A stretch of 64,000 nucleotides of DNA. It comes from Gammaproteobacteria bacterium. Lineage in GTDB: Bacteria > Pseudomonadota > Gammaproteobacteria > JAJPIJ01. Positions 1-64,000 of this stretch are shown here, piece by piece; positions within the stretch are counted from its first letter, which is position 1, and every line of letters starts with the position of its first letter. Both the position numbers and the translations under genes were made by a program. The notes under the pieces were generated by a model. That model was not told the DNA's origin. It was given only the letters and a program-made list of their open reading frames with translations, and ran no database searches. The stretch lies in NCBI GenBank assembly GCA_022071965.1, contig JAJVIQ010000006.1, forward strand, positions 2,351 through 66,350, written 5' to 3'.

Positions 1-854
<854 letters not shown>

Positions 855-917
855 CCCGTCGCCGACGCACGGAAATCGCACGGCGCGGAGGCCGCCCGCC
901 ATGGCCGGCGCGTTGGA

Positions 918-1259
918 TCAGCCCGGCGGCCAGCTGAAGGTGCGGCCGCCGAGCAGGTGCACATGCAGATGGAACACAGTCTGCCCCGCGCCCTCACCAT
1001 TGTTCACGACGAGCCGGAAGGCGTCCCCGTAGCCCTGGTCCCTGGCGATGCCCGCCGCCGTCACCATGAGGTGTCCCAGCAGCTCGCGATCCTCCGACGA
1101 CGCCTCGCTGAGCATGGCGATCGGCTTCTTGGGCACCACCAGGATGTGCATTGGCGCCCGCGGCGCCACGTCGTGAAAGGCCACACAGAGAGCGTCCTCG
1201 TAAACGATCACGGCGGGGATCTCGCGATCGATGATCTTGGCGAAGATGGTCTTGGACAT
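918..1259 (-). CDS. HIT-family nucleotide hydrolase (HinT-like)
   Basis: MSKTIFAKII...HILVVPKKP...GQTVFHLHVHLLGG carries the histidine-triad motif HxHxHxx. The start is taken at the internal ATG 1259 (MSKTIF) rather than the ORF-track start. Convergent with rho. Confidence 0.85.
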   Translation of the reverse strand: MSKTIFAKIIDREIPAVIVYEDALCVAFHDVAPRAPMHILVVPKKPIAMLSEASSEDRELLGHLMVTAAGIARDQGYGDAFRLVVNNGEGAGQTVFHLHVHLLGGRTFSWPPG

Positions 1260-1487
1260 GGCGCACCTCTTGCGTTTCCCAGGCCAGTATAGCGTCACCG
1301 CTGCACGCCGGGATCCTCCGGCGCATCCGCGGCCAACGCCGGCGAAGGGTGCCGTCAGAGCTCATCCGTGTGGCCTATGTCACTGTAATCGATGGTGAAT
1401 CAATGAAGCTACGTTATAATGGCCGGCATTGCAGAGCGGCACCACGCCGAGTGAGCGTGCCGTCTCGCGCGCTGTAGATCCCCAGCA

Positions 1488-2417
1488 GTGACTGACGGCA
1501 GTGATATGACCATTCGCACCCTGGATCAAACCCATCTCGACTGGCTGGAAACCGAATCCATCCATATCCTGCGCGAGGTCGCGGCCGAATTCGAAAAGGC
1601 CGCACTGCTGTTCTCCGCCGGCAAGGATTCCTGCGTCGTTCTGCATCTCGCGCTCAAGGCCTTCCGGCCCGAGAAGCTGCCTTTCCCGCTTCTGCATGTC
1701 GATACCGGTCACAATTTTCCGGAGGTCATCGAATTCCGCAATCGACGCATCGCCGAGCTTGGCGAGCGGCTGGTGGTGGCCGAGGTGGAGGAGTCCATCC
1801 GGCGCGGGACGGTATCGCTGCCGCATCCCCTGGCCTCGCGCAACGCCGCGCAGGCCGTGACCCTGCTGGAGGCCATCGAGGAACACGGATTCGACGCGTT
1901 GTTGGGCGGCGCGCGCCGGGACGAGGAGAAGGCCCGTGCCAAGGAACGCATTTTTTCGCACCGCGACGCCTTCGGTCAGTGGGATCCCCGCAACCAGCGG
2001 CCCGAGCTCTGGAACCTGTACAACACCAAGCTGCACAAGGGCGAGAACATGCGCGTGTTCCCGATCTCGAACTGGACGGAGCTGGACGTCTGGCAGTACA
2101 TCGAGCGCGAGAACATCCCTCTGCCGCCCATCTACTACGCCCACGAGCGGCACGTGATCCCGCGCCGCGGCCTGCTCGTCCCGGTGACGCCCATCACCCC
2201 ACCCGAGGAGGGCGAGGCGATGGTGACGCGATCCGTGCGCTTTCGCACGGTCGGCGACATATCCTGCACCTGTCCGGTCGCCAGCACCGCCAGGACGATC
2301 GACGCGATCATCGCCGAGACGGCGCTGACGGAGATCACCGAGCGCGGCGCCACGCGCATGGACGACCAGACTTCGGAGGCTTCGATGGAGCGCCGCAAGA
2401 AGGAGGGGTATTTCTGA
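1488..2417 (+). CDS. cysD: Sulfate adenylyltransferase subunit 2 (CysD)
   Basis: HLDWLETESIHILREVAAEFEKAALLFSAGKDSCVVLHLALKAF...VDTGHNFPEVIEF is a PAPS-reductase-like fold colinear with E. coli CysD. The stop overlaps the cysN ATG (ATGA at 2415-2419). An alternative start at M7 (1506) is possible. Confidence 0.9.
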   Translation: MTDGSDMTIRTLDQTHLDWLETESIHILREVAAEFEKAALLFSAGKDSCVVLHLALKAFRPEKLPFPLLHVDTGHNFPEVIEFRNRRIAELGERLVVAEVEESIRRGTVSLPHPLASRNAAQAVTLLEAIEEHGFDALLGGARRDEEKARAKERIFSHRDAFGQWDPRNQRPELWNLYNTKLHKGENMRVFPISNWTELDVWQYIERENIPLPPIYYAHERHVIPRRGLLVPVTPITPPEEGEAMVTRSVRFRTVGDISCTCPVASTARTIDAIIAETALTEITERGATRMDDQTSEASMERRKKEGYF

Positions 2418-3745
2418 TGTCCGCGCACGAATACGACCACGCGCACTCCTCGCATGGCGTTCTGCGGTTCCTGACCGCCGGATCGGTGGACGACGGCAAG
2501 AGCACTCTCATCGGCCGCATACTCTACGACAGCAAGGCCGTACTCGCCGACCAGGTGCAGTCGCTGGAGCGCGCCAAACACAAGCGCACCGAGGCCGGTG
2601 TACTGGATCTCTCGCTGCTGACCGACGGTCTGGAGGCCGAGCGCGAGCAGGGCATCACGATCGACGTCGCCTACCGATACTTCTCCACCGGTTCGCGCAA
2701 GTTCATCGTCGCCGACGCCCCGGGCCACGAACAGTACACGCGCAACATGGTGACCGCCGCCAGCACGGCCGACGCGATCGTGGTGCTCATCGACCCCACA
2801 CGCGTGCGGATCGAAAACCGCGTCGCGGAGCTGCTGCCGCAGACTCGCCGCCACAGCGCGATAGCCGGCCTGCTCGGCATCCGCCACGTCATCGCGGCAA
2901 TCAACAAGATGGACCGCATGGGTTTCGACGAAGGCGTTTTCGACAGTATACGGCGCGCCTACGTGGAGCTCGCGCGCCGCCTGTCGCTCCCCGAACCGGT
3001 CTTCGTGCCGGTCTCGGCGCTGGAAGGCGACAACGTCGTCGAACATAGCGAGCACATGCCCTGGTATCGCGGACCGGCCCTGCTCGAACTCCTCGAGCGC
3101 CTGCCGGCCGGCCGTGCCGGCATGGAGGGCCCCTGCCGCTTCGTCGTCCAACGCGTGCAGCGCGTCTATGGCGCCGAGATCGCCGCAGGCAGCACGATCG
3201 ACGGATTGCGCGGCCTGCAGGGATTCGTTGCCAGCGGCACGCTGCGCGTCGGCGACAGCATGCAGGTGCTCCCGGCCGGCCTCACTGTCACGGTGCACTC
3301 GATCAACCTCTACGAGACCGAGCTGTCGCAGGCGACGGCCGGCCAGAGCGTCACGGTGATGCTGAACGAGAATGTCGATGCCTCGCGTGGCGACGTGCTG
3401 ACCGCCGGCCCCGGGCCGACGCTGGCGAGGCAACTGGTTGCCGACATCTGCTGGCTCGACAACAACGCGATGAATCCGTCGAAAAAATACTGGCTAAAAC
3501 TCGGCGCCCGCACCGTGCAGGCCAAGGTGCAGGGCGTGGACAACAAGCTCGATCTCGCCGAGGTGCAGCGCGTGCCCCACGATCAGCCGTTCACCTTGAA
3601 CGAGATCGGGCAATTGCGGATCGCGCTGGCACAGCCCATGCCATGCGCACCGTTCAGCGACGATGCGCCGCTCGGCCGCTTCATACTGATCGACGCGTTC
3701 TCCAACCAGACCGCCGCCGCCGGCCTCATCCGCGCCGTCTCCTGA
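2417..3745 (+). CDS. cysN: Sulfate adenylyltransferase subunit 1 (CysN GTPase), with no CysC fusion
   Basis: MSAHEYDHAHSSHGVLRFLTAGSVDDGKSTLIGRILYDSK... has the GTPase G1 motif and is about 442 aa. The ORF-track 588-aa ORF starting at 1979 carries an Arg/Pro-rich N-terminal extension in the same frame that is not coding. The real start is the ATG at 2417, coupled to cysD. Confidence 0.9.
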   Translation: MSAHEYDHAHSSHGVLRFLTAGSVDDGKSTLIGRILYDSKAVLADQVQSLERAKHKRTEAGVLDLSLLTDGLEAEREQGITIDVAYRYFSTGSRKFIVADAPGHEQYTRNMVTAASTADAIVVLIDPTRVRIENRVAELLPQTRRHSAIAGLLGIRHVIAAINKMDRMGFDEGVFDSIRRAYVELARRLSLPEPVFVPVSALEGDNVVEHSEHMPWYRGPALLELLERLPAGRAGMEGPCRFVVQRVQRVYGAEIAAGSTIDGLRGLQGFVASGTLRVGDSMQVLPAGLTVTVHSINLYETELSQATAGQSVTVMLNENVDASRGDVLTAGPGPTLARQLVADICWLDNNAMNPSKKYWLKLGARTVQAKVQGVDNKLDLAEVQRVPHDQPFTLNEIGQLRIALAQPMPCAPFSDDAPLGRFILIDAFSNQTAAAGLIRAVS

Positions 3746-3790
3746 TCGGCGGCTGACTCCGGCGCGGCGGCGCCGATCCCCGGCGCGCCG

Positions 3791-4360
3791 CTAGCGCGGC
3801 CTGCGGTGAAAAAATGCCGCGGTACCCTCGCACCGCACGATGTCGCCGACGTGCACTCCGAATCGCCCCTGGCGGCGGTCTTCGTAGTAGAACCTGAGCG
3901 TGTGCACGATTGTTGGGAACGCGAGCTCGCTCCAGGGAATGCCGGCCTCCTCGAAGAGCTGTACCTCGAGGCTTTCGTGCGTCGGGCCGAAGCTCGGTTC
4001 GAGCAGGCGCGCGCGGTACATCATGTAGACCTGATTGGCATGCGGCAGGCTGAGCAGGGTGTGCAGGTCCAGCAGCTCGACGCGCGCGGCCGCCTCCTCA
4101 TGGGTCTCGCGTATTGCCGCCTCGCCCGTGGTTTCGTCGTTCTCCATGAAGCCGGCGGGCAGGGTCCACATGCCGTAACGCGGCTCAATGGCGCGGCGGC
4201 ACAGGAGGATACGGTCGCCCCATTCCACGATGCATCCGGCCACGACCTTGGGATTCTGGTAGTGGACGGCCTCGCACGCGGTGCATACGTGGCGCTCCCG
4301 GTTGTCTCCCTCGGGGACCTTGCGCGCCACGGGGTGACCGCAGAGGCTGCAGTATCTCAT
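3791..4360 (-). CDS. NUDIX hydrolase with an N-terminal zinc ribbon
   Basis: CSLCGHPV...CTACEAVHYQNP is followed by the Nudix box GFMENDETTGEAAIRETHEEAAARV. The start ATG overlaps the tesA stop (ATGA). Confidence 0.8.
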   Translation of the reverse strand: MRYCSLCGHPVARKVPEGDNRERHVCTACEAVHYQNPKVVAGCIVEWGDRILLCRRAIEPRYGMWTLPAGFMENDETTGEAAIRETHEEAAARVELLDLHTLLSLPHANQVYMMYRARLLEPSFGPTHESLEVQLFEEAGIPWSELAFPTIVHTLRFYYEDRRQGRFGVHVGDIVRCEGTAAFFHRRPR

Positions 4361-5034
4361 GGGGACTTCATCTGCGCGGTGCGCGTCTCCTGCAGCAGCG
4401 GTTCGATGGCCGGCCAGACATTCTCGAGTATCCGCGGCTGCGCGATCTCGTTCGGGTGCAATCCGTCGTCCTGGATGAACTGAGGATTCCCCGATACGCC
4501 GTCCAGCATGAATTTCGACAGCGGTACATTCCAGTCCCTGCCGACCGCTTCGTACACCGTGAGGAATTTTTCCACGTATGCCGGTCCATAGTTCGGTGGC
4601 AGGCGCATGCGTAGCAGCAGCGGAATTGCACCATGGCGCCGCGAGAGATTGACGATCTCGCCGAGGTTGGCGGCCATCTCCTCCAGAGGCTGGCCGCGCA
4701 GTCCGTCATTGGCGCCCAGCTCGATGATGACAACGGACGGGTTGTGCCTCTTCAAGGCCGGCTCGAGACGATCGAGCGCGCCGCGCGTCGTCTCGCCGCT
4801 GATGCTCGCATTGCGCACGCGGTGCGGATAACCTTGTTGCCGCAGCCGCTGTTCGAAAAGGCTGACCCAGCCCCGGTCGACTGGCAATCCGTAGGCCGCG
4901 CTCAGGCTGTCGCCGAGCACCAGCACGACGGGCCCCGCGCTGTCGGGTTCATCGGCGGCCCGGTTCACCGGTTCACCCGCGGCTTGCGCGGAAAACATCC
5001 ACAGACCAATGAGAAATCCACAACACCAACGCAT
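4357..5034 (-). CDS. tesA: SGNH/GDSL arylesterase, acyl-CoA thioesterase I (TesA-like), secreted
   Basis: A signal peptide is followed by VVLVLGDSLSAAYG...GANDGLRG...DGLHPN, the GDSL/SGNH blocks I, III and V. The start is taken at MRWCCGF (5034) rather than the 317-aa ORF-track start, whose N-terminus is Ser/Arg-rich junk. Divergent from ybbA-ybbP as in E. coli. Confidence 0.8.
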   Translation of the reverse strand: MRWCCGFLIGLWMFSAQAAGEPVNRAADEPDSAGPVVLVLGDSLSAAYGLPVDRGWVSLFEQRLRQQGYPHRVRNASISGETTRGALDRLEPALKRHNPSVVIIELGANDGLRGQPLEEMAANLGEIVNLSRRHGAIPLLLRMRLPPNYGPAYVEKFLTVYEAVGRDWNVPLSKFMLDGVSGNPQFIQDDGLHPNEIAQPRILENVWPAIEPLLQETRTAQMKSP

Positions 5035-5722
5035 GGTAGAGGCCATCGATAAACCGATCATACTCGCAGACGCGCTCGGCAAGACCGTGCGCAGCCCCAC
5101 GGGAGATCTGACGATACTCGATGATATCAGCTTTCTCATCCGCCCCTCCGAGGCGGTGGCGGTCGTCGGTGTGTCCGGATCGGGCAAATCCACTCTGCTC
5201 AGCCTGCTTGCCGGGTTGGACACCCCGACTCGCGGCCGGGTTCTGCTGGATGGCGTCGACCTGAACCTGCTCGACGAGGACGGACGCGCGGCGCTGCGTG
5301 CCAGCCGCATCGGTTTCGTCTTCCAGAACTTTCAGCTCCTGCACAGCATGACCGCCATGGAAAACGTGATGCTGCCGCTGGAGCTCGCGGGCCGCGCGGA
5401 TGCCGCGGGTCAGGCCGAGTCGATCCTCGCGCGCGTCGGACTTGGCGAGCGCACCGGTCATTACCCGAACCAGCTCTCCGGCGGCGAGCAGCAGCGCGTC
5501 GCGATCGCGCGGGCCTTCGTCACGCGGCCGCGCATCCTGTTCGCCGACGAGCCCACCGGCAATCTCGACGGCACGAGCGGCGCGCTGGTCGCCGGTCTGC
5601 TGTTCTCGCTGCGCGCCGAGGCCGGGACCACGCTGATGCTGGTCACTCACGACATGACACTGGCGACGCGTTGCGATCGCCGGATCACGCTGATCGCAGG
5701 ACGCATGCAGTCCGCTCCATGA
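5033..5722 (+). CDS. ybbA: ABC transporter ATP-binding protein (YbbA/LolD-like)
   Basis: Walker [13 protein letters not shown] signature [14 protein letters not shown], Walker [13 protein letters not shown]. The stop overlaps the permease start (ATGA at 5719-5722). Confidence 0.85.
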
Positions 5723-8217
5723 TCGCCCGCATGTTCATGCTCGGTCTCGGCAATGTCCGTCGCGACCTGCGCGCCGGCGAGCTGACGCTCATCCTGGTGG
5801 CAATCGTGACCGCGGTCGCCGCCCTGAGCGCGGTCAGTCTGTTCGTGGATCGCGCCGAACGCGCGCTCGTCGCGCAGGGCAATTCGCTGCTGGCCGCGGA
5901 CCTCGCCGTGGAGAGCGCCAATGCGATACCCGAGACACTGGCTGGAGAGGCACGGCAGCTGGGACTGGCCACCGCCCGCACCCTCTCCATGCGCAGCGTC
6001 ACACAGAGCGGCGAGCGGCTGCAGCTGACCGAGTTGAAGGCCGTCGGCGACGGCTATCCCCTGCGCGGGAGCATGACCATCGCCGACGCCCCGTTCGGCG
6101 CCGCGCGCGAGGTGCGCGGGGTGCCGGCGCCAGGGACGCTGTGGGCGGATGCCCGCCTGCTGCAATCGCTGGAAGTCAACATCGGCGGGACCGTGACTGT
6201 CGGCGCCATCGCAGTGCGTGTCGACAAGGTGCTGGTGCTGGAACCCGATCGCGGGGGCGACTTCTTCAGCATAGCGCCGCGCGCAGTGATGAACCTCGCC
6301 GATGTCGCGGCGACACGGCTGGTGATGCCCGGCAGCCGCGTCACCCATCGCCTGCTCGTGGCCGGCGACCCGAAGGCGATCGCCACCTTTCGCAAGCATT
6401 GGCAGAAACTGGACGACGGCGGCCTGAAGATGCTCGACGTCCGCGACGCCCGTCCCGAACTTCGCACCGCCCTGGAGCGCGCGGACCTCTTCCTCGGCAT
6501 GGCGGCCATGACGGCCGTCATCGTCGCCGGCGTGGCGATCGCGCTCGCCGCCCGCCGCTATGCCGAGCGCCATCTCGACACCGCCGCCATCATGCGCTGC
6601 CTCGGCGCCACGCAGGCGACCATCACCGGGATGCTGCTGACCGAAATGCTGCTGCTCGCCTCGCTCGCGAGCGTCGCGGGGGCCGCGGTGGGCTACGTCG
6701 CGCAGCACGTCCTGGCCGAGACGCTCAGCGGATTCGTCGGTGGCGATTTGCCGCCGCCATCGCTCGCGGCCGTTGCCGGGGCGATGCTCATCGGCTTCAT
6801 CGTGCTCGTCGGCTTCGCACTGACGCCGATACTCTCCCTGAAGAACGTGCCGCCATTGCGTGTGCTGCGCCGCGACCTCGCGCCCGTACCGGCACGCAGC
6901 GCGGTCGTGTACACGGCGGCGCTTCTCGCCCTGCTCGTCGTCGCCCCCTGGCAGGCGCGTGACGTTGCGCTCACGATTTACCTGCTCGGCGGCTGCCTGC
7001 TGGCGATCGCGGCGCTGGCCATCGCGGCGTGGCTTTCGGTACGCACGCTCGGCCGCCTGCGGCGGCACGTGGGCGTGAGCTGGCGATACGGGCTTGCCAG
7101 CGTCGCCCGGCGCGCGCGCACGAGCAGCGTGCAGATCGTGGCGCTGGGACTTGGCATCATGGCAATGCTGTTGATCACCCTCGTGCATCGCGATCTCATC
7201 GGGGGCTGGCAGAGGAAGATTCCGCCTGGCGCACCCAACCAGTTCGTCATCAACATACCGCCGGCGGAGGTGGGGCCGTTGCGCGCCTTCCTCGCAGGAC
7301 GCCGGCTGCACGCCGGCGGCGTTTTCCCCATGATTCGCGGTCGTCTGACGGCCATCAACGGGCGGCCGGTTCAGCCCTCGAATTACGATGACCCGCGCGC
7401 GCGGCGGCTCGTCGATCGCGAATTCAATCTCTCGTGGGCCGAGAGCCTGCAGCCGGACAATGCCGTGGCGGCCGGCAGATGGTGGCCGCGGACCGCCGGG
7501 GGCGCGCCACAGTTCTCGGTGGAATCCGGCATCGCCGGGACGCTGGGGATACGCCTCGGGGACGAGCTGACCTACGACATCGCCGGCGAGACGATCACGG
7601 CGCCGGTGACCAGCCTGCGCGACGTGCAGTGGGATTCCTTCAACGTGAATTTCTTCGTGATTGCCGCGCCGGGGTTGCTGGAGCAGATGCCGGCGACCTA
7701 TATCACCAGTTTCCATCTCCCCGCGCAGGAGCGCACGGCGCTCAACGAGCTCGTGCGGCTCTTCCCGGGCGTGACCGTCATCGACGTCGCCGCCGTCATG
7801 GATCAGGTGCGGCTGATCATGGACCGGGTGAACCTCGCCGTGCGTTTCGTGTTTCTGTTCACGCTCCTGGCGGGCGCGCTCGTGCTCGTGGCTGCCCTGC
7901 AGGCCACGCAGGACGAGCGTGCGCGGGAGAGCGCGTTGCTTCGCAGCCTCGGCGCCGCACGCGCGATCGTCGCCCGCAGCCTGCTGGCGGAGTTCATCGT
8001 CATCGGTCTGGTCGCCGGCGTGCTCGCCTCCAGCGCCGCCGGTCTGACCGCATGGCTGCTGGCCGGGCACGTCTTCCACGTCGACTATCGCATCAACCTC
8101 TGGCTGTGGCCGATTGGCACGCTGGCCGGCGTGCTGGGCGTGGGCGCCTTCGGTCTGGCGGGGCTGCGCGGCGCCCTTGCGGAACCGCCGGCGAGCGTGC
8201 TGCGAAGGATCGCCTGA
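5719..8217 (+). CDS. ybbP: FtsX-family ABC transporter permease (YbbP-like), about 830 aa with a duplicated FtsX domain
   Basis: Long hydrophobic ORF with two FtsX-like 4-TM modules. Translationally coupled to ybbA. The tesA/ybbA/ybbP arrangement matches enterobacteria. Confidence 0.8.
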   Translation: MIARMFMLGLGNVRRDLRAGELTLILVAIVTAVAALSAVSLFVDRAERALVAQGNSLLAADLAVESANAIPETLAGEARQLGLATARTLSMRSVTQSGERLQLTELKAVGDGYPLRGSMTIADAPFGAAREVRGVPAPGTLWADARLLQSLEVNIGGTVTVGAIAVRVDKVLVLEPDRGGDFFSIAPRAVMNLADVAATRLVMPGSRVTHRLLVAGDPKAIATFRKHWQKLDDGGLKMLDVRDARPELRTALERADLFLGMAAMTAVIVAGVAIALAARRYAERHLDTAAIMRCLGATQATITGMLLTEMLLLASLASVAGAAVGYVAQHVLAETLSGFVGGDLPPPSLAAVAGAMLIGFIVLVGFALTPILSLKNVPPLRVLRRDLAPVPARSAVVYTAALLALLVVAPWQARDVALTIYLLGGCLLAIAALAIAAWLSVRTLGRLRRHVGVSWRYGLASVARRARTSSVQIVALGLGIMAMLLITLVHRDLIGGWQRKIPPGAPNQFVINIPPAEVGPLRAFLAGRRLHAGGVFPMIRGRLTAINGRPVQPSNYDDPRARRLVDREFNLSWAESLQPDNAVAAGRWWPRTAGGAPQFSVESGIAGTLGIRLGDELTYDIAGETITAPVTSLRDVQWDSFNVNFFVIAAPGLLEQMPATYITSFHLPAQERTALNELVRLFPGVTVIDVAAVMDQVRLIMDRVNLAVRFVFLFTLLAGALVLVAALQATQDERARESALLRSLGAARAIVARSLLAEFIVIGLVAGVLASSAAGLTAWLLAGHVFHVDYRINLWLWPIGTLAGVLGVGAFGLAGLRGALAEPPASVLRRIA

Positions 8218-8247
8218 TCCGCCACGCGCGCCGAGGCGCGCCGTGGA

Positions 8248-8610
8248 TCACTCCATCCGGGTGTCGTCCTCGGCGCGCCACGGAGGACTGACGATGCAGA
8301 GGAATCGCAACGTATTGCCGCCGGGGTTCTCGATCCACTGCTCGGCCTCCGCGGGAACGTGAACGACGTCGCCCTGCATGCAGGGCCGAGCCTCGGCGTC
8401 GACATGCATCACGCCGCAACCCTCCAGGATGTAGTAGACCTCCGCGCTCGCGAGCTTGTGGCGAAAGGAGCGGGCACCGGGCTCGACCCGGGCCTCGGCG
8501 AGTGAATATGGCAGCACGGCGGGCGCGGCCCCAGGATGCAGCAACTGGCGTATGGCGCAGCCGTCGTTGGCCGATTGAACCTCGCAATCCACCGTCCGCC
8601 TGATGTGCAC
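8248..8610 (-). CDS. Cupin-domain protein
   Basis: 120 aa containing ...EVYYILEGCGVMHVD...GDVVHVPAEAEQWIENPG, a cupin 2 barrel motif. Confidence 0.6.
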   Translation of the reverse strand: MHIRRTVDCEVQSANDGCAIRQLLHPGAAPAVLPYSLAEARVEPGARSFRHKLASAEVYYILEGCGVMHVDAEARPCMQGDVVHVPAEAEQWIENPGGNTLRFLCIVSPPWRAEDDTRME

Positions 8611-8685
8611 GTCTCGTCTCCTGCTGCCGGGCCCGATGGCTTGCTATACTCGCCGCCCGCACTTGCGGTCGCAAGCCACGCGCGC

Positions 8686-9798
8686 ATGACTGCCTATCAG
8701 GGACAACCCGGTTTCCACCACGACGCGCGCCGCTGCCTGGGCGTACTGCTCACCAATCTCGGCACGCCGGATGAGCCCACGCCGAGGGCGCTGCGCCGGT
8801 ACCTCGCGGAGTTTCTTGCCGATCGGCGCGTCATCGAAACACCCCGAATCCTGTGGCTGCCGATCCTGCACGGCATCATCCTCAACATCCGCCCGGCGAA
8901 GTCGGCACACGCCTATCGGCAGATCTGGACTGAGGCGGGCTCGCCGCTGCTCGCCATCTCTCGCCGGCAGGCCGCCGCGCTACAGCAATCACTGCAGGCG
9001 CGCCTTCCCGGGCCGGTGCGAGTCGCGCTCGGCATGCGTTACGGCAATCCGCCGATACGCACCGCGATGGAGGAACTGCGCGAGGCCGGCGCGCGACACC
9101 TGCTCGTGCTGCCGCTGTATCCGCAATACTGCGCGGCCACGACCGCCTCGACGGTGGATGCCGTGAGCGCGGTGCTGAGGACCTGGCGTTGGGTGCCGGA
9201 GTTGCGCTTCGTCACGAGCTACCATGACGACAACCTCTACATAGACGCGCTGAAGCGATCCGTGGAGTCGCACTGGGCGGTTCATGGGCGCGCCGAACGG
9301 CTGCTGCTCTCGTTTCACGGCATACCGCGAAACTACATGCTGGCCGGCGATCCCTATCATTGCCAGTGTCGGAAGACCGCGCGGCTGCTCTGCGAGGCCC
9401 TGGGGCTGGGCGAGGACGAATGCCTGGTCACGTTCCAGTCACGGGTCGGGCCCGCGCAATGGCTGCAGCCGTACACGGACGTCACCCTGGCCGCGCTGCC
9501 CGCCCGCGGTGTGAGATCCCTGGACGTGCTCTGTCCGGGGTTCTCCGCCGATTGTCTGGAGACGCTCGAGGAGATCGCCATGCGCGGCCGCGACACCTTC
9601 CTGCGGGCCGGAGGCGAACGATACAACTACATTCCAGCACTCAACGATGATCCCCGGCATATCGAAACGCTGTCGGAGCTGGCGCTGCGGCATGCTGCCG
9701 GCTGGCCCGGGGCGAGCGGGAGGTGGGATGCCGCCCTGGACGATCGGGAGCGCGCCGCGACGCTGGCGCGCGCGCTGGCGCAGGGCGCCGAGCGCTGA
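8686..9798 (+). CDS. hemH: Ferrochelatase
   Basis: GVLLTNLGTPDEPTPRALRRYLAEFLADRRVIE...LLLSFHGIP...VTFQSRVGPAQWLQPYTD is colinear with HemH. The start is chosen at ATG 8686 (MTAYQGQ) within the longer ORF-track ORF. Confidence 0.85.
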   Translation: MTAYQGQPGFHHDARRCLGVLLTNLGTPDEPTPRALRRYLAEFLADRRVIETPRILWLPILHGIILNIRPAKSAHAYRQIWTEAGSPLLAISRRQAAALQQSLQARLPGPVRVALGMRYGNPPIRTAMEELREAGARHLLVLPLYPQYCAATTASTVDAVSAVLRTWRWVPELRFVTSYHDDNLYIDALKRSVESHWAVHGRAERLLLSFHGIPRNYMLAGDPYHCQCRKTARLLCEALGLGEDECLVTFQSRVGPAQWLQPYTDVTLAALPARGVRSLDVLCPGFSADCLETLEEIAMRGRDTFLRAGGERYNYIPALNDDPRHIETLSELALRHAAGWPGASGRWDAALDDRERAATLARALAQGAER

Positions 9799-9843
9799 GG
9801 GTCGCGAGGTCGATGGAGTGCCGCCTGCGCCTGCCGGCCGCCG

Positions 9844-11139
9844 TCAGCGGAACAGCACGCAGCGATCCACGCGCTTTTCGATCTCGGCCACCACCTGGGC
9901 GTATGCGTCGCTGTCGCGGTTCGAGAAGCGCCGGATGAATTCCGGCTCCTGCATTCCCTCGGGCAGGGTCTCCACGGAGGGCATGAACTCGCTCTCCCCG
10001 GCGGCCTCGGCGACTCGCTGCTGGAGCGCATCGGGCGATCGAACGCCGAGCTGGCCGAAGCGCACCCCCGCCCGGTCCGCGGCGAGATCTGCGAAACTGA
10101 AGCCCGAACCGCCGCGGGAGTCCTGGACCTCCTTGAACACACCCATGACACCGGCGATCGCGTCGTTCGCCGCGGCGCTCAGTGCCGCCGAGACGAGGAA
10201 GTGCCTGGCCAGATCGGCGCGTCCGCCGAGCGTTACCTCGATCCGCTTCAATGGCGGCAGACTCCGCGCCTCCTCGTCGCCGAACAGGCGCCCGAGATCC
10301 CCGGGTGCCGCCGCGGCATATAGCGCCAACGCGACCAACGCCGCCCTGTTCTCCTTCGCCGGGTCGTTGCCGCCCGCGCTGCGATCCGCGGCGTAGGAAA
10401 ACGTCGGACGCAACAGCTTCAGCAACGAATCGCCGTCCTTGAGGCGATTGCTCAGGATCCTCGCCAGTTCCTCGTAGTGCACCTGCAGACGGGCGCGCTC
10501 CTCGGCGGGCAGCACCAGCTCGCGCCCGTGCTGCTCGACGCGCCGGGCGAGGTCCCCATGCCATTGCATGATGAACGCCACTCGCCCGGGCTGGAAGTCC
10601 ACCTCGGAGACGGCCCGTGCAACGTCGCTCGCCTCGCGGTAGCCCGCGACACCTCGCGCGCGATCATCCGCGAACTCGAGCGCCCTGCCCAGCAGCCACC
10701 CGGGGATCGGCAGGCGCCCGACCCGCAGCGCGTCCACGGCCACACCGCGCGCGGCCGGGCGCAGGCGCGCCGACAGGTTGCAGTACTCCCCGAGCGGATT
10801 GCCGGGCGTCGGGATGCTCGCCTCGACCGTCGCGTGACCGGCCGCGAGCTCCGTACGCGCCACCGCCCCCTTCACCAGCGGCAGCCGGGACAGTACGTAT
10901 TCGATACCCAGATTGATATCGCGCTGGCTGAGCTCAATACGGCGCATCTCCCCCGTGCGCAGCGCGCGCGGGTCGTTCTGCCTGAGCAGCGTCCTGAGCC
11001 GCTCGACGTCCTCGACCTCGATCTTCGCGTCGCCCGTGACGCGCGGCGCGGTCTCGAACATCATCGGTGCGAGGACGATTGGGCCGAGGAGTATCGCGAC
11101 CAGCCCCAGCCAACATGCGTGCTTGACGAATCGCCGCAC
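9844..11139 (-). CDS. Conserved hypothetical protein with an N-terminal membrane anchor
   Basis: 431-aa ORF with an N-terminal TM segment (CWLGLVAILLGPIVLAP). No family recognised. It lies 18 nt downstream of the PQQ dehydrogenase and is probably the last gene of that operon. Confidence 0.5.
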   Translation of the reverse strand: MRRFVKHACWLGLVAILLGPIVLAPMMFETAPRVTGDAKIEVEDVERLRTLLRQNDPRALRTGEMRRIELSQRDINLGIEYVLSRLPLVKGAVARTELAAGHATVEASIPTPGNPLGEYCNLSARLRPAARGVAVDALRVGRLPIPGWLLGRALEFADDRARGVAGYREASDVARAVSEVDFQPGRVAFIMQWHGDLARRVEQHGRELVLPAEERARLQVHYEELARILSNRLKDGDSLLKLLRPTFSYAADRSAGGNDPAKENRAALVALALYAAAAPGDLGRLFGDEEARSLPPLKRIEVTLGGRADLARHFLVSAALSAAANDAIAGVMGVFKEVQDSRGGSGFSFADLAADRAGVRFGQLGVRSPDALQQRVAEAAGESEFMPSVETLPEGMQEPEFIRRFSNRDSDAYAQVVAEIEKRVDRCVLFR

Positions 11140-11156
11140 CCCTCGGCACCCCGCAC

Positions 11157-12941
11157 CTATCGCTCCGCCGCCGGCAGGGCAAAGACGAGGAACCCGTCGC
11201 CGGTCTTGAAGTTGAACAATGAATTCCCCCCTGCCGCCACCGCCACGTACTGCCGGCCGCGGACTTCATAAACGACAGGCGGGGCGTTGACCCCGGCCTG
11301 CGCCTGGTAGCTCCAGAGGCGCGCGCCGCTGTCGGCGTCGAACGCGCTGAAGCGGCCGTCGCCCTCCCCGGCGAACACCAGGCCGCCCGCGGTGACGGCC
11401 AGCCCGCCCAGCATCGGTTCCGGCGTCTGCCGCTGCCAGCGTATGTGTCCGTCGGCCGTGTCGACGGCCGTCAGCGTGCCGCCGCGCTCGGACTTGGACA
11501 GTTCCACGTACGTGTAGCTCGTCCACGGCATGCCGGCGGTGGGCGTGAGCGGTTTCGTGTAGTACGTCGCGGGATGGTGGACCCCTTCGATGAAGTAGGT
11601 GTGCGTGGTGCTGTCGTACGCGGCCGGCGACCATTGGCCGCCGCCCAGTATCGCTGGCGCGATCTCCACGCCCCCGGCCGTGGGCCGTGCGAAAAGGTTG
11701 TGTTGCGGGACGAACGGGTCGGACTTGTAGAGGAGATCGCCGGTGCGCCGGTCGAGTACATACACCCAGCCGGTCTTGCCGGCGGCGGCGACGGCGGGGA
11801 CCGCGATCCCGTCACGTTGCACGGTGATGAGCACCGGCGGACTGGCGGCATCGTATCCCCAGCGATCGTGCGGCACGAGCTGATACGCCCACTTCAGCCT
11901 GCCGGTGTCGGCGTCCAGGGCCACGACGCTGCTGGTGTAGAGGTTGTCGCCCGGGCGGGTCTGGTCGTCCATCTGCGGGGCGGGGTTGCCGGTGCCGATG
12001 TACAGCGTACGCGTCCCGGCGTCGATTGCCGGCGTGGTCCATATGGAGCCGCCGCCGAGCCGCCACGCATCCCGCCACTTGTCCGCCGCCGCCTTCTCGG
12101 CGTCGATATCCCGGTTCAGCGGCACGCCGTCTGGCGTGCTCGCGCGCCACTGGCCCACCCAGTGCTCGTCCTGCACGGTGTGCCAGCGCCAGAGTTCCCG
12201 GCCGGTCGCCGCGTCGTAGGCCGCCAGGAATCCGCGCAGCCCGTTCTCGCCGCCGGAGAACCCGACGACCGAGAGTGCCGCATCGCCCTTGTCCTTGAGG
12301 TCCAGGTGCAGTCCGTAGCCGGCGCCGGTGATGCCGACGTAGACCTTGCCGTCGAACACCTGCGGCGCCATGTTGGCGCTGTAGCCGGTGCCCCCGGTGA
12401 CGGTCGCGTCCTTGAACAGCGCCTCGCCCAGCAACGGGGCCACCGCCTCGCGGACGCCGGGGTCGGTGTTGGTGATCTCCACGTCCCAGGCGACCGCGCC
12501 GGTGCCCGCGTCGAGCGCGAGCAGGCGGTTGTCGACCGTCGCCATGTAGACCTTGCCGCCCGCGACACCCGCGCCACGGTTGGCAGGTCCGCAGCAGAAC
12601 TCCGACGTGCGCAGGAGGTGGTTGTAGCGCCAGAGCCGCCCGCCGGTGGCGGCATTCAGCGCCAGCACGTCGTTGTAGGGGGTCGTGATGTACATGACGC
12701 CGTCGACCACGATCGGCGTGGTCTGGAACGAGGCCTTCCGGCCGGTCTCGATCTGCCACGCCAGCTGCAGACCGCCGACGTTCGCACGCGTCACCTGCCG
12801 CAGCGGACTGAAGCGGGTGTTGCCGTAGTCGTAGCCATGTAGCGGCCAGTCCCCCTCGCCCGCATGCCCCGCTGAGACCGCCAGCATCGCGAGGCAACCC
12901 GCCGCCGCACGCGCTACCCTCGATCTGGAATTCATGCTCAC
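11157..12941 (-). CDS. PQQ-dependent quinoprotein alcohol dehydrogenase (methanol/ethanol dehydrogenase family), periplasmic
   Basis: Signal peptide, then the repeated PQQ beta-propeller W-motifs (DGVMYITT, GKVYMAT, DGKVYVGI ...) and the vicinal disulfide pair EFCCGPANRG diagnostic of MDH/EDH-type quinoproteins. The start ATG overlaps the yjbQ stop (ATGA). Confidence 0.85.
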   Translation of the reverse strand: MSMNSRSRVARAAAGCLAMLAVSAGHAGEGDWPLHGYDYGNTRFSPLRQVTRANVGGLQLAWQIETGRKASFQTTPIVVDGVMYITTPYNDVLALNAATGGRLWRYNHLLRTSEFCCGPANRGAGVAGGKVYMATVDNRLLALDAGTGAVAWDVEITNTDPGVREAVAPLLGEALFKDATVTGGTGYSANMAPQVFDGKVYVGITGAGYGLHLDLKDKGDAALSVVGFSGGENGLRGFLAAYDAATGRELWRWHTVQDEHWVGQWRASTPDGVPLNRDIDAEKAAADKWRDAWRLGGGSIWTTPAIDAGTRTLYIGTGNPAPQMDDQTRPGDNLYTSSVVALDADTGRLKWAYQLVPHDRWGYDAASPPVLITVQRDGIAVPAVAAAGKTGWVYVLDRRTGDLLYKSDPFVPQHNLFARPTAGGVEIAPAILGGGQWSPAAYDSTTHTYFIEGVHHPATYYTKPLTPTAGMPWTSYTYVELSKSERGGTLTAVDTADGHIRWQRQTPEPMLGGLAVTAGGLVFAGEGDGRFSAFDADSGARLWSYQAQAGVNAPPVVYEVRGRQYVAVAAGGNSLFNFKTGDGFLVFALPAAER

Positions 12942-13357
12942 TCCCCCTGGACGGTGATGACGACCTGCCGCGTGTGTGCGGCGATGCGATGCTCATACAG
13001 ATAAATCCCCTGCCAGGTGCCCAGCCGCAGGCGGCCCGCGCTCACCGGCAGCACGACGCCCGTGTGCGTCAGCACCGAGCGCACGTGCGCGGGCATGTCA
13101 TCGCGCCCCTCGGCCGTATGCCCGAAGAGGCGATCGCCGTCCGGCACCAGCCGGGCGAGATAGGCCTCCAGGTCGTACCGCACCTGCGGGTCGGCGTTCT
13201 CGCAGACGATGAGCGAGGCGCTGGTGTGGCTCACGAAAACGTGGCAGGTGCCGAGGCGCACGCCACTCGCCCCGACGACGCGTTCGATCTCCGTGGTCAC
13301 GTCGTGCGCGCCGCGTCCACCGGTACGGATGCTGATGGATTCCTGCGCGACCGTCAT
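12938..13357 (-). CDS. yjbQ: YjbQ/UPF0047 family protein (secondary thiamine-phosphate synthase-like)
   Basis: MTVAQESISIRTGGRGAHDVTTEIERVV...HVFVSHTSASL...GIYLYEHR has YjbQ-family signatures. Only the C-terminal 139 aa of the ORF-track 379-aa ORF are real. ATGA-coupled on both sides. Confidence 0.75.
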   Translation of the reverse strand: MTVAQESISIRTGGRGAHDVTTEIERVVGASGVRLGTCHVFVSHTSASLIVCENADPQVRYDLEAYLARLVPDGDRLFGHTAEGRDDMPAHVRSVLTHTGVVLPVSAGRLRLGTWQGIYLYEHRIAAHTRQVVITVQGE

Positions 13358-14394
13358 GCAGGCGAAGGCGGCTTCAGCGTGAAGACCGGCATGACCTCGC
13401 CCGTGATCACCCCCCGCCAGTTGCGGATGGGCGGCCGCGCATGGCATTCCAGCGGCGTGTCGGCGAGCTCGCCCACCAGCCCGAGCTGACGCAGCGTCTC
13501 GACGATGGCGACGTGCAGGGCGCGAGCCGCCCCGTCCGCGATCTTGATGGCGATCCCGATCTCGCGCCCCCGCACCAGCATCGCGTGCACCGCCTCGGCC
13601 CCGCTCTTCGGCACGAAATCGCCGTGGCCGGCATGCGCCAGGGCGAGGTCTACGCGCTTGATGCCCGAGACCATCTCCGGGTGCGCCACCATGGATTCGA
13701 CGATGGTTCGCGGCGCCTCGCCGTATGGTCCGCCGGGCTGGGCGCGCCCGAGGCGCGCGTAGGCGCGGGCCAGCGCCGCCAGCGGCAGCGCGAAGTTGGG
13801 TGCGCTGCAGCCATCGATGCCGACCACGAGCTCTGCCGCGGGGACGCCGCTGAAATGCGCCACCGCGGCGCGTATCGCCTGCTGAACCGGGTGATCGATC
13901 TCCACATAGCTGTCGATCGGGGCCCCGAGCAGCCCGCTCAGCGCCAGCATGCCGGTGTGCTTGCCGGAGCAGTTGTGGTGCACGGGCGCATAGACGTCCT
14001 CGGCGCGGGGCCGGATGTCCATGGCCTCGAAGTACAGCGGCGGATGCGTGCCGCACATCAGGTCCTGCTGCCTGCATCCAATCTTGCGCAGCATCTCCGC
14101 CACCGTCTCGGCGTGCCGCGGTTCGCCGGAATGACTGGCGCAGCAGAGCGCGATCTCGCGACTGTCGAAGTCAAGCCGGGAGAACTGCGGATGCGCGATG
14201 AGCGGCATGGCCTGGAAGGGCTTGAGGCTGGAGCGCGGGAAGACGACGGCCTGGCTGTCACCGCAGGCGTGCAGGGTGCGGCCGTCGGCATTCACCACCG
14301 CGATCGAACCGAAATGCACCGCCTCGACGATGCCGCCGCGCGTGGCCACCGCGAGCGGGACATGCCCCGGAAGCTGCGGCGCGACGACCGTCAC
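13354..14394 (-). CDS. Asparaginase II family protein (PF06089-like)
   Basis: 346 aa containing ...SSLKPFQAMPLIAH...CCASHSGEPRHAETV...HHNCSGKHTGML...GIDGCSAPNFALPL, the conserved blocks of the asparaginase_II family. Confidence 0.7.
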   Translation of the reverse strand: MTVVAPQLPGHVPLAVATRGGIVEAVHFGSIAVVNADGRTLHACGDSQAVVFPRSSLKPFQAMPLIAHPQFSRLDFDSREIALCCASHSGEPRHAETVAEMLRKIGCRQQDLMCGTHPPLYFEAMDIRPRAEDVYAPVHHNCSGKHTGMLALSGLLGAPIDSYVEIDHPVQQAIRAAVAHFSGVPAAELVVGIDGCSAPNFALPLAALARAYARLGRAQPGGPYGEAPRTIVESMVAHPEMVSGIKRVDLALAHAGHGDFVPKSGAEAVHAMLVRGREIGIAIKIADGAARALHVAIVETLRQLGLVGELADTPLECHARPPIRNWRGVITGEVMPVFTLKPPSPA

Positions 14395-14963
14395 GGCAAC
14401 CGAACCAGGACTTCGTCCACCGGTTTGCGTGCCGTGGCCGGCACCTCGGCCGCGTAGCCGTACCAGAACAGCCCGACCACGGTCTCACGCTCCGGGTCGA
14501 TCCAGGTCAGCTCGAAGAAGCGCGGGTCACGCACCACCTGGCCGGTCGTCCACTTCGCACCGACACCGGCGCTCCAGAGATACAGCAGCATGTTCTGCGC
14601 CGCGCAGCAGCAGGCGGCATAATCCTCCTGCGCGCGCACCGGGTCCTCCGATCGCTCGCAGGTGAGCAGCAGCCAGCCAGGCACGGCGCGCCACCGCTTC
14701 CGTTTCCGCTCGGCGCCGGCGGCGTCGCCGCTCGCGGCGATCAACTCGGCATTAAGATCGGCGATGGCATCGGCGGTCTCGCGCCCGAGCAGGTAGAAAT
14801 GCCAGGGCTCCGTCAGGCGGTGGTTGGGCGCCCAGCGCGCCGCGTCGATCGCGGCGTGGATCAGCTCCTGCGGCGGGAGCCCGGACGTGAAGTCGTGGAT
14901 CGTGCGGCGCGTCGACAGCAGATGCGCGACGATCTCCGGCGAGAGCCTGGGTTTGGGTTCCAT
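14391..14963 (-). CDS. Nitroreductase family protein
   Basis: RRTIHDFTSGLPPQELIHAAIDAARWAPNHRLTEPWHFYLL is the NfnB/nitroreductase fold signature. The stop overlaps the asparaginase II start (ATGA), making it the first gene of a five-gene minus-strand operon. Confidence 0.8.
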   Translation of the reverse strand: MEPKPRLSPEIVAHLLSTRRTIHDFTSGLPPQELIHAAIDAARWAPNHRLTEPWHFYLLGRETADAIADLNAELIAASGDAAGAERKRKRWRAVPGWLLLTCERSEDPVRAQEDYAACCCAAQNMLLYLWSAGVGAKWTTGQVVRDPRFFELTWIDPERETVVGLFWYGYAAEVPATARKPVDEVLVRLP

Positions 14964-14991
14964 GTATCTGATCCGATCGGGGCCGTTGGTC

Positions 14992-15423
14992 TCACCGTTC
15001 CGCGGTCAGCCGCTCCAGGATGAGGCCGTGGAAGACCGCCGCGCCACCCTGGTAACGCCAGCCGACATGTCCGCCGCACTGCGCGCAGAGCGCGATCTGC
15101 CAGCAATAGCCCGCGAACCAGGTGTGTTCGGCGACCGGACCGCCGACCGCCCGGCAGCCGGCGGCGTCACGAAAACACCCGATCTCGTAGACCCAGCCCG
15201 AGGGATTGGCGAAGCGATGGGCGTGGCTGCCGGCAACCACGATGCGCTGCTCGGCCTCGGTGATGGCGTGTCCGCATCGGGCGCAGCGCAGCCGCCGCCG
15301 CGAGCCGCGTCTGGTCCCGGCGTCCCGGTCGCATTCCCGGACGCCAAGCTCGAATGCCCCCCTCTCCAGGCAATGCCTGGCCGCCGGAATCCCGTACCGC
15401 CCAACCTGTCGCACACGCTGCAT
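14992..15423 (-). CDS. CULT (cereblon-like, beta-tent fold) zinc-binding domain protein
   Basis: Two CxxC pairs about 60 aa apart (CARCGH ... CAQCGGHVGWRY), with the C-terminal HxGW motif and three Trp residues (HTWFAGYCW, VGW) reminiscent of the cereblon thalidomide-binding aromatic cage. It lacks the MsrB catalytic RYCINS motif. Confidence 0.45.
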   Translation of the reverse strand: MQRVRQVGRYGIPAARHCLERGAFELGVRECDRDAGTRRGSRRRLRCARCGHAITEAEQRIVVAGSHAHRFANPSGWVYEIGCFRDAAGCRAVGGPVAEHTWFAGYCWQIALCAQCGGHVGWRYQGGAAVFHGLILERLTAER

Positions 15424-15462
15424 GCGCGGATCATAACGCCGATGGCGCGCATGGCGACCGCT

Positions 15463-16248
15463 TCAGCCCATGAGCATGCGGATGCCGATGGTCGCCAGGA
15501 CCGTCGCAAAGATCCAGCGCAGCGCGGTGATGGGGATCGCGTGTGCCACCCGCGCCCCGAACGGCGCGAAGATCACGCTCGCCAGTCCGGTCACGACGAC
15601 CGCCGGCCAGTAGACGTATCCGGTCGCCCCCGCTGGCAGGCCGGCCGTGTGCAGGCCGGCGAACACGTGGCTGGCGGTGGCGGCCACCGCGATCGGCAGG
15701 CCGCAGGCGGCCGAGGTCGCGACCGCCTGACGGATCCCGACGTTGCACCACACGAGGAATGGCACGGTCATCGTGCCGCCGCCTATCCCCAGCACCGCGG
15801 AGAGCCCGCCGATGCCCGCGCCGACGGCCGCCATCCTTCCCGGGGATGGCAACATGCGCGTCGGCCTCGCCTGGAATCCGAAGGCAAGCTGCGCGGCGAT
15901 GAGAAGCTCGAACAGCCCGAAGAAGACGCGCAGGGCGCCGCCCGGCAGGTGATCCGCCAGCACGCCCCCCGCGAGACTGCCGATCACGATGCCCGGAGCG
16001 AAACGCGCAACCGCGGGCCACTGCACGGCGCCGTGGCGGTGATGCGCCCAGGCCGAGACGGTCGCCGTCAGCACGACCGTGGCGAGCGACGTGCCTACGG
16101 CCATGTGCATGATCGCCTCGGGCAGGAACCCCAGTCCCCGAAAGATGAAGAACAGCGCCGGCACCACGACGATGCCGCCGCCCAGGCCCAGCAGGCCGCC
16201 GAGAAATCCCGCAAACACGCCGAGCAGCAGATAAATGAGTATCGTCAT
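15463..16248 (-). CDS. TauE/SafE family sulfite/anion exporter (membrane)
   Basis: 261 aa, highly hydrophobic with two internal repeats, each carrying a GxGGG motif (GLGGGIVVVP, GIGGGTMTVP). Only the C-terminal portion of the ORF-track 1051-aa ORF is real, and the start is taken at MTILIYLL (16248). Confidence 0.8.
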   Translation of the reverse strand: MTILIYLLLGVFAGFLGGLLGLGGGIVVVPALFFIFRGLGFLPEAIMHMAVGTSLATVVLTATVSAWAHHRHGAVQWPAVARFAPGIVIGSLAGGVLADHLPGGALRVFFGLFELLIAAQLAFGFQARPTRMLPSPGRMAAVGAGIGGLSAVLGIGGGTMTVPFLVWCNVGIRQAVATSAACGLPIAVAATASHVFAGLHTAGLPAGATGYVYWPAVVVTGLASVIFAPFGARVAHAIPITALRWIFATVLATIGIRMLMG

Positions 16249-16467
16249 GCGGGGTTCGAGTCTCCGTGGGGCACGGGGCGAGTGGCACCGGGATGCAGCC
16301 GGCGAGATGATCGCAGCCCTCGCTGCCGATTCGCGCGGCCGTTGCGATGAGGCGATGACCGCTCGCGGCGCATGGAACTCTCCTAACACCGGCCGCAATG
16401 GCGCGGCGCAGTGACCATCCCACGTCGACGTCTTGTGCGCAAGCCACATGCCGGCAACAATTAGCGC

Positions 16468-18495
16468 ATGCGTGTCCATCGCCTGCCGCCATGGCGGCGC
16501 CAACCGGGTCGCGCCATCGTGCTGCTCTGCGCCCTGAGCACGGGCGCGACGGGACCGGCGTCCGCAGCCACCGACGGGGTGCGCGAGCAGTTCCGCCGCG
16601 CCTACACCGCCTTCCAGTCCGGGGATCCTGCCAAGGGCGAGAGCCTGAGCGAGGGCCTGGAGGGCTACCTGCTCTACCCGCACCTGCGTTACGAATCCCT
16701 GCGGCGCGGGCTGGAGAAGCGCGGGGTCGAGCCAGCGCGCGCGGTGGTGCGGCAGTTCCTCACGGAATACGGCGGAACGATGGTCGGTGAGCGCCTGCGT
16801 ACCCAATGGCTGACGATGCTCGCCAGGCAGGGCCGATGGCCGGATTTTCTCGCCGACTACGCTCCCCAGCCGAAGACCCCGCTGCGCTGCGCACACATCC
16901 AGGCACTGGTGGCGGTTGATCGCGCGCCGGAGTCGCTCGAGGCCGAGGCCCTCGAACTGTGGATGACCGGGGAGTCCCTGCCGCCGGAGTGCGACGCCGT
17001 CGACGACTGGCTCGGCCGCCGGGGCGCGTTGGCCGCGGACACCGTGCTGCGCCGCCTCGGCCTGGCGCTCGACGAAGGCAACACCGCCCTGGCGCAACAA
17101 CTGGCGCGCGCACTTCCCGAATGGGATCCGCCATTGCTGAAGATCTGGCAGGACGTCGCCGGCGACCCCCAGAAGCATCTCGGCAACCCGCTGTTGCGTG
17201 CCGACACGCCGATCACGCGCGCCATCGTGCGCAGCGGCATGGAGCGGCTCGCGCGCCGCAATGCCGGGAAGGCCTCCACCGAGTGGCAGAAGCGGGGCGA
17301 GGGTTACCAGTACAGCGCCGCGGAGCGGGGACGCATCGCCGCGAACATTGCCATGGCCGCCGTGCGTCAGGAGCACCCCGATGCGCTGCCGATCCTTGAC
17401 GAGGTCCCGGACGGGTACGCAAGCGCGGACCTGCAGCGCGCGCAGCTGATGGCGGCGCTCGAGCACCGCGACTGGAGTCGCGTCGAGCGCTGGACCACGC
17501 GGCCTGCCGCCGAGGACATGAACGCCTCGCGCTGGATGTACTGGCGCGCCCGCGCGCTGCAGAATCTCGGCAGACAGGACGAGGGCGAGACGATCTTCCG
17601 GCAGCTGGCCCGGGAGCGCGATTATTACGGACTGATGTCGGCCGGTATCCTCGGCGTCCCCTACAGCTTCAATCACCGGCCACTGCCCGTTTCCGCGGCG
17701 CAGGTGGACACCTTCCTGAGCAGGCCGGGGATCGAGCGGGCGCGCGAGCTGCACGTCCTGGAGCTCGACGCGCCGGCGCGGGCGGAATGGACATTCGAGA
17801 TCGCCAGCCTGGACAAGCGGGGCCTCATGGAGGCGGCGGCCGCGGCGCACCGGCTGCAGTGGTACGACCGCGCGATCGCCTCGCTCGGCAAGGCCAAGGA
17901 ATACGACGATCTCGAGGTGCGATTCCCGCTCGGCTACACCGACGTCGTCGAGCGCTACGCGCGCGAGCGCAACCTCGAGCCGGCGGTGATGCTGAGCTTC
18001 ATCCGCTCCGAGAGCGCGTTCAATGAACTGGCCCGCTCGCCCGCCGGGGCGCTCGGCCTGATGCAGGTCATGCCCGCGACCGGCAAGCTGACCGCCAGGC
18101 GCATCGGACTGTCTTCGCACACGACCCCGGATCTGCTGCGCGCGCAGCCCAACGTGATGATCGGGTCGGCCTACCTGCGCGACATGCTGGACAGGCACGG
18201 CGGCAATCTCGCGATGGCGGCGGCCGCGTACAATGCCGGCCCGCTCCGGGTGAAGAAATGGCGGCCGATGCGCGATTGCATCGAGGCCGACATATGGGTG
18301 GACACGATCCCGTTCACCGAGACGCGCCGCTACGTGCGCAACATCCTCTTCTACACCGCGCTCTACGAGATGCGCCTGCAGGAGAGGGTCCGGCCGCTGC
18401 GCGAGCGCGTGGCGTTCGTCGCCGCGGAGAGCAACGCCCCGGCCAGCTGCGGGGCCGGCCCCGGGCTTGCACAGGCGGGGCATGGATGGCCGTGA
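16468..18495 (+). CDS. slt: Soluble lytic murein transglycosylase (Slt70 family)
   Basis: Signal peptide and a long alpha-superhelical region are followed by the catalytic lysozyme-like domain ...FIRSESAFNELARSPAGALGLMQVMPATG...AAYNAGPLRVKKW. Confidence 0.85.
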   Translation: MRVHRLPPWRRQPGRAIVLLCALSTGATGPASAATDGVREQFRRAYTAFQSGDPAKGESLSEGLEGYLLYPHLRYESLRRGLEKRGVEPARAVVRQFLTEYGGTMVGERLRTQWLTMLARQGRWPDFLADYAPQPKTPLRCAHIQALVAVDRAPESLEAEALELWMTGESLPPECDAVDDWLGRRGALAADTVLRRLGLALDEGNTALAQQLARALPEWDPPLLKIWQDVAGDPQKHLGNPLLRADTPITRAIVRSGMERLARRNAGKASTEWQKRGEGYQYSAAERGRIAANIAMAAVRQEHPDALPILDEVPDGYASADLQRAQLMAALEHRDWSRVERWTTRPAAEDMNASRWMYWRARALQNLGRQDEGETIFRQLARERDYYGLMSAGILGVPYSFNHRPLPVSAAQVDTFLSRPGIERARELHVLELDAPARAEWTFEIASLDKRGLMEAAAAAHRLQWYDRAIASLGKAKEYDDLEVRFPLGYTDVVERYARERNLEPAVMLSFIRSESAFNELARSPAGALGLMQVMPATGKLTARRIGLSSHTTPDLLRAQPNVMIGSAYLRDMLDRHGGNLAMAAAAYNAGPLRVKKWRPMRDCIEADIWVDTIPFTETRRYVRNILFYTALYEMRLQERVRPLRERVAFVAAESNAPASCGAGPGLAQAGHGWP

Positions 18496-18544
18496 GCAGC
18501 CGGCCGCGCCTCGCCGCGTAGAGGCCCTCAGTCTGGAGGCATCG

Positions 18545-19516
18545 ATGCAGATCCATAGCGTTTGCGTACTGGGAGGCAGCGGCTTCGTCGGCAGCCACCT
18601 CGTCAACCGCCTGCACATGGAGGGTTGCCGCGTGCGCGTGCTGACCCGTCACCGCGAGCGCAGCCGCCACCTGCTGGTGATCCCCACCGTGGAGGTCGTC
18701 GAGGTCGACGTCCACGACCCGATGCGGCTGCGCGAGGCGATGGGCGGGTCCGATGCCGTCATCAACCTGGTGGGGATCCTCAACGAGCGCGGCGACCAGG
18801 GACGCGGCTTCCACAAGGCGCACGTCGAGCTCACGACGCGCGTCATCGACGCCTGCAAACGCAACGGCACCAGACGTCTGCTGCACATGAGCGCACTGCA
18901 CGCCGCGCCGCAGGGCCCGAGCAACTATCTGCGCAGCAAGGGTATCGCCGAGGACCACGTCATGGCCGCCGGCAGCGCCGGGCTGCAGGTGACGGTGTTC
19001 CGGCCCTCGGTCATCTTCGGACCGGGGGACAGCTTTCTGAACCGCTTCGCGCGCCTGCTGCGCCTGTCCCCGGTGCTGCCGCTGGCCAAGCCGAATGCCC
19101 GCTTCGCGCCAGTCTTCGTCGGCGACGTCGTGGAGGCCTACGCGCGCGCGCTGCGCGACAAGGCGACCTTCGGCAGGCGCTACGACCTGTGCGGGCCACG
19201 CATCTACAGCCTGCGCGAGCTGGTCCTTTACACCCGCGAATTGATACGGTCGCGCACAATCGTCATCGGCCTGGGGGAGACGCTTTCACGCCTGCAGGCC
19301 GGCGTCATGGAATACGTACCCGGCAAGCCGCTGTCGCGCGACAACCTGCGATCGCTCAGCATCGACAGCGTATGCAGCGGCGAGAATGGCCTGATGACGC
19401 TGGGGATCACTCCTGCCCCGCTGGAGACCATCGCGCCACAGTACCTGGCGCACCGCTACTCGCGGGCGCGCTACGCCGAATATCGCAGCGAGGCCGGCCG
19501 CGCACGCGCCTATTGA
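18545..19516 (+). CDS. NAD(P)H-binding SDR protein of the complex I NDUFA9-like family
   Basis: MQIHSVCVLGGSGFVGSHLVNRL is a Rossmann GxxGxxG motif, followed by ...MSALHA...YLRSKG, the YxxxK catalytic motif of the NDUFA9/NmrA-like subfamily. The start is at ATG 18545 inside the longer ORF-track ORF. Confidence 0.7.
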   Translation: MQIHSVCVLGGSGFVGSHLVNRLHMEGCRVRVLTRHRERSRHLLVIPTVEVVEVDVHDPMRLREAMGGSDAVINLVGILNERGDQGRGFHKAHVELTTRVIDACKRNGTRRLLHMSALHAAPQGPSNYLRSKGIAEDHVMAAGSAGLQVTVFRPSVIFGPGDSFLNRFARLLRLSPVLPLAKPNARFAPVFVGDVVEAYARALRDKATFGRRYDLCGPRIYSLRELVLYTRELIRSRTIVIGLGETLSRLQAGVMEYVPGKPLSRDNLRSLSIDSVCSGENGLMTLGITPAPLETIAPQYLAHRYSRARYAEYRSEAGRARAY

Positions 19517-19648
19517 TGCGCCGGCGCCCCTGCAGCGGCCGCGGCGCGTCACCGGCGCGGACGACCGGCGATCGCGTGGCGATGCGCCGGCCTCACCGGG
19601 GCCCGCCCCGGATCCGATGACTGCCGCCCGGCCATGACTCCGCCCACG

Positions 19649-20872
19649 ATGCAGGTTTACCGGGTCGGCGGCGCCGTGCGCGACCGGCTGCTCGGCGAGC
19701 CGGTGCAGGACTGCGACTGGGTGGTGGTCGGCGCCACGCCTGCACAGATGGAGGCGCTGGGCTACAAACCGGTCGGCCGTGACTTTCCGGTCTTTCTTCA
19801 CCCCGTCACCGGCGAGGAGTACGCCCTCGCCCGTACGGAGCGGAAGTCCGGCCGCGGCTACAAGGGCTTCCTCGTGCACGCCTCCCCGGAGGTCACGCTC
19901 GAGGAGGATCTGCGCCGCCGCGACCTGACCATCAACGCGATGGCGGAGGCCGAGGACGGCACGCTCGTCGATCCCTACAACGGCCAGGCGGACCTGATGG
20001 CCGGCCTTCTTCGCCACGTTTCCCCGGCATTCGTCGAGGACCCTCTGCGCGTGCTGCGCGTGGCCCGATTCGCGGCCCGTTTCGGATTCCGCGTCGCCGG
20101 GGAGACCATGGAGCTCATGCGTGCGATGAGCGCGGGCGGCGAACTGGCCGATCTCACGCCCGAGCGCGTCTGGCAGGAACTCGAGCGCGCGCTCGGCGAG
20201 TCGCGGCCACGCCGGTTCCTGGAGGTGCTGCGGGACTGCGGTGCGCTGGCCGTGCTCTTTCCCGAGATCGACCGGCTGTTCGGGGTGCCGCAGCGCACGG
20301 ACTATCATCCGGAGGTCGACACCGGCGTGCATCTGCTGATGGTCATGGACCAGGCAACGCAACTGTCGCGCGAGGCCTCCGTGCGCTTCGCCGCGCTCAC
20401 CCATGACCTCGGCAAGGGCACGACCCCCGCGGACGTGCTGCCCAGGCATTACGGCCACGAGGAACGCAGCGTCGAGCTGCTGCGTGCGCTGTGCCGTCGA
20501 TACCGGGTGCCCAACCGCTTTCGCGACCTGGCGCTCATCGTCGCCCGCTACCACGGCATCTGTCACCGTATCGACGGCGTCAAGGCGTCCACCGTGCTCA
20601 AGCTGCTGCAGGGCTGCGATGCGTTCCGCCGGCCGGATCGCTTCGAGCTGTTCCTGCTCGCGTGCGAGGCGGACTTTCGCGGTCGCCTCGGGCTCGAGGA
20701 TCGGCCCTACCCGCAGGCCGCGTTTCTGCGCGCCGCGCTGCGGGCGGCACGGGACGTGGATGCCGGCACCCTGCGGGCCATGGGGCTGGATGGCGAGGAC
20801 TTTGCAGAGGAATTGCGGAAGCGGCGCATCCATGCCATCGGCGACGCGCGCCGAGCCGACACCAGCCGCTGA
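19649..20872 (+). CDS. cca: Multifunctional CCA-adding tRNA nucleotidyltransferase with an HD phosphohydrolase domain
   Basis: [31 protein letters not shown]...DLTINAMA is the class II NTase head, followed by an HD domain (HLLMVMD...THDLGK). An alternative start lies 15 nt upstream (19634). Confidence 0.9.
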
Positions 20873-20886
20873 GCCGAGGAACGCCC

Positions 20887-22368
20887 GTGGACGACTCCCA
20901 TGACCTCAGCGTCATCCTGAAGTCGCGCTTCCCCCTCGTGCTCATCGAGACGCACGAGGAAAGCCGGGTGCTGGCACTGCTGGAGCGGGTGACCAATCTC
21001 GAGGAACTGGCCTTGTTCACGTGGTCGGTCACCGAAGGTCTGAGCCGGCGTGGGGCGCCCGCGGCCACGCCCAACACCACCGATCTCACCGACGCCCTGC
21101 GGCACATCGACCGCACCATCTTCAGCGGCGTCTACGTGTTCCTGGACGCGCACCCCTTTCTGAAGGAACCGCTGAACCTGCGCCTGGTGCGGGAGATCGC
21201 GCTCGACTACCAGAAGTCGCCGCGCACCCTGGTCTTCGTCAGCCCGCAACTGGAGCTCCCCGGGGAGCTCCTGCGCATGAGCGCGCGCTTCAGCCTGAAG
21301 ATGCCGGACACCGGCCAGCTCTGGCAACTGCTCATGGAGGAGATGCAGGCGTGGGAACGCGACGCCGGCCAGCGCATACAGACCGAGCCGGACGTCATCC
21401 GCCAGTTCGCCCGCCACCTGACCGGGCTGTGTCACGAGGATGCGCGCCGCCTCGTGCGCGAGGCCATCGCCCACGATGGCGCGGTAACGCGCGAGGACCT
21501 CCAGCGCATCACCCGCTTCAAGCAGAGCACGCTGGACACCGAGAGCACGCTGTCGCTGGAGCTGGACACGTGCAGTTTCGAGGCGGTCGGCGGACTGAAG
21601 GCGCTGAAGCGCTGGCTCGACGTGCGGCGCAAGGCCTTCCTCGGCGACCCGGAGAAGACCGGGATCGACCGCCCGAAGGGCATCCTTCTGACCGGTGTGC
21701 AGGGCAGCGGCAAGAGCCTGGCGGCGAAGTCCGTGGCCGGAGCCTGGGGACTGCCACTGCTGCGGCTGGACTTCGCCACGCTGTACAACAAGTTCTTCGG
21801 CGAGACCGAGCGTAACCTGCGCGAGGCGCTGAGGGCCGCCGAGGGCATGCAGCCCTGCGTGCTCTGGATCGACGAGATCGAGAAAGGCCTGGCCACCGAC
21901 CACGGCAGCGGTGTCGACGGCGGCGTGTCGCGGCGCGTGCTCGGGACCCTGCTCACCTGGCTCTCGGAACGCGATTCGCGCGTGTTCATCGTCGCCACCG
22001 CCAACGACATACAGGGGCTTCCGCCGGAGCTGCTGCGCAAGGGCCGGTTCGACGAGATCTTCTTCGTCGATCTGCCGGACGCCGAGGCGCGGCGCGACAT
22101 ACTGCGCATCCACCTGAAACGCCGCCGGCTCGACCCCGCGCAGTTCGATCTGACCGGGCTGGCGGCACTGAGCGAGGGCTTCGCGGGCGCGGAGATCGAA
22201 CAGGCCACCGTCTCCTCGCTCTACGAGGCGCACGCCGAGGGCAAACCGCTGGACAGCGCTCTCGTCGGCGCGGAGATCGAGCGTACCCGTCCGCTGTCGG
22301 TGATGATGGCCGAGCGCGTGGCGGCATTGCGGGGGTGGGCCCGCGAGCGCGCGGTGCGCGCCGACTGA
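20887..22368 (+). CDS. AAA+ ATPase (classical AAA clade) with an N-terminal domain of unknown function
   Basis: GTG start with a GAGGA RBS 7 nt upstream. Walker A GILLTGVQGSGKSLAAK, Walker B VLWIDEIEK, second region of homology ...VIVATANDIQGLPPELLRKGRFDEIFFVDLP. It lies 14 nt after the cca stop. Confidence 0.8.
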   Translation: MDDSHDLSVILKSRFPLVLIETHEESRVLALLERVTNLEELALFTWSVTEGLSRRGAPAATPNTTDLTDALRHIDRTIFSGVYVFLDAHPFLKEPLNLRLVREIALDYQKSPRTLVFVSPQLELPGELLRMSARFSLKMPDTGQLWQLLMEEMQAWERDAGQRIQTEPDVIRQFARHLTGLCHEDARRLVREAIAHDGAVTREDLQRITRFKQSTLDTESTLSLELDTCSFEAVGGLKALKRWLDVRRKAFLGDPEKTGIDRPKGILLTGVQGSGKSLAAKSVAGAWGLPLLRLDFATLYNKFFGETERNLREALRAAEGMQPCVLWIDEIEKGLATDHGSGVDGGVSRRVLGTLLTWLSERDSRVFIVATANDIQGLPPELLRKGRFDEIFFVDLPDAEARRDILRIHLKRRRLDPAQFDLTGLAALSEGFAGAEIEQATVSSLYEAHAEGKPLDSALVGAEIERTRPLSVMMAERVAALRGWARERAVRAD

Positions 22369-22417
22369 ACGCCCGCGGTACTGGGACTCGACCGCCCTAC
22401 GGGCTAAGGTTGCACAT

Positions 22418-23026
22418 ATGGCACCGCCACCGGAGAGGACCCGACGCTGCCCTTGGGTCGACATGAGCAAGCCGGACTACGTCGCCTACCACGACGAGGA
22501 ATGGGGTGTGCCGGTGCACGACGATCGGCTGATGTTCGAATTCCTCACCCTGGAGGGGGCGCAGGCCGGGCTGAGCTGGTACACGGTGCTGCGCAAGCGC
22601 GAGAACTATCGCGCCTCCTTCGACGGGTTCGACCCCGCCCGGGTCGCCCGTTACGACCGCCGCAAGGTGGCGCGGCTGATGCGGGATCCCGGCATCATCC
22701 GCAACGAGCAGAAGATCCTCGCCGCCATCAGCAATGCGCGCCGCTACCTCGAGCTGCAGGCGCAGACGGGCGGCTTCGCCGATTTCCTCTGGCAGTTCGT
22801 CGACGGCAGACCCATCGTGCACAGGCTTCGCGCCCTCCGCGACTACCCCGCCCGCACGCCCGAGTCCGACGCCATGAGCAAGGAGCTGAAGCGGCGCGGC
22901 TTCAGGTTCGTCGGCCCGACCATCTGCTACGCGCACATGCAGGCCACCGGCATGGTCAACGATCACAGCATCGGGTGCTATCGCCGCCCGCAATTGCTCG
23001 GCAACGGCAGGCCTTCGCGACGATGA
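22418..23026 (+). CDS. tag: DNA-3-methyladenine glycosylase I
   Basis: RCPWVDMSKPDYVAYHDEEWGVPVHDDRLMFEFLTLEGAQAGLSW aligns with the E. coli Tag N-terminus, including the zinc-binding residues. Confidence 0.9.
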   Translation: MAPPPERTRRCPWVDMSKPDYVAYHDEEWGVPVHDDRLMFEFLTLEGAQAGLSWYTVLRKRENYRASFDGFDPARVARYDRRKVARLMRDPGIIRNEQKILAAISNARRYLELQAQTGGFADFLWQFVDGRPIVHRLRALRDYPARTPESDAMSKELKRRGFRFVGPTICYAHMQATGMVNDHSIGCYRRPQLLGNGRPSRR

Positions 23027-23205
23027 CCTTCGACGGTGCTCGCCCGACGCCGGCTGCCACGAACCGCCCTGCACGCCGGGCGCGTCGCGAGTCAGCGAAC
23101 CGACGCTTTTCGCGAGCACCTTGCTAGTCAGATTGCGCAGACCTAAACTCCGAAGCGAAGTTGCGGTTCATCCAGTCTTTTCAATCGTGATCGATGGGGG
23201 GATAA

Positions 23206-23517
23206 ATGGCTGCAAAGAAGAAGTCACGTCCGGCAAGAAGGGGCAAGAAGAAGGCGGCGAAGAAAAAGGCACCCGCACGCAGGGCTCCAGCGCGCAAGAA
23301 GGCCAGGAAGAAGGCCCCGGCCCGCAGACCGGCGGCGAAAAAGAAGAAGGCCGCTGCGAAGCCGAAGAAAAAGAAGGCCGCTGCGAAGAAGGCCCCGGCT
23401 CGCAGGAGGCCCGCGAAGCGGAAGGCTCCCGCCAAGGCGATGCCGGCGGCCATGCCGGCCCCGGTCACCAGCCAGCCGCCAACCGAAGGCGGAGCCGATC
23501 AGCTTCCGCCGCTGTAG
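23206..23517 (+). CDS. Histone H1-like, Lys/Ala-rich basic protein (AlgP/Hc1-like tail)
   Basis: 103 aa made almost entirely of KKAA/PARR repeats (AAKKKAPARRAPARKKARKKAPARR...). The underlying DNA is a low-complexity GC/AAG repeat. Confidence 0.7.
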   Translation: MAAKKKSRPARRGKKKAAKKKAPARRAPARKKARKKAPARRPAAKKKKAAAKPKKKKAAAKKAPARRRPAKRKAPAKAMPAAMPAPVTSQPPTEGGADQLPPL

Positions 23518-23586
23518 CGCCCCGATGCGCGAGGGTGGTTGCCATGTGCGCGGCGCCCTCGCGCGGTTCTCGCCGCCCTGCGCCCC

Positions 23587-24852
23587 TCAAAGCCTGTGCA
23601 GCAGATTGCCGGCCCGCAAACCCAGCAGGCCCGTCTCGACGCCGCGCAACAGCGCCAGCACCTTGAAGCGCTCGCCCATCTCGGCGGGCAGGGTAAGCCG
23701 CCGCACCTGGTGAGCCAACGCGACCTCCCGCCTGCGATCGCCGGCGGCGCGTTCGTTCACGAGGTCCGGCAGACCCAGCGACAAGAGGAACTGCGCCTGG
23801 GTGACATAGCCGGCGACCGCGAAGCTGGCGTCCTGTGCGGCCTCGGCCGCCGCCGTGAAGTCGACCGAGGCGGTGATGTCCTGCAGGCCCACGTACTTCA
23901 GGGGATCGGCGTGCGCGCGGTGGCGGTAATGGCACAACAGCGTGCCGGTGACGCGATCCGGATGGTAGTACTCGCGCCGGCTGTAGCCGTAGTCGATAAT
24001 CAGCGCAGCGCCGCAGGTCATGACGGCGGACAGGGCCTCGAACCAGGGCCGCAGATCCACGCAGACCTCAGTCGTGTAGCCCGCCGGCAGCAGGCCGTAT
24101 TCGCGCTCGACGCCGCCGATGTACTTGGCGAGCGCCGCGTCCGCCGCCAGTGGCATCGCCTTCCAGCAGAAGCCGCCTGCCGCCAGACCCACGTGCAGCT
24201 CGCTCCAGGCATGCGGGGCCTCCTTGCGCAGCAGCGCCACCGGCATAGCATCGAGCACCTCGTTGGCGAGCGCCACCCCGGCGAATTCATCCGGCAACGC
24301 ATCCAGCCAGCGCACGCGACCGGTAAGCTCCGGAGGCAGTCCACCCAGCAGCTGGCGTTGCCGTTCACGCAGATCGGCGCTCACCTCCAGGATGAGATAT
24401 GCATCGGGCAGCGCGCCGAGGCGCTCGAGCTCGATCAGCAGGTCGTGCGCCAGCCGTCCGCTGCCGGCGCCGAACTCCAGCACGCCGCCGCCGAGGTCGC
24501 CGAGGAGTTGCGCCGCCTGGCGCGCGAGACATGCACCGAACAGCCCCGAGATCTCCGGCGCGGTGACGAAATCGCCGGCGGCGCCGAACTTGGCGGCTCC
24601 CGCGGAATAGTAGCCGAGGCCGGGTTCGTACAAGGCCATCGCCATGTACTGCCGGAAGGGGATGACGCCGCCCGCGGCGGCGATGGCGTCGGAGATGCGC
24701 CCGGCCAGGGTGCCGCTGACGGCGAGGGCCTCCGCCGAGGGCGGCGGGAGATCCAATTCCGTGCGCGCGCTCAACGGTCTTTCTGCATGTTGCCGACGAG
24801 GTCCGGAAACTCCGTCTCGAGATACCAGCGATTCCGCTCCTCGTCGAACCAC
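23587..24852 (-). CDS. Class I SAM-dependent methyltransferase of the MidA/NDUFAF7 family (DUF185)
   Basis: ...IPFRQYMAMALYEPGLGYYSAGAAKFGAAGDFVTAPEISGLFG...LEFGAGSGRLAHDLL are the MidA family blocks. The longest ORF overlaps the downstream lipoprotein gene by 82 nt. A TTG at 24774 that overlaps the lipoprotein stop (TTGA) is an alternative start. Confidence 0.75.
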   Translation of the reverse strand: MVRRGAESLVSRDGVSGPRRQHAERPLSARTELDLPPPSAEALAVSGTLAGRISDAIAAAGGVIPFRQYMAMALYEPGLGYYSAGAAKFGAAGDFVTAPEISGLFGACLARQAAQLLGDLGGGVLEFGAGSGRLAHDLLIELERLGALPDAYLILEVSADLRERQRQLLGGLPPELTGRVRWLDALPDEFAGVALANEVLDAMPVALLRKEAPHAWSELHVGLAAGGFCWKAMPLAADAALAKYIGGVEREYGLLPAGYTTEVCVDLRPWFEALSAVMTCGAALIIDYGYSRREYYHPDRVTGTLLCHYRHRAHADPLKYVGLQDITASVDFTAAAEAAQDASFAVAGYVTQAQFLLSLGLPDLVNERAAGDRRREVALAHQVRRLTLPAEMGERFKVLALLRGVETGLLGLRAGNLLHRL

Positions 24853-25205
24853 CAGTGCTGCGTCTGGGTGAGGCTGTGCAGGACGTTGGATTCCTCGTGG
24901 TAGTAGGTCATCGCCACCTTGACCGCCGCCTCGGTCTCCCCGGGCGTCACGACCTGCTCGACCACGTCGTAGGACGCGAGCCGAACCTGCTTCAGCGCTT
25001 CGAGATCCACCTCCGCGAGCTGCTCGCCCTTGCCAGGACGAAACCGGACATAAGTGAGCGCGCTCTCGTAATCCCCCCAGCGCATCAGGATGCGATACTC
25101 GTTGAGCGTATCGGACAGCGAGTTGGCCCGCTTCTGCGACTGCAGGCTGCCGCAGCCGCCCAGCAGCAATCCGGCGACACCCATGAGCATGACGAGTCTC
25201 TTCAT
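24771..25205 (-). CDS. Lipoprotein of unknown function
   Basis: Signal peptide with lipobox LLLGGC, 144 aa, no recognised domain. Confidence 0.6.
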   Translation of the reverse strand: MKRLVMLMGVAGLLLGGCGSLQSQKRANSLSDTLNEYRILMRWGDYESALTYVRFRPGKGEQLAEVDLEALKQVRLASYDVVEQVVTPGETEAAVKVAMTYYHEESNVLHSLTQTQHWWFDEERNRWYLETEFPDLVGNMQKDR

Positions 25206-25236
25206 ACCCTCCCCTCGCGCGCGCGTCGCCGCATGA

Positions 25237-25590
25237 TCAGCAGTGACCGCGCTCGATGACCACGCCGACGTCGCGCACGCCGCGCACCGCGCCCTGCTTG
25301 TTGATCTTCAGCCGCACCCACGGCACCTTGAACTCGTTGAGCAGTAAGTCGGCGATGCGCTCGGCCAGCGTCTCCACCAGGTTGAAGCGGCTTTCCTCGA
25401 CGTAGGCGGTGATGCGCGTGGCGACCGCGCCGTAGTCGATCGTATCGCGCAGATCGTCGGTCGCGGCGGGTCTGCGGTTGTCGATGCCGAAATCCAGGTC
25501 AATGACCAGCGTCTGGCGGATGCGCCGCTCCCACTCGAACACGCCAATCGTCGCCTCGATGCGCAGGTCGTGGATGTAGACGATGTCCAT
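25237..25590 (-). CDS. folB: Dihydroneopterin aldolase
   Basis: MDIVYIHDLRIEATIGVFEWERRIRQTLVIDLDF...VRLKINKQGAV is colinear with E. coli FolB. Only the C-terminal 117 aa of the ORF-track ORF are real. Divergent from plsY as in E. coli (folB-plsY). Confidence 0.85.
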   Translation of the reverse strand: MDIVYIHDLRIEATIGVFEWERRIRQTLVIDLDFGIDNRRPAATDDLRDTIDYGAVATRITAYVEESRFNLVETLAERIADLLLNEFKVPWVRLKINKQGAVRGVRDVGVVIERGHC

Positions 25591-25686
25591 GGATCCTCTC
25601 GAATGTCCTGGTCGCCCTGCCCGCCCGCCACTAGAACCGATGCGATCTTGACCTGTCAAGCGCGAGCCAGTCCAATAGCGGCCCTG

Positions 25687-26298
25687 ATGACCGCGGCCAT
25701 CCTCATCGTCGTCGCCTATCTGCTCGGATCCCTGTCCGCGGCCATCATTGTCTGCCGCGCGATCGGCGCACCGGACCCGCGCACCGTCGGTTCCGGCAAC
25801 CCGGGCGCCACCAACGTGCTGCGCGTGGCCGGCAGGAAGGCGGCTGCGGCTACGCTGCTCGGTGATTCGCTGAAGGGACTGTTGCCGGTTCTCCTCGGGC
25901 GCGCGCTGGGGCTGCCGATCGATGCGCTGGCGGCGATCGGATTCGCCGCCTTCCTGGGCCATCTTTATCCCGTCTTCTTCCAGTTCCAGGGCGGCAAGGG
26001 AGTGGCGACCCTCATCGGCGCGCTGCTCGGCATCGCGTGGCCGCTGGCCGTCTTCTTCGTGGCGATCTGGTTCGTGGTCGCCAGGCTGAGCAAGCTGTCC
26101 TCGCTCGCCGCGATCACGGCCTCAGTGCTCACGCCGCTGTACGCCTGGTTCCGCGGCTACCCCGCGCTGACCGTGCTGGCCGTCCTCGCCATGGTCGTGC
26201 TGCTCCTCTGGCGGCATCGCTCCAACATCAGGAAGCTCATCGACGGCACGGAATCGCGTATCGGCAGCAAGTCTTCCACCGACCCGCCGTCGGAGTAG
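25687..26298 (+). CDS. plsY: Glycerol-3-phosphate acyltransferase PlsY
   Basis: ...LGSLSAAIIVCRAIGAPDPRTVGSGNPGATNVLR...GKGVAT... are the PlsY/YgiH signature blocks. The start is at ATG 25687. Confidence 0.9.
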   Translation: MTAAILIVVAYLLGSLSAAIIVCRAIGAPDPRTVGSGNPGATNVLRVAGRKAAAATLLGDSLKGLLPVLLGRALGLPIDALAAIGFAAFLGHLYPVFFQFQGGKGVATLIGALLGIAWPLAVFFVAIWFVVARLSKLSSLAAITASVLTPLYAWFRGYPALTVLAVLAMVVLLLWRHRSNIRKLIDGTESRIGSKSSTDPPSE

Positions 26299-26538
26299 CG
26301 CCACCCTGCGCAGGTCGTGGCAAGCGCGGTGGGGTCTGCCGCTTCTTAGCCGCGGCACCGTGTTGCGAGCGGACTGCCGGGGCTTGCCTGGCGCGCCTCG
26401 GCGGCGCGCGCAGCATGGATGGACGAGCACGACGCCGCGGTAGCAAGCGGTACAGGGATGTACCGCGCGGCGGTAGCCAGGCAAGCCCCGGCAGTCCGCC
26501 GGCGACGACGTGCTTTGCTCGGTACTCGGCCGGCTCGG

Positions 26539-27612
26539 TCAGGCCGCCGGCGGCAGCTCTGCCATCGGCCAGCGCGGATAGGCCTTGAAGGCCAGCGGCT
26601 CGCGGTGACCCGCCGCGAGGCGCAGCGCGCCGGCAAAGGCGATCATCGCGCCGTTGTCGGTACAGAACGCCGGACGCGGATAGACGACGCGCGCGCCGAG
26701 CCCGGCGGCGATCTCCGCCAGGCGCTCCCGCAGCCTCCCGTTCGCGCTCACGCCTCCGGCGGCGATCAGGCACTTCAGTCCGGTCTCCGTCAGCGCGCGG
26801 CGGCATTTGATCGCGAGAGTCTCCACCACCGCATCCGAGAAGGCCCGCGCGATGTCGGCCCTGGTCTGGGCGTCGTCGCCCTCCTGCTGCAGCGTGTTCA
26901 GCGCGCAGGTCTTCAGGCCGGAAAAGCTGAAGTCCAGACCCGGCCTGTTGGTCATGGGCCGTGGGAAGTCGAAACGACCGGGATCGCCGTCGCGCGCCAG
27001 CCGCTCGATGGCCGGGCCTCCCGGGTAGCCCAGCCCCAGCAGCTTGGCCGTCTTGTCGAAGGCCTCTCCGGCGGCATCGTCCAGCGACTCCCCGAGCAGG
27101 GTGTAGCGTCCGACACCGTCGACCCGGAACAACTGGGTATGCCCCCCCGAGACGAGCAGGGCGACGAACGGAAAGGTCGGCGGATCCGACTCCAGCAGCG
27201 GCGCCAGCAGATGCGCCTCCATGTGGTGCACGGCGACGGAAGGTATCCCGAGCGACCAGGCCAGCGACCGCCCTACGGCCGCCCCGACCAGCAGCGCGCC
27301 GATCAGGCCCGGTCCGGCCGTGTACGCCACCCCGCCCAGGCCGCGCGCGGAGATACCCGCCGCGTGAAGGACTTCCCGGATGAGCGGCAGGGTCTTGCGC
27401 ACGTGGTCGCGGGAGGCCAGCTCCGGCACGATGCCGCCATATTTCGCGTGCAGGTCGACCTGGCTGTAGAGTGCGTGCGCGAGCAGGCCCGCGCCCGGCC
27501 CGCGACGCGGGTCATAGACCGCCACGCCGGTCTCGTCGCAGGAGGTTTCCACGCCCAGCACCGGCCCGGCGATCGCACCGATGGGCACCGAGGCCGGCCT
27601 TGCAATTGCCAT
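26539..27612 (-). CDS. tsaD: tRNA N6-adenosine threonylcarbamoyltransferase TsaD (Kae1/YgjD)
   Basis: [17 protein letters not shown]...[13 protein letters not shown]...LVSGGHTQL...[10 protein letters not shown]. Divergent from rpsU, the conserved tsaD<->rpsU-dnaG-rpoD arrangement. Confidence 0.9.
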
Positions 27613-27670
27613 GTCGTCCACTACAATACCTGCCCTTTCAAACACCTGTCGTTCAGCGTTAGGAGTACGA

Positions 27671-27955
27671 ATGCCGTCAGTCAAAGTCCGTGAGAACGAG
27701 CCGTTCGACGTCGCCCTGCGTCGCTTCAAGCGCGCCTGCGAGAAGGCCGGCATCCTTGCCGAGATCCATCGCCGCGAGTTTTACGAGAAGCCGACGCAGG
27801 TGCGCAAGCGCAAGGCCGCCGCGGCGGTGAAACGCTGGCAGAAGAAGATGATTCGCTCCAACATGACCATGGCCCAGCGCGCACGCGCGGCCGCGCAGCG
27901 CAATGCCGCACGCGCCGGTGGTCGTGGCGGCCCCCGCGGCCCGCGTTCGTACTGA
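27671..27955 (+). CDS. rpsU: 30S ribosomal protein S21 with an Ala/Arg/Gly-rich C-terminal extension of about 24 aa
   Basis: [48 protein letters not shown] is canonical S21, with an AGGAGT RBS 8 nt upstream. The ORF continues to 95 aa. Confidence 0.9.
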
Positions 27956-28010
27956 CGCCCGGCACAGTCCCCTGTGGCGCGCCCGATGGCGCGCCACGCA
28001 TCTCCGGCCG

Positions 28011-28460
28011 ACCGTGAGCCTGAAGGATCGCATCAACGAGGAAGTGAAGACCGCCATGCGTGCCCAGGAAAGGCGGCGCCTGGGGATACTGCGCCTCATC
28101 ACGGCGGCCATCAAGCAGAAAGAAGTCGACGAGCGGATTACGCTCGACGACGCGCAGGTGTTGGTGACGCTGGAGAAGATGGTCAAGCAGCGCCGCGACT
28201 CCATCCAGCAGTACCAGGCCGGCAACCGACCGGACCTGGCCGAGCAGGAGCAGTTCGAGATCGGCATCATCCAGGGTTTCCTGCCCGCGCAGCTCTCCGA
28301 GGCGGAGATCGACGCCGCCGTCGAGGGGGCCATCGCCGCCACCGGCGCGGCGAGCGCCCGGGACATGGGCAAGGTGATGGGCGCCCTGAAGTCCAAGCTC
28401 GCGGGCCAGGCCGACATGACGGTGGTCTCCGCGCGGGTCAGGCAGAAGCTCGGGGCCTAG
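28011..28460 (+). CDS. GatB/YqeY domain protein
   Basis: GTG start, VSLKDRINEEVKTAMRAQE...VLVTLEKMVKQRRDSIQQY.... A YqeY-like gene between rpsU and dnaG is seen in many proteobacteria. Confidence 0.75.
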   Translation, partial: TVSLKDRINEEVKTAMRAQERRRLGILRLITAAIKQKEVDERITLDDAQVLVTLEKMVKQRRDSIQQYQAGNRPDLAEQEQFEIGIIQGFLPAQLSEAEIDAAVEGAIAATGAASARDMGKVMGALKSKLAGQADMTVVSARVRQKLGA

Positions 28461-28533
28461 CCTCCACGCCCGTCCGCTCGCGACGATCCGCCGGAAACGC
28501 AGCGGCCGCGGCCTCGGTTATCCTACGCCCGAG

Positions 28534-30303
28534 ATGGCTGGGCGCATTCCGGAATCCTTCATCAACGACCTGCTCGCGCGCATCGACATCGTCGATGTGA
28601 TCGACGAGCGCGTGCCGCTGAAGAAGGCCGGCAAGAGCTACCAGGCGCGCTGCCCCTTCCACGAGGAGCGCACGCCCTCCTTCACGGTCGCGCCCGACAA
28701 GCAGTTCTACTACTGCTTCGGCTGTGGCGCGAGCGGCACTGCGATCGGCTTCCTGATGGAGTACGACCGGCTCGACTTCGTGGAGGCGGTGCACGACCTG
28801 GCCGCCCGGGTCGGCATGACCGTGCCCACGGAGACCGGCGCGGGACCGGGCGCGAGGAGCGGCGACACCGCGCGCCTGTACCACCTGCTCGAGCAGACGC
28901 AGCAATATTATTCGCGCGAGCTCAGGGACCACCCGCAGTCGGAGCGCGCGAAGAATTACCTCAAGGCCCGCGGGCTGGACGGCCCGACGGCTGCCGCGTT
29001 CAGGCTCGGCTACGCCCCGCCCGGCTGGGACAACCTGCTCAAGGCCGTGGGCGCCAACCCCGAGGCCGTGCGCGATCTCGAGGTCGCCGGCATGCTCGTG
29101 CCCAAGGAGGGCTCTGGCGCGACCGTCGGCCAGAGCCGGCACTATGACCGCTTTCGCGACCGCATCATGTTCCCGATCCACGACCACCGCGGCCGCGTCA
29201 TCGGCTTTGGCGGCCGCATCCTCGAGCAGGGCGAACCGAAGTATCTCAACTCCCCCGAGACACCCGTCTTTCACAAGGGACGCGAGCTCTACGGGCTCTT
29301 TCATGCCCGCAAGGCCAACCGGCAGCTCGAGCGGTTGTTCGTGGTCGAGGGGTACATGGATGTCATCGCCCTGCACCAGCACGGGGTGAGCAACGCTGTG
29401 GCCACGCTCGGCACCGCGACCACCCGCGATCACCTCGAACGCCTGTTCCGTGTCACCCCCGAGGTCGTGTTCTGCTTCGACGGCGACGAGGCCGGCCACA
29501 AGGCGGCGTGGCGGGCGCTCGAGACCTCGCTGCCGCTGCTCGGGGAGGGGCATTACGTGAGCTTCCTGTTCCTGCCCGAGGGCGAGGACCCCGATACCCT
29601 GGTGCGCAAGGTCGGCGTGGGCGCCTTCGAGGACGCCGCGCGGTTCACGCCGCTCTCGGCCTTCCTGTTCGACACCCTCGCCGCGCAGGTCAACCTCGCC
29701 ACCCTGGACGGGCGCGCCCGGCTGATCGATCTGGCCAAGCCGCTGCTCTCGCTGGTGCCGGGCGGCGCTCTCAAGCAAATGCTGGCGCTGCGGCTGTCGC
29801 GGTTGTCGGACCTGGATCTGAGCACGCTGGCGCCCATGATCGGCGGCGTGCGGGTACCGGCGCGCGCCGACGCCCGGCAGGGGGCGACGGCGCCCCCGCG
29901 CGAGGGACGGTCGCTCGTTCGCCATGCAATCACGCTGCTCCTGCACGTGCCGGCGCTGGCGCTCAGGGTGGAGCGGGCCGAACAGCTCGTGCGTTCCGGC
30001 CAGGGCGGCGCCGACCTGCTCTCTGAACTCATCGCATTCGTGCAGTCCAATCCCAATGCCGGCAGCGGTGCATTGATCGAACACTGGCGTGACCGCCCCG
30101 AGGGGCGACACCTGCAGAAGCTGCTGGCGCAGGACCTGACGACCCCGGTCGACGGTGTCGAGGCAGAGTTCCTGGCCGCGATAGACCGGCTTCGAGCCCT
30201 GGCGCACAAGACGATGCGCGCCGAACTTGCACGTAAGCCATTGAAAGATATGACTGAAGAGGAAAAGTCCCTGCTACGTCAGTTGCCGTTGTCGGAAAAG
30301 TGA
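28534..30303 (+). CDS. dnaG: DNA primase
   Basis: Zinc ribbon CPFHEERTPSFTV...YYCFGCGASG, TOPRIM domain (EGYMDVIAL...FDGDEAG) and a C-terminal DnaB-interaction domain. Confidence 0.95.
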   Translation: MAGRIPESFINDLLARIDIVDVIDERVPLKKAGKSYQARCPFHEERTPSFTVAPDKQFYYCFGCGASGTAIGFLMEYDRLDFVEAVHDLAARVGMTVPTETGAGPGARSGDTARLYHLLEQTQQYYSRELRDHPQSERAKNYLKARGLDGPTAAAFRLGYAPPGWDNLLKAVGANPEAVRDLEVAGMLVPKEGSGATVGQSRHYDRFRDRIMFPIHDHRGRVIGFGGRILEQGEPKYLNSPETPVFHKGRELYGLFHARKANRQLERLFVVEGYMDVIALHQHGVSNAVATLGTATTRDHLERLFRVTPEVVFCFDGDEAGHKAAWRALETSLPLLGEGHYVSFLFLPEGEDPDTLVRKVGVGAFEDAARFTPLSAFLFDTLAAQVNLATLDGRARLIDLAKPLLSLVPGGALKQMLALRLSRLSDLDLSTLAPMIGGVRVPARADARQGATAPPREGRSLVRHAITLLLHVPALALRVERAEQLVRSGQGGADLLSELIAFVQSNPNAGSGALIEHWRDRPEGRHLQKLLAQDLTTPVDGVEAEFLAAIDRLRALAHKTMRAELARKPLKDMTEEEKSLLRQLPLSEK

Positions 30304-30473
30304 CGAGCCCGACCTGCGGCTGACAGCGCCCGCCCTGCTCCTGTAGAATCCGCGGTCCTTTGCTGGTGCCCACGACCCTGGCGCCCGGCGGTTCCTGGAC
30401 TAGACTTAGGTCTCAACAGGGGCCCCAAATCGATTTTTAGACAGACACTTAAGATTAGACCCGCCAGAGACCG

Positions 30474-32339
<1,866 letters not shown>

Positions 32340-32366
32340 CGCCGCAAGATCGCTGTAGCCGCTCTC

Positions 32367-32410
32367 GCCCTGATTCATCCCCTCTCTCCCCTTGGGAGAG
32401 GGCCAGGGCG
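32367..32410 (+). terminator. Possible hairpin downstream of rpoD (GC-rich imperfect stem, no U-tract)
   Basis: gccctg...ccctctc-tccccttgg-gagaggg...cagggc forms nested inverted repeats between the rpoD stop and the tRNA. Confidence 0.3.
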
Positions 32411-32431
32411 AGGGGAAAGCAATCTCGCACT

Positions 32432-32507
32432 GGGCCTGTAGCACAACGGTTAGTGCAGGGGACTCATAATCCCTTGGTTGCAGGTTCGAATCCTGCCGGG
32501 CCCACCA
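32432..32507 (+). tRNA. ileX: tRNA with anticodon CAU; most likely tRNA-Ile2 (lysidine, ileX-like), otherwise elongator tRNA-Met
   Basis: GGGCCTGTAGCACAACGGTTAGTGCAGGGGACTCATAATCCCTTGGTTGCAGGTTCGAATCCTGCCGGGCCCACCA is a 76-nt cloverleaf. It has a 7-bp acceptor stem with G1:C72, so it is not an initiator. The anticodon loop is CUCAUAA, the T-loop GGTTCGAATCC, and CCA is encoded. It lies directly after rpoD, as ileX does in E. coli, and is near-identical to E. coli tRNA-Ile2 in the anticodon and T arms. Confidence 0.85.
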
Positions 32508-33694
32508 TCCCCATCAAGGGGTTGCGTTTCCACCAGCCGCTTAGGCATCGCCTCTGCTACCGATTTGCTACCGAACGGTACTGCCGGGGTTGCTCCGATG
32601 AGCTGATCGAGGCGCGCGGCGATGCCGTCGTTAACCTGCGGCAGCAGGTGGCCATAGATATCGAAAGTGATCTGAATCGACGAGTGACCGAGCAGCGCCT
32701 GGATGCGCTTAGGCTGCTCGTTATTGACGATCAGCAGGCTCGCGTAGGTGTGCCGCAGGTCATGGAATCGAATCCGCCGCAGGCCCGCGCGCCGCAACGC
32801 AGGATAAAACCCGTACTTGAGCAGGTTGCTAGGGCTCTCAGGCTTGCCATGGCTGTTCGGGAACACCAAGTCGCGCTCGCCGGTCGGGCAGGCAAGTTTC
32901 CACCGCCGAAGCTCGTTTACGAGGCTTGGAGGCAGGTCCACCTGTCGGCGGGAGTTACGGCTTTTCGGCTCGGTAAACCGCCCGTCGCTGTAACTCCGGC
33001 GTACGTGGACCTTGCCGGAATTCCAGTCAAAGTCACCCCATTGAAGCCCCAGCAGCTCCCCTTGGCGGAGGCCAGTGTAAACCGCGGTCATGACGATCGG
33101 GCGCCAGCGTGGATCGCAGCTATCCAGCAGCCTTCGGATCTCGTCAGGGGCCAGAATGTTCGAATCAATCAAGTCCGCCTGCGGATGTGATTCCTTCACC
33201 TTCGTCACCAAGAGCGCAGGGTTGGAGGCTATCCAGCGATGCTTGAGGGCGTAGTTCAGCATCATCGATAAGACAGTTAGGGCCTTATTGACCGTCCGAG
33301 GGCCGACAGGCTTCTCGGTAACCGTTCGAAATGTTCTCGTTTTCGCCGATATGTAGGCTCGCAGTTTTTCTACGTCGGCAACCGTGATGCCTCGGACCGG
33401 CCGGTCTTTGAAGTAGGGAGAAAGGTGAAGCCGGATTAGCCCCTCGTAGCTTTTCCGCGTCGATGCGCGCACGGCGACCTTCACATGCCCGGCCAGATAG
33501 GCCGACACGAGAGCGTCGAAGGTTATTTGTTCTCGCTTTGCCTGAAACTCTTCATGCCCGATTTCGCGAAGGCGCTGGGCGAGCAGCTGTTCGGCATCGT
33601 GTTTGTTGCCCTTGATCGTCTCCCAACGCCGCACGCCGTGCTGATCGCGGTAATCAAGGACCCACCGGCTCCGGCGCTTCCGTATGCAAGCCAT
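32450..33694 (-). CDS. int: Tyrosine-type site-specific recombinase (phage/island integrase); its 3' end reads into the tRNA gene
   Basis: N-terminal SAM-like domain, catalytic domain with R...(HDLRHTYAS)...Y (ITFDIYGHLLP). The last 17 codons (GPGRIRTCNQGIMSPLH) are antisense to the tRNA 3' half, typical of an attL/integrase junction. Confidence 0.9.
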   Translation of the reverse strand: MACIRKRRSRWVLDYRDQHGVRRWETIKGNKHDAEQLLAQRLREIGHEEFQAKREQITFDALVSAYLAGHVKVAVRASTRKSYEGLIRLHLSPYFKDRPVRGITVADVEKLRAYISAKTRTFRTVTEKPVGPRTVNKALTVLSMMLNYALKHRWIASNPALLVTKVKESHPQADLIDSNILAPDEIRRLLDSCDPRWRPIVMTAVYTGLRQGELLGLQWGDFDWNSGKVHVRRSYSDGRFTEPKSRNSRRQVDLPPSLVNELRRWKLACPTGERDLVFPNSHGKPESPSNLLKYGFYPALRRAGLRRIRFHDLRHTYASLLIVNNEQPKRIQALLGHSSIQITFDIYGHLLPQVNDGIAARLDQLIGATPAVPFGSKSVAEAMPKRLVETQPLDGDGGPGRIRTCNQGIMSPLH

Positions 33695-33699
33695 GCTGC

Positions 33700-33888
33700 C
33701 TATGCCTTCTTCCTGACCTGCCGCGAGTACTTCTTCAGCACCATCTCAACCCCTTCACGCACGTACTCCGACCACGGCACTCCGGTTGCGCTCGAGAGCT
33801 CAATCAGCCGCTCCCGCTGTACACGCCCCAGGAAGACGTTGGTACGAACGCGATCCCGATATGGCCTTGGTGACATAGTACGAAACAT
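33700..33888 (-). CDS. Ribbon-helix-helix (CopG/Arc-like) small DNA-binding protein
   Basis: ...RVRTNVFLGRVQRERLIELSSATGVPWSEYVREGVEMVLKKY is a beta-strand plus two helices. The start is set at the internal ATG 33888 to avoid overlap with the upstream gene, and this is uncertain. Confidence 0.5.
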   Translation of the reverse strand: MFRTMSPRPYRDRVRTNVFLGRVQRERLIELSSATGVPWSEYVREGVEMVLKKYSRQVRKKA

Positions 33889-33904
33889 ACACACATTTCG
33901 ACCG

Positions 33905-34216
33905 TCATTCCAGGTCCACGTTCCCCGAGGGGCGGCGCTCAACAGCAGCGACCAGCTCCGCTAGCCGAAATCTTACGTACTTGCCGAACCGCAAGTGAGG
34001 GATGGCGCCGCGACGCGCCTGCTCGAGGAACCAGGACACCGGCACACCCGTGGCGGCAGCGGCTCCCTCGGCGTCTACAATTGTGTCCGTGCCTTCCGTG
34101 GGCGGGGGCGGCGGAAAAGCCAAGCGTGCGAGCCGCAGCGCCTCCTCGCGCATTTCGGGCGTCAGGGCGAGCCGCTCGCCGGCGACATCGATTACAAGAA
34201 GTGGGGGGCTAGCCAT
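33905..34216 (-). CDS. Helix-turn-helix excisionase/AlpA-MerR-like DNA-binding protein
   Basis: MASPPLLVIDVAGERLALTPE...IVDAEGAAAATGVPVSWFLEQARRGAIPHLRFGKYVRFRLAELVAAV has an HTH_17-like C-terminus. Start at ATG 34216. The N-terminal 48 aa of the ORF-track ORF are an Arg/Pro-rich artefact. Confidence 0.65.
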   Translation of the reverse strand: MASPPLLVIDVAGERLALTPEMREEALRLARLAFPPPPPTEGTDTIVDAEGAAAATGVPVSWFLEQARRGAIPHLRFGKYVRFRLAELVAAVERRPSGNVDLE

Positions 34217-34473
34217 GGCGCCCGGCGTCGAATTTCTCCGACGCCCCGGCGTGGTCGACCGAACATGGGGACCGCTGACGCCCAGTCCCTGACCGCGCCG
34301 GGGAGCCGGTGAGTAGCGGCGGGGTCTGGTGCCAACGCTCCGGGCACCCCGCCGCTGCAACTACTCCGCCGCGTATAGGAAGAGGGGAGGCGGCGAAGTA
34401 GACGCCGCCCCCCTCTCTGACCCCGCCAGCGCGTGCCGGCGAGGTTCGGCGAGGTTGGCGATGTTGTCGCCGT

Positions 34474-36573
34474 TTACCGGCCATGCTCTTCAACCATTAG
34501 TGGGACAAAGTGCGGGTGCAGATAGGTCTTACGCCCCCCCTGCTTGCACTGCTGTGGGAAGTCGGCAGGGAACACTCGGCCAGATGCTTCGAGTTCGGCC
34601 AAGGCGGCCCGTAGCTGTTCCCGCGGCATGATTTTTCGGGTCTCCAGGGAGCTTTTGGTGTGCCGATACCCTTGCTGAAGCTCCTCCACCAGGAATGCCA
34701 GAACCCTGTCAGCGCAGCGTTGCCTGACCATGGACGGCGGCTCCTTGAACTCGATGGCATACGTATAGGTGTACCCGCTGCGCCGCAGCCAAATGATCGG
34801 CTGGTTGGGACTCGTGTAACTCGAGGTACGTGCGAGTACCAAGATCTGGTCTCCACTCTTATACTCTAGCCCCGGCGGAGGCTGTCGGTTGGCCTTATCA
34901 TCGTGCGATTGGACCACTGCCACCATGCGCGCTCCATCCGGCAGCGCACTGCCGCCACGTGAGGTATAAATATCCATCGTTCTCTCGCGGGCATTGCTCT
35001 TGCCGGTATGTTGCACGACCCGCACGCAACAGCCGAGGGCCGAAACAATGCGGCGCGCGGCAAGGACAAGTGCCTGCTCGTTATCGTTTATGAAACGCTC
35101 CCCCGCACCAAAGCTGATCGCCGGGTCGAAGATCACCAGCATGGGGGGCTCCTTCTTGCACCGCTCTATAATCATGTCGGCAAGGCCAGTGAGCACGATG
35201 TTGTTTCCCTCGTCGAGTTCGGCGAGCCGGCACACCGTCCCCGATACGTCCCATATTAAGCTGCGGGCACGCACGGTCGCCTGCTGCTCTTCATCGAGTT
35301 CCAAGCCGGTCATAATCGCTCTTAACCGAGCGATCAATCGCTCGCGGGCATCTTCGGCGGTAACGATAAGCACTGCGCCGGGATTCATGACCTGCAGCCC
35401 GTAAAGCGGCCGACCGAGCGTGATATGTACGGCCTCATATAGGTACAGCGTGGTCTTTCCTGTCTTACCTGGTGCGACGAACAGCGATACATCGGCATGT
35501 AGGTACTCCTCCACGATGCAGGTTGGTGCGAGGGCTGCCGCTTGCGCCTCCTCCGCTGTCACACGGAGCTCCGTCAACTCCGGCATATCCGGGTAGGCTG
35601 GGGCTAAGCTCTTCGGGATGTAGCCAGATCGCTTGTCCCCACCGTTCGGTTTTGTCCAGCCGCGGCGTGTAGCTTCCGCGAATACAAAGCGCTGATCGAT
35701 GCTGTTCGACTGGAGACTGTCCCACACCCGCGCTGCATCTGCCGGGTCGAACTTCGTCGATGTCGCCGACCATTCCAACCACAGCCCACGCCCAACCTCG
35801 CCAATGGTCTTCAGCGCCATGCCTACCTTCACCCAAAGGTCGCGGTCATCGGCAGGTATGAAGTACAGGGCTGACCTGAGATCTCCAACGGCTGAAGGCG
35901 CAATGGGTTGGCCTTGACCAGTGTTGTTGCGTGCCCGCTCGGTTACCGTGACCGGCGGCAGTGCGCGCAAGATTTCGCCGAGCGAGTACGGCTGAGCGCC
36001 ACTTGTCGAGGCTATGCGGACCATCCACGGGTGCTCGCGATCCTTCATGTGGAAGAACCCTGGCAGGCGTAGGACCCGCGCCGGGTCCTTGGCGTTAGGA
36101 TCGCTGCCGTAATCGCTTACCAGCCTCGCCTGTACAGGCCGGTACTCCTCGACGGACATCCCCTCGACAAACAGGTATCGGTGAAATTTGCCTGCCGATG
36201 ATTCGACAACAACATGCGGCTCTAAAGGCAGCGGCTTTCCGTACCCATCATCCTCCTGAAATAAGCAACGAATCCGCGTCACGTTCTCATTGGAGCGGCC
36301 CGCGCCGTCCCCCTGCTGCACCATTACGTACACGCCTGCGCCCTGGCGATTCAGTTCGGCAAGAGTGCTTGCATGTTGTTCCAACGTGCCTTGAAGCACT
36401 CGTGCAAGACTGCGGTCTTTTCGGTTCTTGTCATCATCGAAGGTCTGAAAGGTGAAGGACTCCGTTGCCTCGTCGAGTAGTGTCAAGAATCGCGATGCCT
36501 GGACAGTGTCAGGGGCCAACGAGCTAGCCGTTGACGAGGATTGACCGGACGGTCCGTCTGGTACCGTGTTCAT
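34474..36573 (-). CDS. Island replication protein: bifunctional primase-polymerase (prim-pol/PriCT-like) N-domain fused to an AAA_25/RepA-like helicase domain
   Basis: N-terminal ...FQTFDDDKNRK...GAGVYVMVQQGDG...FQEDDGYGKPLPLEPHVVVESSAGKFHRYLFVEG...LPGFFHMKD is a prim-pol fold. C-terminal ...VAPGKTGKTTLYLYEAVHITLG...LIVTAEDARE...VVQHTGKS has RecA-like Walker A and B motifs. The start ATG 36573 overlaps the AlpA stop (ATGA). Confidence 0.75.
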   Translation of the reverse strand: MNTVPDGPSGQSSSTASSLAPDTVQASRFLTLLDEATESFTFQTFDDDKNRKDRSLARVLQGTLEQHASTLAELNRQGAGVYVMVQQGDGAGRSNENVTRIRCLFQEDDGYGKPLPLEPHVVVESSAGKFHRYLFVEGMSVEEYRPVQARLVSDYGSDPNAKDPARVLRLPGFFHMKDREHPWMVRIASTSGAQPYSLGEILRALPPVTVTERARNNTGQGQPIAPSAVGDLRSALYFIPADDRDLWVKVGMALKTIGEVGRGLWLEWSATSTKFDPADAARVWDSLQSNSIDQRFVFAEATRRGWTKPNGGDKRSGYIPKSLAPAYPDMPELTELRVTAEEAQAAALAPTCIVEEYLHADVSLFVAPGKTGKTTLYLYEAVHITLGRPLYGLQVMNPGAVLIVTAEDARERLIARLRAIMTGLELDEEQQATVRARSLIWDVSGTVCRLAELDEGNNIVLTGLADMIIERCKKEPPMLVIFDPAISFGAGERFINDNEQALVLAARRIVSALGCCVRVVQHTGKSNARERTMDIYTSRGGSALPDGARMVAVVQSHDDKANRQPPPGLEYKSGDQILVLARTSSYTSPNQPIIWLRRSGYTYTYAIEFKEPPSMVRQRCADRVLAFLVEELQQGYRHTKSSLETRKIMPREQLRAALAELEASGRVFPADFPQQCKQGGRKTYLHPHFVPLMVEEHGR

Positions 36574-36800
36574 TCTTGCCCGGTACACTCGGGGGTGACG
36601 CGGTATTGCTCCATCCATTCGATTAGATCGCGTCGTATGTACCGGATGGTATGGTTTGAAAGGCGCAAGAACGGCGGCCCGCAGCGGCGGCTGCGCCATC
36701 CCTGTAAAGCGCGAACTGATAAGCCTAGGAGCCGTGCCGCTTGTTCTTCATTGAGCAGCTTATCGACCGATAAACCAGAGGAGGGGGTTACAACTGTCAT
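36570..36800 (-). CDS. alpA: AlpA-family phage/island transcriptional regulator (HTH)
   Basis: LLNEEQAARLLGLSVRALQGWRSRRCGPPFLRLSNHTIRYIRRDLIEWM is the canonical AlpA/Prophage CP4-57 regulator motif. Confidence 0.8.
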   Translation of the reverse strand: MTVVTPSSGLSVDKLLNEEQAARLLGLSVRALQGWRSRRCGPPFLRLSNHTIRYIRRDLIEWMEQYRVTPECTGQE

Positions 36801-36900
36801 GGACCACTCTACGTTGAACGATGTCAGCGTAGAGTCTGGCGGACAAATGCTGGTAAATGGCGGGGCTGACCAGAAAAACTGGGAGGGCGATGCCCAGCTA

Positions 36901-37383
36901 CTACGTCTCGGGTTTCAATATAGCCTTACGGACGCTTTGTGCACTACGGGCGGACAGTCCCAGGGCCACGCACACATGAAGGGCGGCCGCGACTTTGCTG
37001 GCACGAGGGTATTTCAGCCAGTACTCCTCTGCAAGCGACTGCCATCGGTCACGTGTAGGGTGGCAGCGTCCTTCTCCGCCTTTCTGTGCAGCATCCTTGA
37101 CTGTTCGGCCGCGTTCAGCGTCGGGACGATGTGTCTTGATCGTAGCCACGATTCGCTGAAGCTCCGGGCGCAAACTCTCCACTACAGCCGCCTTGATTCG
37201 AGACACCAATCTCTCAAGCTCGACGTTGATCAGCTCATCCGCTGCAGCGGTTGGATCACTCAGGAACTCCCGCAGGGTCGGTTCGCGTATTGGATCTGGT
37301 TCCTCAGACATTTGAACTTCCAGTTGAGTCAGGTTGGTCTTGAACTGGCTGGGAGAACCCTGAAAGGATGCATCCCGCTTCAT
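36901..37383 (-). CDS. Hypothetical protein (island)
   Basis: 160-aa ORF, acidic N-terminus, no recognisable domain. Position and codon usage are consistent with the island. Confidence 0.4.
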   Translation of the reverse strand: MKRDASFQGSPSQFKTNLTQLEVQMSEEPDPIREPTLREFLSDPTAAADELINVELERLVSRIKAAVVESLRPELQRIVATIKTHRPDAERGRTVKDAAQKGGEGRCHPTRDRWQSLAEEYWLKYPRASKVAAALHVCVALGLSARSAQSVRKAILKPET

Positions 37384-37487
37384 GGCAACGGATTATTTTA
37401 CCGCAGTTCGGCCTGCATGACGTGTGAAACCATTGCGGCATTGCGTTGAACAAAAGACTCGGCACAGCTGCCCCCAAGGCGGCTTTC

Positions 37488-37573
37488 CGTCGGTTTTGGC
37501 GGTAGCGGACAACGACCATGTCTTATCCGGACTTGGCAGATAGGTGACCGACGAAACCGCCAAAACCGACTGG
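37488..37573. repeat. Perfect 15-16-bp inverted repeat pair separated by about 52 bp, in a 365-bp intergenic region
   Basis: ccgtcggttttggcgg (37488-37503) and ccgccaaaaccgac (37556-37569) are exact reverse complements. They lie between the sbcC-like 3' end and the start of 36901..37383. Confidence 0.6.
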
Positions 37574-37749
37574 TGATGCGGTTATGCCTCAGCCGTACGC
37601 CATTTCTAAACACTCTTAGGCGGGGCGCGCTACGGTGGCCATAGGACGTTGCGGCAAACACATCTAATCACGGCAACCGGTGGTCCTACCCCAGTCGTGC
37701 TCCGCTCAATGGGCCCCCGCCGTAAGAGAGCACCTCGACGCCAATCAGA

Positions 37750-40700
37750 TCAGAGGCTCTGAACAGAAAGTGCAGTCGCGAGTCTCAACGTCTGCGCAAG
37801 CTCGACCAGATGCTTGTGGTGCGTGAAGAACAACACCTGCGTCTTGGCGCTTAATTCGCTCAGCACTTCAAGGGTCGCCACGGCCCGTTCATCATCGAAT
37901 TGAACGAGAAGGTCGTCGACAATGACAGGGAACGGACCACGCCCCTGAATGTGCTGCTCGATGGCCGCGAGCCTCAGCGCGAGAAACAGTTGATCGCGCG
38001 TTCCCTGGCTCATCCCGGCGACAGGTACGCGTGCTGCGTTCGGACGTACACCTAGCAGTACCTGGCGATCGTCTTCGTAATCCACCGTCAGGCCGGAAAA
38101 ACTACCCAGGGTTATGCGCGCAAATACCTCGGCTGCACGATTCAAGAGCGGCCCTTGGTGCTGTTCCCGGTAGAGTTGTACCACCCGGTTGAGAAGCGAA
38201 ATTGCCAGCCGTGCCCGGGCATAGGTGCAGGCCTCCTTGGCGATGCGTGCTGCAATTGACCGTACAGCCTGCTGCGCTTCCGCGGCGGTTGTTCCTCCAT
38301 CGATTGCATCAAGGCGTTGTTTCGTGTTGAACACAACACCTTGCGCGGCTTCGACCTGGCGCTCCAGATCTTCGATCCCAGTTTCCGCATCCGCAATCTG
38401 GCGGGCAATGTCCTCAAGCGTCAAGCCGTCGGCTTCCTGTCGCACGCCTTCGACTGGCTGGGCGTTCTGCTGCACTAGTTGCTCGTCAATCTCGTGCAGG
38501 CGTTGTTGCAGACTCCGTTGCCGGATCGCCTGCGCTTCGATCTCGGGCAGTTGTTCCGCTGATTGGCACCCGGCTTGGCGAACCAGCTCGTTCAGCGCAT
38601 CCCGCGCCTGCGCAGCATCGACGCCCGCCTCGTTGATTGTCCGGGTCTCGTGTTCAATGTCGTTGGCAACTTGCTGGCGCATCGTGTCGGCACCGCGCGC
38701 CTCGGCCAGCGCAGCGTACAGTCGCTCGGCGACAGTATCCGGACTCCGCCCATCCGCGACTTCGGCAACGGCCCGGGCAACGTCGAAAAGCTTCGCCTCA
38801 AAGCCCGTTACGACAGACTCATGCTCCTTGGACTCCGAATCGCAACTGCTCAATTTCCCTAACGCGGCGGACAGCCGGGAAAACTGGTCCAGCCTCGTCC
38901 TAACTTCAGCGGGAAGCGCTTTCGCCGGCAGATGAAGGCCTTCGGTGACCTCGACCCACTTGACCTTCCACTCGGCAAGTTTCGCGGCTGTCTGACCTCG
39001 TTGCTTCTGCAGATCGCGCAGCTCGGCCATGCCCGCTTGAATCTGCTCGGAAACCGAATCGCGGTCGGCCCTTGCCTGTCGGGCGGCATTGATAGCCTTT
39101 TGCGCTCGCGTAACCGCACCTGCGGCAGATTCGTCGGTGGTCGAGGCAGCCAGTCCGCATGCCTTTAGCGCCGTATCGAGCAAGTTGCGGGCTCGGGCGA
39201 TATCGCCGACGACCAAGGTCCGCTCTGTTCGCAGGCGCTCCACCTCCCCGTATCTCTCGACCAGTCGCTGGTGTCGGGCTAGCCATTCCCTCAAGGCGGC
39301 TGGTGAAATATCGGAGCGACGAAGCGGCGCGACGAGAACCTCCCACCGGTGCTGCAGGCCCTGACGCCTGTCGGCTAGCAGATCCCGTCGTTCCTCGTTG
39401 CGCTGCAGCTCGGCCTGCATGTCGGCAATTCGCTGGCGTGTTCCCTCCAGGTTCGTGGCGCGCTCGGTATCCGCCCGGAGCAGGTCGGCCAGACGGTCGG
39501 CTTCCCGGATCGCCGCTTCGAGCGCGGCTGCAAGTGCATACGGAGGCTGATTTCGCAGTTCCGTCGAGGCCGGCGGGGGAACGCCATCAATATATCTGCG
39601 GCGCAAGTCAGTCCACTTTGTGTCGCGCTCGGTGCGCGCCGTGGCAACTTCCGCTTGCGTGACCACCTCGCCGGTGGCCGCCAGTACATTGAGTTCGCTG
39701 CGGCGTTCCTCTAGATCGTGGGTGAGTGTTGCTTCCCTCTCCGCCACTAGACGCTCCTCTTGCGCGAGCGTGGCGAACTCGTTCTCGAATGTCCCTGCCA
39801 TTTCAGTCAGTGGGACTGTTAGCACCACGAGTTCCGAAAGCGAACCCGACCACAATGCCGCGGCCTCACGTTGCAGCCTCCCGTCCTCGTCGGCGATGTC
39901 GCGTTCAAGCTTTCGCCTGCGATTCTCGAGCTCGGCCACGCTGATAACATCCGCAAGGGAAGTCTCCAACTCTTCGACCTGTGCGGACTCAGGCAGCGTG
40001 GTAAGGCGTTCCTTCAGCCGCTCGATCGCCGCTTCCTTCGTGCGGACCTGTGCGTCAAACTGCTCATCACGATCAGTTAAGCGCCTATGCTCGTCAATGA
40101 GGGACTGCACACGGGCGATCAGCGTTTCCGGCGGCAACAGCTTGGAAGCCTGGGCGACCTCACAAGGCGATCCGATCTCCGCAAGCAGCTTCCGGATAGT
40201 CTCCGACAATTCAGCACGCTCTCGAACCAGTCGCGGCAGGGACTCTCGGGCCGAGCGATAACGGTCTATCGCATGAAACACCCCCTCGATAACGCTCGCC
40301 TGCTCCAGCACGCCCTCACGGACGACCAGAGCCGCGGCGTCGGCTTTGAGCTGTGCCAACCGAGACTCGGCTACGCGCTTCGTTTCCTCGGCCCTGCGCA
40401 TACGCTCTAGGGCAGCCACGCGCAGCTGCGCAACCTCGGCTGGCAAGGGGCGAATGTGCGCAAGACCTTCTGCTTCCTTTTGCTTGGCCGCGCGTTCAGC
40501 GAGCAAGGGCAGGTTGGCGCGGATACGCTGTAAACGCTGCTGCTCGGTTCGCTTGCCCTTGAGCGCCTCACGCAGCTGCGCGTACATCAATTCGGCCTGA
40601 CGGTGTTCGCGCTTCGCCACTTCCCATTCAGAAGTACGAACCGTCGCGTCTCGGAGGACCCGCCTCTGCTCCTCGAACTCCTTCAACGCGTGGTTCAGGC

Positions 40701-41268
40701 GCCCGGTCGAACCCCGTGGCTTGAACGTGGCTGCTGCTTCCTCGTCAAGGTCTGCAATGACGGTACGCAGGCTTGCGAGGCCGGCAGCCGCTTGAAACAA
40801 GCTGCGTCCTACCTCTCCTTCGCCGCGCAGCAATTCCTGGCCTCCAGCGACCAGCCCGGTCAGGTCCAAGCCGAAGAGATTCGTGTAGAGGGCTAAATCG
40901 AGTCCACCAACCAAATTAGCCGCCGTGCTGTCCGACAATGGCCGTTCCGTGATTTCGGCACCGGTGGTCTCATCAATGGCAAACAGGGTCGCCCTGCGAG
41001 CCTTGCGCCGCATTGCCGATAAGCGATTTCCGTCTGCAAGCAGCAGCGTCGCGCCCACGCGCAGCGCGTTGTAGTCGTGCAGAAATGCATCCCCGGTCCG
41101 CTCGGGTATGCCGAACAGAAAGCCGGTGACCGCGCGTAGGGTCGTCGACTTGCCGGCCTCGTTGGGTCCGAAGATCACATGAAAATTTTTGCCAGAGTCC
41201 GTTGGGAGCTCGATAATCCGGTCCCGGAAGGGACCGAACGCCTTCAGGTACAGGCGCACGAACATCAC
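37750..41268 (-). CDS. SbcC/Rad50-like ATPase (AAA_23/YhaN-like), 1172 aa with a very long coiled coil
   Basis: N-terminal Walker A FGPNEAGKSTTL and about 900 aa of heptad-like Glu/Arg/Leu-rich coiled coil. C-terminal ABC signature and Walker B/D-loop ...GMSQGTRDQLFLALRLAAIE...PVIVDDLLVQFDDERAVATLEVL. ATGA-coupled to the upstream nuclease gene. Confidence 0.8.
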   Translation of the reverse strand: MMFVRLYLKAFGPFRDRIIELPTDSGKNFHVIFGPNEAGKSTTLRAVTGFLFGIPERTGDAFLHDYNALRVGATLLLADGNRLSAMRRKARRATLFAIDETTGAEITERPLSDSTAANLVGGLDLALYTNLFGLDLTGLVAGGQELLRGEGEVGRSLFQAAAGLASLRTVIADLDEEAAATFKPRGSTGRLNHALKEFEEQRRVLRDATVRTSEWEVAKREHRQAELMYAQLREALKGKRTEQQRLQRIRANLPLLAERAAKQKEAEGLAHIRPLPAEVAQLRVAALERMRRAEETKRVAESRLAQLKADAAALVVREGVLEQASVIEGVFHAIDRYRSARESLPRLVRERAELSETIRKLLAEIGSPCEVAQASKLLPPETLIARVQSLIDEHRRLTDRDEQFDAQVRTKEAAIERLKERLTTLPESAQVEELETSLADVISVAELENRRRKLERDIADEDGRLQREAAALWSGSLSELVVLTVPLTEMAGTFENEFATLAQEERLVAEREATLTHDLEERRSELNVLAATGEVVTQAEVATARTERDTKWTDLRRRYIDGVPPPASTELRNQPPYALAAALEAAIREADRLADLLRADTERATNLEGTRQRIADMQAELQRNEERRDLLADRRQGLQHRWEVLVAPLRRSDISPAALREWLARHQRLVERYGEVERLRTERTLVVGDIARARNLLDTALKACGLAASTTDESAAGAVTRAQKAINAARQARADRDSVSEQIQAGMAELRDLQKQRGQTAAKLAEWKVKWVEVTEGLHLPAKALPAEVRTRLDQFSRLSAALGKLSSCDSESKEHESVVTGFEAKLFDVARAVAEVADGRSPDTVAERLYAALAEARGADTMRQQVANDIEHETRTINEAGVDAAQARDALNELVRQAGCQSAEQLPEIEAQAIRQRSLQQRLHEIDEQLVQQNAQPVEGVRQEADGLTLEDIARQIADAETGIEDLERQVEAAQGVVFNTKQRLDAIDGGTTAAEAQQAVRSIAARIAKEACTYARARLAISLLNRVVQLYREQHQGPLLNRAAEVFARITLGSFSGLTVDYEDDRQVLLGVRPNAARVPVAGMSQGTRDQLFLALRLAAIEQHIQGRGPFPVIVDDLLVQFDDERAVATLEVLSELSAKTQVLFFTHHKHLVELAQTLRLATALSVQSL

Positions 41269-42524
41269 GTAGCACCCCCGCCTCCGGCAAGGCGAGCCAG
41301 CAACTCGCCTTCTGCCGCGCCCAAGAGATCGCGCAGAACATCGAGAGCATCGAGCCGCAACAACTCATCCTGGTTCAGATCGGCCGGAAGCTTCTGCTTC
41401 AGTTCCTTCAGGGCATCGTTGGCAAACGAGGTGAGCTGTACCCCATCTTGCGCCAGCGCCTTGAGCTCCCTTACGAGAAGCGCGACTGGATCATCGCCAG
41501 CGGCGAGTCGATCAATCTCGATCGGTGGGCGGACACGGAGATCGACTTTCTCCAGCCAGGCGTTGCCCCCCGACGCGTCTAGTGCGATGGCGCGAAGCTG
41601 TTCAGCCATGACTTCCGGTCGTGCGGATACTTCGCGATGCACAGCGCCCGCGCCATGCACGCGAATGCGCAACCCGAGGATTCGTCCCTCTGTGTGAGCA
41701 AGCCTGGTCCTCACGTCGATTGCGACCCGGTCGAGAAGCGCGTCAAGGTCCGGCATCCCAGCCACGTCGATGACCAACTCAGACCAGCGCAAGATATCAA
41801 GTGCAACTGGCTCCGTGGTGACGCTGCCATCGTCGACAGTGACCAGTTCGCAGCCCTTTGCACCCTGCTCCCTGATGTGCCGGCCCTGGCTGTTGCCGGG
41901 ATACACCACCCACGGGTCGCGCGAGACGATCTCCCGGGCGTGAACATGCCCGAGCGCCCAGTAGTCGTAACCCTTCGAGCGCAAGACATGCTCCGTCGTT
42001 GGCGCGTAGTTATCGTGTCCAGGCCTGCCAGTTAGTGAGGTATGAAGGACACCGAGATTAAAGTAGCCGTGTACCGCCTGCGGATACCCGGCTGCAAGGT
42101 CATCGAGAACCGCAGCCGTTGCAAAGCTTTGCCCGTGGACGGCTAGGCCGAGGTTTTCGTCCGTAAATGTCGTTGGCGCCTTGTCAGGGAACAGGAAGAC
42201 GTTCTTTGGCAAGGGGAGCGACCGTGTCAGCTTGCTCGCGGCGTCGTGGTTTCCGCGAAGCACATAGACCGAGATACCGGATTCACCGAGCTGCGCCATC
42301 CCCTTGGCGAAGAACAGGCCCGTATTGAAGTCGGGCCAGTCGCCGTCGTAGAGATCTCCCGCGATGACGACAAAGTCCACGCGCTCGCGCAGCGCATGCT
42401 GGACCATGTTCTCGAATGCACGCCGGGTTGCCCCCCGCACCTCGTCCACGGGTGCGCCCTCATAGCGCTCCAGTCCCCGGAGCGGGCTATCAAGATGGAT
42501 GTCCGCGCAATGAAGGAACCGCAT
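41265..42524 (-). CDS. SbcD/Mre11-like metallophosphoesterase (DNA repair exonuclease family)
   Basis: MRFLHCADIHLDSPL (motif I), VIAGDLYD (II), RGNHD (III), ...GHVH (V) are the calcineurin-like phosphoesterase motifs in Mre11/SbcD order, and the C-terminal domain is present. Confidence 0.8.
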   Translation of the reverse strand: MRFLHCADIHLDSPLRGLERYEGAPVDEVRGATRRAFENMVQHALRERVDFVVIAGDLYDGDWPDFNTGLFFAKGMAQLGESGISVYVLRGNHDAASKLTRSLPLPKNVFLFPDKAPTTFTDENLGLAVHGQSFATAAVLDDLAAGYPQAVHGYFNLGVLHTSLTGRPGHDNYAPTTEHVLRSKGYDYWALGHVHAREIVSRDPWVVYPGNSQGRHIREQGAKGCELVTVDDGSVTTEPVALDILRWSELVIDVAGMPDLDALLDRVAIDVRTRLAHTEGRILGLRIRVHGAGAVHREVSARPEVMAEQLRAIALDASGGNAWLEKVDLRVRPPIEIDRLAAGDDPVALLVRELKALAQDGVQLTSFANDALKELKQKLPADLNQDELLRLDALDVLRDLLGAAEGELLARLAGGGGAT

Positions 42525-43494
42525 ATGGACTTTCCCGGAGTCGGTAACAGTTCCTTTGACGAAGTTACGCCTGCGACGAATCCAGTATAAGCGTCACCGA
42601 GCGTTCCCCGCACCTGCGACGCAGATTCCTGAACATCGCCTCAAACGTGCACCAATGGCCCTAATTGGGTTACTACACGCGACTGCACTTGGCCGATATG
42701 GGCCGATAAGCAGATGCTTGCTATGCTGCAACGCGATGAACAAGGGAACTTGCTCATCTCACGCGCCTGCTGCCCCCCCAACTACATCGCTCAACACGAC
42801 CGTCTATGCTTAGCGATGCGACTTCCCTTCAAGATTTTTGCCTGGGACTATCTCGGCCGCGGTGTTGCCGACCGAATGAACGGGGTGAACAGCCGTAATA
42901 ATTACGTCTATCGGCTCGTCCACGGCGTTAAGGACGCCACCATGCGGGTGAGGGACCACGGTGGGCCCATGTCGGAACTGGGGTCCGCACTGTCCCGCCT
43001 GCGGGACCGGCTTCAGGACACCCGGGACCATCCGGATGCTGTTGGCGCCCCACATAGGACGCGACAGATTAATTACCGGAGACTGTGATCGGGTCCCCAT
43101 CGCCCCCCGATTGCATTACCTCCAATGTGCAATAGCACACTTTGCCAGCATTTCGGTTGGCCCCGTTGTGGCTTCTGTTGTCCAATCGCCATGAGTGCGG
43201 GAAACTAATTGCACGACCAAATGGAAAGGACCGCCATGGTGGCGCCTCTGTTTTGTATTGCGGCAGCGCATCATCGCCACTTGGCACGTCTCAATTCCTC
43301 ATGCCCCGTCGTGTCCAAACTTGCGGACGGCACCCGCAGCACCGCGGCAAACAAGAGCTGTCGCCTCCGCGCCCGAGGATCGTCCACAGGGGGGGAATGC
43401 CGAATTTGGGGCAGCGCAATCACAGCCGGTCGTCGTGTAGGCGTAGATTGCCCGCACAAGCGATTCGCGGTCACAAACATCGATAGCTTCAGAA

Positions 43495-44283
43495 GTGAGT
43501 GTCGCATTGAAATTTCTTGTCGGCATTCTTGTGCTGTGGCTCGTGCTTGGGGGGCTGGGGACCATGTTTGGCTGGTTAAGAGCGCTCTTTGAGCGTAGCC
43601 CTACGCCGCCACAAGACCGGTCGCCACGACCCGAGGTCCGCACCAAGCCTTCGGCGCCGAACACCTATCGGCCATCACCCCGCGCAGCCACTAGGCCGAT
43701 TAGGTTTACGAGCGGGGGCGCAAATCGCACTGGGGCATCTGCCCGCAATGCCGCTGATCTGTCAGGCATCAATGACGCTTTCACCGGAAGGCGCCTCGAC
43801 CTAAGCCAACCCGTGTACGAGTGCGTCGGCTGCCACGTATTCTACCAGGCCGCAAGCGTGGAGGTCCTGCGCGAGGCCAACAGCTCTCGGTGCATGGTCT
43901 GCGGTAGCACGCAGATTGCTGAGCATGGGAAGGGGAAGGGGCAGGAGCGCGCGGAAGCGCGCAACTATACGCCGAATGCGGTCGCCCTCAATAATTACAG
44001 GGAGCACATCGGACAGGTCATTACTTTCACCGGCTATGTCTATGATGTGAAGCAGAGCCGTCGAGGCCTGGATTACGCGGTAATGTTTGAGCGGGCATCC
44101 TGGACAAAAGGTCTCAAAATGGTTGCATTTAGGGGTGGCGTGCGAAAGTTGGGTGGTGCCGCCACACTAAAAAGCTACGCTGGGAAGACGCTGACGATTC
44201 GTGGACTCCTGATTCAGGACCCAATTTTCGGGCCGGAAATCATTGTTGATGACCCAGCGATGGTCATCCGAGTCGACTCATGA
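43495..44283 (+). CDS. Membrane-anchored zinc-ribbon protein with a C-terminal beta-rich domain, first gene of the Ubl-conjugation operon
   Basis: GTG start, one N-terminal TM helix (FLVGILVLWLVLGGLGTMFGWL), a Pro/Arg-rich linker, then CVGCHVF...CMVCGS (a CxxC x21 CxxC ribbon), then a roughly 110-aa domain. The stop overlaps the next ATG (ATGA). Confidence 0.6.
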   Translation: MSVALKFLVGILVLWLVLGGLGTMFGWLRALFERSPTPPQDRSPRPEVRTKPSAPNTYRPSPRAATRPIRFTSGGANRTGASARNAADLSGINDAFTGRRLDLSQPVYECVGCHVFYQAASVEVLREANSSRCMVCGSTQIAEHGKGKGQERAEARNYTPNAVALNNYREHIGQVITFTGYVYDVKQSRRGLDYAVMFERASWTKGLKMVAFRGGVRKLGGAATLKSYAGKTLTIRGLLIQDPIFGPEIIVDDPAMVIRVDS

Positions 44284-44534
44284 AGTGGCGCAACATTCCA
44301 AGAAATTACCGTGACCGGCTTGCCGAACTCACGGAGCAGTTATCCCGCGACCCTTACGCCGTTCTAGGGATCACAGAGGAGGTGACTGACGAAGAGGTTA
44401 AGCAAGCGTACCGTAAACTCGTCAGCGCTTACCATCCGGATAAGCAGGGCGTTTTCCTGCGAGTACATGCGCAGGAGGTCATCAAGATCGTGAATGCGGC
44501 CTATGAGCGCATTTGCGCGATGAGAAACCTATGA
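44280..44534 (+). CDS. J-domain (DnaJ-like) small protein
   Basis: DPYAVLGITEEVTDEEVKQAYRKLVSAYHPDK has the invariant HPD tripeptide and helix II/III spacing of the J domain. 84 aa. ATGA-coupled on both sides. Confidence 0.8.
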   Translation: MKWRNIPRNYRDRLAELTEQLSRDPYAVLGITEEVTDEEVKQAYRKLVSAYHPDKQGVFLRVHAQEVIKIVNAAYERICAMRNL

Positions 44535-45667
44535 CAGATCGCTACCTCCGCCACAACCTCATTGACTGGTTCGATCAGGATCTGCTCAAGACGCTCAGTG
44601 CACTTGTCGTCGGTGCTGGGGCTGTCGGTAACGAGGTTATAAAGAACCTGTGTTTGCTCGGCATAGGCACAATTCGCATCGTCGATTTCGACACAATAGA
44701 AGTACACAATCTTACTCGGAGCGTACTGTTCACGGAGGCGGACGTCGGCAAGAACAAGGCACTCGCGGCGGCGGAAGCAGCAGCAAAGCTGGACCCCTAT
44801 TGCAGCATTGAGGCTATTTCTGGAGATTTCTGGGACAAGATCAGCTTTGCAAAATTGCAGGAGGCATCTATTGTCTTTTGCTGCGTCGATAATTTCGAAG
44901 CCAGATTCCGCATCAATCGCATGTGCAGTCTACTTGGCGTCGATCTGATCAACACCGGAATTGATTCGCGCAATGTCTTGGCCGAGATCTTCCCGTTCGC
45001 GCGCGATCCCGACTCAGCGTGCTTCGAATGTAACCTGCCGCCCTCGACGTATCAGCGAGTGGCCGAGCGTTACTCGTGCGGTTGGCTTCAAAAGGTCTCC
45101 TTTGAGGCACGGAAAATTCCAACGACCGCCATCACCGCGAGCTTTGCGGGCGCCATGGCGACCTCGCTCTTCTTGTATTCTTTCCGAGAAGATTCGGAGC
45201 CCGGCGCACGCCGACTTTTTTACGACACTGTCACTGGCAGTGCGTCCAAGGTGAACCTGCCAATGAACCCGGCCTGCGTGTGTTGCAGTACCCAGTCGGC
45301 ACCACGACTTCTGGTTCGTGCACAGCGCGTCATCGGACAAGACCTGCCGTGGCTCAAATCATTGCCCTTAGATGTCACCGTGACGGTAAGCGATCCAATC
45401 TTGGTTACTTGGGAGATGCCGAACTGCGCGGTATGCTCGTCCACCGCCCCCGAGTGCGTTCTAGACCTCGCCTCGAACTATAATGAGTCCCACACGATAT
45501 GCACTAAATGCGGGCTTAAGCAGCGACTAGCGGTGATTCGTGACCAGTTCTCGCTTGGCGAACTTGTCGAGAAGTTTAGTGGGCGGCCGTTACCCGGGAA
45601 GTTCTTGTGCTTTGAGGGTGATGGCACACAGATTGTCGTTGAGTTGCAGGACGGAGGCTCTGAATGA
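44531..45667 (+). CDS. E1-like ubiquitin-activating enzyme (ThiF/MoeB/UBA fold), BilD-like
   Basis: LLKTLSALVVGAGAVGNEVIKNLCLLGIGTIRIVDFDTIEVHNLTRSVLFTEADVGKNKA is the nucleotide-binding Rossmann motif of E1 enzymes. There are downstream Cys pairs (CFEC...CVCC). Start at ATG 44531, overlapping the J-domain stop. Confidence 0.85.
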   Translation: MTDRYLRHNLIDWFDQDLLKTLSALVVGAGAVGNEVIKNLCLLGIGTIRIVDFDTIEVHNLTRSVLFTEADVGKNKALAAAEAAAKLDPYCSIEAISGDFWDKISFAKLQEASIVFCCVDNFEARFRINRMCSLLGVDLINTGIDSRNVLAEIFPFARDPDSACFECNLPPSTYQRVAERYSCGWLQKVSFEARKIPTTAITASFAGAMATSLFLYSFREDSEPGARRLFYDTVTGSASKVNLPMNPACVCCSTQSAPRLLVRAQRVIGQDLPWLKSLPLDVTVTVSDPILVTWEMPNCAVCSSTAPECVLDLASNYNESHTICTKCGLKQRLAVIRDQFSLGELVEKFSGRPLPGKFLCFEGDGTQIVVELQDGGSE

Positions 45668-45921
45668 CTGAAATTAATATCGTAATCCGCACTGCGGACC
45701 AGACCCGCAAGGCAGAAGTGACGCTACCAGGCTCCCACACCGGCGCCGATGTAATCCAAGCCGCCGTGGACAACTGGTCGTTACCACGAGATACGGACTA
45801 TTCCCTCGTCAACACACGCTCCGCCCAGCCTGTACAGCCCGCCAATAGCTTGGAAAAGCAAGGCGTACAGAACGGTGATGTGCTAGAGGTTCAGCCCGTA
45901 CTCGTGGCTGGGCTATCGTAG
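45664..45921 (+). CDS. Ubiquitin-like beta-grasp protein (BilA-like), probably made as a precursor ending ...VAG-LS
   Basis: 85 aa. INIVIRTADQTRKAEVTLPGSHTGADVIQAAV...GDVLEVQPVLVAGLS has a beta-grasp-like pattern. There is a Gly two residues before the C-terminus. ATGA-coupled to E1. Confidence 0.65.
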   Translation: MTEINIVIRTADQTRKAEVTLPGSHTGADVIQAAVDNWSLPRDTDYSLVNTRSAQPVQPANSLEKQGVQNGDVLEVQPVLVAGLS

Positions 45922-45927
45922 GCCTCC

Positions 45928-46581
45928 ATGACCGCGTTCTTTGCTCGCCGCGATGAGGATATCGCTAAGCTCAAGGAGCTCGAGCGGCAGACGGGCGGCC
46001 GTATCAAGGTCACCCGCGTCTCCGGTAATCCCATTTCCCAGATTGATCTGAAACTAAAGGTTCGTACTGCTGGCGACGATCGCTTTCCGTCCAAGGTTCT
46101 GAATGAGGTTGATGCAACGATCCAGCTTGGAGCACGATACCCGTTCGAGGAGCCTTCCGTATCGCTGCCCACAAAAGTGTTCAACCCTAATGTCTACACC
46201 AGCGGACGCGTCTGTCTAGGATCGAAGTGGCTTTCTACGGAATATCTTGACCTTCTCGCGCAACGCCTGTTCAAGATCTTGGCATTCGACGAGTCCATCG
46301 TAAACACGGCATCCGCAGCAAATGGAGAGGCTGCCCGATGGTACATCCGCGCTAAGTCAGCGCGCCCCGCGGACTTCCCAACTGACTCGTTGCCGGTCGC
46401 ATCTTCGAAGTCGCCCTCCGCCGTGAGGTGGACGGACAAACCCGCGCCGCAGCCGGTGTCGTCTGTTGCCCGAGTTATCGTCACTTGCCCGAAGTGTCAG
46501 ACAAAGCTGCGACTACCGGCAGGCAACAGCGGCAGTGTCCGCTGTCCAGCCTGCAAACATTCTTTTTCCGCAACCACATGA
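45928..46581 (+). CDS. E2-like ubiquitin-conjugating enzyme (UBC fold, BilB-like) with a C-terminal zinc ribbon
   Basis: ...ARYPFEEPSVSLPTKVFNPNVYTSGRVCLGSKW matches the E2 HPN-x6-CL catalytic loop with the catalytic Cys. C-terminal CPKC...CPAC. Confidence 0.75.
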   Translation: MTAFFARRDEDIAKLKELERQTGGRIKVTRVSGNPISQIDLKLKVRTAGDDRFPSKVLNEVDATIQLGARYPFEEPSVSLPTKVFNPNVYTSGRVCLGSKWLSTEYLDLLAQRLFKILAFDESIVNTASAANGEAARWYIRAKSARPADFPTDSLPVASSKSPSAVRWTDKPAPQPVSSVARVIVTCPKCQTKLRLPAGNSGSVRCPACKHSFSATT

Positions 46582-47168
46582 TTGAGTGGAAGACCGTAGA
46601 TCCTGATTCGACTCCGCGCGATCTCGCCACTATTTTGGCATCACTTTCATTTGTCGACGTACTTGCGATAACTACAGCATTGTCACGCGGGGCGCTGTTA
46701 CTATTTGCCGCCGATGCTCGTGAGACAATAGTGCAGCACGTTTCGGCGCGACGCGAGGAAAGTGGAGGTTTGCTCCTGGGCGTGGCAGTAACCCCCGGCA
46801 GAATCGGCCAGACGGTTGCCAATCCGATCGTCTGCGTGACTGATGCAGTTCCCTCGCGAGAATATCAAGGAACATCCGTCTCGCTTCACATGGACGCGTC
46901 TGTATGGACATCCGCCATCCCCCAAAGGGAGACCGGTCTAATGGTCGTGGGATGGTTCCACAGTCACCCGAATCTCGGCGCCTTTTTCAGTGGGACAGAT
47001 CGTTCAACGCAGCGAAAGTTTTTTGGCCATGAGTACTCACTGGGCTACGTGATAGATCCAATACGCGACGAACACGCGTACTTCCTCGGCGCAGATTCAG
47101 AGGAGATAGGAAGTGACACCGTGGTCGATTACCCGAGCAAGGCGACCCTGCCAGCATGCCTCCGATGA
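46578..47168 (+). CDS. JAB/JAMM (MPN+) metalloprotease, deubiquitinase-like (BilC-like)
   Basis: EESGGLLLG (Glu), GWFHSHPNLGAFFSGTD is the JAMM motif HxHx7Sx2D. The start ATG overlaps the E2 stop (ATGA). Confidence 0.85.
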   Translation: MIEWKTVDPDSTPRDLATILASLSFVDVLAITTALSRGALLLFAADARETIVQHVSARREESGGLLLGVAVTPGRIGQTVANPIVCVTDAVPSREYQGTSVSLHMDASVWTSAIPQRETGLMVVGWFHSHPNLGAFFSGTDRSTQRKFFGHEYSLGYVIDPIRDEHAYFLGADSEEIGSDTVVDYPSKATLPACLR

Positions 47169-47306
47169 TGGAAATCGCTAATCATGGGGACATCCATGGT
47201 TCCCACATCGGTTTGTCGCCCACAAAACTCGCGGTGTATTGCATTTCACTGACCTGCTCCCGGTTTTAGTACCATCGGCTTGTTCGTAGAATCCGTGGTT
47301 GCGATG

Positions 47307-48137
47307 TTACCCAATGTCGTTCTGCGTTTGTTCGTTGCCTCGTTGCCGGTGCTTGGCGGCAAACTCCGCCGGGGTCATGTATCCCAGCGCACTGTGGGGA
47401 CGTTGCTCGTTGTAATCCCGTCGCCATTCCGCCACGGTGCTGCGTGCCTGCGCCAAGCTGGTGAACCAGTGTTCATTCAGGTACTCGTCGCGAAACTTGC
47501 CGTTAAACGACTCGCTGTAGGCGTTCTGGATCGGCTTGCCTGGCTCGATCATTTTCAGCTCCACCCCATGACGATACGCCCACTGGTCCAGCGCCTTGGT
47601 CGTGAACTCCGGGCCGTGATCGGTGCGGATCGCCTTCGGTCGGCCCCGGAATCGCACGGCTTGATCCAGCACACGGGAGACGTAGAGCCCTGCGATCCCG
47701 TGATCGAGCACGATGTCCACCGCCTCCTTGCTGAAGTCGTCAACAATCGTCAGGCACTTCAAGCGCCGGCCGTTGCTCAGCGCATCGGAAACTAAATCCA
47801 TCGACCAGACTTCGTTGACCGCCGTAGGCAACTTCAGCGCTTCCCGCTCCATCGCCACCCCCTGCCGGCGACGTCGTCGCCGCACCGCCAGCCGCTCCGC
47901 CCGATACAACCGGTATACCCGTTTGTGATTCGCCTTCACTCCCTCGCGCCGCAGCAGCACGTGAATCCGACGGTAGCCGAATCGCCGGCGCGCCTGCGCC
48001 AACTTCACGATCCGACCCCTCAGCCGCTGCTCCTCCTCACAGTGCCGCGCCTGGTAGTGCAGCACCGTGCGCGAGATGCCCATCAGCCCACAGGCACGCC
48101 GCTCCGAGATCTTTACCTTCGCCCGCATCGCCTCCAC
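47307..48137 (-). CDS. IS3-family transposase OrfB (DDE integrase core)
   Basis: ...WSMDLVSD...[10 protein letters not shown]...[17 protein letters not shown] is a DDE catalytic core with the rve domain. Confidence 0.9.
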
Positions 48138-48160
48138 GGCCTCCCGGCGCGCCTGCGGGC

Positions 48161-48451
48161 TTACCGCTTTCCCCGCGCCACCACCTTCAGCGCCTCGATA
48201 TCCAGCATCGCCTCGGCCAGCAGCTTCTTAAGCCTCCCGTTCTCCGACTCCAACTCCCGCAACCGACGGGCCTCCGACACCTCCATCCCGCCGTATTTGC
48301 TGCGCCACAGGTAGAACGCGCCGTCGGAAAACCCATGCTTGCGGCACAGCTCCTTGACCGATACCCCAGCCTCCGCTTCCTTGACCGATACCCCAGCCTC
48401 CCCTTCCTTCAGAAGACCAATGATCTGCTCTTCGGTGAACCGCCTTTTCAT
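48161..48451 (-). CDS. IS3-family transposase OrfA (HTH), with an in-frame 7-aa tandem duplication
   Basis: [55 protein letters not shown]... leucine zipper. EAGVSVK is duplicated, coming from a 21-bp tandem repeat at about 48353-48394. Confidence 0.85.
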
Positions 48452-48566
48452 GTCCGTTCTCTCCTCCGAAAACGGACTCTACTAAACTCACCTTGGCACT
48501 GAAATCCGGGGGCAGGTCACACGGAGCCAGACTGCGATTCGCTATAGGCTGCGTTGCGATTTACAG

Positions 48567-50405
48567 CTAACCTTGGTCGAGTTTCGTCCTCCGCCAGACC
48601 AGAGACGGCGAAGGCCGAATCGTCGCTGCGGCGCTGTACGACTTACGGGCTTCCGTGAGATTGCCTTTAGCCTGCTGGATGTCACCCTTGAGACTTAGGC
48701 TGTAAAATTTGAATGCTGGAATGTCGTGCATTCGATTGGCCAACTCATCGCCGAGTTCGAACGTCGCCGGTTCTGCAAGTGGCTGGGAGACATCCCACGC
48801 TGCGAGAACTTCTGGGGTAGCAACCGGTGTTGGCACGTTCGCGAACACGCGCGTCTCTCCTGCCTGTGCGGCCACCACTCCTGCGAGCAACTGCACGCCG
48901 GGCATGTGTGTGACAGATGGAGAGGCCTCCTCGGCTTTCTGCAGGGCTAGCGCAGCTAGGCTAGGCCAATTGAGCGAGTTAAGAAGATCGGCGGTAAGAA
49001 CCCATTTGCCGGAGTCCGGCAGATGCGGCGATTCTCGTTCGAACTCGGTATATGCGATGCGAATCAGGGCTTCGGGTGGACCCTTATCATCTGTCGCGGC
49101 CTCCTTGAAGCGCTCGGACAGCTGCGGGTCGGCGAGCGCCGCGTTAATTTGCGCGGTCACACTCTTGGCGATTCTGTCCTGCTGGGCCTTGATTATCGAA
49201 ATGTCGGGCACACGGACGATCACCCTCCTGTCCGGCGCATTGTCGGTTCTCAAAATGAAGTGGTATTCGGTAATGCTAGGACTGGCGGACCGGGAAAGTG
49301 CAACGCTCATCCTTGAAGTTTGTTGAGCGGGAATCTCTCGCGGCGTGTCATCGGGCCACAGAAGTAATGCTGGATCGGAAACTTCCGCCAATGTAAAGCG
49401 AAGGGCGCTGCCTCCCGCATTGACAAGACGCGCGGATTGCTTGCCCAGAACATTGGTGAGATTAAAGACGGCATCTGCACCTTCGGACGTGAAATCGGGT
49501 GTCTCCAGCTTTGCTTCGAGCTCACGCCTCAGCACGTAATCGTTCAGGGCGTTCGCGAGCACGACAATGGAGTCATGCTCCGGCCGGTTAGGCTTGACGA
49601 TGTCGATGTGGTTGGCCTCGATGGCGGGCGGGCTGCCCTCGCAAAAGCGTGTGGCGCTCGACCATGTAACGATTTTGCCAGGTCCCATCGGAATAGTTTC
49701 GTAGGCGCACCGCACATGGGGCCGTTCGTTTTGCGACATTGAGTTCCATTCATCGCTTAATGTCTTCAAGAGATCGTTGCCATCTGCCTCCGTCATCTGT
49801 CCGAGCGCGGTATTTGGAGCGAACATCTGCCCAATCAGGGCAATCTTTGCGCCTTCCTGAGGCGTCGCGTAAAACACCACCACGGGCACTTTTCCAAGGA
49901 TATCCCGATGCGTAAGGAGCTCGCGCATAACTACGAGCCCTCCCATGCTGTGGGCAACAAACACAACGGCCGGATAATTCAAGATTCCGTGGTACTGGAG
50001 CCGTTCGTGTAGGCGATTCGCGGCTTCGCGAATATCGAATGAACCGCCTTTGAGCAGAAATGATGGAAACCCGAATACAAATGCATCTGCCTTGCCCTTC
50101 GTGTTCGGGTTCTCGTCCACCAGACCGAAGAATGTCTTTCCATTCGATGCTGTCCAAGTGTCGACCATGTCACCGAAGACACCGTGGACATACACCAGCG
50201 CCAACTTGGCCGGGGGCTCTTGCTGCACGACCCAGTGCGGATCGGGGTCGCTCGGGGATGTTATTGGGGAGGCTGGATTTACATCCGGCTCATTGTCACA
50301 ACCGCTGGACACGGTGAGACCCAAAAGCAAAATGATAACGGCCGCTAGGCGCACCACTGATCGAATCCTCCTGCTTCCCTTCGATCTGGCCCAGCCAAAT
50401 TGCAC
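48567..50405 (-). CDS. Lipoprotein with an alpha/beta-hydrolase (lipase/esterase-like) domain
   Basis: Lipobox LTVSSGC, then VYVHGVFGD...VVFVAHSMGGLV (a GxSxG nucleophile elbow), then a long C-terminal region of unknown function. Confidence 0.65.
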   Translation of the reverse strand: MQFGWARSKGSRRIRSVVRLAAVIILLLGLTVSSGCDNEPDVNPASPITSPSDPDPHWVVQQEPPAKLALVYVHGVFGDMVDTWTASNGKTFFGLVDENPNTKGKADAFVFGFPSFLLKGGSFDIREAANRLHERLQYHGILNYPAVVFVAHSMGGLVVMRELLTHRDILGKVPVVVFYATPQEGAKIALIGQMFAPNTALGQMTEADGNDLLKTLSDEWNSMSQNERPHVRCAYETIPMGPGKIVTWSSATRFCEGSPPAIEANHIDIVKPNRPEHDSIVVLANALNDYVLRRELEAKLETPDFTSEGADAVFNLTNVLGKQSARLVNAGGSALRFTLAEVSDPALLLWPDDTPREIPAQQTSRMSVALSRSASPSITEYHFILRTDNAPDRRVIVRVPDISIIKAQQDRIAKSVTAQINAALADPQLSERFKEAATDDKGPPEALIRIAYTEFERESPHLPDSGKWVLTADLLNSLNWPSLAALALQKAEEASPSVTHMPGVQLLAGVVAAQAGETRVFANVPTPVATPEVLAAWDVSQPLAEPATFELGDELANRMHDIPAFKFYSLSLKGDIQQAKGNLTEARKSYSAAATIRPSPSLVWRRTKLDQG

Positions 50406-50747
50406 AACGCTACAGGCACCGTTGTCTCCAAAGCCGTCCCTTTACAGCGTTCGCTACCTTCGCGCAAGCCCGCGAGTAATGCATTAGATTTGCCCTATTG
50501 TCTTGGAGTTTAGCGCGGTTTAGCGCATTTTCCACGAGGCGGCGCCCCGCCAACGTACAGCGCTATTTGGAGGGCAAGTTCAAGGATGCGCTACCGGCCG
50601 CCTACGAGGCGATGAAGGTGCTCGCTGACGCCTTTCCGCCGAAAAAGCTCGCGGTTGAGGCCTTCCACCTGTACGAGCAATTCCGACCAGCCGTGCCCGC
50701 CGGGCAGCGCGGATGGGGCGCTGCTGGCACACTCGACCTTGACAGTA

Positions 50748-58937: not shown

Positions 58938-60599
58938 TTAGCGACACACGGGAATCGAGTAGGCTCCACTCACTCGAACAATTCGCTGAATACACTGCCA
59001 GAACGGAACCGCCACACCATTACAGTTCGCAGGCAACACTGCTCCTCCCACGTGAAAGTATGGAATTCGCACGGAAGTCTCTGCATATGTGGCATTCAAT
59101 GTCAGCGTCATCCCACCTGCGTGGGAGGTATTTATCGGGTCAGGGTCCGCGCCAAAGTAAGTGGCTGTGCACCCAGTAACCGGAATGAGGCCGCCTGCTG
59201 ACCAATAACCGTCTCCGCACGTACCGCCACTCACGACAATGGGAGGCGTTTGGCCTGTGGGGAAGTAAATGCCCACAGTAAGGTACTTGAGCAAAGGGTT
59301 GCTGGTATCCGTCCATGACACATTGCTCAGATTATACGGAAATACATCCTGCAAACTACGCGTGACTCCCGGACAGAGGCATCCCGGTTGCGAATTGCAT
59401 TTTGATTCTATCTTGAGGTCGAGAGGCTCGTTGGGACTACAGTCACTGCCGTCAGCCCGCGTGCACTCGACTGCCACAGAATACGTTCCCGGCGATAGCG
59501 TGCCGAGCCCTAAAGGCACAAAGAACATAGCCGAGGGCTTGTCTACGGTGGTGGAGCTTCCCCATCCTCTTGGGCACACCTGTGGCGTTCCGTATACGGC
59601 GTCCGCCATGTCAGCAAGCGTTTTAGCAGTACAACCTTCAGTGTCCAGGATCAGACCGGGTTGGGGCTCGCCAGACAGAGTCGCTGCCGGTGATGTGCCA
59701 ACACGACCCCCGTAGCTAAAGCTTTGCATTATTGGATTAGTGAGCGATCCGCCGGACACCTTAATCGTAACCTCGTCAAGATCAAATCCATTGATCGCAA
59801 TCTTCACGCCCATTGCACGCGGATTCAACGCACTCAGTTCCGTTTGGGTAAACGTGTCTTTCGGATGCAGCGAAGCAGTATAAGGGCTACCGTGTTCGGG
59901 GTAGTTCAATACCTGAAGCGGGTTGCGCTTGGTATCGACGATATAGCCCAAATGCAAATGTGGAACGAGGCTGCCACTGCCACCGGAGTTACCGGTTGCC
60001 GCGATAATGTCCCCAACGTTGACTTGATTTGCAACACGGAATCTGATGCCCGGAAAATTATTATGAACGATAATCTGCTCAATTGGGCCCTTTGCCTTGC
60101 ATGTCGAATCAATCAACGCTTTGGAACTTGCTCCGTCGGCCACAAAAATTACTGTGCATACAAACGGATGATTAACACTAATCCGGAGGCCGCCAGCGCT
60201 CACAGATCGATGAAACTCGTAGTAGTCCAGCGCAAAGTTGCCGCTCACGATGGGAAATGTTGTCGAAGATGCCGCGAATAGATGCGCAAAGAGAAAGCGT
60301 CCATGATTGGCATCTCCTTTAGGCGCAATCTGAATTCTGTTCCCCGTTGTAGTCGGTGCATGATTGAAAGGATAAATGGCGACGATATTGCCAATAACGT
60401 TGGAACGTAGCGCAGTCCCAGCCGCCGCCCGGTAGTCGATACCATCGTGGAACTTGTTGCCCTCCCCGCTGAGATAGCGGGGCCCGAAGATGCTAGTCTT
60501 CGGTCCAGTCGTTGGCTCGGCGTATTGCGTTGCATACACGTCTGTTGAAAATAGAAACAAACAGCACACAACAATGTCTCTTGTCATCCGCACGAACAT
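58938..60599 (-). CDS. Secreted M23-family metallopeptidase (LytM-like) with extra C-terminal Cys-rich domains
   Basis: Signal peptide, ...FHDGIDYRAAAGTALRSNVIGNI... (HxxxD) and ...GNSGGSGSLVPHLHLGY (HxH). Local GC is markedly lower than the core. Confidence 0.75.
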   Translation of the reverse strand: MFVRMTRDIVVCCLFLFSTDVYATQYAEPTTGPKTSIFGPRYLSGEGNKFHDGIDYRAAAGTALRSNVIGNIVAIYPFNHAPTTTGNRIQIAPKGDANHGRFLFAHLFAASSTTFPIVSGNFALDYYEFHRSVSAGGLRISVNHPFVCTVIFVADGASSKALIDSTCKAKGPIEQIIVHNNFPGIRFRVANQVNVGDIIAATGNSGGSGSLVPHLHLGYIVDTKRNPLQVLNYPEHGSPYTASLHPKDTFTQTELSALNPRAMGVKIAINGFDLDEVTIKVSGGSLTNPIMQSFSYGGRVGTSPAATLSGEPQPGLILDTEGCTAKTLADMADAVYGTPQVCPRGWGSSTTVDKPSAMFFVPLGLGTLSPGTYSVAVECTRADGSDCSPNEPLDLKIESKCNSQPGCLCPGVTRSLQDVFPYNLSNVSWTDTSNPLLKYLTVGIYFPTGQTPPIVVSGGTCGDGYWSAGGLIPVTGCTATYFGADPDPINTSHAGGMTLTLNATYAETSVRIPYFHVGGAVLPANCNGVAVPFWQCIQRIVRVSGAYSIPVCR

Positions 60600-60613
60600 A
60601 GGTCAATCCCTTA

Positions 60614-61918
60614 TTAGCCGTCGCAGGTTGGACAATTGGAGATGACGTTGCCATCCTGAATTACCGAGTAGACGCCGATGGCAGTTTCTTCGTAAGTAGG
60701 AGGCGTGCCAACATCCGGGTCATAGCGATACTCCCATGTTTGGCCCGTGGTCATGTTTATGAACTTAATGAATCCGTCCTGCCCGGCTGCCGAGCCTGCC
60801 TCCGTGCCTTGCCACACGAGCACATGGCCGTTTCTCGACAGCCACGCGCGCCACACCGACACCGTAGGTCCAAAATCCTTCTTCTCAAATGAGCGCGTGC
60901 CCTTGTTGTCGTAGACCACAAGGTTCTCGATAGCATCGCCGTCACAGACCGGCAGAAGCACGGCCTGACCGGAGTGGGAAAGTGACAGGTCTGACTGGCA
61001 GAAGCCCTTGCCGGACGGGGCAGTTAATTGGTAGAGCTGACCGCTGGCGTCGTACATAGTAAAAATCGCGCTCTCCAGCTCCGCTTCGTCCGAATCGCCG
61101 GAAAGGACGGCGTTGTTGACGAGTGACGACGTGAAGACGCCTGCGCGTGTCTGATCGTCGGATACGACCGCCACCTCGATTATGGTGCGATCAAAGCTGT
61201 TACCCGCGGCATCTGTGAATCTGGTCGTCTGAGATCTTGTCACTGGAATGGTGTATAGCGTATTGCCAGTCGAGTCGATAAAACGCACCCCTGCGTTTGT
61301 CACAACGGCAACATTGCTATTTTGCGGCGGGGCGCTCTTGGAGAAGTCCACCCATGCGGCCAGCGACGTGACCGGCTTGTCCGAATCGGCGAACCGCGCT
61401 TCAATGACGAGATATATGCGCTGTTCTCTGTGGCTCTCCAACTCGCCGTGGAAGTACAACGTCACTGGTCCACTAGTCGGCGGAGAGCACGGAGGTCGGG
61501 CATGCCCGTATGTAGTCTTGTCGTGGTCGCTCTTTCGTGTGTTGATTCTGCGTGAAGGTGTCGTCTCATTCTCTCTTGCGCATGGATAGGCATCATAATT
61601 GTCACTCTCATCCCATGAGTCATACTTGTGCTCCCGACCATGATGTTCCCCGCGCGACGCCACTGCATTCAATGTCGCACGAGCGAGACGGCGCCCTGGC
61701 GTGCCATCCGGGGTGAGTACTCTTAGAACCGCGCTCTCGACGATCAGCCCCGGTTCGTCGACTTCGACGACTGCGTTCATAGGTTGGTCCCGGTAGACCT
61801 TAAGAATGCGTGGATAGATATAAGGTGCATCGAGACGAGCAGGCGCTGCGAACACACTGATACTTATCAATAGCAGAAAACATGTCGTGCACCAGCAGTG
61901 TCGGTAACTCATCGCCAT
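60614..61918 (-). CDS. Secreted hypothetical protein (434 aa), co-oriented with and 15 nt upstream of the M23 peptidase
   Basis: N-terminal signal peptide (CFLLLISISVFAAPA). No recognised domain. Low GC. Confidence 0.5.
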   Translation of the reverse strand: MAMSYRHCWCTTCFLLLISISVFAAPARLDAPYIYPRILKVYRDQPMNAVVEVDEPGLIVESAVLRVLTPDGTPGRRLARATLNAVASRGEHHGREHKYDSWDESDNYDAYPCARENETTPSRRINTRKSDHDKTTYGHARPPCSPPTSGPVTLYFHGELESHREQRIYLVIEARFADSDKPVTSLAAWVDFSKSAPPQNSNVAVVTNAGVRFIDSTGNTLYTIPVTRSQTTRFTDAAGNSFDRTIIEVAVVSDDQTRAGVFTSSLVNNAVLSGDSDEAELESAIFTMYDASGQLYQLTAPSGKGFCQSDLSLSHSGQAVLLPVCDGDAIENLVVYDNKGTRSFEKKDFGPTVSVWRAWLSRNGHVLVWQGTEAGSAAGQDGFIKFINMTTGQTWEYRYDPDVGTPPTYEETAIGVYSVIQDGNVISNCPTCDG

Positions 61919-62071
61919 TGCCTTTGTCGTGACTGTCTTTTAACTCACCGCGACCACGGCTGCGTGCGCATGCGAGTTTCCCTTGTCTGCTGCCCAACGA
62001 GGCAGCCAGCGATGAATAGCGGCAACACCAGCAAGTCGAATTGACGGCGATTCCGGCGTATTAAATGTTTC

Positions 62072-62206
62072 ATACGGCCTCCCGCGTTGTGCATTGCGAC
62101 AGCAACTGCTGGCCTGTTATAGGGTCCACCCTGCGCCTGGCTGGGTCACTGATCGGTCACGGATTGCGATCGCTCATCAGCAACGTGAGCAATACGTCGT
62201 CGGTAC
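62072..62206. repeat. Direct repeat copy 2 (about 135 bp)
   Basis: Same orientation as copy 1 with a few mismatches. Together the two copies bracket the two-gene M23 cassette (58938-61918). Confidence 0.9.
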
Positions 62207-62680
62207 TGGCGTCCAGAAGCGCGGCGCGGCGCCTATCAGGCAACTTAAGCCTAGCCTGCACGATAACGACGGTCAGGTATGTAACAGTTACAGAAGTGGG
62301 CAGCGCGGTCGTCGCGAGCATTACTGGCCGACCCTGCGAGGCCGGTCACGGCCGCCGCCTTGAACTCCGCCATAAGGGGACTAAAGTGAAAAATAGATAC
62401 GCTGCAGTTCGTGCGACGCGCCGGTCGGTGCCGCACTGCACGCTGAGCGTCGTCGAGGTGGGGCTGCAATGCGCGCGCAAGGGCGCCGCGGCGCGGACCC
62501 CGTAGGAGACCATCCTGACAGCCAAATCATCGGGGCTCGGCCGCCGCGCCGAACCCCGATTTCCTGCCATAGCCGCTGCGTGTATTCGATGCTGTGGCCC
62601 CGCAGCGTGTCCATCGGAGTTGCATCGTGACAGTCCAATGCGGCTCTCCAATGCAGAAGCCCAATAGAACGGGCGGGTAG

Positions 62681-63142
62681 CTACCGGATCTGATAGACAC
62701 GATAAGAAACGCCTGTTGGCGTGCGTCGACCGACGCCCACCGACACAATGCGGTTCAGCCACTGGTATTCCCTGGCGGATGTTTCGAAGACAGGCGTGAT
62801 ACGGAAGTAATATTCACGGGGGTCGACGTCCTCGCCGGCCCGCACCCGCTGCAGAACCTGGGGTTCGACATCGAAAACGCCGTGATACCGTGTGTAGATC
62901 ATGGCGAGGTCGTCCGTGCGCAGCGTGATCCGGACGTCCAGCTGGATGACGCCGTCCGGGCGGTCCAGCGCCCAGTCTCCGCCACCCGCCAGCACCTCAC
63001 CCGACAGCTTCGGGCCGGCGAACCGTCCTCCCTTCGCGTAGAGGTTCCGGCGAAAGCCGGCCGGGGTTTGGCCGACGACCTGCACCTCCTCGAGAGTCAC
63101 GGTAAGATCCATGAGGACCTCCGATTGCAGCTGAGTAGTCAT
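62681..63142 (-). CDS. DUF3237-like small protein
   Basis: MTTQLQSEVLMDLTVTLEEVQVVGQTPAGFRRNLYAKGGRFAGPKLSGEVLAGGGDWALDRPDGVIQLDVRITLRTDD... at high GC, resembles the DUF3237 beta-barrel family. Confidence 0.5.
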   Translation of the reverse strand: MTTQLQSEVLMDLTVTLEEVQVVGQTPAGFRRNLYAKGGRFAGPKLSGEVLAGGGDWALDRPDGVIQLDVRITLRTDDLAMIYTRYHGVFDVEPQVLQRVRAGEDVDPREYYFRITPVFETSAREYQWLNRIVSVGVGRRTPTGVSYRVYQIR

Positions 63143-63183
63143 GCCACGTTGCAGAGGCTACGTCCGCGATCTCGGGGCGGCCG

Positions 63184-64000
63184 CTAGGCCAGACCCGCCA
63201 CCTTTTTCCCGCGCTCGTACTCGGCAGCGAGTCTTGGATCCAGAAAGAAGATCTTCGACACATCTGGCCAGTCGGCCCTGACGATCGCAGCCTCGGCACG
63301 CGCCTCCTCTACCCGCCCGCATACTCCCAGTGTGATGGCGAGGTCGTAGTGATTGGGTATGAAATGCACGTTGACCTCTATGCCGCGGCGTTGCGCCTCG
63401 ATCGCCTGCTCGTATCGCCCGAGTGCGAAGAGGCATTTGCCGAGGGCATAGAGATAAAAACTCGAGGGATGAGGGTGCAACCGCATGCCGGCCTCTATAT
63501 AGCGCATGGCCTCCTCGCCGTGACCGCACGCAGCGAGTGACAGTGCGAGGAAGAGGCGTGCATCCGCATTGTTCGGATCGAGAGTGCAGGCACGACGACC
63601 CGCCGCGATCGCGCTCTCGCCATCCCTGTAGAAGAGCATTACCCATCCCAGGATGGCGTGAGCGAACGCAAGCTGCTCATCCAGTTCGATGGCACGGCGA
63701 ACATGCTGAAGCGCAGGCACCATCGTCTTCGAGAAGTCCGATACCCAGTTGATGCCGTACTGGAAGACGAAGGTTCGTGCCAGCCACGCGTGCGCTAGGG
63801 CGAAGTCCGGGTCGAGCTCGAGCGCGCGGCGGAAGTGCTTCTGGGCCTCTGCGAGCGATACCCGCGTGTAGATCCAGAACTGCCCGAGGCCGCGCAGCAG
63901 GGCATCGTGCGCCTCCACACTCCGTGTCCCCTCGTGACCGAGGCGGTCCGCCTCTACCGGGCTGAGCTTGATCTTCAGGGCCTGAACGATGCTGCGTGCC
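63184..64000 (-). CDS. TPR-repeat protein; its 5' end lies beyond the window
   Basis: Repeated TPR-like helical hairpins (ALELDPDFALAHAWLARTF..., AIELDEQLAFAHAILGWVM..., ACTLDPNNADARLFLALSL...). The reading frame stays open to position 64000. Confidence 0.7.
   Translation of the reverse strand, partial: ARSIVQALKIKLSPVEADRLGHEGTRSVEAHDALLRGLGQFWIYTRVSLAEAQKHFRRALELDPDFALAHAWLARTFVFQYGINWVSDFSKTMVPALQHVRRAIELDEQLAFAHAILGWVMLFYRDGESAIAAGRRACTLDPNNADARLFLALSLAACGHGEEAMRYIEAGMRLHPHPSSFYLYALGKCLFALGRYEQAIEAQRRGIEVNVHFIPNHYDLAITLGVCGRVEEARAEAAIVRADWPDVSKIFFLDPRLAAEYERGKKVAGLA

Follow-up and report, generated by a model that had tools for sequence, protein, structure and literature searches.

A probable mosaic genomic island at the 3′ end of a tRNA(CAU) gene downstream of rpoD in an uncultured gammaproteobacterium

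Results

The stretch of 64,000 nucleotides analysed here (the window) probably carries a genomic island, mosaic in composition and at least 30 kb long, which would have entered the 3′ end of a tRNA(CAU) gene downstream of rpoD, most likely tRNA-Ile2, by site-specific recombination. The original prediction described an island of about 30 kb at this tRNA with its right boundary at position 62206. The placement at the tRNA is upheld by eleven relative contigs, which diverge from the window at this point, and by two other integrases found at the same junction. The right boundary has to be withdrawn, since neither an attR nor the native flank was found in the window. Table 1 gives the coordinates of the features.

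Table 1. Features of the tRNA(CAU) locus, in window coordinates.
Feature	Position	Strand	Evidence or remark
tRNA(CAU)	32432–32507	+	probable integration target and attL; ARAGORN, Rfam, E. coli match, identity in relatives
Tyrosine integrase, 414 aa	32450–33694	-	Pfam Phage_integrase (E=2e-26) and SAM-like domains; PHROG 1
Left junction	32508–32519	+	last 1–12 nt resembling native post-tRNA sequence, then unique island DNA
Ribbon-helix-helix regulator	33700–33942	-	RHH_3, E=1e-11
HTH_17 excisionase-like protein	33905–34360	-	HTH_17, E=5e-4, below cut-off; tblastn matches in elements L161 and L163
Primase-helicase replication protein	34474–36699	-	Pfam RepB-primase, PriCT_2, AAA_25; PHROG DNA primase families
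AlpA-like HTH_17 regulator or excisionase	36570–36800	-	HTH_17, E=2e-8; PHROG 66
SbcC-like AAA_27/SMC ATPase	37750–41268	-	Pfam AAA_27
SbcD/Mre11-like phosphoesterase	41265–42524	-	Pfam Metallophos; NCBIfam sbcd/Mre11 partial matches
Ubiquitin-like conjugation operon	43495–47168	+	262-aa protein, DnaJ-domain protein, E1, Ubl, E2 with zinc ribbon, JAB peptidase; Pfam, PADLOC, PDB sequence matches, motifs
IS3-family insertion sequence	47250–48519	-	rve and HTH_Tnp_1; 18-nt terminal inverted repeats; 3-bp target duplication CAC
612-aa protein, weak alpha/beta-hydrolase similarity	48567–50405	-	Abhydrolase_6, E=1e-4, below cut-off
CsrA-family RNA-binding regulator	50748–50954	-	CsrA, E=4e-23
HipA_2-like kinase and DUF3037 pair, candidate defence system PDC-M66	51146–52785	+	Pfam; PADLOC
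RHS toxin, 1494 aa, and upstream 261-aa protein	53186–58452	-	Pfam; NCBIfam YD repeat, Rhs_assc_core
138-nt direct repeat, copy 1	58784–58920	.	repeat search
M23-like metallopeptidase (553 aa) and 434-aa protein	58938–61918	-	weak Peptidase_M23, weak Pgp3; lowest-GC block
138-nt direct repeat, copy 2	62072–62209	.	originally predicted island end falls at the end of this copy
Synteny breakpoint, about 62678	62676–62680	.	similarity to L164 stops just after DUF3237 stop codon
DUF3237 gene	62681–63142	-	Pfam; possibly accessory, core status not supported
TPR gene	63184–63918	-	Pfam; possibly accessory, core status not supported

The island begins at the 3′ end of the tRNA gene

ARAGORN and Rfam (73 bits) identify a tRNA with anticodon CAT, and its closest match in E. 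coli is annotated as tRNA-Ile. Judged by its sequence this is probably tRNA-Ile2, of the ileX/ileY type. The locus was compared with eleven contigs (L166–L176) whose RpoD is 94–96% identical and whose DNA is about 88–91% identical to the window. The related sequences are all metagenome assemblies or MAGs, the closest of them about 90% identical, and no conspecific strain with an empty site was among them. A scan of genome contigs with rpoD gave, among the matches listed, relatives of at most 68% identity, which are of no use for synteny, and a scan of metagenome contigs with dnaG led to a single close contig, L081 (88% identical), which ends inside rpoD.

The tRNA is 100% identical in ten of the relative contigs (L166, L168–L176) and about 91% identical in L167. 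All eleven align with the window as far as 32508–32519 and no further; the alignments end at 32508 for L166–L170, at 32512 for L172 and L173 and at 32519 for L174–L176. Up to 12 nt past the tRNA the window still resembles the native flank, which in L174 reads TCTCCCCCAAGGACTCATGACTCACCTGCAC. With similarity gone 1–12 nt past the CCA, the island starts right where the tRNA gene ends, and this left boundary is exact. The original prediction had named a comparison with related genomes as a check, and the eleven contigs are indeed without island genes downstream of the tRNA, within the 0.2–10 kb of DNA that each provides there. In this interval tblastn detected no island proteins in L166–L170, and blastn of the other six contigs, L172–L176 among them, against the window gave matches solely upstream of 32520. 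The island is thus absent from this part of the close relatives' DNA.

At least five distinct contents follow the same tRNA among these relatives. The site appears to be empty in L174 and L176, where the tRNA is followed by about 120 nt and then a 532-aa gene; the first 130 nt of L175 are the same before that contig ends. Beyond the 532-aa gene, the native right flank of the relatives continues with DUF4440-MarR-DeoR-OpuAC. L166 carries a 1-kb adh_short segment that ends in a degenerate repeat of tRNA positions 39–76 and native downstream sequence, and in L172 and L173 a shorter repeat (tRNA positions 32–59) follows a similarly placed adh_short gene. These repeats of the tRNA 3′ end are relic attR sites. 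Together with the differing contents, such relics show repeated integration at this tRNA.

The composition of the DNA also switches exactly at the tRNA, and that of the island is foreign with respect to the core, as had been predicted. GC content falls from about 0.69 before the tRNA to 0.52–0.65 after it, and GC3 falls from 0.77–0.93 to 0.56–0.75. In a leave-one-out log-likelihood test of codon usage, all 19 core genes scored positive and all island genes scored negative or near zero; rpoD, for example, has a GC3 of 0.93 and a score of +0.21, and the integrase 0.71 and -0.10. Values within the region are far from uniform. RHS and IS3 have codon usage near that of the core, while very low values are seen for the M23-like and HipA-like genes, the two scores in the M23-like block being -0.33 and -0.20. 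This unevenness means that the 30 kb may not be a single element. The rho gene that had been placed among the upstream core genes was not recovered; of ten large ORFs tested upstream, none matched Rho.

The integrase gene runs into the tRNA

The tyrosine integrase was predicted to adjoin the tRNA and to overlap it, and this holds in detail. The final 58 nt of its ORF are antisense to tRNA positions 19–76 and encode the 19 residues at the C terminus. The residues assigned as catalytic (R210, H311-x-x-R314, H337 and Y347) are all invariant in an alignment with homologues, and the gene beside the junction is intact. Homologues with 54–55% identity occur at rpoD-tRNA(CAU) in two other, unrelated contigs (L162 and L163), where the integrase ORFs show the same 58-nt overlap with the tRNA, in frame. 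A third homologue adjoins tRNA-Asn. Searches of the 10-kb flanks of the homologues, aimed at a small element with both ends visible, found no attR.

Integrase genes whose ORF crosses attP into the tRNA-derived core have been described for several tRNA-targeting subfamilies, and the final 58 nt of the present ORF resemble them in being antisense tRNA. The tails of homologues that target tRNA(CAU) or tRNA-Asn match (...GGPGRxRT...MSPL versus ...GSPGRTRT...INSHL). Compared with such integrases there is nothing unusual in this one; its tail follows the catalytic tyrosine and may be without function.

Cargo of the island

The modules and cargo that had been named from the sequence (RHH, excisionase-like, AlpA, primase-helicase, IS, SbcCD-like, Ubl, CsrA, HipA-like and RHS) were all found. 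The assignment of the M23 peptidase is weak: HxxxD and HLH motifs are visible, but the Peptidase_M23 match, at 24.8 bits, is under the Pfam cut-off. The real start codon of the excisionase-like ORF is probably internal. The SbcCD-like pair has a weak match to the PADLOC model LmuB. Both members of the HipA-like/DUF3037 pair, which are adjacent genes, match PADLOC models over their full length (PDC-M66A, E=3e-71, and PDC-M66B, E=7e-96).

In the ubiquitin-like operon, Pfam places DnaJ, a ThiF E1 (384 aa), a YukD-like Ubl, a UQ_con E2 and JAB between 44280 and 47168. Read in the sequences, the Ubl ends in Gly and two further residues, and the JAB protein has a JAMM motif. [quoted passage not shown] It differs in being headed by the 262-aa gene and the DnaJ-domain gene, in its short E1, and in that the PADLOC Bil models barely match, BilD doing so weakly (1e-8) and the other three without a match. 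In Bil systems the E1 combines tandem inactive-active adenylation domains with a Cys domain. Among proteins of known structure in the PDB, those closest in sequence are enzymes from eukaryotes and Caldiarchaeum rather than Bil, Bub or Cap2.

The RHS gene itself spans 53186–57670; its product has a dockerin domain, and a C-terminal domain of some 95 aa follows the RHS core. The 261-aa protein upstream has a weak cohesin match; a PEP-CTERM reading of this protein, made by eye only, was dropped, as NCBIfam gave no match. The 434-aa protein beside the M23-like peptidase has an apparent N-terminal signal peptide by eye. The 138-nt repeat shows no conserved ORF, significant fold or Rfam match, and around copy 2, the sole copy scanned, there is no promoter or terminator consensus.

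The right end

Direct repeats on both flanks (attL and attR), derived from the tRNA 3′ end, are a defining feature of such islands. The original prediction had reported no clean attR by eye. Searches of the whole window, including the 31.5 kb downstream, were likewise empty; they allowed up to 3 mismatches or used word-7 BLAST, and the relatives' native flank and relic attR sites also served as queries. The relatives' native right flank (the 532-aa gene and DUF4440-MarR-DeoR-OpuAC) is absent from the window as well.

Core-like genes, DUF3237 and TPR, had been thought to resume near 62.7 kb. We reject this reading because of their codon usage, their absence from the relatives' flanks and the lack of close homologues from NCBI sources. 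Both genes are intermediate in composition (GC3 0.75–0.76, codon score about 0) and fall outside the core range. DUF3237 has a single close homologue, and none from an NCBI source exceeds 62% identity, in a collection that holds the RpoD of two close NCBI MAGs. The gene in L164 is 95% identical to DUF3237 of the window, and the two contigs diverge past its stop codon. L164 also carries a MalT-like gene. This break in synteny suggests that the region is a mosaic that probably extends beyond 64000. Either the island continues past that point, or attR and the native flank were lost by later rearrangement. With a real junction near 62678 and no attR, "about 30 kb" is a minimum for the mosaic region rather than a measured length.

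Discussion

How the recombination took place, any mobility today and what the cargo does are inferred from the sequence. Recombination by the tyrosine integrase would have taken place between a copy of the tRNA 3′ part on the incoming element (attP) and the gene in the chromosome (attB), so that the tRNA at the left junction stayed intact. The integrase gene would now read out across that junction, giving it 19 final codons of antisense tRNA. Its RHH, HTH_17 and AlpA-like neighbours may control or direct excision, and the primase-helicase may replicate the excised circle. The rest would be cargo for conflict with phages or other bacteria, namely the SbcCD-like nuclease, the Ubl operon, the HipA-like/DUF3037 pair, the RHS toxin and the M23-like peptidase. 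IS3 would have inserted later.

It is quite possible, though we incline against it, that the region is a stack of independent acquisitions at a hot spot. The element linked to the integrase would then comprise only the first 10–15 kb, starting with the integrase and ending with either the SbcCD-like pair or the Ubl operon, and RHS, the M23-like block and DUF3237/TPR would be older remnants or would have arrived by other routes. The block-by-block variation in codon usage and GC, the synteny break at 62678, the 138-nt repeat that brackets the M23-like block and the presence of IS3 are all consistent with this account, as are the stacked remnants with relic attR sites in relatives. However, there is no internal tRNA fragment or second integrase between sub-islands, and a mosaic composition is also normal inside single defence islands.

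A right end outside the window would also suit a larger integrative conjugative or mobilisable element of which only the left part is seen, the transfer genes lying past the window end; integrase, excisionase and primase-helicase modules occur in such elements too. L168 has, after the same tRNA, a 1716-aa SLT/LPD38 protein of a class known from conjugative elements. We consider this improbable; nothing in the window is directly in its favour, and among the ORFs scanned in these 31 kb (32.5–64 kb) Pfam gave no match to families of relaxases, coupling proteins or type IV secretion. A prophage, or a helper-dependent satellite of the P4-like or PICI-like kind, is very improbable. Integrase, AlpA-like protein and primase-helicase form the core module of such satellites, which carry defence hot spots, and the integrase, primase and excisionase-like protein have PHROG matches. 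Against this, Pfam found no capsid, tail, portal, terminase, capsid-redirecting or packaging families in the ORFs scanned, and PHROGs run on ten ORFs of the integrase-side module (32450–37661 and 42714–44283) gave no capsid, tail, portal or terminase. A size of at least 30 kb far exceeds that of known satellites (about 10–15 kb), neither half of the island has a close counterpart in a plasmid collection, and viral contigs gave only distant relatives of the primase-helicase, at 39–49%. Finally, the junction might be an artefact of assembly, with the shared tRNA serving as a bridge between the rpoD contig and a mobile element or the DNA of another strain; the near-identity of this tRNA among the relatives and the metagenomic origin of all the related data would permit this. 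Such an artefact is highly unlikely given that the integrase ORF stays in frame through 58 nt of tRNA, as in the independent contigs L162 and L163, and that the 12 nt past the tRNA are still native-like; even a chimera would imply integration at tRNA(CAU) in a close relative.

An island that entered at the tRNA, the reading we prefer, is of an ordinary kind, one more tRNA-linked integrative element. With the E. coli pathogenicity islands at ileX, pheV and selC it shares a site at a tRNA 3′ end, including the Ile(CAU) type, with an adjoining integrase, and also foreign composition, sporadic distribution among relatives and mosaic cargo with an IS element. ileX is listed among the insertion sites of the LAA island (PMC7545054). 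The present host, in contrast, is an uncultured high-GC gammaproteobacterium, the cargo is of defence and toxin genes rather than virulence genes, no attR lies in the window, and the plasmid records searched contain no similar sequence. Defence islands and integrative elements built on an integrase/AlpA/primase-helicase backbone (P4-like, PICI-like and integrative mobilisable) have the same backbone beside anti-phage cargo. The present island differs from these in its size of at least 30 kb, in its RepB-primase/PriCT_2/AAA_25 replication protein, and in having no detected capsid-hijacking, packaging or mobilisation genes.

A more ambitious proposal, which we offer tentatively and think rather unlikely as a whole, is that in this uncultured gammaproteobacterial lineage the rpoD-side tRNA-Ile2 is a dedicated, repeatedly used landing site of one integrase family, and that the island carries an undescribed type of ubiquitin-like defence. 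The latter would consist of a DnaJ-domain protein, E1, Ubl, an E2 with a zinc ribbon and a JAB resembling Rpn11, closer in sequence to enzymes of eukaryotes and Caldiarchaeum than to those of Bil, Bub or CBASS, and a chaperone-like partner would share in the choice of target.

The correction of the right boundary means that 32.4–62.2 kb should not be treated as a complete element. As a whole, these results mark a hot spot of integration, with a precise boundary, in an uncultured lineage that has been little sampled. The rpoD-tRNA(CAU) site is used by at least two further members of the integrase family, and candidate conflict systems are gathered here: PDC-M66, the SbcCD-like pair, the dockerin-bearing RHS toxin and a Ubl operon that is eukaryote-like and includes DnaJ.

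The target tRNA gene and the left boundary

ARAGORN and Rfam agree that the window holds a single tRNA gene, with anticodon CAT, which starts 92 nt past the rpoD stop codon in the usual rpsU region (YqeY, dnaG, rpoD). Rho, which had also been placed upstream, was not recovered: the ten largest ORFs examined there (window positions 1-32000) all lack a match to it. Among them are an EF-Tu-like GTPase, an FtsX permease, ferrochelatase, a PQQ dehydrogenase, asparaginase II, SLT, an AAA ATPase and Methyltransf_28. The best E. coli counterpart of the tRNA in complete genomes is annotated as tRNA-Ile (81.6% identity, full length). By eye, the acceptor stem carries C4-G69 and C5-G68, which are marks of the lysidine-modified tRNA-Ile2. 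Based on this match and these base pairs, we infer that the gene encodes a tRNA-Ile2 of the ileX/ileY type and not a tRNA-Met.

Relatives were picked by an RpoD protein search (94-96% identity) and their contigs were then compared with the window. L166 and L167 come from NCBI MAGs and L168-L170, L172-L173 and L174-L176 from JGI or ENA metagenomes. These contigs share 88-91% DNA identity with the window over up to 12 kb upstream, and identity of the tRNA itself is 100% in L166 and L168-L176 and ~91% in L167. The alignments end at 32508 (L166-L170), 32512 (L172, L173) or 32519 (L174-L176), in every case 1-12 nt beyond the CCA end of the tRNA. Synteny of the same genes in relatives would have argued against an island, and none was found: tblastn with the 27 proteins of the 32.4-64 kb stretch detected none in L166-L170, and blastn matched L172-L176 only upstream, with nothing beyond position 32520.

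A 159-bp segment between plsY and tsaD has an 83-nt spacer flanked by imperfect inverted-repeat arms of 38 nt, of which 24 nt are perfect. L166-L170 carry the spacer in the same orientation as the window and L173 and L174 in reverse, and L175 has no match to it. Either an invertible switch or a small palindromic element that inserted in both directions could account for this.

Coordinates of features in the window (bp unless kb is given)
Feature	Position	Remarks
Inverted-repeat segment	26355-26513	
rpoD	30477-32339	
tRNA(CAU)	32432-32507	+ strand
Tyrosine integrase, 414 aa	32450-33694	- strand, opposite to tRNA; Pfam Phage_integrase E=2e-26; PHROG 1
RHH protein, HTH_17 excisionase-like, RepB-primase/PriCT_2/AAA_25 primase-helicase, AlpA-like HTH_17	33.7-36.8 kb	
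AAA_27/SMC ATPase, Mre11/SbcD-like phosphoesterase	37.75-42.5 kb	
Operon: 262-aa unknown, DnaJ-domain, ThiF-type E1, Ubl, UBC-type E2 with zinc ribbon, JAB peptidase	43495-47168	
IS3-family element	47250-48519	intact 18-nt terminal inverted repeats; 3-bp target duplication CAC
Protein with weak alpha/beta-hydrolase similarity		between IS3 and CsrA
CsrA		between the preceding protein and the HipA_2/DUF3037 pair
HipA_2-like kinase, DUF3037	51146-52785	PADLOC candidate system PDC-M66A/B, full length, E=3e-71 and 7e-96
261-aa protein, 1494-aa RHS protein	53186-58452	261-aa partner upstream
138-nt direct repeat, copy 1	58784-58920	
M23-like protein, 434-aa neighbour		between repeat copies
138-nt direct repeat, copy 2	62072-62209	~92% identity to copy 1, one indel
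DUF3237	62681-63142	codon score 0.00; GC3 with TPR 0.75-0.76
TPR	63184-63918	codon score -0.02; GC3 with DUF3237 0.75-0.76

Integrase and composition

An alignment of the integrase with five homologues shows R210, H311-x-x-R314, H337 and Y347 to be invariant; their catalytic role is our own assignment. The final 58 nt of the integrase gene run antisense to tRNA positions 19-76 and give the protein its C-terminus, ...GGPGRIRTCNQGIMSPLH. Identity to the nearest integrases in the protein collection is 52-58%, and the genomic context of three of these was inspected. Those on L162 and L163 sit at the rpoD-tRNA(CAU) locus with the same 58-nt overlap, and the upstream genes of both contigs match the rpsU-dnaG-rpoD region; the third, on L161, overlaps a tRNA-Asn. 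In the homologue alignment the C-terminal tails vary with the target tRNA. Recurrence at the same locus, together with tails that differ by target, supports site-specific integration by this family rather than a chance adjacency to the tRNA.

The first 30 kb have a GC content of 0.65-0.71 in windows of 1 kb; at 33-62 kb it is 0.52-0.65. GC3 is 0.77-0.93 in the 19 core genes upstream of the tRNA and 0.56-0.75 in most genes after it, with the two IS3 ORFs (~0.80) as an exception. Codon usage was scored per codon as a leave-one-out log-likelihood on the 19 core genes. All 19 score +0.05 to +0.21, whereas every gene from the integrase through the 434-aa ORF scores -0.35 to 0.00, and the change occurs precisely at the tRNA (rpoD +0.21, integrase -0.10). 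Inside the region the scores are uneven: RHS (-0.03) and IS3 (0.00) lie near the boundary, and the HipA-like pair and the M23-like genes are the most foreign, the pair above all. The codon usage of IS3 is core-like, unlike that of the island around it, a contrast suggesting that the element moved in recently from another site of this genome.

A hot spot with relic attachment sites

What follows the tRNA differs among the relatives. In L174 and L176 a 532-aa gene, the native right flank, lies ~120 nt past the tRNA, an arrangement that resembles an empty site; L175 agrees with them over the first 130 nt and then ends. An adh_short segment of 1 kb precedes the 532-aa gene in L166. L172 and L173 also carry adh_short after the tRNA, followed in L172 by ~6 kb more genes before the 532-aa gene. 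Ferredoxin and cation-efflux genes occupy this position in L167, which rejoins L166 at a DUF4440-MarR-DeoR-OpuAC block, and L168-L170 carry Excalibur, AraC, a CsrA fragment and a 1716-aa SLT/LPD38 protein.

The adh_short segment of L166 ends in a degenerate copy (33/38) of tRNA positions 39-76, followed by ~50 nt with homology to the native sequence that comes after the tRNA in L174. L172 and L173 have a 28-nt copy of tRNA positions 32-59 past their similarly placed adh_short gene. These repeats are relic attR (right junction) sites, and they show that elements have integrated repeatedly at this locus; they also provide a model of how attR appears here. Between tRNA and repeat lies a segment of ~1 kb that holds only the short-chain dehydrogenase (L166:12025-13062, L172:3034-4075, L173:10857-11898), a decayed mini-island lacking an integrase.

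The right boundary

The original prediction had ended the island at 62206, with core genes resuming near 62.7 kb and no clean attR repeat. The last point holds: neither a search that allowed up to 3 mismatches in 25 nt nor word-7 BLAST finds a repeat of the tRNA 3' end in the window. A heptamer, tcctgcc, near 62560 is a match of no length. The end at 62206 is not supported, as neither the native right flank, nor the relic attR sequences, nor the 532-aa protein has a counterpart in the window. Nor is a return to core genes supported, since DUF3237 and TPR score below every core gene and do not occur in the relatives' flanks. Only one homologue of DUF3237 is close (94% identity, on 1-kb metagenome contigs), with the next at 72%; no NCBI-sourced match exceeds 62%, although RpoD of two closely related NCBI MAGs is present in the collection. 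The gene may be absent from these relatives, with the reservation that MAGs can be incomplete.

One contig, L164, matches the window at 95% identity through DUF3237, diverges directly past the stop codon (~62678) and continues into a gene missing from the window; the Walker-A motif and overall sequence of that gene lead us to read it as a MalT-like regulator. There is thus a true junction at ~62678, close to the predicted end but neither an attR nor a return to core. The variable region therefore covers at least 32508-62678, and it probably runs to or past 64000.

The predicted end coincides with the second copy of the 138-nt direct repeat. The copies bracket the M23-like/434-aa block, each upstream of an operon on the minus strand, and the repeat has no conserved ORF, significant fold or Rfam match.

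Origin of the island and its cargo

An island integrated at tRNA(CAU) is borne out, while its proposed right end and the return to core are not. The evidence fits the standard picture, in which an integrative element would have entered the tRNA-Ile2 gene by means of its own tyrosine integrase and regenerated the tRNA, with a module for excision and replication beside the integrase, a mosaic conflict cargo and an IS3 that presumably arrived later. The 30 kb may be one element or several stacked acquisitions; the uneven composition, the break at 62678 and the 138-nt repeat bracketing the M23-like block favour a mosaic. That the region forms the left portion of a larger conjugative element is unlikely, and a satellite or prophage is very improbable; among the ORFs scanned there were no capsid, tail, terminase, relaxase or type IV secretion families, and neither reading finds positive support in the window. 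An assembly chimera at the tRNA is as improbable as a satellite or prophage, and it likewise finds no positive support in the window.

Profile searches recovered all the genes originally listed after the tRNA. For M23 the sequence shows HxxxD and HLH motifs, but the Pfam match is under threshold. The RHS protein has a Dockerin_1 domain (residues 1187-1238), and its 261-aa partner has a weak Cohesin match and a tail, VPLPSALLMLAGGLAALLPRIRK, that by eye resembles PEP-CTERM, without confirmation from NCBIfam; this suggests a surface-anchored cohesin-dockerin pairing of the RHS toxin.

The island is of a well-known kind and its use of a tRNA-Ile2-type site is not new; it is a further example, since ileX is already among the insertion sites of an E. 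coli island (PMC7545054). Its cargo is more interesting than the island itself, and foremost is the Ubl operon with its DnaJ partner. The Ubl ends ...VLVAG-LS, the JAB peptidase carries HSHP..S..D and the E2 carries FNPNV...GRVCLG with its zinc ribbon; the DnaJ-domain and 262-aa genes are extras. PADLOC Bil models barely match this operon, whose closest solved proteins are not Bil, Bub or Cap2 but eukaryotic UBA1, UBE2A and the Caldiarchaeum Rpn11-like protein.

Follow-up and report, generated by a model that had tools for sequence, protein, structure and literature searches.

The 64-kb window (the whole stretch of DNA analysed) carries at 43495–47168 six intact, closely packed + strand open reading frames, g1–g6 (Table 1), which we interpret as one translationally coupled ubiquitin-like (Ubl) module of the archaeal/eukaryote-like thioester type, joined to membrane and Hsp70-linking accessories and most likely engaged in conflict with phages or other invaders; we hold this reading as a whole to be probable, though well short of certain. 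The predicted products, recognised by HMM matches, conserved motifs and two structure models of good confidence, are a membrane zinc/OB-fold protein, an HPD J-domain protein, an E1, a beta-grasp Ubl, a UBC-type E2 and an Rpn11-like JAMM peptidase. An earlier sequence-only reading had proposed such an operon, with a full E1, Ubl, E2 and JAMM cascade and two accessory genes. All six frames are present, and Pfam matches, motifs and the beta-grasp Ubl model agree with the cascade: Pfam backs each enzyme and J-domain assignment, and the Ubl match lies slightly below its cut-off.

Table 1. Features of the cassette in the window (positions in nucleotides).
Feature	Position	Strand	Start, size or residues	Assignment	Support
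g1	43495–44283	+	GTG start, 262 aa	bitopic inner-membrane accessory protein (predicted)	AF2 model and homologue comparison
g1 zinc module	43750–43914	+	about residues 86–140	membrane-proximal, cytoplasmic, PHD-finger-like signature	
g1 OB fold	43942–44280	+	about residues 150–262	nucleic-acid-binding type	
g2	44280–44534	+	84 aa	minimal J-domain protein	Pfam DnaJ 1.7e-13, 50.9 bits
g3	44531–45667	+	from ATG, 378 aa	E1, single ThiF-type adenylation domain	Pfam ThiF 4.6e-44
g4	45664–45921	+	85 aa	ubiquitin-like protein, beta-grasp	AF2 pLDDT 92.9
g5	45928–46581	+	217 aa	E2, canonical UBC core, NPN and catalytic Cys98	
g5 zinc ribbon	46477–46572	+	C-terminal, residues 184–215	MJ0042-type	Pfam Zn_ribbon_4 5.2e-7
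g6	46578–47168	+	from ATG, 196 aa	JAMM/MPN+ metallopeptidase, E...HxHx7Sx2D motif	

Every junction had been described as an ATGA or a 7-nt overlap. Four of them are ATGA overlaps (g1/g2, g2/g3, g3/g4 and g5/g6), but g4 and g5 are separated by a 6-nt spacer (45922–45927), and no 7-nt overlap occurs at any junction from g1 to g6. No promoter-like or terminator-like site on the + strand breaks the cassette. The GTG start of g1 is preferred over the shorter NCBI call because the transmembrane helix that it includes is kept in homologues; for g3, the alternative TTG start at 44513 in the list of open reading frames is less probable than the ATG.

The E1 (g3) has all adenylation motifs, a conserved crossover-loop Cys and, also in the crossover loop, zinc ligands of the form CxxC...CxxC; an invariant SCG provides a candidate catalytic Cys. 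At the C-terminus, about 125 aa form a domain that is specific to the family and has no sequence match in the PDB. The active adenylation domain of eukaryotic UBA1 heads its PDB ranking (1.8e-24), followed by SAE2 and then MoeB (4.5e-18), with BubCD and Cap2 much weaker. The g4 product is modelled with a beta-beta-alpha-beta-beta-beta topology, and Foldseek places the ISG15 C-domain, SUMO, ubiquitin and Caldiarchaeum ubiquitin at the top (TM 0.77–0.85), in agreement with the predicted beta-grasp; its Pfam match is to YukD-like proteins (1.5e-5, 26.1 bits against a cut-off of 27). Its C-terminus consists of an invariant LVAG and a two-residue tail, LS; 71 of 120 homologues end exactly in LVAG, and the remainder carry 1–10 more residues.

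The E2 (g5) matches Pfam UQ_con (7.1e-9, 35.8 bits, gathering cut-off 27) and, among solved structures, UBE2A/RAD6 best. The core is followed by a linker, in which an (R/K)WTD motif is conserved, and by the C-terminal ribbon, for which NCBIfam MJ0042_CXXC exceeds its cut-off. The pattern PN..SG..C.G.KW is invariant among g5 homologues, with HPN at 56 loci of the family and NPN at 18. The JAMM residues of g6 are likewise invariant; it matches Pfam Prok-JAB (1.7e-10) and JAB (1.7e-6), and its PDB ranking opens with a Caldiarchaeum Rpn11-like protein (6fjv, 3.4e-9), then Rpn11/PSMD14 and CSN5. Both motifs quoted in the sequence-only reading were recovered, the catalytic loop FNPNVYTSGRVCL in g5 and the JAMM motif HSHPNLGAFFSGTD in g6. 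The latter is predicted to be both the pro-Ubl trimming and the deconjugating enzyme.

The two upstream genes are conserved parts rather than passengers, as the earlier reading of an HPD J-domain gene and a membrane Cys4 gene within the operon implied. The g2 product has an invariant HPD, a conserved N-terminal extension (MKW...) and no client-binding domain. The J domains of Sec63 and DnaJ are its best PDB matches; in NCBIfam it has J-domain-level matches only, all far below cut-offs, with DjlA at the top. Divergence of the J protein closely tracks that of E1, E2 and JAB (r 0.81–0.92), and g1 follows the enzymes more loosely (r 0.5–0.6).

For g1 there is no family match in Pfam, PADLOC, PHROG or NCBIfam, and its family comprises 238 representatives at 50% identity. 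The AF2 model (pLDDT 83.6, folded part >90) has an N-terminal transmembrane helix (residues 2–32) and a disordered linker that is rich in Pro and Ser and includes a conserved TYRP motif; the protein also carries a GINDAFTG motif. The membrane protein with a CxxC/CxxC ribbon proposed earlier is borne out in its helix and its four cysteines (C110, C113, C133 and C136), but the module binds one zinc in the prediction and reads as PHD-like, with the second zinc site of the cross-brace retained and the first lost. Seven of its residues (D, C, C, Y, S, C, C) never vary among architectures A, B and C. Its profile finds the BPTF PHD finger in the PDB (E 0.0097; hhalign probability 90%) and shows no similarity to the RNF4 RING; with such borderline statistics the PHD likeness is suggestive only. 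The beta-rich C-terminal domain also emerged from structure prediction, more exactly as an OB fold, strongly basic and of the nucleic-acid-binding class. OB folds bind proteins and sugars too.

A search of 185,579 species genomes found the E1-Ubl-E2-JAB core in 89 (about 0.05%), sporadically and over several bacterial phyla and classes, and its order is fixed family-wide. Of the 33 complete type A loci, 32 preserve the order of the six genes and one lacks the J gene; type A hosts are Gamma-, Alpha- and Betaproteobacteria, Nitrospirales, Desulfobacterales, Omnitrophota and one prophage. All 13 loci found through homologues of the E2, g1 or Ubl have the identical six genes in identical order. 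Since gene order and six HMM-detectable products recur in dozens of unrelated genomes, the six-gene cassette is far beyond chance. Architectures were counted in 80 species genomes and one viral contig: the full g1, J, E1, Ubl, E2 and JAB set was seen 23 times, a short g1 (transmembrane segment and zinc module only) without J 39 times, a J gene and a larger membrane zinc protein downstream 8 times, and the bare core 4 times. The membrane zinc protein is nearly universal in the family, some 40% of the loci have the J gene, and only type A has the OB fold; the core chemistry cannot depend on the J gene, since most of the wider family lacks it. The J and membrane genes travel with E1, E2 and JAB in homologous type A loci, and beyond the cassette no conserved flanking gene was found among the loci compared; the cassette is therefore the unit.

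Past rpoD and tRNA-Met the GC fraction of the window falls from about 0.69 to 0.52–0.62, and the tRNA-Met island contains an integrase, a RepB-type primase, an AAA_27 and phosphoesterase pair and the PADLOC candidate system PDC-M66. An IS, a kinase toxin and an RHS toxin had been named as neighbours; an IS3 element, a HipA-like kinase pair and an RHS gene were found. Elsewhere the cassette lies in a prophage amid UmuD/polymerase, restriction-modification and lysis genes (L094), near an integrase and a VapE-type primase (L008), beside STAND ATPase, GmrSD and PIN genes (L005) and, in Omnitrophota, next to terminase and ParB-methylase genes; three loci (L003, L007, L011) have ordinary metabolic surroundings with no obvious defence neighbours. 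The cassette is horizontally mobile: its vehicle here is a tRNA-Met integrative island, and in other genomes it is borne by a prophage or by further islands. Both the tRNA-Met island, with its integrase and defence-like genes, and the prophage cargo region elsewhere favour a role in conflict or defence.

Compact operons of Caldiarchaeum subterraneum and Asgard archaea encode ubiquitin, an E1-like and an E2-like protein, a small RING finger protein and an Rpn11-like protein (Nunoura 2011 PMC3082918; Hennell James 2017 PMC5654768; Fuchs 2018 PMC6043591). They share with our cassette the compact layout, the single-adenylation-domain E1, the canonical UBC E2 and a short pro-ubiquitin extension cut by the JAMM enzyme (in our case by prediction); the Caldiarchaeum peptidase is the best solved match of g6, and the Ubl model compares with Caldiarchaeum ubiquitin at TM 0.80 and 23% identity. 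In contrast, our cassette is bacterial and mobile, has the fixed E1-first order, an E2 zinc-ribbon tail and a J-domain gene, and possesses, instead of a RING, of which none was found here, a one-zinc PHD-like module that is anchored in the membrane and, depending on the locus, has an OB fold or lacks it. Archaeal and eukaryotic ubiquitin machinery is the nearest to all four enzymes.

Burroughs, Iyer and Aravind reportedly predicted in 2011 bacterial E1-E2-RING-JAB-Ubl operons with conjugatable YukD-like Ubls, E2s with an oxyanion Asn and E1s with a C-terminal E2-presenting domain. With these systems, the near-threshold YukD match, the (H/N)PN of the E2 and the C-terminal extension of the E1 are shared, whereas no RING was found in our cassette; the E1-Ubl-E2-JAB core may overlap some class of that study. 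It (Mol Biosyst 7:2261) is cited in PMC7159879 and PMC5654768, and the sources consulted mention neither a J domain nor a membrane zinc/OB protein in such operons. Bub/6E/DUF6527 (Ye 2024 PMC11601596) and type II CBASS Cap2/Cap3 are likewise bacterial ubiquitination-like conjugation systems in defence contexts, and one relative of our cassette (L010) directly adjoins a CapH/CapP-regulated Multi_ubiq/ThiF (6E/Bub-like) operon. However, Bub forms Tyr/Ser oxyesters and has a Ser-His protease and an E2 without Cys (Ye 2024 PMC11601596), and in Cap2 the E2 and E1 are fused and the protein conjugated is a CD-NTase rather than a Ubl, whereas the window E1 and E2 retain their Cys and the peptidase is a JAMM enzyme.

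The sequence-only reading had assigned the cassette to Bil (BilABCD, bacterial ISG15-like), as an anti-phage member enlarged by two genes. Bil types I and II (Millman 2022; Chambers 2023 PMC10557695; Hor 2024) do have the same four kinds of parts as separate genes of a single operon in defence islands, and a removable tail follows the conserved Gly of the Ubl, short in g4 as in type II BilA; PADLOC adds weak domain-level matches to BilD (1.3e-8) and BilC (2e-3). We nevertheless consider membership very improbable: the BilA and BilB models match nothing, leaving the window Ubl and E2 unrecognised, and CBASS Cap2-type models (2.9e-21) outscore BilD on the E1, which has one adenylation domain where BilD is an IAD+AAD two-domain pseudodimer. 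The E2 is of the UQ_con HPN/NPN type, not the divergent CEHH type of BilB, the order departs from the consistent bilA-B-C-D (Ubl-E2-DUB-E1), as had been recognised earlier, Bil has no membrane or J-domain components, and the nearest solved relatives are UBA1, RAD6 and Caldiarchaeum Rpn11, with no Bil protein among them. HMM and PDB rankings point to a family outside the Bil clades, beside archaeal and eukaryotic ones. Still less credible is a ThiS/MoaD-ThiF/MoeB-type sulfur-carrier or cofactor pathway without protein conjugation. Domain-level ThiF and MoeB matches of the E1 and weak contacts of the Ubl profile with SAMP2 and PF1061 would fit it, but NCBIfam ThiF/MoeB scores are all far below cut-offs, the Ubl structure is closer to ubiquitin, SUMO and ISG15, an invariant UBC E2 with catalytic Cys accompanies a JAMM peptidase, and neither a rhodanese domain nor a thiamine or molybdopterin gene occurs near the compared loci.

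Two further explanations concern the role of the module. In an ERAD-like housekeeping or stress pathway for membrane protein quality control, with no part in mobile-element conflict, the membrane adaptor, E2 and Hsp70/J would tag envelope or membrane proteins that have misfolded, so that these are extracted or degraded. The combination of anchor, J domain and Ubl cascade is formally analogous to ER-membrane E2/E3 with Hsp70/J, some loci have metabolic surroundings, and in Steroidobacteraceae-like MAGs the type B loci are syntenic at the level of the lineage, as if inherited vertically. Ubiquitination coupled to Hsp70 and J proteins (CHIP), ERAD membrane-tethered E2/E3 and DjlA, the membrane-anchored J protein of E. 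coli, are functional analogies only: they share a J domain for Hsp70 recruitment, an E2 and an adaptor at the membrane surface, but homology is limited to the J domain and UBC fold, and in the window the J protein is soluble and minimal, with the anchor on a separate protein. Rarity and scatter over phyla, repeated residence on integrative islands and a prophage, beside IS and known or candidate defence genes, and a strongly basic OB fold of the nucleic-acid-binding class, ill-suited to a misfolded-protein receptor, make this pathway unlikely. The cassette might instead serve its carrier element rather than the host, by superinfection exclusion for a prophage or island or by manipulating DnaK and other proteins of the host during element replication or transfer. 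The prophage accessory region, the terminase and ParB-methylase neighbours, the islands with integrase and primase genes and phage families with J-domain-like proteins among the PHROGs agree with that, but among the 2.9 million contigs of IMG/VR the cassette was seen in a single one, GenBank phages and PLSDB plasmids gave no match to g1, and we regard this explanation as rather doubtful. In practice it overlaps with defence, because excluding competitors protects the host too.

Under the conflict reading, the most likely role is against phages or other invading DNA, and we infer the following course. The JAMM peptidase would take off the LS tail and expose Gly83; the E1, probably a homodimer, would adenylate the Ubl, form a thioester and hand it to Cys98 of the E2. 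The zinc module of g1, an E3-like candidate because it is the only g1 part common to all architectures, may dock E2~Ubl, a target or both to the inner side of the membrane, and the OB fold could pick nucleic acid or nucleoprotein. The J protein would load host DnaK on a nearby unfolded chain, by which the target is presented or held or the enzymes are controlled, and the JAMM peptidase could undo the tag.

No family-specific PADLOC match was found for g1–g6, with g1, the J protein and the Ubl matching nothing at all, and the literature searched yielded no description of a Ubl cascade with membrane zinc/OB and J-domain genes, as the earlier reading had supposed. Bil is a precedent for Ubl conjugation as a workable anti-phage principle. 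Taken together, the cassette is a complete eukaryote-like protein-tagging set on a mobile island, with a membrane zinc/OB protein and an Hsp70 co-chaperone as conserved extras, and it is apparently an undescribed relative of the known bacterial anti-phage ubiquitin-like systems.

Six consecutive forward-strand reading frames occupy positions 43495-47168, as the sequence-only reading had described, and form the cassette considered here. Inspecting the DNA directly, we found ATGA start/stop overlaps at the g1/g2, g2/g3, g3/g4 and g5/g6 junctions; the earlier statement that every junction is an ATGA or a 7-nt overlap thus holds for these four, but a 7-nt overlap does not exist, since g4 and g5 are separated by a 6-nt spacer. 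No promoter-like or terminator-like sites were found on the forward strand inside the cassette, the scan counts being at the level of shuffled sequence. No Rfam family matches the cassette or the 970 bp upstream of g1, and this upstream stretch holds no ORF recognisable by Pfam. Locus tags on the matching MAG contig are NFCOHLIN_01069-01073.

Positions of the cassette genes and of the surrounding features in the window
Feature	Position	Strand	Remarks
g1, membrane zinc/OB protein	43495-44283	+	GTG start, 262 aa
g2, J protein	44280-44534	+	84 aa
g3, E1	44531-45667	+	from ATG, 378 aa
g4, Ubl	45664-45921	+	85 aa
g5, E2	45928-46581	+	217 aa
g6, JAB	46578-47168	+	from ATG, 196 aa
dnaG, rpoD	within 28534-32339; rpoD 30474-32339	rpoD +	directly before tRNA-Met
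721-aa ORF	30279-32444	-	antisense to rpoD, no family match
tRNA-Met	32432-32507		directly downstream of dnaG and rpoD
Tyrosine integrase	within 32432-33694	-	after tRNA-Met
RepB-primase/PriCT_2/AAA_25 fusion	34474-36699	-	741 aa, adjoins integrase
AAA_27/SMC-like ATPase and calcineurin-like phosphoesterase	37750-42524	-	1172 aa and 419 aa, overlapping
IS3-family element (HTH_Tnp_1 orfA, rve orfB)	47307-48451	-	~140 bp downstream of JAB stop
Alpha/beta hydrolase			between IS3 element and PDC-M66 pair
HipA_2-like kinase and DUF3037 protein	51146-52785		4-nt overlap; PADLOC candidate PDC-M66 (A 3e-71, B 6.5e-96)
RHS-repeat protein	53186-57670	-	1494 aa; RHS_repeat 2e-111, DUF6531
261-aa gene	57667-58452		no family; precedes and overlaps RHS gene

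The cassette very probably encodes a functional Cys-based Ubl conjugation module that is distinct from Bil. HMM searches, invariant motifs and PDB matches support every part of the E1/Ubl/E2/JAMM cascade that had been proposed. The E1 (g3) contains a single ThiF domain (Pfam, 4.6e-44) at residues 11-249. Its closest solved structure in the PDB is the active adenylation domain of eukaryotic UBA1 (1.8e-24), followed by SAE2 and then MoeB (4.5e-18), and the matches to BubCD (1.3e-8) and Cap2 (2e-7) are far weaker. The motifs G.GA.GNE, DFD.IE.HNLTR, CVD..AR and R.SCG are invariant across 13 homologues. All of these retain the nucleotide-binding loop, the arginine of HNLTR and the aspartate of CVD..AR, together with two CxxC pairs and the cysteine of R.SCG in the crossover region. 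On these motifs, g3 is a predicted E1 with an ATP-binding GxGxxG, an arginine finger, an aspartate and a candidate catalytic cysteine. The C-terminal ~125 residues are family-specific, with a Cys4 cluster in some members only, and have no sequence match in the PDB; a UFD was sought at this position, and the PDB profile search returned nothing.

For the Ubl (g4), the YukD match falls just below the Pfam threshold (26.1 bits against a cut-off of 27), and a sequence profile run against the PDB returned SAMP2 and PF1061 only, both non-significant, so that the fold was settled by an AlphaFold2 model and Foldseek. The model, built with 34 homologues, has a pLDDT of 92.9 and a beta-beta-alpha-beta-beta-beta order, and matches the ISG15 C-domain, SUMO, ubiquitin and Caldiarchaeum ubiquitin with TM values of 0.77-0.85 (probability 1.00 for ISG15, SUMO and ubiquitin), in agreement with the beta-grasp proposed from the sequence. 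Near the C-terminus of the g4 family, LVAG is invariant; its glycine is the last residue in 71 of 120 homologues, and the others carry tails of 1-10 residues, which in the window are the two residues LS. As modelled, g4 is therefore a putative modifier, a beta-grasp with an exposed or exposable C-terminal glycine. Some related proteins of 138-142 aa (P0091, P0094, P0098-P0100, P0105, P0118, P0119, P0132, P0138 and P0175) consist of a Ubl without LVAG fused directly to an E2-type WTDK linker and zinc ribbon, and resemble the product of an in-frame deletion of the UBC core.

The E2 (g5) lies above the Pfam UQ_con gathering score, its alignment to UBE2A/RAD6 covers the HPN and Cys region, and PN..SG..C.G.KW is invariant in its homologues; the g5 sub-clade has NPN, and most relatives have HPN. 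The protein is thus a candidate E2, with a UBC fold, an (H/N)PN motif and a probable catalytic cysteine, and ends in an MJ0042-type zinc ribbon. An E3 (RING, HECT or RBR) was sought in the cassette, and no RING was detected; the g5 tail gave weak matches to IBR (1.4e-3 and 0.011), both under the Pfam cut-off. In the JAB protein (g6) the JAMM motif E...HxHx7Sx2D is complete; it reads EESGG...HSHPNLGAFFSGTD, and its residues are invariant. The closest solved relative of g6 is the Caldiarchaeum Rpn11-like peptidase (CsRpn11), followed by Rpn11 and CSN5.

The sequence-only reading had filed the cassette as an extended variant of Bil, and this assignment has to be given up. Bil gene order is consistently Ubl-E2-DUB-E1, with a two-domain E1 and a CEHH-type E2 (PMC10557695), whereas the cassette and all its relatives have E1-Ubl-E2-JAB. 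BilD carries an inactive and an active adenylation domain in one chain and the cassette E1 has one ThiF domain; BilB is a CEHH-like E2 and g5 a UQ_con UBC with NPN...C. On the side of Bil, the BilD model does match g3 (1.3e-8), but only at model positions 211-405, and the BilD and BilC matches are weak, domain-level and below those of CBASS Cap2-type models; the BilA model gave no match to g4 at E<=0.1 and the BilB model none to g5 in PADLOC. Since the Bil order, E1 and E2 features are absent and the Bil model matches weak, we do not file the cassette as Bil, membership being rejected on the PADLOC scan together with the published Bil features. Across PADLOC-DB v2.0.0, g1, the J protein and the Ubl had no match, the E1 and JAB matched generic CBASS or Bil models at domain level, and the E2 had two irrelevant weak matches; in NCBIfam 20.0, no model exceeded its cut-off for the six proteins, the MJ0042 zinc-finger domain excepted.

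The other known systems differ as well. Bub works with oxyesters and a serine protease, whereas the cysteines and the JAMM site of the cassette are intact. None of the operon classes 6a-6e of Iyer 2006 fits the arrangement, and DnaJ is absent from that paper. In both function and sequence, the nearest parallel is the Caldiarchaeum/Asgard archaeal ubiquitin operon, which has a RING E3 and lacks membrane and J components, whereas the cassette has both of the latter and no detected RING. A 2011 paper from the Aravind laboratory reportedly predicted bacterial YukD-like Ubls, UFD-bearing E1s and oxyanion-Asn E2s, and the four-gene E1-Ubl-E2-JAB core may already be catalogued there. In the literature searched, no J-domain or membrane zinc/OB gene was found coupled to a bacterial E1/E2/Ubl operon.

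These two accessory genes precede the core. The g2 protein consists of a J domain and nothing more (Pfam DnaJ, 50.9 bits; cut-off 27.8), with HPD invariant in all six aligned homologues, and by its sequence a putative Hsp70 co-chaperone. The g1 protein has no family match in Pfam, PADLOC, PHROGs or NCBIfam. Its AlphaFold2 model (pLDDT 83.6, above 90 in the folded part) begins with a TM helix and a disordered linker, after which come a small zinc module and an OB barrel, the last corresponding to the beta-rich C-terminal domain noted from the sequence. The barrel is basic (mean pI 10.3). It is five-stranded and akin to aaRS anticodon-binding and RPA-type domains, which places it in the nucleic-acid-binding OB-fold superfamily. 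We infer an N-out, C-in topology from the way charges are distributed about the TM helix and from the binding of zinc by cysteines. The profile of the zinc module matches the BPTF PHD finger (PDB E 0.0097; hhalign probability 90%); compared with the PHD cross-brace, zinc site 2 is kept and site 1 is lost, giving a half-PHD resemblance. A RING identity was rejected, with an hhalign probability of 0.85% against the RNF4 RING, and the PHD-like half-site likeness is all that stays. Long relatives of g1 with N-terminal extensions gave no informative Pfam domain.

A short Trp motif recurs as MKWR at the g2 N-terminus (44280-44292), MIEWK at the JAB N-terminus (46578-46592) and RWTDK in the E2 linker (46425-46439), and as LKWLS just ahead of the zinc module in membrane proteins of related loci of type C, defined below (L049, ~9380). 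It may be a common docking motif.

Homologue searches returned 38 clusters for the E2, 33 clusters at 90% identity and 238 representatives at 50% for g1, and 769 clusters for the Ubl. We reached 13 loci via twelve individual homologues, in Dyella, Immundisolibacter, Luteibacter, Sphingobium, Mesorhizobium, Pseudomonas nunensis, Syntrophotalea, Minwuia, an Omnitrophota MAG and metagenomic contigs. All 13 have the six genes in unchanged order, with small genes uncalled in a few, and all are of type A, the architecture of the window. The gene-neighbourhood comparison thus bears out, for the type A sub-family, the suggestion that g1 and the J gene are integral to the operon. With one genome per species, the Ubl was found in 89 of 185,579 species, and 1 of 2.9 million viral contigs carries it; g1 had no match in PLSDB plasmids or GenBank phages.

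For a census of architectures, HMMs from the six proteins were applied to the best 80 of the 89 species loci and the viral contig. Type A, with full g1 (TM-Zn-OB), J and E1-Ubl-E2-JAB, accounts for 23 loci in Gamma-, Alpha- and Betaproteobacteria, Nitrospirales, Desulfobacterales and Omnitrophota. Type B (39 loci, mostly Betaproteobacteria and some Gammaproteobacteria MAGs) has a g1 of ~120 aa with TM, linker and zinc module only, and neither OB nor J. Type C (8 loci, Marinimicrobia and Rhodospirillaceae) has J-E1-Ubl-E2-JAB followed by a larger membrane protein. Besides a signal peptide and a periplasmic part rich in Cys, this protein has a TM helix and the cytoplasmic zinc module known from g1. 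Type D, with E1-Ubl-E2-JAB only, was found at 4 loci in Porticoccaceae. Outside these types, one locus has full g1 without J and the rest lie on truncated contigs. A Methylobacteriaceae MAG (L044, 3-1220) has a tandem pair of g1-like genes before the E1 and no J, and is the sole type A-like locus without it.

Across all related loci, the E1-Ubl-E2-JAB order is constant, the membrane-tethered zinc module is a nearly universal accessory, and the J gene occurs only alongside the larger g1 forms. Within type A, the pairwise identities of J follow those of E1, E2 and JAB (r 0.81-0.92); the identities of g1 follow those of the three enzymes less closely (r 0.5-0.6). Clustering of 564 flanking ORFs yielded no further conserved neighbour gene or regulator, only lineage-local synteny.

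In the window, the left boundary of a large integrative island is marked by the tRNA-Met/integrase pair and by a drop in GC fraction, from ~0.69 to 0.52-0.65 between ~30 kb and the end. A RepB-primase/AAA_25 fusion beside the integrase, as here, is characteristic of satellite-like or integrative elements. The AAA_27/phosphoesterase pair, whose ATPase has a weak PADLOC match to LmuB (2e-12), is SbcCD-like and possibly forms a defence or repair module of its own within the island. The IS element, kinase toxin and RHS protein previously noticed near the cassette were all found, the kinase as part of PDC-M66. The 721-aa ORF antisense to rpoD is almost certainly not a true gene but a shadow ORF due to high GC, and shadow ORFs of this kind are numerous over the first 30 kb.

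The neighbourhoods of related loci are varied. In the prophage locus, the cassette lies amid terminase/portal, UmuD and Y-family polymerase, restriction-modification fusion and holin/endolysin genes; at the Mesorhizobium locus (L008), an integrase and a VapE-type primase occupy the position that matches the integrase/RepB-primase of the window; and one cassette is surrounded by IS elements. At L005, STAND ATPase, GmrSD and PIN genes adjoin the cassette. The end of the JAB gene there is overlapped by a gene for a 448-aa nSTAND1/AAA_16 ATPase (9244-10590), an overlap suggesting that extra components are occasionally recruited. At L010, CapH/CapP-like regulators and a Multi_ubiq/ThiF (6E/Bub-like) operon lie immediately upstream of a type A cassette (3958-7889 and 8001-11552), with flanking helicase/nuclease genes, so that two distinct ubiquitin-like systems stand side by side. 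Three related loci have no mobile or defence-type neighbours. The Luteibacter cassette (L004) is also just downstream of rpoD, and this position, common to it and the window, may be a shared integration hot spot.

Taken together, these data suggest the following pathway. The JAB protein would trim LS from the Ubl, the E1 would adenylate its Gly83 and then form a thioester, and the Ubl would be passed on to Cys98 of the E2. The zinc module of g1 could draw E2~Ubl, the target or both to the membrane's inner face, the OB fold could pick a nucleic acid or nucleoprotein, the J protein could recruit DnaK, and JAB might remove the tag again. We regard this scheme as a whole, a conjugation module distinct from Bil with membrane, DnaK and conflict roles, as somewhat favoured; the defence/conflict role is suggested by context.

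A bolder reading, which we consider improbable, makes the type A cassette a membrane-stationed sensor/effector against foreign DNA on its way into the cell. DNA, perhaps single-stranded, that crosses the inner membrane in phage ejection or conjugation would be bound by the basic OB fold. An unfolded pilot, ejection or relaxase protein travelling with it would receive DnaK from the J protein; the E2, sitting on the zinc module, would then attach the Ubl to that protein and keep the invader from becoming established. If true, this would be the first prokaryotic Hsp70-assisted ubiquitin-like tagging, in parallel with eukaryotic chaperone-coupled ubiquitination.

The biochemically characterised families of bacterial ubiquitination-like pathways are type II CBASS, Bil and Bub, and the enzymes of all are divergent. 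Among bacterial proteins, the core four of the cassette look most like the archaeal and eukaryotic machinery: the E2 is a UBC of the HPN type, the adenylation domain resembles that of UBA1, the peptidase is akin to Rpn11 and the Ubl has a ubiquitin/ISG15-like fold. The family is set apart also by being small and mobile. To our knowledge, a membrane-tethered adaptor and an Hsp70 co-chaperone are otherwise tied to ubiquitination in eukaryotes only. The cassette adds a candidate defence system that is unnamed in PADLOC v2 and NCBIfam 20.0. If it conjugates, it would offer a tractable six-gene system for substrate choice without a RING E3 and for the benefit of an Hsp70 link, with the natural architectures that have or lack the J gene and the OB fold as built-in controls.
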